Shown here piece after piece: positions 1-43,864 of a stretch of DNA of 43,864 nucleotides (its first letter is position 1; every line of letters starts with the position of its first letter). Under the pieces are notes generated by a model that had not been told where the DNA came from, did not search any database, and was given only the letters and a program-made list of their open reading frames with translations. The translations under genes and the position numbers were made by a program. The DNA lies in assembly GCF_004010195.1 (NCBI RefSeq), contig NC_057758.1:871029-914892 (forward strand), given 5' to 3'. Source of the stretch: Chiloscyllium plagiosum. Its lineage: Eukaryota.

Positions 1-362
1 TATCGAGTATCAAATGTCTCAATCCGGATATGATTGACATCAAATTCAAAGCTGAAGACGCATTGTGTTTTTTTTACTAACTTCAGTTAGTGACTTCAAC
101 TAACAGCCATTATCAAGAGTTCAACGGGGTCTCTGGGAAACTTCCCAATGCTTTATGCAGTCTTCATTTAAAGGAGTAAACACAAGTTTCTCAGCCAAGT
201 TTTTTGCCTCAGGACACGTGACTAGTTCATGCATGTATCACCTTGCCGCACGCTCTCCTATCATTATTCACCCTTTCAGTGTCTTGTCACAGATTGTGAT
301 TGTGCAGTACTTTAAACAGAACGTGCGTGACAGAGAAGCAGAAGTATCTCCTCCGTTCAGCA

Positions 363-433
363 ATGGAATTTTCACTCATCTTTCAGATACAACGTATTTA
401 CTATCAGTTTCTAGCTTGTCTTTGAAGTTTTTG
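363..433 (+). pseudogene. GPR139-like GPCR locus A, exon 1 (N-terminus and start of TM1), disrupted
   Basis: ATG at 363 reads MEFSLIFQIQRIYYQFLA, then an in-frame TGA at 423-425. Removing one base near 416-417 restores ...LAVFEVF-G followed by the donor GTAAGA at 434. The YY motif and the TTTTTG|GTAAG exon end match exon 1 at 24282-24462. Not in the ORF track in this frame. Confidence 0.75.
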
Positions 434-719
434 GTAAGACATCACATCCGTTTTTAATGAAGTAAAGCTGCGGGGAAAGTGCTTCTGTGTATGACAATAA
501 TTTTCTGACGAATTTGCTTTATACAGCTACTCGTAATGTCTTGTGCCTAAGTACAGTATGCTTTATTTTTTTTTCATAGAAGTGCCTCAAATTTCTTCTT
601 CTGGAGAGTTAAAATGTGGCTTTCTTGAAACAATTTCAATGTTGGTTGTAACCTGTATTCAGCTTCAATCTGACAGTGGAGAAAAATTACATTAGCATGT
701 TGTGGAGGTACGCATAACC

Positions 720-1340
720 AGCTCAGACAGTGAATTCCCGACACGCAACACCCTCTGCATATGGAAGCTTTTCCTCATGTCCTCTCTGATAAGTCTGCCA
801 CTTAACCTGAATCTTTAACCTTTGGCTGTTGAAATCTTTGCGAAGGGAACCAAGTTCTTCCTTTCCACTCTGACTCTATCTCACACAATTTTTTATACCT
901 CATCCACCAGCCTTTTCTGTTTGATGGAAATCAAAACCAGCATCTGTAATTTGTCCCCGTAGCTGCAATTTTCCATCCCAGGCAACATGCTGGCAGGTTA
1001 TATTTGCACTCTCTCCATAACCATGCATTCATCCTGCAATGTGGTGATCAGAACTGCACAGAATACTCCAGCTGCAACCCCGGCAATTGTGGCCAATCAT
1101 GTAATGTTTCAACCTCCTCTGCTTGAATGCAATTTTTATTCAGAATTAAACTTTACAGTCCAAGCAATAACCTGGCAAATCACGTTTGCACCGTCACCAA
1201 ATCAATCACATCCTTCTTCTGATTTGGATTACAGAACTGCACACCATGCTTCAGCTGTGGTCCAACTAACGTTTGACAAGGTTCCAGCTTTAGCTCCGTG
1301 CTCTCAAACTCTATCTCTCGGCTCATAGAGATCGTATTCC
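720..1340 (-). mobile_element. Old degraded CR1-like LINE 3' fragment
   Basis: Segments such as ccatcccaggcaacat and gatcagaactgcacagaatactcca resemble the reverse-strand CR1 ORF2 end seen at 2250-2360. Confidence 0.55.
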
Positions 1341-1842
1341 ATATCCGTCCGTTTCAAAATAGATGGAGTCCCTCAGGTGAATCGGTCTATTGGAAGACGG
1401 TATGCAATGAGTGCTTTAAAAGTCTGAGAATTAACTGAAAGAGCAAATACAATTGCTTCAACAATGGCAAATTAACACTTCTGACATCTTGGCAGCCAGG
1501 TACAGTATAAGTGAACAGAAGTGAAATTCACTTTTGAAATGCATTTTGATAGTGTTTATATAAGAAGAGTTTAATGGTGTTTTCGTCAAATCTAGTGTAC
1601 AACCATATTAATTGATTATATTTAGTGCTGCATTCTGGTTCCAACACAAATCACAGCAAAAAAAAACAGTGAATACAATGTCGAGTCTAAAGTTGAATAG
1701 ATGGGTTCAACTAATTTATGATCATTGGCTTGGTCAGTATTTATTTCCCATCCCTAGTTGCCTCTATGAGAAGGTTGTGGTAAGCTACCTCTTTAAACTA
1801 CTGCAGTCCATGTGCTATAGATACGCAACATTGTATTTTAGG

Positions 1843-2570
1843 TAGAACATACAGCACAGAATAGGCCCTTCGGCCCACGATGTTGTGCCGAACATTTGTC
1901 CTACCTTAAGCACCCATCCAATTGCCAAGGTTCCAGCTTTAGCTCCGTGCTCTCAAACTCTGTCATCAAAATTCTGACTCTACCACTCCCACAGGCAGCG
2001 CATTCCATGCCCCCACCACTCTCTGGGTAAAGAACCCACTCCTGACATCTCCCCTATACCTTCCACCCTTCACCTTAAATTTATGTCCCCTTGTAACGCT
2101 CTGTTGTACTCGGGGGAAAAGTTTCTGACTGTCTACTCTATCTATTTCTCTGACCATCTTATAAACCTCTATCAAGTCACCCCTCATCCTTCGCCGTTCC
2201 AACGAGAAAAGGCCTAGCACTCTCAACCTATCCTCGTACGACCTATTCTCCATTCCAGGCAACATCCTGGTAAATCTTCTCTGCACCCTCTCCAAAGCTT
2301 CCACATCTTTCCGAAAGTGAGGCGACCAGAACTGCACACAGTACACAAAATGTGGCCTGACCAAAGTCCTGTACAGTTGCAACATCACATCACGACTCTT
2401 GAATTCAATCCCTCTGCTAATGAACACTAATACACCATAGGCCTTCTTACAAGATCTATCCACCTGAGTGGCAACTTTCAAAAATCTATGAACATAGACC
2501 CCAAGATCCCTCTGCTCCTCCACCTCACTAAGAACCCTACCGTTAACCCTGTATTCCACATTCTTATTGT
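1843..2570 (-). mobile_element. CR1 LINE 3' end (ORF2 C-terminal region and 3' UTR)
   Basis: ORF 1966-2559 carries EQRDLGV, LYRTLVRPH..YCVQFWSP, LERVQRRFTRMLPG and RRMRGDLIEVYK; tagaaca tail unit at 1843. Confidence 0.95.
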
Positions 2571-2753
2571 GTTAAGTATCTGGTCAGTGTTTCTTTGTTA
2601 AACTAATTCTATCAGGTTGACTGGGGAGTTAGCATAGTTCATTAAATCATTAACATTTGTATTGACCCTAGGATAATTATAAAAAAGGAAGGCTTGGGTT
2701 TGGTATCGAAGTCCTGAACTGTGAAAAGGCTACTTTTACTATAATAACCAGGG

Positions 2754-3113
2754 TCCTGACTTTCCGCGTAAGCCTACCATGGGGAACCTTATCAAATGCC
2801 TTACTAAAATCCATGTATACTACATCCACTGCTCTACCCTCATCCACATGCTTGGTCACCTCCTCAAAGAATTCAATAAGACTTGTAAGGCAAGACCTAC
2901 CCTTCACAAATCCGTGCTGGCTGTCCCTAATCAAGCAGTGTCTTTCCAGATACTCATAAATCCTATCCCTCAGTACCCTTTCCATTACTTTGCCTCCCAC
3001 CGAAGTTAGACTAACTGGCCTGTAATTCCCGGGGTTATCCCTATTCCCTTTTTTGAACAGGGGCACAACATTCGCCACTCTCCAGTCCCCTGGTACCACC
3101 CCCGTTGACAGTG
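2754..3113 (-). mobile_element. CR1 LINE reverse transcriptase N-terminal fragment (same insertion as 1843-2570)
   Basis: VPGDWRVANVVPLFKKG, PGNYRPVSLTS, QHGFVKGRSCLT and YMDFSKAFDKVPH motifs. Confidence 0.95.
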
Positions 3114-3248
3114 AATTTTGGAAGGTAATGTCAGGAATTTGACTCGGGAACACTGACAGAATGGATGTTATATGTCTAAGTCAGAGTGGCGAGTGGCTTA
3201 GACTGGCAGAGTTTGATTTTCCTATGCATCTGCTGCCCTTTGGTTTAT

Positions 3249-3559
3249 GGGCAGCACGCTGGCACCGTGTTTACCACTCCTGCCTCACAGCGCCAGAGAC
3301 CCAGGTTCAATTCCCGCGTCAGGTGACTCTCCGTGTGGAGGTTGCACATTCTCCCCGTGTCTGCGTGGGCTTCCTCCAGGTGCTCCGGTTTCCTCCCACA
3401 ATCCAAAGAACGTGCAGGTTAGATGAATTAGTCATGCTAAATTGCCCGTAGTATTAGGTGTAGGGGAATGGGTTTGGGTGGTTTGCACTTCGGCGGGTCG
3501 GTGTGGACTTGTTGGGCCGAAGAGCCTGTTTCCACACACTGTAAGTAATCTAAATCTAA
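3249..3559 (+). mobile_element. HE1-type tRNA-derived V-SINE
   Basis: A-box-like TGGCACCGTG, B-box GGTTCAATTCC, V-domain-like GTGTGGAG..TGCACATTCTCCCCGTGTCTGCGTGG, and aatcta tail. Confidence 0.9.
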
Positions 3560-4383
3560 GATGGTGACTGAGGATCATTGATGAATTTCTGCGATACATC
3601 TTGTTGATGGTAATACAGCTGGTACAGACACTTGGTTATTGGTCTTTGAGATTCCATCGAATGCCAAGTGTCAATGCTTATATTCTGCCTTATTGGTGAT
3701 GATTATTGACTCTGCTGGCTCTTATATTTCTTGTTTCTGCATGTTATACTACAATTAATGACTTTATTTAGCTGAGATAAATGCTGCAGATTTAATTGAG
3801 GACTTCCTTTAGTATTTTATGTTAATCCTAGTTTCTTCTTTCATTGTACTCAGTGGTCTGCTGCATAAATTTTATCGGTTCCCAACTTATCTTACTCTGA
3901 ATTACGTCCACCCCCGACACTTTATTGTTATTCTCTCACTGCTGATCCCCTGTAAAAGCTCACACTCAATCTGACTCTGTCGAATTTGCTCAAAATGTGT
4001 CTTTATCTGTTCTCCTTTCATGAAAATCCCAATGGATTCATTGAAGGTGACATAAAATCTTCATGCTTCTTATCTGTAACTTATTTCATCTGATCATCTT
4101 CAAGCCACTGGTTTAATATTAAAAATAGACTTACCCCTGAAGAATATTTAACCAGAAATCCCTTAACTGTGGAAAGTGTTGTTTCTCTAAGAACTTGAAA
4201 AGAATATCTAACACACGCCTGTTCATTTATTTATTAGAGTCCCTTCACAATATAATAGAAATGATAATAATTCTATATATTTCTGCCTGAAATTTACAAT
4301 TTCACCTCTGATATTGTTGAAATGCCGAGTTGACTCCAAAGTTTATTCGATAATGAAACACTTCTCTGTTTCTCGTTTTCTAG

Positions 4384-5214
4384 TTAATATAGTTGCTTTC
4401 GTCATCCTGTTCTGAGGCGGGTGCAGTCTCTCCAAGTGTATCACTCGATATCTTTTGGGCATGGCAGAAGCTGGTCTTCCGGTCGTCATCTCTGAACAAA
4501 TGTTAAAGTGGTTTGGTCAAATTTATTTCGTGGATTCATTCCTCTCCTATACTCCCGTGTGCAGTCTCATCGCTGTCACGATTCTGCAGCTATTGAAATC
4601 TCTGTTTGGTTGACAGTTGCATTCGCTTTTGATCGTTTTGTGGCGATCTGTTGTGAGCAGTTAAAAGAAAAGCATTGGACAGAGAAAACTGCAAATCTGG
4701 TTCTTGGGGAAATAAGTGCATTGGGATACTTTGATAGTGTCCCGTGGTATTTCAGGTTTGAACCCGAGTCTGTAATTAATGATGTCCCTTGGTATTGTGT
4801 TACGAAAAAGAGCTTCTCTGCTTCTACTGGGTGGACAGCGTTTGTCCTCTTCTATGTCATTTTGACGTCATGCCTCCCATTCTTTCTAATTTTGTTTCTC
4901 AATATCCTGACCGTCAGACGAATACTGGCATCCAGTCGAATCCGCAGGAGAATCCAAGGTTTCCAAAATGGGACGCACCAAAGGTACCCAGCGGTAAAGA
5001 ATCGCAGGAAATCCGTCATTCTACTCTTCAGCATATCTGGCAGTTTTTGTTGTTATGGGTGACTCAGGTGGTATTTCACAACTACCAGCGAATTACGATG
5101 CAGTATTCTTACTCAGTCACAGTTTCTCTTTCTTTCACAGAAACTGCTGCAAATATGCTACAACTTCTCAGTTCATCCACAAATACATGCATTTATGTCA
5201 TTACCCCGAGAAAA
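4384..5214 (+). pseudogene. GPR139-like GPCR locus A, exon 2 (TM1-TM7), pseudogene; runs into gap
   Basis: Pyrimidine tract and AG at 4382-4383, then (V)NIVAFVILF*GGCSLSKCITRYLLGMAEA, TPVC, SVWLTVAFAFDRFVAICC, PWYC, NRRKSVILLFSISG and STNTCIY. Stop at 4413-4415; frameshifts near 4583 and 5047. Confidence 0.92.
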
Positions 5215-5714
5215 NNNNNNNNNNNNNNNNNNNNNNNNNNNNNNNNNNNNNNNNNNNNNNNNNNNNNNNNNNNNNNNNNNNNNNNNNNNNNNNNNNNNNN
5301 NNNNNNNNNNNNNNNNNNNNNNNNNNNNNNNNNNNNNNNNNNNNNNNNNNNNNNNNNNNNNNNNNNNNNNNNNNNNNNNNNNNNNNNNNNNNNNNNNNNN
5401 NNNNNNNNNNNNNNNNNNNNNNNNNNNNNNNNNNNNNNNNNNNNNNNNNNNNNNNNNNNNNNNNNNNNNNNNNNNNNNNNNNNNNNNNNNNNNNNNNNNN
5501 NNNNNNNNNNNNNNNNNNNNNNNNNNNNNNNNNNNNNNNNNNNNNNNNNNNNNNNNNNNNNNNNNNNNNNNNNNNNNNNNNNNNNNNNNNNNNNNNNNNN
5601 NNNNNNNNNNNNNNNNNNNNNNNNNNNNNNNNNNNNNNNNNNNNNNNNNNNNNNNNNNNNNNNNNNNNNNNNNNNNNNNNNNNNNNNNNNNNNNNNNNNN
5701 NNNNNNNNNNNNNN
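5215..5714. other. Assembly gap (500 N)
   Basis: Run of N. Confidence 1.
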
Positions 5715-6145
5715 TTAAAAGTCTGAGAATTAGCTGAAAGAGCAAATACAATTGCTTCAACAATGGCAAATTAACACTTCTGACATCTTGGGAGCCAGGT
5801 ACAGTATAACTTAACAGAAGTGAAATTCACTTTTGAAATGCATTTTGATAGTGTTTATATAATAAGAGTTTAATGGTGTTTTCGTCAAATCTAGTGTACA
5901 ACCATATTAATTGATTATATTTAGTGCTGCATTCTGGTTCCAACATAAATCACAGCAAAAAAAAAAAAACGGTGAATACAATGTAGAGTCTAAAGCTGAA
6001 TAGATGGCTTCAACTAATTTATGATCATTGGCTGGGTCAGTATTTATTTCCCGTCACTAGTTGCCTCAATGAGAAGATTATGGTAAGCTCCCTCTTTAAA
6101 CTACTGCAGTCCATGTGCTATAGATACACAACATTGTATTTTAGA

Positions 6146-7347
6146 TAGAACATAGAACAATACAGCACAGAACAGGCCCTTCGGCCAACGATGTTGTGCC
6201 GAAAATTTGTCCTAGCTTAAGCACCCATCCAATTGCCGCTTAAAGGTCACCAAAGATTCTGACTCTACCACTCCCACAGGCAGCGCATTCCATGCCACCA
6301 CCAGTCTCTGTGTGAAGAACCCACCCCTGACATCTCCCCTATACCTTCCACCCTTCACCTTAAATGTATGTCCCCTTGTAACGCTCTGTTGTACTGACTG
6401 TCTACTCTATCTATTTCTCTGATCATCTTATAAACCTCTATCAAGTCACCCCTCATCCTTCGCCGTTCCAACGAGAAAAGGCCTAGCACTCTCAACCTAT
6501 CCTCGTATGATCTAGTCTCCATTCCAGGCAACATCCTGGTAAATCTTCTCTGCACCCTCTCCAAAGCTTCCACATCTTTCCTAAAGTGAGGCGACCAGAA
6601 CTGCACACAGTACTCCAAATGTGGCCAAACCAAAGTCCTGTACAGTTGCAACATTACTTCACGACTCTTGAATTCAATCCCTCTGCTAATGAACGCTAAT
6701 ACACCATAGGCCTTCTTACAAGCTCTATCCACCTGAGGGGAAACTTTCAAAGATCCATGAACCTAGACCCCAAGATCCCTCTGTTCCTCCACCTCACTAA
6801 GAACCCTACCGTTAAGCCTGTATTCCGCATTCTTATTAGTCTTTCCAAAATGGACAACCTCACACTTGACAGGATTGAATTCCATCTGCCACTCCTCAGC
6901 CCAGCTCTGCATCATATCAAGTCCCTTTGCAGCCGACAACAGCCTTCCTCACTATCCACAACTCCACCAATCTTCGTATCATCTGCAAATTTACTGACCC
7001 ACCCTTCGACTCCCTCTTCCAAGTCATTAATAAAAATTACAAACAGCAGAGGACCCAGAACTGATCCCTGCGGAACTCCACTTGTAACTGGGCTCCAGGC
7101 GGAATATTTGCCATCTACCACTACTCTTTGACTTCGAGCGGTTAGCCAGTTCTCTATCCAACTGGCCAAATTTCCCACGATCCCATGTCTCCTGACTTTC
7201 CGCATAAGCCTTTTCCATTACTTTGCCTACCACCGAAGTAAGACTAACTGGCCTGTAATTCCCGGGGTTATCCCTATTCCCTTTTTTGAACAGGGGCACA
7301 ACATTCGCCACTCTCCAGTCCCCTGGTACCACCCCCGTTGACAGTGA
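6146..7347 (-). mobile_element. CR1 LINE 5'-truncated copy (duplicate of 1843-3113)
   Basis: ORFs 6355-6750, 6912-7205 ([20 protein letters not shown]) and 7027-7386; internal deletion near 7211. Confidence 0.95.
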
Positions 7348-7481
7348 ATTTTGGAAGGTAATGTCAGGAATTTGACTCGGGAACACTGACAGAATGGATG
7401 TTATATGTCTAAGTCAGAGTGGCGAGTGGCTTAGACCGGCAGAGTTTGATTTTCCTATGCATCTGCTGACCTTTGGTTTAT

Positions 7482-7790
7482 GGGCAGCACGGTGGCACCG
7501 TGGTTACCACTGCTGCCTCACAGCGCCAGAGACCCGGGTTCAATTCCCGCCTCAGGTGAATCTCCGTGTGGAGGTTGCACATTCTCCCCGTGTCTGCGTG
7601 GGCTTCCTCCAGGTGCTCCGGTTTCCTCCCACAATCCAAAGAAAATGCAGGTTAGATGAATTAGTCATGCTAAATTGCCCGTATTATTAGGTGTAGGGGA
7701 ATGGGTTTGTGTGGTTTGCACTTCGGCGGGTCGGTGTGGACTTGTTGGGCCGAAGAGCCTGTTTCCACACTGTAAGTAATCTAAATCTAA
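7482..7790 (+). mobile_element. HE1-type V-SINE (duplicate of 3249-3559)
   Basis: GGCAGCACGGTGGCACCGTGG A-box region, GGTTCAATTCC B-box, V-domain and aatcta tail. Confidence 0.9.
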
Positions 7791-8547
7791 AAATGGTGAC
7801 TGAGGATCATTGATGAATTTCTGCGATACATCTTGTTGATGGTGTCAATGCTTATATTCTGCCTTATTGGTGATGATTATTGACTCTGCCGGCTCTTATA
7901 TTTCTTGTTTTTGCATGTTATACTACAATTAATGACTTTATTTAGCTGAGATAAATGCTGCAGATAAAATTTTAGTATTTTATGTTAATCCTAGTTTCCT
8001 CTTTCATTGTACTCAATGGTCTGCTGCATAAATTTTATCGGTTCCCAACTTTTCTTACTCTGAATTACGTCCAGCCCCGACACTTTATTGTTATTCTCTC
8101 ACTCCTGATCCCCTGTAAAAGCTCACACTCAATCTGACTCTTTCGAATGTGCTCAAAATGATTCTTTATCTGTTCTCCTTTCATGAAAATCCCAATGGAT
8201 TCATTGAAGGTGAAATAAAATCTTCATGTTTCTTATCTGTAACTTATTTCATCTGATCATCTTCAAGCCACTGGTTTAATATTAAAACGAGACTTACCCC
8301 TGAAGAATATTTAACCATAAATCCCTTAACTGTGGAAAGTGTTGTTTCTCTAAGAACTTGAAAAGAATATCTAACACATGCCTGTTCATTTATTTATTAG
8401 AGTTCCTTCACAATATAATAGACATGATAATAATTCTGTATATTTTCTGCCTGAAATTTACAATTTCACCTCTGATATTGTTGAAATGCCGAGGTGACTC
8501 CAAAGTTTATTCGATAATGAAACTCTTCTCTGTTTCTCGTTTTCTAG

Positions 8548-9445
8548 TTAATATAGTTGCTTTCGTCATCCTGTTCTGAGGCGGGTGCAGTCTCTCCAAG
8601 TGTATCACTCGATATCTTTTGGGCATGGCAGAAGCTGACCTTCCGGTCGTCATCTCTGAACAAATTTTAAAGTGGTTTGGTCAAATTTATTTCGTGGATT
8701 CATTCCTCTCCTATACTCCCGTGTGCAGTCTCATCGCTGTCACGATTCTGCAGCTACTGAAATCTCTGTTTGGTTCACAGTTGCATTCGCTTTTGATCGT
8801 TTTGTGGCGATCTGTTGTGAGCAGTTAAAAGAAATGCATTGTACAGAGAAAACTGCAACTCTGGTTCTGGGGGAAATAAGTGCATTGGGATACTTTGATA
8901 GTGTCCCGTGGTATTTCAGGTTTGAACCCGAGTCTGTAATTAATGATGTCCCTTGGTATTGTGTTACGAAAAAGAGCTTCTATGCTTCTACTGGGTGGAC
9001 AGCGTTTGTCCTCTTCTATGTCATTTTGACGTCATGCCTCCCACTCTTTCTGATTTTGTTTCTCAATATCCTGACCGTCAATATCCTGCCTGGCATCCAG
9101 TCGAATCCGCAGGAGAATCCGAGATTTCCAAAATGGGACGCACCAAAAGTACCCAGCGGTAAAGAATCGAAGGAAATCCGTCATTCTACTCTTCAGCATA
9201 TCTGGCAGTTTTTGTTGTTATGGGTGACTCAGGTGGTATTTCACAACTACCAGCGAATTACGATGCAGTATTCTTACTCAGTCACAGTTTCTCTTTCTTT
9301 CACAGAAACTGCTGCAAATATGCTGCAACTTCTCAGTTAATCCACAAATACATGCATTTATGTCATAACACAGAGAAAATTTAGAGAGGAGCTGAAAAAT
9401 GCAAATAAGTATCAACTTGCAATTATTGTGAAATTAATTAAATAA
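8548..9445 (+). pseudogene. GPR139-like GPCR exon 2, duplicate copy, pseudogene
   Basis: Acceptor AG at 8546-8547. Shared TGA at 8577-8579 and shared frameshifts with the first copy, plus a private frameshift near 9080 and TAA at 9338-9340. C-terminus TCIYVITQRKFREELKNANKYQLAIIVKLIK ends at stop 9443-9445. Confidence 0.92.
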
Positions 9446-12400
9446 TTGAATGAAAAGACCATTTTCAAGCAAAATTTTATCCATACTCTTCCGAAATTCT
9501 GTACATTACAATCGATTTCCTTTCGCCTTCCTGCAATACTTCAAAGGGCAATCATTTTAGATTGGTAATGCAGGACTCAGTACTGATTATAACCTCGACG
9601 TTTCATTAAAACATGGTAGACTCGGATATTAAAGCGATTTGTTGATAAATGTCTTCAATTGAAACTAAAGGCATTCTGTGCACGTCAGACGAAAAGCCTC
9701 TCAAAGGTACACTACACTTCAGTTTCGGCTCGATACCACATTATTGGTAATATGGACAAACAACAAAACATGATCGCAGCTGTGACTCTGCTTCTGATTC
9801 AAGTTGTTAAGCATAAAATGTCAAGGTTGATTTTCAGAAACAAGACAAAGAGTAAATACACAGAGTTAGAGATAGCACGCATATCAACAGGAATGTACAC
9901 ACGCACAGGGACAAACTCACACAAAGGCATAGACCCCAAAACATAAATATACTCACAGGCACAAAAAAACCATCACACTCTCTCACTTCCTCTCGCACAC
10001 AAAAATACAGGCACACCAATGTGGCCAAAGACTTCTTCCTCCCTCAGTATCTGTCTCGTACACATACAAACAAACCCAATCACACAGACACACACACAAC
10101 GTTCGAGTTGAAATCAGGCAATAAAGAGTTATGAAGAGAAAGACAGAAACAAAAATACGTCAGACAAATTTGACATATAAATCTCAAATGTGAACAAAAG
10201 GATAAGGGGGAGAGGGATATATAGGAAGAAACAGGGACTGAATTTTAAAAATGGAAGAAAATAAACTGGAGGAAAGCACGACAATGAATACCAGGACGTG
10301 CTGAAATTTTAAAAAATTAATCAATGGAGGAGTCACAGACAGTTGTAAAGATTGCATCCTTTCTGTGTTCAGTATCTTTTTCATTTGTTGTAGATGGAAT
10401 TAGGAAAATAACTGTTTAACTTTAAAAAACAGAAGCACAAGTTCTCTTGCACGTTTCTAGGCAAGTTACGTGGAATCATTGTGACACTGTATACACTACT
10501 GTTTAATACAGCAGTGACAGCACGGCATTACAGGCAAGCTACAGTCATTGGATAGCTCCACATCAGGTAGTCGAACAATTGGTGAACGAGTGGCTAGTCA
10601 TATCTGAAGACCTTGGACACCCCAAAAGGCAGAAGGTTCCCTTTCTCTGCAGTTTACGAAAGAACTGAAGACTGTAGTAAGCTAAATTATTTTCGGTCAC
10701 CAGCTTCAGTACGCTGTGACCTCTAACCAATGAAATATTGACTTTGCACGGGGATGCTGAAGTACTTGACTCGGTGGAAAGCGTTACAAAACATTCCCCC
10801 TCTCCAAACACTCATTTTTCTTGGCTGTACGTGTAAATTGTGATGATGGTGGGGTATGGTCTTATTAAGGGAATTAGTATTTTACCTGGCAGAGGTGAAC
10901 GCCAAGGTTCACACTATAGCTTGCAGCGTGAATCTCGTTGTGATATATTTTTAAAGAAAAGTATTTTTTGTTTCAGAACAAACTTGATTCATGCTTATTG
11001 TCAACGTGGATTGAAAAGAGAAGGCATTTTGAATTTTTTTTTGTCAAAATATTAAATTTTGTAACGCCTCCCGGGAGAACGGGCATTCATTTAAAGCGAA
11101 CTACCGCTGCACTTTCACTCATTGCAGAGAATGGAAGGCACATTACTAAATATTGATCCAAGCTGGTAAAGAAACAAAGACACAGGTCCAGTTAAGATGG
11201 CACGTGGCTCAGAGGGACCCCTCTTTTGCTTTCTTCGCATGTTGGCCTTGCGCTTCTGAGATACAGCAGCATGAGTTTGGAAGGTGCAGACCGATTGGCC
11301 TTGGCAACTGATTACGATGCATGTTCTGGACATTCCACATGATGATTCAGTGGGGATTTCCTTTCCTACCGTTTGACCTGATGATCTGACCCTTCAGAGG
11401 ATCCGGAAGTGGTGTGCTGTTCTTGAAGGGGATCGTTTGCTGCCTCATCAGCTGAGTTCGCAATTACAATTTTAAAAGAGACGTTCACCAAGCGAAACCG
11501 GGAAATCTTGGTCATTGGCCGCAAGCTGTGAATCAGCAAGAACGTCAGTAACAAAATCAGTCACCGGACAATGAAGTCCCAACTTTCGCACAAACCTCCT
11601 TATATTAAAAAAGGGGGGTTTTAAGGTGCGTGAATGAAATTTGACATTTAACTCAATTTCTGGTCATGTTTTCGATGCTCTTAATCCATGCCACTGTAAG
11701 AATGTCAAGATCTGATTGGTCTACAATGCAATTACAATACTCTATCAAGAATCAACCATTCTTATGTACGTCTAGAGTCACATGCAAAGGGAGACAGGGT
11801 TTAAAGGGAACGTTTCCTTTCATAACGATTGTGGAACGAACATTGAGAGAGCATTGAGGAAGTGTTGAAAATGTAATGGTACCGAGCAATCCCCGATCAC
11901 AAGCATTTCACCTGTGGAGCAAGGGTTCAAATCTCACCATGAATGATTTTATTACGAAGTCGAAAGAGTCAGCTTATGCGAAATTTGCCTTTTCTGTGCT
12001 GACAGATTGTGACACCACATTTGCCTGTGGCGAACTGACAGGTGCAGAAAGTGCGGTGAACTGATAGTATGTCATCAGTTTGGAGCTGTGTTTTAATGTT
12101 AGGACAACTGCATTTGAACTTAACCAATTAATTTAAGTTATGCCAAGGATACCAACACCCAATTGAATTTGAACTTATGAGAACATCGGACCAAGGAAAG
12201 GATACAATGTTCAAGATGTGAAAAGGCAGGGCATTTTGAAAATTTGGCAGAGCTAACTGCCCAATAGACCGGAGAGTGCGTCATTTTATAGGGCTTCTAA
12301 AAAAATCACAAATCTCTCAGTTGGCATCGGTAATCAAAGATATCTTTTCCATAAAAGTAGTAAAAAGTAAGTAGGCGATGGAAGGAGAAGACAGCAGATT

Positions 12401-12864
12401 CGGAAGACTGGAAGGAAACAAGAGATTCGGGAGACCAGAATGAAGAGAACATAAGGTACTGTGTGGACGTTGACAGATTCGGTTGATTCAATGTTTGATA
12501 ATTGTGTCATTGGAGCAAAAGTTTATTGCTTTGGGGTCAGATAGTGATTAATTAAGAAAAAGAAGGGTGCTTGGATTTGTCGAGAGTGTTTGTTTAATGT
12601 TTGCTGTTGGCATGTGGAAAATAAATTCGTATTTTCTTCTTTAAACTGTGAAAAGTGGGTGTTTTCTTTAGCTCAATCAGACTTTCAACAAATTATGAAG
12701 CACGGTGAGTTATTCTGGGTACTTTAGGTTTTATTAAGAGGAGTTCGACATCTGCATCATAACAATATTAATGGCGACCACATAACTGCGAAAAGTTTCG
12801 TTAATTCACTAAGTCTGTTTGGGGCAGAAATGTATAATTGTTGTTTGACCTAATTGTGATTCTA

Positions 12865-13970
12865 AAAACATAGGATAGCACAGCTACAGGCGATTTGGCC
12901 CAAAGTAGCTCTGTTTTCAATGATACTATTCTGATCCAGTCGATGTCACTGAACCCCGAGCATGTTCATGCGTCTATCGAAATGCACCGTCAACGTTGCT
13001 AGACTATCTGGTTCAACACTTCATCTGGCAGTGCAATCCAACCACACACAATCTTTTGTGCGAAATCTTGCCTCACAAGCATCTCTCATACTTGTTTTGT
13101 GTCACTTCGAACTTCTGTCTCCTTAGCATTTGACATTTTCACTCTGGGAAGAAAAACTCTGCCTGTGCATCCAATCTATGTCTCTCGTCATTTTATATAA
13201 TTCTGTCAAGTCGCCCCTCAGCCTCCATCTGTCGAGTTAAAACGATCCAAGTTTGTCTAAACTCTCCTTCTAGCTGATTCACTCCAAATCTTGTAAGCCT
13301 CTTTTGCACAATCTCCAAACCCCCCCAAACCATTCTATTGTTTGGCAAATGGAACTGCTTGTAATTCTCCAAATGTGCGTGAAATAAAGTTTCATACAAA
13401 TGCAGCATGAATTCTCTTTGTTTATGTTCAACACCTTGATCAAAGAAAGCAGGCATACCATACGCCCCCTTTACCACCTTATCCGCTCATATTTTTTTCT
13501 TTCAGGGAACTGTGGACTTGGACCACAACTTTTTCTGTAGATCAATGTTCCTGAGGGTTCTATGATTTACCGACGACTTTCCACTTGCGTCACAAACAAC
13601 AGAGGTCGCAACTTTGACTCTTCCTGGGCATCACTGGCCGCAGACCTCCAATCAGAAATGGAAACAGCCCTCCACCAATACCTGTTTAAGCTAATTTTGC
13701 ATCCACCTGATGAACTCCCAGAAGATCCTCCGTTTCTTAAGCTTCTAGACAACTGCACCAGAGGGACCTTGTCATACGTTTTAGTGAAGTCCATGTAGGC
13801 AACATCCTCTGTTCTATCTTCATCAATTATCTTCGTCACTTCTTAAACAATATCAATCAGATTTGTAACAAATCCTCTCATGCATAAGGAATCTATCAGT
13901 TTCCATTTTCGAATAACTCCTCACCATACGGATTATCCCTGAGAATTACCCGACCACTGATATAAGGCGA
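12865..13970 (-). mobile_element. Old degraded CR1 LINE ORF2 fragment
   Basis: Decayed motifs DVAYMDFTKTYDKVP (13567-13839) and LYETLFHAHLENY..LEIVQKRLTR (13193-13477). Confidence 0.85.
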
Positions 13971-16399
13971 GCCTTTTTGCTCCTGCAGATTTTCCCGACA
14001 CCGTTTCAGGCCTCATCCAATACCCGTTAAGCCTACTTCTAACTTTTGCTCAAAATCTACCGACAGATTTTACTGAGAGATACATGATTTGAGTTTGTCC
14101 ATGTGACAGTGGATTACTGTCTTCCTGTCTGAGCTCTATCTATTTTCCTTTGTCCTCTCTCTCTTTCTCAACATCCGTTTGTAGATTGTATTTCCATAAT
14201 ATTCGATCGGAAAAGGTGGGCGTGGCTGTCTGGACCACACACTTATTTCCCATCCGTAGCTTAGAAGAGATGCTGTTCGTGTCTTGTCTTCAATGATAAC
14301 CGCTTCAAACCACTCAGCGCCACGTTTATACTGTGAACATAGTTCACTATTAATTTTCCTTACTTCATTCAAATCAAACATTTGTCCCTGCACTCGAATG
14401 TTGTCCAATTTACGCTTGGCTTTTTCTGTGCAGTGCCTGGAACAATTTGTCTTCTGGCTCTATTCTGGACCCTTCCGTCAGCTCCATTTCTACTCCGTCT
14501 GTGACAGAATGATTCTTGTGTTTTTACCTGACAAAGAGAAAGCACTTCTCTGATTTATGCACTTAGCTAATTTTTAATTAGCCATGGTCTTGATTTCCTT
14601 AGCGTTCTGAACAGACAATTAATGACTAATGAATGCCATCACAATTAGGAGAGACAAGGCAGCCAATTTACACACAGTTACGTCCGAAAGTACCATCAAG
14701 TTTCTTCGAGATTTACTGCCAGTAAATTCCGAGGCCTGCTTCCAAGAAAGGTTGGGCATTGGTGGAGATTCAATCAGCATAGAAGTAAAAAAAATGACAA
14801 CTCGGAGACAGCTCAGTTGAAAAACGAGTAAATATGCTTTCAATGTTGATTAACTGTAACCTTTCATGTGAAGGTGAGCTGGACGTTTACTCGGTCACGC
14901 GAAGCAATCTTGCAAGTCGCTCTTTAATCGAAAAGTAAAGTTACAATGAAACGATTAGTAAAAGAAAGTGATGGTGTTGACATAATTTTGCAGCCTCTTT
15001 CTAAGATCCAAATGCATCATTATGAACAGAATTGTGAAGAGTAGAAACACAGAGTGCTTTTGGTTTCACCATGCGAATGCTGGCCTTAGCAAACAGCAAT
15101 CATTCTTAATTCAGAACAACATATTGCAGCCATTTTAAATTACGTCTCGTGTTTCCTATCTAGATGAGGATATGTGGGAGATGAACCCAAACATCCGAGG
15201 ACCAAAATAGGGACACTTTAATGACATCAAAAGAGCCCTCTGTAGCTTGCCTCCTATTGGTAGATCTTTAAGAGCAACGCAGTGGGTGAGAATCAACTGG
15301 AGGCTAATTGATTCTGATGATTGCAAAACCAGGCTAAAATCTGGAAACAGAAATATTTCCAACCTGTGAATAGAGAGAAAACAATTTCTGATTATTTTGG
15401 ACACGCCGTCGATCTCTTCAATACCTGTTCCTGACCGCACCATACTGGTCACAACACTCTCTTTTGTCTCTCAGTGTTCAATAAATTCTGTACAGTCCCC
15501 GGTAACGACTTAAAAGGGTACAACATCTCATTGTGTACTCGGGTGGTTAATATAAAGTGTGCACACAGATGATTGTTCAAATGTCTGTCTCCCACAGTGG
15601 AGACATTGATTTTCTGTTCAAAATATATAGGATGCACATGCTGTTTGACAAATATTCGTTGGCCCACTCTGCAAGCACTGTATTAATGTGGAAAATGCAT
15701 AGGTTGCACAATGTTGACTGTCTAAAGATCGAGTGTCCAAAACTGTAAACTTTGGATTCCAATGACAATACATTGAAATTTCTGCTGAATGGCAAAATAT
15801 CAGTCATCGTACACTAGAGACGTTGCCCTTCTGTAGACATTGCACTGTTGTTGAATATACACGGTCTGAAAATTGCTGTGTGTGCAAATATCATTTGCCT
15901 CATACTGCAGGAATTGCGTTATTGCAGACTGTGTATAACTGTAGATTTTGTCTTACTATAGAAAACGCACAGGCCTCAGACTTACACCGACTGACCAGGG
16001 GAACTAAGCTGACGATCTTCATGCATGAGTTGTTTTCTCAAAGTCTGACATCCTGTGCAAAATCATTCAAACCTAAGACTTATTCAAATACCTGGAGCCA
16101 GTCTCCCAGCTGTTGGTAGGTAGAAGGCCATTCGCATCAACAACTACTTACTCGTCCTCAAATTGGTCAGCTATATATTTCCTGCCGAATCCACACTTGA
16201 GCACAGACCCCAGGACCAACTTTCCTTTGAACCTACTGTTGGCTCCCCACTAGAACCAGTGCTCACGTCGACAGCTGCTGTGTGAACAATGAACATCATG
16301 TGAGATTTTGTGTACATGTGGCAAAATTATTTCCACAATCCGTACTTATGTAAACTACTCACTTTGTTTCAATCAACACCATAATCAAACGATTGTAAA

Positions 16400-16900
16400 A
16401 GAAAGTATACAGCCTTTGCAAAGGAGTGAGAATGAAAGGAATATAGACAATGAAAGACAGAATCTGAGAGATATAAAGGGAGATGCTGGACGAATCATAC
16501 AGCCTGAGAGATAATGAGTGGGATTAAGACGAGGCACTAACAGAAAGATACAGAAAGAGAGGGTGACAAAAAAAAAACAAGTTTCATCGGGGTAGAGAGA
16601 GAGATGGATAGAAAGAAATATGGAAAGAGAAAGAATATGGAACTGAAAGGGTGATAAATATAGGCAGTCAGACAGGGAGAGCGGGAGCTGTAGAGAGACA
16701 GACAGGGAAAATGGAAGTGATGGAGGGGGAGAAACATGGGGATAGAACGAAAAGAACTGGTAGGGAGAGAGGGGCACAACCACACGTACATAAGGAGCAA
16801 GGCTACACTAAGATTAGTGACACTTTGAGAACAACAGACAAACTGAGAGAGAAAAAGAGAGAGAGAAATAAGCGAATGTGTGGCAGAACGATAGAAAGAC
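16400..16900. repeat. Purine-rich (GA/GAGA) low-complexity tract
   Basis: Strong A/G bias with degenerate (GA)n and GACA units. Confidence 0.7.
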
Positions 16901-16992
16901 GTAAGAACATTACTGGGATAGTAAATTTTCGTGTGTACAAAGCATCAGCAAAAACAGAGGAAGGAGGAAAAAATGACAGGTGCCAGTGTTAG

Positions 16993-17174
16993 TCCTGCAT
17001 GATAAAGGACGACTTATCGTGAACTGCATGGATAGCTCCAGCAGAGCTGCTGACAGTGAGAAGACTCGGGACCAGTTTAAACCTGATAGTCCCAACCTGT
17101 CTGGGGTTCGGACGGAGATGGTGAAATGACATCAGGAGCGCCAATGCCTCTTCTATGTGAAACAAGCAGCTTAC
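16993..17174 (+). mobile_element. Gypsy integrase fragment, inverted copy of 18134-18317
   Basis: Reverse complement of 18134-18317 (…gatagctccagcagagctgctgacagtgagaagactcgggaccagtttaaacctgatagtccca…). Confidence 0.85.
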
Positions 17175-17289
17175 ATTTAAGATGGCATTTAAGTGCTGGC
17201 ACGTGAAATAACTCCAAGGAGGCAATCTTCCTATTACGAAATCACATTTAATTTACACACGGACTGTGACTAGCTTGCCCACAGCCAGA

Positions 17290-17596
17290 TTGTGAATGAG
17301 GAAACACTCTGAATCTCCTGTGTTTTTTTTTCACCATATTACTTTTTCTTCTCATGTTCAAGGTATTGGGCTCTTATTGCCCAGACCAGAGTCAAACGCT
17401 AGAATGAGTAGACTTTCAGAGCCCCGAGTTTCCCTTGTTTTCTCTTGTGATTCTCTTGGGGGAGGGGTGTTTCTGACCAATCAGTTCGAAGTTATTCCCT
17501 AGATAACTTCAGGGATCCCCGATTGGCTATTTTACAAGCACAACGAAGGAGCACATAATTAATGTGATCCACCTGGCCCTCGTTTCAATCAAGACA
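17290..17596 (-). mobile_element. Possible decayed 3' LTR of the adjacent Gypsy element
   Basis: Lies downstream (on -) of the integrase remnant; on - a purine-rich stretch is followed by TG at about 17596; CCAAT-like boxes present. Confidence 0.35.
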
Positions 17597-17614
17597 TCCA
17601 TCACTCCATTGGTT

Positions 17615-17735
17615 TTTTCCTGATTAAGGATTTATCACCAATACATAGACTCCTTCTTCTCAGATGTTGCCTGACCGGTTGTGCTTTTCTAGCACCACAC
17701 TCTGGGACTCTGATCTCTGGCATCAGCGGTCCTTG
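17615..17735 (+). mobile_element. Short Penelope-type tail repeat (degenerate)
   Basis: Similar to the reverse complement of 28110-28235 (cctga..agg…gatg.tgcctgacc..tgtgcttttc.agcacc). Confidence 0.6.
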
Positions 17736-17739
17736 CTAA

Positions 17740-18680
17740 TTTTCATACAATTTCCAGGTTCGGTTCTTCCGACTGATTCAGCGTCTGATATGGGAAGCAT
17801 TTCCAGGACAATAGCACGTCTCTGACGCCAAGGGCATCGTGGGACAGTTTCCTCCTGTTCTTCAGACAGCGACAATTTTGAGGCGGCATCCGCTGTGAAC
17901 TTTGAGGCTTCTTCGATACTAGATGGAGGCAGACAACACACAGTTTCTGACAAACGTCCTGGCTGTTCTCGTGTGCCGAATAACTTTTGGTCGTGCCCCG
18001 TTTGCGAAATACCAATTGCTACGTGATCCACATACTGTTTCAAGGCCGCCTCAACTACCCAAACTTTGTGTGTCACGGGTCCAAACCTCATGTCGAACTC
18101 GGCTTTTACCCATGACAAACGTCATCCTCTGAAGTAAGCTGCTTGTTTCACATAGGAGAGGCATTGACGCTCCTGATGTCATTTCACTATCTCCGTCCTA
18201 ACCCCAGACATTTTGGGACTATCAGGTTTAAACTGGTCCCGAGTCTTCTCACTGTCAGCAGCTCTGCTGGAGCTATCCATGCAGTAGCACGATAGGTCGT
18301 CCCATAATCATGCAGGAACAGAGACAGTTTGGCTGCGAATGAAGCTTCAGACCGTTTCATTAATATATCCACTGCACTTTCTGCAAGATCATTGGATAAT
18401 CTGTGGTATGGCGCTGTCTGAATATGATGAATACCATTAATAACATTAATAACGAATTTCTTGTTGGAAACGTTTGTCCCATTGTCCATTACCAAAACTT
18501 CCAGGAATCTGTCCATCCCAATCTAAGCTGGCAACTTTCTAGTTATCAGTCCTGAGTTTGCCAAAGGGACGCTCTGCACATTAAACTACTTTGAATGGGC
18601 ATCCACAATGACACAATGTTGATTTGTATTCCAGGATTCGCCCAGCAAGTTCCATAAAGTGGGGCACCGCTGGCGGTACA
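17740..18680 (-). mobile_element. Ty3/Gypsy LTR retrotransposon integrase remnant
   Basis: ORF 18187-18516: LVMDNGT and HIQTAPYHRLSNDLAESAV (decayed DNG and PYHPxSNGLAER motifs), IAPAELL; GPVTHKV and HV downstream. Confidence 0.85.
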
Positions 18681-19002
18681 AGATTAGATTTTTTTTAATT
18701 AGATTCCTCACAGTGTGGAAATAGGCCGATGGGCCCAACAAGTCCACACCGACCCTCCGAAGAATAACCCACCCCTACATTTATCCCTGACTAATGCACC
18801 TAACACTACGGGCAATTTAGCATGGCCAATTCACCTGATATGCACGTCTTCAGAATGTGAGAGGAAACCGGAGCACCCGGAGGAAACCCACGCAGATACG
18901 GGGAGAATGTGCAAACTCGACACAAACAGTTTCCCGAAACGGGAATTGAACCCGGGTCTCTGACGATGTGAGGCAGCTCGGACACTGACCAACCACCGCT
19001 GC
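18681..19002 (-). mobile_element. HE1-type V-SINE
   Basis: Reverse complement of the SINE at 3249; (ttaga)n tail; B-box seen as GGAATTGAACC. Confidence 0.9.
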
Positions 19003-19039
19003 GATATTGGTATTCAAACTTGCATAGAACACATAACTA

Positions 19040-20240
19040 GTGGACTTTTTTAGAAGACTTTTAGCGCAGGTTTGTGCTCAGATTGTACGTTTTTGCGCTG
19101 ATCTGGCAGGTTTGTTTTCAGAAGGCTAACATTATCCGTGAGACTCCAGTGAAGCGCTGGTGTTCTGTTCAGATGTCTTTTTCTGTGCCTTGGTCTCTGA
19201 GAACAGGTGATATTATTTGTGGTTCTTTTTCTCAGAAGTTGATAAATGTAATCCAAATCGATTTATTGTATAAGTTTTGGTTTGAATGCCAGGCCTTTCG
19301 GAATACTGTGCTTGTCTCTGTTCAGCCTATCCTTAGATAGGCTGTCCCAGTTGCGGCGGTGTCCTCTGTATGAAAAGAGACGAGAGATAATATAACATGT
19401 GTTTTGGTGCCTAGCTTTTATTCGTTTATTGTGGTGATTGGTTTTCTGCCTGTCTGTCTGACATAGTGTTTTTGTTACAGTCCTTGCATGGCATTTTGAA
19501 AATAGCATTCGTTTTGCTGTTTGTTGGTATCGGGTCCTTTAGGTTCGTCAGTAGCTTTTTCATGGCAGGTTTGTCGGCTGCCATGAGCCAAGGAGTCAAA
19601 GTAGTCTGCTCCGAGATGCCTTTGATGTATGTTTGTACGGCTAGGGTTTCTGGACGTGTTGTGTCAACTTGTTCTGTATTTGTTGTTTAAGTATCAGCAG
19701 ACTGTTTCTTTTTATCACTTACCCATTCTGCTTTAATCTGCCATGTTGGTGTACTTCTTCTTTTGCTTATGGTTCCTGGGTGCTGCAGTTTGTTACGTCT
19801 CATTGAAATAATGTCCTGATGCAGCTCGGGTTGTTGGTATTGGGATGATTGCTCTGTTGTTAAGTACCTTTTCTCTGTGTATTATTTTCGTGTAGATGCT
19901 CATCTGCATTTATCCATGAACTGTTCCTTCCTCTGTGGCATTGAGGAAGAGGAGGCGGTTGTTATTTACCTCCTCTATCATGAAATTTGCGCCAGCAAGG
20001 ATGGTGTTGATTATGCTGTCGGTTTCCTCGTATTTAATACGTTTTGTGATGTTTCGTTGGTTCATCTCGAAATGCAGTCAGGCCAGGCCAGTCTGATGTT
20101 AATTGATATAAATAGAGCTGTCACGTCAAAGGAGGATTTGACTGTGCCATGAAGGATATCCATGAAATATCTCACAGTCAAAAAGATACACCTGGCCCGC
20201 ATTTCAATATGTAAATCCCTGACTCCCAATTCCAAGAATG
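19040..20240 (-). mobile_element. Penelope-like element remnant (RT fragment and GIY-YIG C-terminus)
   Basis: SSFDVTALFISINI (PLE RT motif SFDVxxLFT) in ORF 20062-20382; 3' region homologous to the EFLEAWHS segment at 21650-21690. Confidence 0.75.
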
Positions 20241-20244
20241 TAGG

Positions 20245-20375
20245 CTTTTCCTGATGAAGGGTGTATACTTGGAATATCACTCCCCAGCTAATTGGATGCT
20301 GTCTGACCGGGTGTACTTTTCCAGCACAATACTCTTCGACTCTGGCCCCAGCAACTGCAGTCCTCAGTTTCCCCT
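20245..20375 (+). mobile_element. Short Penelope-type tail repeat
   Basis: cctgatgaaggg…ggatgctgtctgacc…tttccagcac…ctgcagtcctca; same family as 28110-28235. Confidence 0.65.
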
Positions 20376-20389
20376 GATTCATTTTCTTG

Positions 20390-21420
20390 TAATTTCCAGG
20401 CTTGGTTCTTCTGAGTCTGAATCAGACTTTGATCCAGAAAACGTGCACAGGACAATAGCACGTATCTTCCAGCCAGAGCATTGGGGACAGTCTTCTCCTG
20501 TATTCTGGCAGTAACAATTTCGAAAAGGCATCTATTTTGGACTCTGAGCTTTAGAAATTTAGACGGAGAACACACATTTTCTGATAGACGTTCTGGGTGT
20601 TCTCGGGTGCCAGGCAAATTTTACTCGTGCTCCTTTTGCGAGCTTTCACGTGATCCGCATGTTGTTTCAGGATGCCTTACCTCTATGAAACTTGTATGTC
20701 AGGGGACTAGACGTCGCATAGAACTCGCCTTGCACCCAGGCAGTACGTTATCCACGCTTTCAACTACAAACATTATCTGCAGAAGTAAGCTGCCTCTCTC
20801 AGATAGAAGACGCATTGGCGCTCCTGATGCTATTTCAACAATCCCATCTTCCATGCTCGACAGCTTCGGTACTACCAGGTTGAACCTGGTCCAGAGTATT
20901 CTCATTATCAGTAGCTCTACTGGAGCTATCCATGCAGTTGTACGGTGGGTAGTCCTATAATGAAGATGGAACAGGAACAGTTTGGCATCGATTGAAGCTG
21001 TAGACCATTTCTTGTGCGACTTCAAATTATGTACCGCTCTTTCGGCCAGACCATTGGACAATGGATGTTATGGAGCCGTCTGGACATACTGATTGCTATT
21101 CAACTTTATGAAGTCCACGAATTCCCTGCTGGAAAATTTCATCTCATTATCCGTGACCAATACTTCCTGGAGTTTGTGTATCCCGATAGAAGCTCGCAGC
21201 TTTCAAATCATAAGCTTGACTTTGCCAAATGAGCGCTGTACAATTAAATTACTTTAAATGGGAATCCACAATGACCAGGAAGATTGAATCAATGTCGACG
21301 TGTAATCGAGTCCAGGATTAACGCTGCCATTGTCTTCAAAGTTGGGCACTGTTAGCGGTATTTTTGTACATGTCGGCAGTCTGGTAACTGGCCTACAACC
21401 ACAGCTAGAACGCTATCCAA
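20390..21420 (-). mobile_element. Ty3/Gypsy integrase remnant, second copy
   Basis: ORF 20699-21061: SNGLAERAV, YRTTH and IAPVELL; colinear with 17740-18680. Confidence 0.85.
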
Positions 21421-21449
21421 TCCAGGACGCCACACATAACTTAAAAACG

Positions 21450-21820
21450 TTTTTTTGTGAAGACTTGTAGCTCAGGTTAGTGCTCAGGTTGTACGTTTGC
21501 TCGCCGAGCTGTCGTGTTTGGTTTTTTGTCCATGTTAACGTGACATCATCATGTGAAGTGGTGGTCTGAAGGTGGGTTAGATGCTTTCTGATCATTTTTC
21601 TCAGAGCATGATAAATGGTGTCCAAGTCGATACATTTATTGATGGAGTTTCAGTTTGAATGCCAGGCTTCAAGGAATTCCTTGCGTGTCGCTGTTTTGTA
21701 TGTTCTAGAATGGATGTGTTGTCCCAGTTGAAGTGGTGTTATTCTTCGTCTGTTTGCAAGTATGATGGGGTGCTCTCCTTTATGATTCGTTGGTGTGAAC
21801 ATGAACGCTTTTTTTAACTT
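21450..21820 (-). mobile_element. Penelope-like element 3' remnant
   Basis: RKEFLEAWHSN (GIY-YIG C-terminal motif) followed by sequence homologous to 19040-19400. Confidence 0.7.
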
Positions 21821-21824
21821 ATGG

Positions 21825-22150
21825 AGGATATTTGAGAAACCCACACCTGGAATATTGTGTGCAGTTGTGTTTTGCTTCTTGTAGGAAAGTTGTAACTGTG
21901 CCCGAGTTCACACAGGGAGAGGTTTCCTGGATTGATCCCTGGAATGAGCGAGTTGTTTGATGAGGAAAGGGTGGACACAGCAGATGTGAACCGACTGATG
22001 TTTCAAGAGTGGTGCGGGATTGTGAGGACCTGGCTGATGAATGTATTACTTTGAACTGCCTGAACAAGGCGGACTTGGATAAGCATGTCCCCTGGGGTGG
22101 GTCATTCCGGAATGGGAGAGGCACAAATTTACTGTGCAGTGTGGGGAGGT
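21825..22150 (+). mobile_element. Old CR1 ORF2 fragment
   Basis: ccacacctggaatattgtgtgcagttgtg encodes PHLEYCVQL, like other CR1 copies here. Confidence 0.55.
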
Positions 22151-22173
22151 GGTCGGTTCGTCCCTTCAGAACA

Positions 22174-22239
<66 letters not shown>

Positions 22240-22266
22240 TCTCTCCCTTTCTTTCTCTTTCTCTCT
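22174..22266. repeat. Compound (CT)n(CA)n microsatellite
   Basis: Direct reading. Confidence 0.98.
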
Positions 22267-23329
22267 CGAACCCCCGTATCTCCAAGGGCTATTTGCAACT
22301 ATGGAACTTTCTGCACTTAAAGGCAGTGAAAGTGGGCCATTGTAGACTTTTGAAGATGGATATGAACTAATTCGTGTCATCAGAGGAACGGAAGGTTGTT
22401 GGACACTGGTGAGAATCGGGAACTGGAAAGACAATAAAATCAGTGCGATACTTAAAGAAGAGGGACAAATAGCAAAAGATCTGCTCCTGTCTGTTACATT
22501 TGTATCTCCAGCGATTGTGACTAGCCGAGCTCTTCCAGAAAATATCTCGTGGCTGTACTGCTGTTGACTTCAGTTTGTCTCCGTGAGATTCCTTCTGACT
22601 CCATTCTTCTTGACTATCTATTGTTTATTCCTTGTCTGTGCTGCTCTTTCCTAACCCGAAACAAATAATACAATTCTCAACCGCGGCAATGATCTGTTGC
22701 TAATGCATGGTCAAAATCCCATCTGCGTATGGGTCACCTTCTCTCTCTACCTCCCGCAACAACACCCACTTCCCAACCACATTTTAACCAGATATCTGTC
22801 ATATCCAATCGTTCCATCCCTTTTATCCAGCCTTTGGAACAACCACATTATATTTGTCCTTCTGGGATTGTGAAAATGTAGAAATGCTTCTTTACAATGC
22901 TAGTTACCTTGCATGTGATAGTCATGTGTCGACACATTATATTTAATTTGCATTTTATTCCCCCTTTTTACCCTTAACACTGACCTGACAGATAATTTAC
23001 TTTTCCTTGATGCAGTGTTCCTTCTCGTGGAATTATTCTGTGCATTTTGGTGTTCCTTTCCGATTCTGCCCCAGGGTCCCACGTTCCTCATCTTAAACAT
23101 TTGCTCAGTGTTGCTAACACATCAGCAGCCCAGTGGCCTTATATCACTGGTCTCGGTGTGTACCCAAAGGGTGCTGTGCAGATTGCATCATTCGCATCAT
23201 TGAGGCTAAAACCCCTTTGTTTGAAAACACTCGTCTCTGTGGCACTGTTCTTCTCTTTATTCTTCTTTCTTCAAATGTGAAACACAATCCCCTTATCAAT
23301 CCTTTTTGTTGTTTTCTGAACGATCTGGA

Positions 23330-23635
23330 ACAGGTTAATCATTATCAAACAATTACAGGTTTGTCTAAGACGAGAGGGCATCAGGTTACGTTGAGGAGTA
23401 AGTGGTTTCGAGGAAATTTGAGGCTTTTTACCCCTAGATCATGGTAAATGTTTGAAAATGCCGTCCGAGTTGTGGTGAAGGCTACATTTAAACAACATCC
23501 GAAAGAACACTTAATTTGGCGGGCATAGTAAGCTATGGATCAAGTGCAGGTAAAGTGAATTGTTCTAATTTGGTGTTTTTTGGTCAGCACCAGAACAATT
23601 GGCCAAATGACATGTTTCTCTGTTGTATGACTCTC
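23330..23635 (+). mobile_element. Old CR1 3' fragment
   Basis: SKTRGHQ..RSKWFRGNLR resembles the CR1 ORF2 C-terminus (TRGH..RGGRFRGDVR); tatgactct tail. Confidence 0.55.
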
Positions 23636-24281
23636 TGGCTCCATGTTTTGTGCAGGGAAACAACATGAGATTGGACGCCATCAGCGAGGGTTTAATTCTG
23701 CCATCCCATGATGACCCTTACTTCCCGACCCTTACCATGTCAATGTAAATGAAGATGAGCGTCAAGACCGCAATGAAACGACCTCTCATTGAAAGTCACA
23801 AAGTGCCTGTTATTGCACTCAATGGTATGTAGATACTTGATTTGTATCTCCCGTAATCTGTGTAATAGGTACACTTTTTGTAAACCAAGTTCTGGCTCAA
23901 ATCAAGGGGAAAAAATCAGAAATACAAAATTAGAATCTTATCAAGAATGCACTGCTGTTCGTGAAGCTGTTTTTTTCTGGTTATTAATTATCTCAATGGG
24001 GAACGTTCATGCTCTCCATCTGCCACAAGTACAAAGCGCATTGGTTTGAGAAAGAATAGCTGAATATGTTTGTTAAGAGACTTCATTAATGTCTGTCTTC
24101 AGGGAACATTTTTTGTGTCACTGGAGAGATCTCATCTTCTCTTCATAAGGGAGACTTTCGAAATATGATCTCATTGTATCAAGGAATCCCATAGCTATGG
24201 CATGAAAAGGGGTCAGCATCTATCAGAGAAAGAAAAAATATTGGACATAACCCGGGAAGGACACACTGGAATGTAACAGCA

Positions 24282-24462
24282 ATGGAATCCAACCTTTGGA
24301 CAGCAGACTGGTGTTCAACAAAGATGAACAGGCGATTCCCCTCACAAATCGCCTATTACATTAAAAATCAGCATTGGATGACAGTCTACTATCGAATAAG
24401 ATACATACTCCTGCTCTTCCAGCACGTTTACTATCCCTTACTTGCTGCGGTTGGTGTTTTTG
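24282..24462 (+). CDS. GPR139-like GPCR locus B, coding exon 1
   Basis: GCAATGG start context; 60 codons plus 1 nt ending HVYYPLLAAVGVF-G, followed by the consensus donor GTAAGT at 24463. YY-x6-G spacing matches TM1 of GPR139-family receptors. Confidence 0.85.
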
Positions 24463-25069
24463 GTAAGTCTCTCTGTCCAGTGAATTCAGTCCATGAACTG
24501 AAGTTGAGGGGTAAGTCAGAAGAAGAGAAAATAAGCAGTTTAGATGTTTGGGCTGACCGCATGCTGACTTAAAGAATCTCGTCTGGAGCGGCGTATGCTT
24601 TGTGGTGCATAGTGACACGATAACTGAGGATTCAATTCTGACAGCCCATGAGCGTTTGCTCTTCTCGATTTTTTTCTACCATTTATATCAATCTAAGACC
24701 AAGATGAGTTTCAATACCGCTATCAAACCTCATCTCTTGGAACGTGACCATGTACTGCTACCATTTTTTTCTCCTGTAATGTGTCCATGTATCGATTATC
24801 CCCATCCCGATCTCTGCCCCAGTTTCCGATGAAAGATTCCCCAAACTCGCTCCACGTTGTATGTTGCTTTGATCTGAACCTGTGCTCACCAATTCAACTT
24901 GCAAAAAATTTAGCATTTCTTGCTTTTAAAGCTTAATATCATGGACACTAGACTCTCAGTTTCTTGGATACAGACATCCAATTCGTCCACCGACGACACT
25001 TTATAGCAGCAGTATGTACCATTTACTGAATTCATTGCAGAAATTCATCAAAATCCTTAACCAGAACCT

Positions 25070-25835
25070 TTCAATATACAATGAACAGAAGAGACTTGGG
25101 AAAGGTTGATGGGCAGAGAGATCTGGGAGTGCAGGTCCATTGTACCCTGAAGGTTGCTGCACAGCTGGATAGAGTAGTCAAGGAGGCATATAGTATGCTT
25201 ACTTTCATTGGACGGGGTATGGAGTAGAAGAGCTTCATGTTAAAATTGTACAAGACATTGGTTCGGCCGTGTTTAGGTTACTGTGCACAGTTCTGGTCGC
25301 CAGATTACCAAAAGGATGTGTACGCTTTGCAGAGGTGCAGAGAAGGTTTACAAAGATGGTGCCTGGTATGGAAGGTACTAGCTATGAAGAGAGGTTGAGT
25401 AGGTTAGGTTTGTTTTAATTCGAGAAAAGCAGCTTGAGGGGCTACCTGACTGACTGAGGTTTACAAAATCATGGCGGGTATAGGCAGCGTGGATAGAGAC
25501 AAGCTTTTTTCCCAGGGTAAAGCATTCAGTAACGAGAGGTCATGCTTTCAAGGTGAGAGGTGGAATGTTTATGGGGCATACACGCGGCAAGTACTTCACA
25601 CAGAGGGTGGTGGGAGTCTTGAACGCATTGCCAGCAGAGGTGGTAGAGGCAGGCCGGGTAGATTAATTTAAGATGCGTCTGGACAAATGCATGAGTAGGT
25701 GGGGAGCAGAGGGATACAAACTCATAGGAATTGGGTGACAGGTTTAGACAGTAGATTTGACTCAGCTCAGGCTTGAAAGGCCAAAGGACCTGTTCCTGTG
25801 CTGTAAATGTTCTTTGTTCTTTGTCTTTGTTCTAT
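25070..25835 (+). mobile_element. CR1 LINE 3' fragment
   Basis: Decayed QRDLGVQVH, LYKTLVRP..YCAQFWSP and QRRFTKM; (ttctttg)n tail at about 25810-25833. Confidence 0.9.
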
Positions 25836-26494
25836 CCTTGTCACTTCCATTTAAATGGAAAAGGACAGCAGATACAAGAGAGCACCACCATCCTGACTTG
25901 GTAATATATTGGCCATTGCTGCAATATTGTTGAGTCACAACCTGGGAACTCCCTCTTTAATAGCATTGAACTGTTGAGGTCACAGAGACTTCAGCAGTTT
26001 AGGAGGGCAGCTCACGACAACTATCATACAGGGTCACAACGAATGAGCACATGCGAAATTGCTGTCCGGGCCAGGGGCGCCCAGGTCGAACAAGTGAACA
26101 CAAATAAGATATGAATCGAAGATTGGCATTTGCCATTGTACTGTCTCTGCTAAAGTGTTCCTGCTTCTTCAATAATATATGCAAAAAGAACCGAAATCTA
26201 TCTCCTGGAAAATCAAGCTTTAATCTTACACATTATCTGATTGATTATATTTTTCCTGCAAAAAACATTGTAGGTGGTATTTGTCATTTGTCTTACTTTT
26301 TACTCCCAGGCCCAACGTTCAGGGAATATATTCCTGTGGTGCTGACCTCATAATCTTTTCCTCATAATCAAAACCTATATCGCCACAACACCTATCCATT
26401 GTGTCATCTGCGACAGTTAGCTCAACAGTGGAGTCTGGAAAGAGTATTAAGACTGCCATTGATTATTGAGCAATAGGAACTGATTGCCTCCCGA

Positions 26495-26590
26495 ATTCAG
26501 AAGAGGGGTCACTGGACCCGAGACTTTGACTCAGTTTTCTCTGCACAGATACTGCTAGAGTTGCCGAGTTTCTGTAATTATTTCTCCTTT
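26495..26590 (+). mobile_element. Short Penelope-type tail repeat
   Basis: ttcagaagaggggtcactggacccgagac…acagatactgc..ga..tgccgagtttc; inverted homologue at 26650-26772. Confidence 0.5.
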
Positions 26591-26649
26591 CTTGGCTGAG
26601 TGCCTTCTCCCTGTCGAACCAAAAGAACCAGAAAAGAAAAATCTATACA

Positions 26650-26772
26650 GAACTGTGGAGTCTCGAAACCAGAAGTAAAACCAAAAGTAATGGTGTAAAC
26701 TCAACAGGTCTGGCAGCATATCTGGTGAAAAATTAGAGATTACGTTTCAGCTCAACTGACACTTCTTCAGAA
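26650..26772 (-). mobile_element. Short Penelope-type tail repeat with hammerhead-like core
   Basis: On -: CTGAAGAAGTGTCAGTTGAGCTGAAACGTA…atgctgccagacctgttgagttt. Confidence 0.55.
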
Positions 26773-27031
26773 GCACTTCTACCACTATTAAATAAATAAT
26801 TTTCATACCTATTATTACTCTGTGCAAAATTTACCTGGGACATGAGTCCTTATTATGCTGTTGCCTTAATATCCTATTCACTTCTACACAATTCTGGAAT
26901 TCAGCTGAAAATTCAGTTTGGAGTCTGTTTCCCATTACTTTGCATTTGCTCATTTCTCTAGTTGAACGTGGAGGTCGTTGTTTGGGATGACAATTTATTA
27001 CCAGTTCTCTATTGTCGTTTTGGCAAAGTGT

Positions 27032-27325
27032 TTAGATTAGATTCCTCTATAGTGTGGAAACAAACCCTACGGCCCAACAAGTCCACATTGACCCTCCAAA
27101 GACTAACCCACCCAGGCCCATTTCCCCTCTGACTAATACACCTAACATTATGGGAAATTTAGCACGCTCATTTACCTGACATGCACATCTTTGGACTGTG
27201 GTAGGAAACCGGAGCACCCAGAGGAAACACACGCAGACACGGCAAAAATGGGCAAATTCCACACAGACAGTCACTCGAGGCTGGAATCGAACCTACCTTC
27301 CTGGCGCTTTAAGGCAACAGGGCTA
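27032..27325 (-). mobile_element. HE1-type V-SINE
   Basis: (ttaga)n tail, V-domain, and B-box seen as GGAATCGAACC. Confidence 0.9.
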
Positions 27326-27344
27326 AATCCTGAGGCAGGGTGCA

Positions 27345-27890
27345 CTGCATTCTTTAACCGCTGAAGTCCACAAGAAATCAAGGAACAGCAACGCCATCGG
27401 GGAGGAATATCCCGAATTTTGACACGGCAACACTGAAGAACGGCTAATATATATCCAAGTCAGGAAAGTGAGTTGCTTGGGGAGACTTTTGCAGGTGTTG
27501 GCGTTCATATGCATGTGCGTCCTCGTCCTTCGCGATCAAAGTCTTCATGGGTTTGGAAGGTGCTATCTCAGAGTCTTCAGGTAATGCTGAGGTGAATCTG
27601 GTCGATAGTACGCACAGTTGCTCCTGAGATTGGTCGTGAAGTGTCTGGATATTTGTGGAGGTGGTGCTAATCAAAACGCATCTTTTTTAACCTAGAGTCT
27701 AGTGTAATTTAAGCTACATCTTATTTGCTAAGTGGGGACTTTTCTATCTGACTCCAAATTGTGTCTTTTCGATGGCTTTGGGGGATTCATGAAATCAATA
27801 ATTCGCGGCAAGTTTCCCAGCTTCATGCAGCTGCTGCATTTTCAGGCAATTCCAAATCAGGGTGAATGATGACCAAGTCTTAATTCCGTA
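27345..27890 (-). mobile_element. Old LINE-like repeat fragment (family unassigned)
   Basis: Shares sequence with 3114-3245 and, inverted, with 25880-25970 (ccaagtcagga / tcctgacttgg). Confidence 0.45.
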
Positions 27891-28109
27891 AGCAGTCAAA
27901 TGCAGGTTCAGTAAATAAATATATCACTCTATGTGGTCAGGAAGTCCATGGAGTTAATGCACTTCCCCTCAAACATGAGTCCTTCCTCCCAACCTGCTCT
28001 ATGGTTTCCCTGGTATGTTCTGTTCTTCAAAGTCGACTTTGAGTTTGGAGGTTTTTCCCACTGGAACTGAACTCTCTCAGAGCAGTCAACGGGCTTCTCG
28101 CAAAAGCAA

Positions 28110-28905
28110 AATTGTGGACTGCAGATGCTGGAAATCAGAGTTTAGATCACAGTGGTGCAGGAAAAGCACAGCATGCGAGGCAGCATCCGAGCAGCAGGAA
28201 AAGCGACTTTTCCGGCAAAAGCCCTTCATCAGGAATAGAGGCATGTAGCCTCCAGGGTGGAGAGATCGATGAGGGGAGGTGGTCGACTGGGGAGAAGAGT
28301 ACAATAGGTGAATGGGGTGGGGCATGGAGGTGTAAGGCCAGCGGGGAGGGTGGGGGAAGGTAGCAAAGAGTACAATGGGTGAATGGGGTGGGGAATGGAG
28401 GTGATAGGTCAGAGCGATGTGTGGGATGGATAAGAGGTGTAAGATGAGGCGTTCTTCATCCAGGCGTCGGGTGTTGTGGGAGCGACGGTGGAGGAAGCCC
28501 AGGACCTGCATGTCATCAGCAGAGTGGGAGGGGGAGTTGAAACGTTGGGCCACGGAGCGGTGGGGTTGATTGGTGTGGGTGTCCCAAAGATGTTCCCTAA
28601 AGTGCTCTGTGCGGAGACGTCCAGACTCCCCAATGTCGAGGAGACCGCACTGGGAGCAGCGGATACAAGAAATGATATTGGTGGGTGTGCAGGTGAAACT
28701 TTGATGGATATGTAAGGCTCATTTGGGGCCTTGAATGGAGGTGAGCGAGGAGGTGTGGGCGTAGGTTTTGCAATTCCTGCGGTGGTAGGGGAGCGTGCCA
28801 GGACGGGAGGGTGGTTTGTTGGGGGGCGTGGACCTGACCAGGTAGTCACGGACGGAACGGTCTTTGCATAAAGCAGAAAGGGGTGGGGAGGGAAATATAT
28901 CTCTA
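28110..28905 (-). mobile_element. Penelope-like element 3' part with GIY-YIG endonuclease remnant
   Basis: On -: FTCTPTNIISCIRCSQCGLLDIGESGRLRTEHFREH…VAQRFNSPSH…RRLDEERLI (decayed NIIY..C..C..YIGETGR..RF.EH), followed by a tail with CTGATGA…GAAA. Confidence 0.85.
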
Positions 28906-30044
28906 GTGAAGCTAGAGTAAAGCTCCTTTTGAAGCTCTCAGAAAATTCGGTGGATGATGCGGTTAATACAAAAGTTGGTGGTGCACAATCAGGTGAGACA
29001 GAAACAGCGCCAGCTGAATTGTGCTGTCCGAAACGGGAGTGGGGACAAGAGTCCGAGTTACTGAAAAACTCACTGGATCGGAAGCATGAAATCTGTTCAG
29101 CTCTCCACATATGCGGCCAGGCCCGTTGAGTTCTTTTTTCAAACATATCTGTCTTCCCTTCAGATTTCCAGATTATTCTTTTATTTTTGCTGTCTGAAGT
29201 TTTAATCTGGAACAAGAGAGGCAGGGAGGGGAGAGGCGTGCAGATGGAAGGAATAGGTAGGTGGGAGACGTTCATTGTTCAAAAATAGCCTTCAGTTTTA
29301 TGGCTGAAATGGAGTTGTATTGATTGGAGTTTCAAAGAGTCATAAGTGAAATATGAAACCTCCAGATGTGACCTGCCAGCGTGAATTTAGGAAGGAGAAT
29401 TCACTCATTCTATTATTGGGCTTAGAGGAGGGTTTAAACTTTATTCAAAGTAGATGTGAATGTAACATTCTTAAATTCAAAATCAAGCACATCGAGGAAG
29501 ATGAGAATGCAGACTTGGAGAAAAAACTGTAATCCAGATCTTGTAAGCCAACCTTTACAAATCGCATGCAACCTATAGAGCTGAGTGAGTGCCATATCCA
29601 CAAATGAAATTTTCAAACTGTCGATCTGTTATAATCCAATTTCAAATGATGGCTGGCACTGATACCAGGAATGGAGGGATTGGGCTTAACAAAGACCCTG
29701 ATTACAACATTGTACAAGTAACAATATGAAATATTCATAATTTTCATTCTCATCCAGAGGAATATTGTATTTTTTCATCTTGTAATCCATTCAGCACACG
29801 TGATAGATATCCAAATAGCATCTGGGCTTTAGGCATGATAACATGGACTGCAGGAATGAGTTGCACCATTAATTATGTTGGTTCAGTAAAGTGAGAATGT
29901 TGATGTCTACATTCCTCCCTTACCATATTCCGTCAGTCTACTACCGATTATCAGCCAAATGTTGGCCTATTGTCTTCAGTGACATGTTCACTGAGGACCA
30001 GTAGGTGTACTTGATCTGCCGTTCGCACAAACACGGGATTGTGA

Positions 30045-30185
30045 TACTGCAAATGCAAAAGAGGTCAGGCAGCATCCGAGAAGCAGGAGAATCGACGTTT
30101 CGGGGAAAAGCCAAAAAGTAAGTTACACCTTGGCAAAACTTGGAGAAATTCAGCAGGTCTGGTAAAATCTGTGCATCGAGACTGA
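30045..30185 (-). mobile_element. Truncated Penelope-type tail fragments
   Basis: ggtcaggcagcatccgagaagcaggagaatcgacgtttcggg matches 28180-28222. Confidence 0.6.
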
Positions 30186-30247
30186 AACAGAGATCCCATT
30201 ACATCACTGTCCTACGCCGTATCCTTCGACTGTGACCACCCTTCGAA

Positions 30248-30265
30248 CACACACACACACACCCG

Positions 30266-30330
<65 letters not shown>
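30248..30330. repeat. (CA)n microsatellite abutting a gap
   Basis: Direct reading. Confidence 0.98.
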
Positions 30331-30532
30331 NNNNNNNNNNNNNNNNNNNNNNNNNNNNNNNNNNNNNNNNNNNNNNNNNNNNNNNNNNNNNNNNNNNNNN
30401 NNNNNNNNNNNNNNNNNNNNNNNNNNNNNNNNNNNNNNNNNNNNNNNNNNNNNNNNNNNNNNNNNNNNNNNNNNNNNNNNNNNNNNNNNNNNNNNNNNNN
30501 NNNNNNNNNNNNNNNNNNNNNNNNNNNNNNNN

Positions 30533-31326
30533 TGAGGCACATTCCAATTGTTTATTTGTCAAAATTTCTTTTTGTGAAGTTCATTCCGGTGTGCAACATC
30601 CATGCCATTCTTGTCTATGCAGCTACGGACTCTTCTGTCTGGTTCACTGTCGCTTTCACCTTCGATCGATTTCTGGCCATCTGTTGTCACAAACTGAAAC
30701 ACAAATATTGTAACGAGAAAATTGCATCAGTCGTTTTGGGAACAGTCACAGTACTCAGCTGTTTAAAGAATATTTTCTGGTATTTCATGTTAACAAGTCA
30801 GTATCGGCTAAAGAATAATCCTTGGTTTTGTGAGTTAAGATCGGGTCTTAAATTCTCTAAATTTTGGGGCACAGTTGAAATCACTCATCATCTTCTAAAT
30901 CCGTGGTTGCCAATTCTTTTGACAGTGTTGTTTAATGCTTTATGTATCAGACAAATTCTAGTTGCCAACAGAACCCGTAGGAGACTCCAGACACTCAGCA
31001 AGGGAAAGACTGTCACAGATCCAAAAATAGAGAATCGAAAGAAATCCATAATTTTACTGTTTCTCATCTCGGCCAATTTCTTACTGGCATGGGCAGTCAT
31101 TATGGTTTATTCAATTTGTTACGGGGCGAGGTTATTAGGACAGAAGGTGATATTTCTCCATTATTTTGTTCGGGAAATTGGATACATCTGCCAGCTCACC
31201 AGTTGCTGCACAAATATTTGTATTTATGCTGTGGCATTAACCAAGTTCAGGGATCAGATATATGATGTACTCAAATATCCAATTACTATCTCACGAACAT
31301 TATTTAATGAAAGAAAAAATAGTTAA
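30533..31326 (+). CDS. GPR139-like GPCR locus B, coding exon 2 (5' end hidden in gap 30331-30532)
   Basis: Uninterrupted frame: RHIP, IPVC, DSSVWFTVAFTFDRFLAICC (TM3), NPWFC (ECL2), LLNPWLP (TM5), ENRKKSIILLFLISANFLLAW (TM6), CCTNICIY (TM7), KFRDQI (helix 8); stop at 31324-31326. Confidence 0.93.
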
Positions 31327-32394
31327 AAATAGAGAAATCAGTTTTAATTCGGATTCACTTCCTTTTGCATGGCCTCAAAAAGAGAAACCAAAAGTGGTCA
31401 GTGAGCACAAATCAGCATGTGGAAATTAAACACAATGAAGTCGGTCTATTCTTCCCCTCGGTCAGTGATATGCACGCAATATGATCAACCTGTTCTCTCG
31501 GTTGTCTGCTACAGTTGTGTGTTGCTTTGCTTGCATGCCCAAGGTTTACATTCCAATCTCCTCTGCATCCTCTCCCACATTATCACATCCTTCACATGCT
31601 ATGGTCTTCCATTTGTCACCTAACAAATGTTGTGCACAGCTACGTCCTAACATTTGCTCAGTGCCTCAACTAATAAAGGCCATTATATAAAATCACTTCT
31701 TATCTTCCTTCCGTGTGCCTTCAAGGATCTGTGTGCATTCACACAAACATTCCTCTGCTCATCTGTAATTCCAGAGCCTCCCCCCCCCCATTCAGCGTGT
31801 ACTCTTATGCCTTCTGACCCCTCCCAATTGTGTATCAATCGCTCTGATCATTTGCCACGGTTCAGCCTTTCTCCATTGTTCTGTGTGCAAGGATTTCCTC
31901 CTCATTAAGAAGCCACCCATCTTTAATCTCTGCAACATTGATACATAAAACAATCAATACTAAAACGAGCGGTACACAACTGGACACACGGTTTCACCCA
32001 CAAATATACCCTGCCTGTTCTAACCCCTCACTGCTGATCTCCTGCTTCTTTTGCCCTGTTCCTGGCTCCAGTGGGAATCACATAAACATTGTCTGACCTG
32101 ACCTCTCCCAATTGATCTCTCGCCCGTTCCTCCCCGTCACTGCTCCAATGGGAAACACAGAAATCTTGTCTGTCCTAACCCCACACCGTTGATCGCTTGC
32201 CGGTTTTACTGTTCATCTTTGTTTTCTATTCTTACCACAGCTTGAACAGCACTGCTCTGCCTAAACTACTCAGTCAACGGCACAGTTAATACTTACGTTC
32301 ATAATCTCCCAAAGGGGCGCATTTACTCCCTCTCAGCGACACAGTATGGGTCTTTATCAACAGAGTTTCACTTTGAGCGAAATTCAGGTCATTT

Positions 32395-32468
32395 GACCTA
32401 AAATGGTAATCAATCACTTACAGGGGGTAAAGACCTAAAATGGTAATCAATCACTTACAGGGGGTAAA
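32395..32468 (+). repeat. Perfect 37-bp tandem duplication
   Basis: gacctaaaatggtaatcaatcacttacagggggtaaa at 32395-32431 and 32432-32468. Confidence 0.97.
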
Positions 32469-32469
32469 A

Positions 32470-32900
32470 AAGACAGAGAGACAGATTGACATACAAACAG
32501 AGACAGCGAGCGAGGGAATTAGAAAGTGAAAGATAGACAGTTAGAAAGAGTGAGGGTAACTGACAGAGAGAGATAGACCGAGAGGGAGACAGAGATGGAG
32601 AAAGAAAAATCAACGAAGCATGACAGATAAAGAGAGTGTGGAAGTGAAAGAGAGTCAGAGAGCGAAAATGTGAGAGAGAAATATAAAGCTGAATGTACGC
32701 AAAGAGAGTGAGAATAGACAGATGAGAAATTTAGTGCACTATGACATAACCAGAGAGAAGCACAGAGACAAATAGAGATATACAGTCACACAGGGAGAGG
32801 TAATAGTGCTCACAAAGAGTGTGAGAAGAACTGAGAGAGCAAAACGTAGAGGGATGATTTAGAAGAGAGCGTCAGAGACAGAAAGAGCATAAGACAGATA
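32470..32900. repeat. GA-rich low-complexity tract
   Basis: Degenerate (GA)n/GACA repeats. Confidence 0.75.
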
Positions 32901-33356
32901 GCTAGCTGTAACAATGTTGGGTCTGTGCTACAGGCCTCCCATCAGCGAGCTTGATATTTATACCAATAATGGAAAGATGTGTGAGCAACAGGGTGGTGTT
33001 GATAGGAAAGTTTAAATTTTCAGACGTTGACTGGGATTCGCTTAAAGTTTAAGGTATAGATAAAGAAAAATGTGTAAGGAGAAAGCAGGAAGGTTATCTT
33101 GCGCAGTATGTAAATAATCCAGGAAGGGGTTATGCTGGGTATGGTGTTGGGGAATAAGCCAGGCCAGGTGATCGAGGTTTCAGAAATGGATTACTTTGGG
33201 AATAGTGATCCGAATTCCGTAAGGTTTAGAGTGCAAAGACGAGAGTGGTCCTAAATGAAGAATGTTTGTTAAGAAAAGAACAACTGTAGCAAAGTTCCGC
33301 ATGAACTCTGAACTGTGAATGGAATCAGCGGTTTGAGGGTAAATTCACAATTGATA

Positions 33357-33667
33357 AGATTAGATTAGATTACATTACATTACAGTGTGGAAACAGGCCC
33401 TTCGGCCCAACAAGTCCACACCGACTCACCGAAGCGCAACCCACCCATTCCCCTACATTTAGCCCTTTACCTAACCCTATTTAGCATGGCCAATTCACCT
33501 GACCTGAACATCTTTGGACTGTGGGAGGAAACCTGAGCACCCGGAGGGCACCCACGCAGACACGGGGAGAATGTACAAACTCCACACAGTCAGTCGCCTG
33601 AGTTGGGAATTGAACCCGGGTCTTTGGCGCTGTGAGGCAGCACTGCTAACCACTTTGCCACCGTGCC
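33357..33667 (-). mobile_element. HE1-type V-SINE nested in CR1
   Basis: Near-complete reverse copy with (ttaga)n tail, V-domain, and A and B boxes. Confidence 0.92.
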
Positions 33668-33964
33668 GTGCGAGGCTTGGAAAGAATGTTTGATCAGAGT
33701 TTATGACTGACATGTTCCAGTGAAATGAGGGTGAGAAATGGCACGACTGGGAACCATGGATATCAGTTGAAATTGTGAGACGAGATGAGAGGACAAATGA
33801 AGCATCCATAAAGAACAGGCGACTAAAAACAGATGAAGATTTGGAAGAAGGGCTAATCTGAAACGAGGAATTAAGTAGGTTGAAAGGTATCATGTAATAG
33901 TTTTTAGAAGATAGGATTAAGGGAAATCTCAAAGCCTTTTATTCGTATATAATAACAAGGGGGT

Positions 33965-34206
33965 AACATAGAACATAGAACATAGAACAATACAGCACAG
34001 AACAGGCCCTTCGGCCCACGATGTTGTGCCGAACTTCTAACCTAGATTAAGTACCCATCCATGTACCTATCCAAATGCCGCTTAAAGGTCGCCAATGATT
34101 CCGACTCTACCACTCCCACGGGCAGCGCATTCCATGCCCCCACCACTCTCTGGGTAAAGAACCCACCCCTGACATCTCCCCTATACCTTCCACCCTTCAC
34201 CTTAAA
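33965..34206 (-). mobile_element. Short young CR1 3' end nested antisense in older CR1
   Basis: (aacatag)n tail and 3' UTR nearly the same as 6146-6363. Confidence 0.92.
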
Positions 34207-35601
34207 ACGGGAGAAGGGGTTTGCCCATTAAAGGATAAAGGAGGAAATTTATGTGCACTCAGAGAAATTGTGTGGGACTTTTAATGAGTATGTTGCATCA
34301 ACATTCACCGAGGGGAGGGACATAATGGATGTTGAGGCTTGGGATAGATGTTTGATTACTCGAGGTCAAGTCTGCGTAAGGAGGGAGGAAATGTTGTGTA
34401 TTGATAAAGGCATTAAGGTGAACCAGTCCCCAGGTATAGATGGGATCAATGCCAGGTTGCTGACGGAAGCGAGAGAGGAAATAGCCGGGACCTTAAAATA
34501 TATCTTTGCAGCATTTCGAACACAGTTGAGATCACGGAAGATTGGAGAATAGTGAAAACTGACCCCTTGTTTCGACAGACAGCAGCGATAATCCAGGCAA
34601 TTTTAGACCAGTGAGCCTAACATCTGTTGGAGAAGATGTTGAAGGATCCAATTGATTTACATTTAGAAGAAAACGGGCTTAACAGTAATCGACAACAGGG
34701 TTTTGTGTCATCAAGGTCATATCCTTCGAACTTAATAATAGTACGCTTTGACAAAGTGGATCGTTGAGGGAATTGCTGCAGATTTCACATAAATGTACTT
34801 CAATAAGACATTAGAATTGGGTGCCCATGGTCGGCTGATAGAGAAAGTTATGTCACATTGGGTCCAGATTCTAAGAGCGTGATCGATAGAGACCTGAATT
34901 GGCAGCAGGAGGCAAAAAGTTGTCGTAGAAGGGAGTGTTTAAAATGGAGAATTTTGACAGAGGCGATCCACAGGGATCCGTATTGGGAGGAGGGTCTAGT
35001 TGGTCTGATTAGAAAGTTTGCTTATGTAATTCATACAGATGCAGTAGGAGATAGTGAAGGGGTCTATCAGAGAATGCAGCAGAATATAGATATCTCAGTG
35101 TTGGGCAGAGAAATGGCAGGTAGAGATCCATTCTGGCAATAACGAGGTGATGCATCTTGGAAGATCGAATTCAAGAGCCAAATGTATGCTAAATGGAAAT
35201 GTCCTAGGAAAAAATTGATCTGCAGAGAGATCTGGGTGTTCAGGTCCGTTATACCTTGAAGGTGCCAACGAAAGTGGTCAAGAAGCCATATAGGGCATCC
35301 TTGCCTTCATCGGATCGGGTATTGAGTACAAGGGGTGGCAGTCATGTTATAGTTGTAGAGGAATTTGGTTCGGCCGCATTTGGAATAGTGCGCACAAATC
35401 TGGTCGCCACATTGCGAAAAGGTTGGGGATGCTTTGGAAAGGGTGCAGAGGAGGTTCCCCAGGATATTGCCTGGTACGGAGGGTGCTAGCTATTAAGATA
35501 GTTTGAGTAGGTTAGGAATACATTCATTAGAAAGGGGAAGGTTCGGTCTACCTGATTGAGGTCGACAAAGTCAAGAGAGGTACAGAGTGAGTGATTANNN
35601 N

Positions 35602-38600
35602 TGTGGAGCATCTACGATGCTGAGGAGGTCGTGGATAGCACGTTTAGTGAACTGGTCACACCGCAGATTAGAATTACTGAGGGAAACAGTGAATGGGTGA
35701 CCAAAAGGCAGAGAAAGAGTAGGAAGGCAGTGCAGGTATCCCCTGTGGTCATCTCCCTCCAAGACAGGTATACCGTTTTGGATACCATTGGGGGAGATGA
35801 CTCACCAGGAGAGGGCAGCAGTTGCCAAGATCGTGGCACTGTGCAGGCACTACTGTTCAGAAGGGAGGGAAAAAGACTCGTAGGGCCATAGTCATAGGGA
35901 ATTCTATTGTAAGGGGAGGAGATAGGCGGTTCTGTGGCAGAAAACGAGACTCTCGGCATTGTAAGTTGCCTGCAAGGTGCTCGGGTCAGGGATGTCATCG
36001 ATTGGCTATAGAGCATTCTAAAAGGGAAGAATGAACAGATAGTTGATTGTTGCATATCGGCCCTATCGATGTAAGTAAAATAAAAACGAGATGAGGACCT
36101 GAAAGCAGAATTCAGGAATATAGGAGAGAACTTAAAAAAAGAGGATATCAAATGTAGTGATCTCGGGATTACTAACAGTGTCACGTACTAGCCAGCGTTG
36201 AAATGAAAGAATAGGCAGGATGAACACGTGGCTTGAGGAATGGTGTAGGAGGGAGGGATTCAAACTTGTTGGACATTGGGACGGTGCTGGGGAAGGTGGG
36301 ACTATTACAAATTGGAAGGCCTACACCTGAACAAGACTGGAACCTATATCCTTGGGGGAGGTTTTCCCACTGTTGTTGGGGAGATTTTAAACTAATGTGT
36401 CAGAGGGCTGGGAAACAGAAGAGAAGACATGTAGACAGCGAGGTGGAAACTGGAGAATGCAAGGATCATGAATTTAGCATAAATAAGCTGAAAAGTAGGC
36501 AGAGCACAGATGAATGCAAAAGAACTAGTTGCCTGAAGTGCATATATTTTAATGCAAGGAGTATAGTGTGTAAGGCAGATGAACGTAGAGCTTGGATTGG
36601 TGCCTGGGAGTATGACATTATTGCAGTGACAGGGATTTTTTGAAGGAAAGACATGATTGGCAACTAAATGTTCCAGGATATAGACACTTCAGACAGGACA
36701 GGGAGGAGGGGGGAGGAGTTGCTTTGCTGGTCATGGATGATATCATGGCTGTGCGAAAGGTGGACATATTGGAGGGCTTGCGTAGTGAGGCATTATGGGT
36801 GGAGCTGAAAAATAAGGGTGCAGTTACATTGTTAGGGCTGTATTACAGGCCTCCCAACGGTGAGTGTGAGATAGGAGAACAAATAGGTAAACAGATTGTG
36901 GAAAGATAGAGAGGGAGCAAGGTGGTGGTGATGGGAGATCTTAATTTCCCAAATTGCCGAGGATACACTTAGTGGCAGAGATCCGGATGGGACAGAAATT
37001 TTAAGAAGGGTCCAGGATTGGAAGTGGCCATATTGGATCTGGTGTTGGGGAATGAGCCAGGCCAGGTGGTAGAAGTTGCGATGGGGGATTTCTTTTGGAA
37101 CAGTGACCACAATTTTGTAAGTTTTAGAATCCTTGTAGAAAAAGATGAGAGTGGTCCTAAGGAAAGAGGACTGAACTGGGTCAAGGCCAATTATATCAAA
37201 ATTAGGCAGGAGCTGGGAAATGTGGATTGGACACAGATATTTGAAGGTAAGTCCACATTTGATACGTGGGATGCTTTCACAGATAGGTTCACAATAGAGC
37301 AGATTGGCATGTCATATTGAAAGCAAAGGATAGGAAAGTAAGGATTCGTGAACTGTGGATGACAGCAGAAATCGTCCAATTAGCCAAGAGGAAAAGGGAA
37401 GTGTGCATAAGGTTCAGGCAGCTCAGAACAGAACGGGCCCTGGGGGAATGTCTGGACAGTAGGACCAGTCTTAAACGAAGAATCAAGCGGGCTAAAAGGG
37501 GTCAGGAAATAACTTTGGCAAGCAGAATTAAGGAGAATACCAAAGTAGTTTATTCTTATATAAGAAGCAAACCGGTAAATAAAGAAAGGATTAGTCCACT
37601 GAAGGAAGAGGGAGGAAGGCTGTATTTGAACCTGAGAAAATAGGTGAGATTCTGAATGATTAATTTGTATCAGTGTTCACTGAGGAGAGAACATGATGAA
37701 TGCTGAAATTTGAGATGCAAGTTTGATTTCTCTGGAACACGTTGACATTGGTTGGCAAAATGTGTTGGGTAGGCTAGAGGATATTAAGGTGGACAAATCC
37801 TCAGGACTGGATTGGAAGTATCCCATGTTGCTGAAGGAGGCGGGAGAAGATATCTTTGCCGCACCTTAAACGCAGGTGAGGTGCTGGAGGACTGGATGCC
37901 GGCTCACGTTGTCCCCCTGCACAAGAAGGGTAATAGTGATATTCCGGGTAACTACAGACCAGTGAGCCTGATGTCAGTGGTGGGTAAATTGCTGGAGGAA
38001 GTACTGAGGGATAAAGTCTATTTATATTTGGAATGTAATATGAGGAACGGCTGAGGATACTGGGATTGTATTCGTTGGAGTTTAGAAGATTAAGGGGAGA
38101 CTTAATAGAGACGTACAAAATAATACATGGCTTGGAAAAGGTAGATGCTAGGAAATTGTTTCAGTTAAACGAGGAGACTAGGACCCGTGGACACAGCCTT
38201 AGAATTAGAGGGGGTCATTTCAGAACAGAAATGCGGAGACATTTCTTCAGCCAGAGAGTGGTGGGCCTGTGGAATTCATTGCCACGGAGTGCAGTGGAAG
38301 CCGGGACGCTAAATGTCTTCAAGGCCGAGATTGATAGATTCTTGTTGTCTCGAGGAATTAAGGGCTACGGGGAGAACGCTGGTAAGTGGAGCTGAAATGC
38401 GCATCAGCCATGATTGAATGGCGGAGTGGACTCGATGGGCCGAATGGCCTTACTTCCACTGCTATGTCTTATGGTCTTATGGTAATGAGCTTATCAGTGA
38501 TAGGCAACATAGTTTTGTGCGGGGGAGATCGTGCCTTCCCAACTTGAAGGAGTTATTTGAGGAAGTGATCACGTTGATGGATGAAGGAAGGGCTGTAGAT

Positions 38601-38735
38601 TTCATGCAAATGGACTTGAGTAAGGCGTTTGATAAGGATCTCCATGTTAAACTAATGGAGACATTGAAGACACATTGTGTGCAGGGTGTTCTTGCCAGGT
38701 GGATAAGGAACTGATTGAGCAACAGGAGTGAAATA
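35602..38735 (+). mobile_element. Long decayed CR1 LINE (ORF1 esterase, APE endonuclease, RT N-terminus)
   Basis: AIVIGNSIVRG (SGNH GDS motif, decayed), LKCIYFNARSI..YDIIAVT, GGGVAL, YYRPP, LDLVL, SDHN, PGNYRPVSL and MDLSKAFDK. Confidence 0.92.
38040..38481 (+). mobile_element. Young CR1 3' fragment nested in CR1
   Basis: Open frame 38066-38395 (RRLRGDLIETYK, TRGHS, FFSQRVVGLWN); (tcttatgg)n tail; GTAAT at 38035-38039 and 38482-38486 as candidate target-site duplication. Confidence 0.92.
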
Positions 38736-39300
38736 TTCAATAACGAGAGGTCACGCTATCAAGGTGAGAAGTGAAACATTTGAGGAGAATACACGCGGCA
38801 AGTACTTCACATAGAGGGTGCCAGAAGAGGTAATAGAGGTAGGCACGGCAGATTCATTGAAGATGCGTCTGGACAGATGCATGAGTAGGTGGGGAGCAGA
38901 GGGAGATAGATGATTATGAATTGGCTGCCAGATTTAGACAGTGTATTTGGATCGGCACAAGCTTGGAGACCTGAATGGCCTGCTCCTGGGCTGTAATTTT
39001 TCTTTATTCATTGTTTAGTATTTGTCGGATGACTTAGGGTCACGATTCCAAGATGGGAAGGGAAAAGCTTTGAGGAGATATGTGTGGCAAGTTTTTTACT
39101 GAGATGGGGTCCTTGGAACGTGTTGCCAGTGGAGATGGTAGAGGAAGGCATGATGTCGTCAATTAAGATATATCCAGACAGATAAATGAATATGCCAGGA
39201 GCAGTGGAGCACAGTTCCTAAGAAAATTAGAGAGAGGTTAAGGTAGAAGATCTGGATCGGCGGAGTTTCGAGGGCAGAAGAGCCTGTTCTTGTGTTAGAA
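38735..39300 (+). mobile_element. Two further CR1 3' fragments
   Basis: 38735-39015 is homologous to 25524-25820; 39030-39300 is an older similar tail. Confidence 0.7.
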
Positions 39301-39319
39301 CTTTCCTTGTAATGTTTTA

Positions 39320-41006
39320 CCCTTGAGAGCAAAAAGACAAAAAAGGAAAGAGAAGCAGTGAGACTGAGATGGAGAGACAGAGAGTGAGAGAGACACATGC
39401 AGGAATTGTGAGTGATCGTGACCTAGAGGGAGACAGAGGAAAGAAAGTGAGGATGTCAGAGAGAACAAGTGAGGAAGATATAGAGAAAGATAGACAGAGA
39501 AAAACGCAAAGGTAGAGAGAGAGAGAGAGGAGAGAAAGAGAAATAGANNNNNNNNNNNNNNNNNNNNNNNNNNNNNNNNNNNNNNNNNNNNNNNNNNNNN
39601 NNNNNNNNNNNNNNNNNNNNNNNNNNNNNNNNNNNNNNNNNNNNNNNNNNNNNNNNNNNNNNNNNNNNNNNNNNNNNNNNNNNNNNNNNNNNNNNNNNNN
39701 NNNNNNNNNNNNNNNNNNNNNNNNNNNNNNNNNNNNNNNNNNNNNNNNNNNNNNNNNNNNNNNNNNNNNNNNNNNNNNNNNNNNNNNNNNNNNNNNNNNN
39801 NNNNNNNNNNNNNNNNNNNNNNNNNNNNNNNNNNNNNNNNNNNNNNNNNNNNNNNNNNNNNNNNNNNNNNNNNNNNNNNNNNNNNNNNNNNNNNNNNNNN
39901 NNNNNNNNNNNNNNNNNNNNNNNNNNNNNNNNNNNNNNNNNNNNNNNNNNNNNNNNNNNNNNNNNNNNNNNNNNNNNNNNNNNNNNNNNNNNNNNNNNNN
40001 NNNNNNNNNNNNNNNNNNNNNNNNNNNNNNNNNNNNNNNNNNNNNNNNNNNNNNNNNNNNNNNNNNNNNNNNNNNNNNNNNNNNNNNNNNNNNNNNNNNN
40101 NNNNNNNNNNNNNNNNNNNNNNNNNNNNNNNNNNNNNNNNNNNNNNNNNNNNNNNNNNNNNNNNNNNNNNNNNNNNNNNNNNNNNNNNNNNNNNNNNNNN
40201 NNNNNNNNNNNNNNNNNNNNNNNNNNNNNNNNNNNNNNNNNNNNNNNNNNNNNNNNNNNNNNNNNNNNNNNNNNNNNNNNNNNNNNNNNNNNNNNNNNNN
40301 NNNNNNNNNNNNNNNNNNNNNNNNNNNNNNNNNNNNNNNNNNNNNNNNNNNNNNNNNNNNNNNNNNNNNNNNNNNNNNNNNNNNNNNNNNNNNNNNNNNN
40401 NNNNNNNNNNNNNNAGAAAGTGTGGAGAGAGACAGAGAGAGTGTGAGTGGGACGGAGGAAGGGACAACACCGAGAGACAAATAGAGCAAAAAAAAAGAGA
40501 GCGGAAGAGAGAGCAGGAGAGACAGAGAAAGACAGCGAGAAAATTAGAGAGAGACATCACAATAAATGTAGAGACAAAGAGACAGAGAGCGGGAGAGGGA
40601 GAAAGATAGAGAGACATATCAAACAAGGGATGAACGTAGAAAGAATGGGAATACGAAGCAAGGAGTGAAAGGTAACAGGGGTTATGGAAAGTGAGAAGAG
40701 AGAAACATAGCGAGACACGCAACAAGATAGAGATGAAGATGGACAAAGTGAGTGGACTAGGAGTGAGACAACAGAGAGATACAGAAATAGAGAAAGAGGG
40801 AAAAAGAGCGAAAAGCAGATATGGACGCAGAGATAAAGATACGGGAAAGCAGAGAGACGCAGTACAGACAGCCAGAATAACAGGTAGAAAGCGCGATATG
40901 GAGAAGCAGTGAGACTGACACAGAGAAAAACCAAGACAGAAAAAAGCACGCAAATAAAAACAGAGAAAAAGACAGAACGAGGGACAGATTGAGAGAGAGA
41001 GACGCT

Positions 41007-41050
<44 letters not shown>
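39320..41050. repeat. GA-rich low-complexity region with (GA)n microsatellite, spanning gap 39548-40414
   Basis: Direct reading. Confidence 0.9.
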
Positions 41051-41553
41051 CTGTTATCTACTATTTTACTCATTATTAATGACAACAAATTGTTTATAGT
41101 TCTGTAAATAAAAATCACAGTCTGCAATAAATAAGCAAATGTATCTACAAGTCTCCTGAACCTGTTCGCAGGCACCCATGCATTTGATTTTCGAGATACG
41201 TTATGTTGTTGTGAACAACACGTGATCCAAACTTTACTCAAAGGTTGGGCATCCATCGCTTCAAAATCTCTTTGCATTGGGAACTACAACTCTTTTATTT
41301 ATCATTTCAATTAATCCTGTAATTGTGTCTATGGCGAAGTGATACGATCAAAGAAGACTCAGCTTATGTTAAATATATCAATCAGGATGGCTTATTGTTT
41401 GTCTTTGCGGTGCTAAAGTTGATTCATTCATGATAAATTGTTTGTGACGATGTTTTATTACTATCGAATATTCATAATGCTTGGTGAGGAAGTATGAGAG
41501 AATTATTAAATCATTGAATATTTTAATTTCACCATGTTGCAAATCCAGTGATA

Positions 41554-41691
41554 ATGAATCGGATTTACCTTGACTTATTGTCCCTGAGTGGGAACACTTT
41601 TAGATGACTACCTCTGGAGTATCGTGATATGGACATTTTAGGTCGGGAATTCGATTAAACGTTTATTCATTTGCGGAAAGTTCTGTCAACA
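41554..41691 (+). pseudogene. Candidate decayed exon 1 of GPR139-like locus C
   Basis: MNRIYLDLLSLSGNTFR*LPLEYR aligns without gaps to MNRRFPSQIAYYIKNQHWMTVYYR of locus B (stop at the Trp position, YR conserved); GTAAGT at 41692. Confidence 0.5.
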
Positions 41692-41743
41692 GTAAGTCAT
41701 GAATACACTGATAGTAAACCCACGTCCAGGCAGATATGCTTTG

Positions 41744-42004
41744 TTAGAATCATAGAATACTTCCACTGTTGAAGCAGACCATTTGGATCATTGAGTCGAC
41801 ACACCGACCATCTGGAGTTCATCCCCATCACACACACCTTCCTACCCTATCTCTACAACCTTGCCTTTTCAATAAATAATCAAAATAAAAGCCTGCACAT
41901 CGTTGGATAATGCAGAGCAATATTGGCGTGGTCAATGTACCCATCCTGCACATCAATGGACTGTGGGAGCTAACCTGAGCACCCGGGGGGAACCCACACA
42001 GACA
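41744..42004 (-). mobile_element. Degenerate HE1-related SINE
   Basis: ggactgtgggag..aacctgagcacccgggggaacccacacagaca resembles the V-domain; tagaatca tail. Confidence 0.65.
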
Positions 42005-42789
42005 AATCCAAGAAGTTTGGATTATTCCTTCTATTTTCTGTCTCTTGCTGTCTTTCCCAGTATTGCAAACATGTTCTGTTCTGGTGCCTGATCCCATATC
42101 AATTTGCACGTAATTCAGAATAAAACGCAAGACCACAGAAATAAGCCGTTTATATGCCGTTTCAATGCAGGAGACCATTGCAGATCGGATCTTTACACTT
42201 ACATTTCTTTGCAATTGAGTTCAGAAGCACAAACATTCATAAGCTGAACATACATGATTCGGCTAGCTACTGTATTGAAATTTTCTGCTGTTCCGCATTC
42301 AGTTACAGATCTTCATAGCTAATGACACCACGGCGTTGAGCAGCTCAAAATCTAACTAAAGCCCCGTCGCCATTAAACCTTCCAATCACGACCATCTCTG
42401 TTTTAAGATTCTCTTTGATGTGATTGCGTCTAGTGATGACATTTGCCATCCAATTATTTATATTAATAAGACATCAGGGCAGAATAAATCCGTTCAGCCC
42501 ACTGGGTCTTCTCTACCATTCAGTGAGACTGTGATTGATCTGATCATTGTAAACTCCACTAGCCCGCCATTTCCCCATAGGCCTTGATTCATTTCCTGAT
42601 CAAAGCAGTGTCTATCTTGAGATTGAATATACTTGGCAACTAAACCTTCATGCACACTTGTCATGAAATACCATTTTACTCAGATCTGGATGCAAAAACA
42701 CATCTGAAAATCTTAACAATTTCTCAACAACATCTATTACTTTACACAGTCTGATGTGTAATGTCAAAGCGTATTTCTGTTGCCCACGG

Positions 42790-43500
42790 TTAGTTTAATA
42801 ATGGTTTGTTTTTTTGTTTCACAATAAATCTTGTCTCTCAAAGTGCGTCATTTGTTATCTGATGCCAATGGCAGCCACGGATCAACTGATCATTGTCCTC
42901 AAACTGTTTATGGGACACGTTGTAATTTTTTATCGTTTGGCTGGTAACACATTTATTTAATCAAGTTCCTCCCAGTGTTTTACATTAATACTGCCCTGCT
43001 TTATGCAGTCACTGACTGCATTATGTGTTTCAACATCACCTTCACATTTATTTGATTTTTGGCCATTCGTTACACGAAGCTGAAATGTCAATATTGCAGT
43101 GAACAAACAGTGGCTTCGTCTCTGGGAACACTAGTTTCCTTGAACTGTTAAAGCAACATTCGCTGGCATTTTATGTTAATGGATTGCGATCGGTTGCAGA
43201 ATCTCCCGTGCTTTTGTAAATTAGCATTCATCACCATTGACTCTCCATTCTGAGACACAATCAACCTCTTCCACCACATTCTAAATATATTCGCCCATTC
43301 TTCCTGATTCTGCTGCCCAAGCATTCACTGTGAGGCAAATTTTAGAGACTAATTGAGCCCGCAGCAGATTGTTGTCTCAAAGCTATGGGTAGAGGGCCAG
43401 GAACACAGAGTTTCAGAATCGAAGGAAAACGATATGTTTGCTGTTGTGATCTCAGCCAATTTCATGTTTCTTTTTTGAGTCATAGAGTACATGGTACTGT
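42790..43500 (+). pseudogene. GPR139-like GPCR locus C, exon 2, heavily decayed and truncated in TM6
   Basis: CLSKCVICYLMPMAATDQLIIVL, LLYAVTDCIMCFNITFTFI*FLAI, KLKCQYCSEQTVASSLGT, NIRWHFML and VISANFM align to locus B. Multiple stops and frameshifts; expected acceptor reads GG at 42788-42789. Confidence 0.88.
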
Positions 43501-43503
43501 ACA

Positions 43504-43864
43504 GGGAATGGCACCACACATTGGCAGTGCAATATTCCTCCTGCAACATGTATGAGGTGAGGGATGCCATCGACGTCCCTGCCGATTACACTTGCAGGAA
43601 GTGCACCCATCTCCAGCTCCTCCAAGACCGTGTTAGGGAACTGGAGCTGGAGTTGGATGAACTTCGGATCATTCGGGAGGCAGAGGGGGTCATAGATCAG
43701 AGTTATAGGGAAGTAGTAACTCCAAAGATGGCAGATAGATGGATGACAGTGAGGGGGACTGGGAGGAAGCAGCCAGTGCAGGGACCCCCTGCGGCCGTTC
43801 CCCTAAAGAACAAATATACCGTTTTGGATACTTGTGGGGGGGATGACTTACCAGGGGAAAGTAA
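43504..43864 (+). mobile_element. CR1 LINE ORF1 N-terminus (zinc finger/leucine zipper), continues beyond window
   Basis: Open frame AVQYSSCNMYEV…YTCRKCTHLQLLQDRVRELELELDELRIIREAE…YTVLDTCGGDDLPGE, homologous to 35631-35820 (YTVLDTIGGDDSPGE). Confidence 0.85.

Follow-up and report, generated by a model that had tools for sequence, protein, structure and literature searches.

The human receptors GPR139 and GPR142 are class A orphan receptors activated by L-Trp and L-Phe, and in GPR139 residue Arg6.51 is critical for ligand recognition, according to the available part of PMC8807744. Beside these two, Rinne et al. (2019) distinguished three non-mammalian lineages, in coelacanth, gar and fishes, with GPR210A and GPR210B as sister sets; in the accessible portion of that article the survey includes no chondrichthyan (the word "shark" has 0 occurrences) and reports no expansion (PMC6504862). 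Nematodes offer a case of birth-and-death expansion from the myosuppressin/FMRFamide receptor branch, the srw family, for which sensing of environmental peptides has been proposed, speculatively, by the authors (PMC2576165, as far as its available text goes). In cartilaginous fishes, the catshark has only ∼65 known chemoreceptor genes (table 1 of PMC6368271), and sharks and rays are described, in the sections available, as poor in olfactory receptors (PMC6368271) and in GPCRs generally (PMC8455134), a poverty that sits oddly with their chemical acuity.

Here we analyse a stretch of 43,864 nucleotides of the Chiloscyllium plagiosum genome, referred to below as the window, which is best explained as lying within a cluster of genes from a class A GPCR family that expanded in chondrichthyans. 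As a piece of such a cluster the window is unremarkable, and the interest sits in the family, which is hidden under the automatic label "probable GPR139" and offers a specific candidate for the missing repertoire or, alternatively, for an innate recognition system. Its expansion looks to have been overlooked so far: in the literature searched, which excludes subscription journals, we found no published description of it, and GPR139 gave no match in the supplements of PMC8455134 (24 files, with one GPR142 orthogroup label) or of PMC7677710 (3 files).

Receptor exons in the window

As the first-pass annotation had it, the window holds four exon-2 copies, all on the forward strand and from three loci (A1, A2, B and C; Table 1), and only one of them is free of visible lesions. 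Three of the four (A1, A2 and C) are dead, while B shows neither stop nor frameshift over 30535-31323, and is open only where it is visible, as ∼41 codons of its exon 2 fall in an assembly gap. Membership in class A is supported by the Pfam 7tm_1 profile, with 38.5 bits for exon 2 of B and 43.4 bits for the A1 piece (cut-off 30.5); an Rfam search returned no match.

Table 1. Receptor exons, gaps and duplicated block in the window.
Feature	Position	Strand	Remarks
Locus A exon 1 (short N-terminus)	363..433	+	Premature TGA at 423-425; GT donor at 434; weak exon-1 HMM match
Duplicated block, two 3.8 kb copies	1416-5214 / 5715-9379	+	Abuts the 500-N gap from both sides
Locus A exon 2 copy 1 (A1), pseudogene	4384..5214	+	Stop at 4413; frameshifts near 4579 and 5049
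500-N assembly gap	5215..5714		Exactly between both copies of the duplicated block
Locus A exon 2 copy 2 (A2), pseudogene	8548..9445	+	Stops at 8577 and 9338; frameshifts near 8743, 9089 and 9214
Locus B exon 1, 60 codons	24282..24462	+	Long N-terminus to mid-TM1; W..YR segment; phase-1 GT donor at 24463
202-N gap	30331..30532		Should contain the splice acceptor and the first 41 codons of B exon 2
Locus B exon 2, visible part	30533..31326	+	Open frame, TM2 to stop
Locus C exon 2 remnant, pseudogene	∼42790..43478	+	Five stops, four frameshifts

Two types of N-terminus had been proposed, a short one for A and a long one with a W..YR segment for B and C. The former two assignments stand, and exon-1 HMMs score 53.5 and 58 bits on exon 1 of B and 3.1 bits on that of A. 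The long N-terminus ascribed to C is without support, since no exon 1 was found for it by tblastn, HMM (best score -2.3 bits in 31400-42790), DNA alignment or frameshift alignment, all scores being at chance level (in the search with a shuffle control, 30-35 observed vs 25-39 for shuffled sequence); such an exon could sit in the 867-N gap at 39548-40414. The homology of C itself stops in TM6, where unrelated repeat-like sequence starts.

Locus B encodes a member of what we call subfamily B, on a long branch and with 55-63% identity to its closest relatives among the matches listed. The stretch missing from its exon 2 is 41 residues long in 65 of 65 measurable homologues, and one contig of DNA run X4 extends, by its coordinates, 75 letters into the gap. 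The differences listed for two DNA runs include no indel in the coding part of B, and one run carries a change at the conserved Trp5.35. Upstream of B, the stretch 19000-24400 contains no 26-base satellite array; upstream of A the window has just 362 bases. The RNA runs compared yielded no reads of B itself; five reads from paralogues (90-95% identity) occur in the ∼2% examined of one single-cell run, which bears no tissue label, and a second run yielded 0. The AlphaFold model of B exon 2 is weak (pLDDT 63, pTM 0.43) and gave no Foldseek match at E≤0.001, human GPR139 ranking first at a non-significant E of 0.033; the output of both programs was left out as evidence.

At locus A, A1 combines one stop and two frameshifts in exon 2, which ends inside TM7 at the gap and is 55% identical to horn shark P0140, with a stop in exon 1, itself one base longer than the phase-1 junction of the family. 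A2 has the stop and both frameshifts of A1 in common with it and has no exon 1 of its own, and so does not represent a gene birth. The copies of the duplicated block differ by ∼2-5% substitutions in most 200-base bins and by several indels, one reverse-transcriptase element bearing complementary deletions (2569-2975 vs 6838-7208), and A1 and A2 are separated by 6 synonymous and 14 non-synonymous codon differences. Compared with the B region, contigs of other DNA runs show 0-4% difference as well as indels, and this range overlaps the A1/A2 distance. A1 and A2 belong to one duplicated block, possibly an uncollapsed second haplotype, and we lean towards an assembly overlap rather than a true tandem duplication.

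Size, spread and relatives of the family

The birth-and-death turnover read from the window extends to a very large family, with hundreds of paralogues, many deep subfamilies and dead copies next to open ones. Few genomic copies had been named as the outcome that would speak against it; 786 proteins among 1329 candidates match at E≤1e-5. Of the best 120 of these 786, 116 are from sharks by name (49 from horn shark, 25 from whale shark and 16 from sevengill), the other 4 carrying no name, and clustering at 50% identity gives 132 clusters with E≤1e-30, with sharks, rays or a chimaera as the source of all high-scoring representatives looked up (22/22). At the TM3 motif, contigs of DNA runs pile up to ∼24,000 in X1 and 8,800 in X4, vs 9-36 and 3-6, respectively, on B-specific stretches, a pile-up that agrees with a high genomic copy number without amounting to a count.

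Many deep subfamilies are common to sharks, rays and a chimaera, and the family groups with a salamander gene in our careful tree (support 98/97). With rays and chimaera inside the radiation and the salamander gene as its sister or a member, the family is not shark-specific, contrary to what had been suggested. The trees started from 110 rows, of which 38 ids were listed for removal (multi-stretch, partial or redundant) and 72 were left, with 44 in the careful tree, and were built without true GPR139/GPR142 orthologues; a search for true GPR139 orthologues with an amphioxus relative yielded 10 proteins, 0 of them vertebrate by name.

The description of these receptors as GPR139/GPR142-like holds insofar as GPR139 is their closest human relative among solved structures. 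The family profile retrieves it best (E 1e-13, 54 bits; next E 1e-9), with no OR or TAAR among its 13 structure hits, and B alone as query does not retrieve it at E≤1. Orthology to GPR139 does not follow: the family groups with the salamander gene, and human GPR139 scores 54 bits vs 160 for a separate single-copy gene found from fishes to reptiles, non-mammalian relatives as a whole scoring 97-165 bits, far above the human receptor. The bony-vertebrate relatives form three lineages, a coelacanth-type single-copy gene, an anchovy gene and a salamander gene; their identity with GPR210 is a lead only, as the taxon pattern fits and the Ensembl ids are absent from the supplement searched. The Srw Pfam profile (PF10324) has no match in the four proteins scanned, two of the family and two relatives, and 16% of the members of the nearest Atlas cluster carry it. 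Nor is there a family-specific match to OR, TAAR, V1R, V2R, T1R or T2R, Pfam giving 7tm_1 and weak Srx only.

A conserved inner face and a variable outer face

The contrast between a conserved inner and a variable outer face, first noticed among the copies in the window, is confirmed against a single-copy control. Among paralogues (254 pairs), identity is 0.25 in the pocket, 0.36 at other outer-helix positions and 0.61 in the inner helices, vs 0.64, 0.51 and 0.63 among single-copy orthologues (1284 pairs), so that at matched cytoplasmic-side identity the pockets compare as 0.25 vs 0.64. The ratio of outer to inner entropy is 1.9 in both family sets vs 1.18 in the control. Asn1.50, Asp2.50, Arg3.50, Pro5.50 and Tyr7.53 are kept at 93-100% in both family sets, and Pro6.50 and Pro7.50 are mostly replaced.

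In the wider family the pocket is more variable than the rest of the helices. This is not so in subfamily B, whose deep pocket is as conserved as that of the control (0.68 vs 0.78 bits) and in which it is the lid that varies. The sites exceeding 2.7 bits, 16 in number, fall without exception in ECL1, ECL2 or the top of TM6-ECL3-TM7; they are spaced 2 to 4 apart and are 25% Tyr/Trp/Phe. Arg, Tyr, Trp, Asp and Glu abound in this hypervariable lid, and the deep pocket beneath it is fixed. A ligand-diversified repertoire is a well-supported reading of the family. Pockets of immune GPCR families vary in the same way, and variable pockets point to ligand diversity, not to a sensory site.

Candidate functions and described systems

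With hundreds of members and a highly variable ligand-binding face, the family looks like an overlooked set of chemical sensors, and we put the probability of a chemosensory role, as judged from sequence, at about 0.5. The family would have originated in the wider branch of GPR139/142 and FMRFamide/myosuppressin receptors, and its members would bind different ligands, probably peptides or amino-acid derivatives, and act through one common transducer, putatively of Gq/11 type by analogy with GPR139 only. Their most likely use would be as a repertoire that senses molecules from outside, whether carried in the water or ingested, in a chemosensory epithelium (sensory cells of nose, skin, gill, mouth or gut). 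The fixed polar deep pocket of subfamily B under 16 outward-facing variable lid positions would suit ligands that share one anchor group and differ in their side chains, as peptides do. More tentative, and somewhat short of an even chance, is the full proposal, under which cartilaginous fishes would have no larger chemoreceptor family than this one. It would have no kinship with any of the six families known from vertebrates and would have arisen, in a recruitment of its own, from the branch behind nematode srw, and subfamily B would read peptides through a fixed anchor and an antibody-like variable lid. In the available part of a catshark study, GPCRs make up 0 of the 50 most nose-specific genes, a weak point against a chemosensory role, as V2Rs were missed too (PMC11979771). 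If the full proposal is true, it would overturn the picture of a shark sense of smell that relies on a few dozen receptors at most.

The main rival, which we consider unlikely, is innate immune or barrier surveillance, with leukocyte or epithelial sentinel receptors for microbial or parasite peptides in the manner of FPR or MRGPR. The hypervariable lid over a fixed deep pocket and the fast turnover would suit it, and MAS1 and its relatives are reported absent from cartilaginous fishes in the accessible text of PMC8455134, which may have left a niche open for an immune family; against it, the known relatives are neural or nutrient receptors, and the supplement of a nurse shark spleen paper carries no GPR139/142 label in the 4,750 characters available, almost no test (PMC10529500). 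Internal or reproductive sensing, in which gut endocrine cells, gonad or sperm would read nutrients or self peptides, is less probable again. In its favour, responses to amino acids or a part in glucose metabolism are known for GPR139 and GPR142, and in the catshark many OR and V2R genes have expression in testis, stomach or rectal gland (PMC11979771, available part), but hundreds of receptors with non-orthologous pockets far exceed the needs of endogenous ligand systems, and the endogenous-type relative in the same species is single-copy with a fixed pocket.

A further reading is that copies accumulated for the most part neutrally, through segmental duplication of repeat-rich DNA, and that few of them work. 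It would agree with the window, where 1 of 4 exon-2 copies is open, A1 and A2 differ neutrally and B sits on a long branch with its Trp5.35 changed in one run. The family as a whole makes this very unlikely: hundreds of its proteins are open and annotated, the inner motifs are near-invariant across subfamilies that predate the chimaera-shark split, and variation is concentrated on the pocket beyond neighbouring lipid-facing positions. Least probable of all, hardly to be expected, is an amplification of Trp and Phe receptors of the GPR139/GPR142 type. Among solved structures GPR139 matches the family profile best, His5.42 and Trp6.48 are kept and position 3.33 is aromatic in subfamily B; for the activation residues Phe3x33, His5x43, Trp6x48 and Asn7x38, B has Tyr, His, Trp and Tyr, that is, two identical, one similar and one lost when mapped through the GPR139 profile alignment. 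Yet Arg6.51, the amino-acid anchor of GPR139, is absent from 120/120 subfamily-B and 33/34 wider members (Ile in B), while 119/120 sequences of the single-copy relative keep it, Asn7.38/39 is Phe/Tyr in subfamily B, and the acidic TM3 residues are lost. As the anchor is gone, the aromatic amino-acid ligands carried over from GPR139/142 in the initial reading do not transfer.

The family resembles described systems in different respects. With GPR139, the source of its RefSeq label, subfamily B has Trp6.48 and His5.42 in common; unlike GPR139, the family has Cys3.25 (none in GPR139 in the printed alignment), has lost Arg6.51 and Asn7.38 and counts hundreds of paralogues. Like nematode srw, as far as the available part of its description goes, the shark-ray family is clustered, has one conserved disulfide and belongs to the same peptide-receptor branch, but its expansion is independent, and the srw ligands are themselves speculative. 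With OR, TAAR, V1R/ORA, V2R, T1R and T2R receptors it shares clustering, pseudogenes, a variable pocket and a conserved cytoplasmic face.

Receptor loci and repeats in the window

The window of 43,864 bases is rich in repeats, is interrupted by four N gaps (500, 202, 4 and 867 bases) and, by tblastn and frameshift-aware alignment, holds four receptor exon-2 copies, all on the plus strand, from three class A GPCR loci, A, B and C. The split site in TM1 is identical in A and B. Both exon-2 copies of A belong to one duplicated block, at 1416-5214 and 5715-9379, whose two copies directly flank the 500-N gap: one stops at the last base before the gap, and the other resumes at the first base beyond it. 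Of the codon differences between the two receptor copies, 6 are synonymous and 14 non-synonymous, which is close to neutral, and one reverse-transcriptase element is deleted complementarily in the two block copies. The block either arose by duplication of a gene that was dead beforehand or is a haplotype left uncollapsed, and it gives no evidence of gene birth.

Locus B had been described as free of lesions, which holds for its visible, open part; because exon 2 starts within the 202-N gap, in a stretch that comprises 41 residues in each of 65 measurable homologues out of 65, the gene as a whole is only probably intact. Contigs from two public DNA runs list no indels in the visible coding part (the 12 indel rows listed are all from the 3' flank) and show variants in nine codons. 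Four of these are synonymous and five non-synonymous, with the conserved Trp5.35 affected by one. The N-termini of subfamily B, the branch of the family holding this locus, carry before TM1 0-4 copies of a short, Trp-Asn-containing glycosylation-type motif; among 64 measurable homologues, 40 have at least one. In B an additional copy precedes the first ATG (24243-24297), which suggests that an upstream start has been lost. For locus C, the long N-terminus once proposed finds no counterpart: no exon 1 was detected upstream, where an HMM of homologous first exons reaches at best -2.3 bits, against 53.5 bits on B.

Features of the window (positions in window coordinates)
Feature	Position	Strand	Remarks
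Locus A exon 1	363-433	+	71 bases; stop at 423-425
Locus A exon 2, copy 1	4384-5214	+	one stop, two frameshifts
Locus A exon 2, copy 2	8548-9445	+	stop and two frameshifts of copy 1, plus one further stop and one further frameshift
Locus B exon 1	24282-24462	+	
Locus B exon 2	open from 30535 to stop at 31324-31326	+	
Locus C exon 2, decayed	about 42790-43478	+	five stops, four frameshifts
LINE-like reverse-transcriptase remnants	1969-3180, 6253-7413, 13200-13870, 25095-25824, 34000-39014, 43479-43864		
SINE-like repeat, roughly 300 bases, six copies	3254-3559, 7487-7793, 18680-18977, 27031-27343, 33356-33666, 41923-42004	both	73-85% identity
GC-rich stretch	28089-29278	-	

The LINE-like remnants are presumably of CR1/L2 type; two pieces are confirmed as RVT_1 by Pfam, and one remnant begins where locus C ends. 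The translation of the GC-rich stretch has no Pfam match and presumably resembles the end of a Penelope-type element. A 152-base inverted repeat (17023-17174 and 18134-18285; 96% complementary, 959 bases between), possibly a local inversion, sits in a degraded block at 17663-18612. This block matches 20295-21275 at 69%, and its translations, also without a Pfam match, resemble LTR-retrotransposon integrase remnants.

Extent and placement of the family

With exon 2 of B as query, 786 proteins among 1329 candidates were matched at E<=1e-5, and a profile built from 22 of these matches collected 132 clusters (50% level) at E<=1e-30, some of them fragments or fused models. Several database models (P0053, P0057, P0132, P0199 and P0266) fuse family members with transposon or unrelated neighbouring genes, and annotation-based family counts are therefore unreliable. 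Among the 30 of 150 listed profile matches that were looked up, all 22 from the high-scoring range come from sharks, rays or a chimaera, while the 8 from the tail comprise a salamander (165 bits), the coelacanth (160), two teleost (145 and 97), two amphioxus (102 and 92), a snail (91) and an unnamed protein (108). Human GPR139 scores best of all solved structures on the family profile (54 bits). In the DNA runs that contain B, the depth of contigs with 90% or higher likeness at the TM3 motif exceeds that on B-specific stretches by a factor between several hundred and a thousand, a ratio that overlapping contigs inflate and that is not a copy number.

In a 44-row mixture-model tree, whose root rests on one long branch and whose rows exclude true GPR139 and GPR142, the chondrichthyan radiation forms one clade with the salamander gene (98/97) and the coelacanth-type gene another with an anchovy gene (95/90), the amphioxus genes standing apart. 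A chimaera gene is placed within the radiation, whose diversification therefore started before the split between chimaeras and sharks. B falls in a tight subfamily (100/100), and A, in a quick tree from partial sequence, joins (support 89) a different one that includes genes from horn shark and devil ray. The salamander gene (P0235, P0271 and P0274, from Pleurodeles, Ambystoma and Lissotriton) is the sole bony-vertebrate sequence seen in the expansion's clade, and its Ser1.50 and Asn2.50 depart from the residues usual at those positions. Given this gene, the expansion is confined to cartilaginous fishes but its lineage is not.

Sharks, sturgeon, teleosts, amphibians, turtles and squamates have about one orthologue of the coelacanth gene per species, with identities of 46-66%; the 120 matches listed name no mammal or bird. 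This group (P0236) represents a GPR139-like orphan that is conserved, roughly single-copy and invariant at Arg6.51, Thr6.54 and Gln6.55, and its profile scores 96 bits against human GPR139. Two of its models are fused and carry TMEM183A names, which suggests that TMEM183A is a neighbour.

Variation in the binding pocket

We compared 120 subfamily-B proteins (picked by likeness to B), 34 full-length deep representatives of the family and, as control, 120 single-copy coelacanth-type orthologues, with helix numbering taken by alignment from anchor motifs and a pocket of 31 positions, combining a generic class A set of our choice with positions from the GPR139 papers. Mean entropy in the wider family is 2.52 bits in the pocket versus 1.10 in the inner helix halves, and 0.78 versus 0.85 bits in the control, the rows being related, so that rank-test p-values do not stand at face value. 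In pairs whose inner helices are matched at 0.55-0.65 identity, paralogues reach a pocket identity of 0.25 and the control 0.64; at other outer-helix positions the values are 0.36 and 0.51. The paralogue pocket thus varies more than these positions, and the control shows the reverse. Subfamily B has a fixed deep pocket (Asp2.57, Arg2.61, His3.28, Asp3.37, Glu5.39, His5.42, Glu7.36). Its 16 sites with more than 2.7 bits are all found in the three outer loops and helix tops, at intervals that fit one face of a helix or strand, and are most commonly occupied by Arg, Tyr, Trp, Leu, Asp, Gln and Glu.

GPR139 is reported to need Phe3x33, His5x43, Trp6x48 and Asn7x38 (PMC5430874) and a positive charge at 6x51, described as unique to GPR139 and GPR142 in class A and as holding Trp/Phe in docking (PMC8807744). 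Arg6.51 is present in 119 of 120 single-copy orthologues and in the anchovy and amphioxus genes, with Lys in salamanders, which ties the whole group to GPR139/142. It is missing from 120/120 subfamily-B proteins and 33/34 deep members, the latter showing 15 different residues there; the expansion has therefore departed from the ancestral binding mode, and a family of Trp/Phe receptors becomes highly improbable.

Function and relation to known receptors

The family thus combines many paralogues and their turnover with one conserved cytoplasmic face and many differing binding faces, an arrangement that would feed many ligands into one signalling route, by analogy with GPR139 probably Gq/11. Abundant trpc2, reported for catshark olfactory tissue (PMC11979771), would fit a route of this kind. 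Probably the ligands come from outside, because endogenous systems, like the control gene, hold their pockets fixed. We place the site of use in a sensory epithelium with a probability of about 0.5. Immune or barrier surveillance is a weaker candidate, about half as credible, gut or reproductive sensing is unlikely, and a set of mostly neutral copies more unlikely still. The sole expression evidence is five reads of family paralogues, and none of B, among the 13 million covered in a single-cell run of unlabelled tissue.

The genes are present in RefSeq under a borrowed name ('probable GPR139'). By listings, the open-licence literature yielded no description of the expansion; the main text of the catshark sensory genome paper has no mention of GPR139 (PMC11979771), and the whale shark paper describes cartilaginous fishes as relatively poor in GPCRs (PMC8455134). 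The receptor family is real, ligand-diversified and apparently undescribed, and its sensory role is putative. Its bony-vertebrate relatives may be the same lineages as GPR210A and B, named as non-mammalian sister sets of GPR139/142 in a paper that contains no shark data (Rinne et al., 2019, PMC6504862). A review groups GPR139/142 with the protostome FMRFamide, myosuppressin, proctolin and MIP receptors (PMC8514136), and the Atlas neighbours of the family agree with this grouping.
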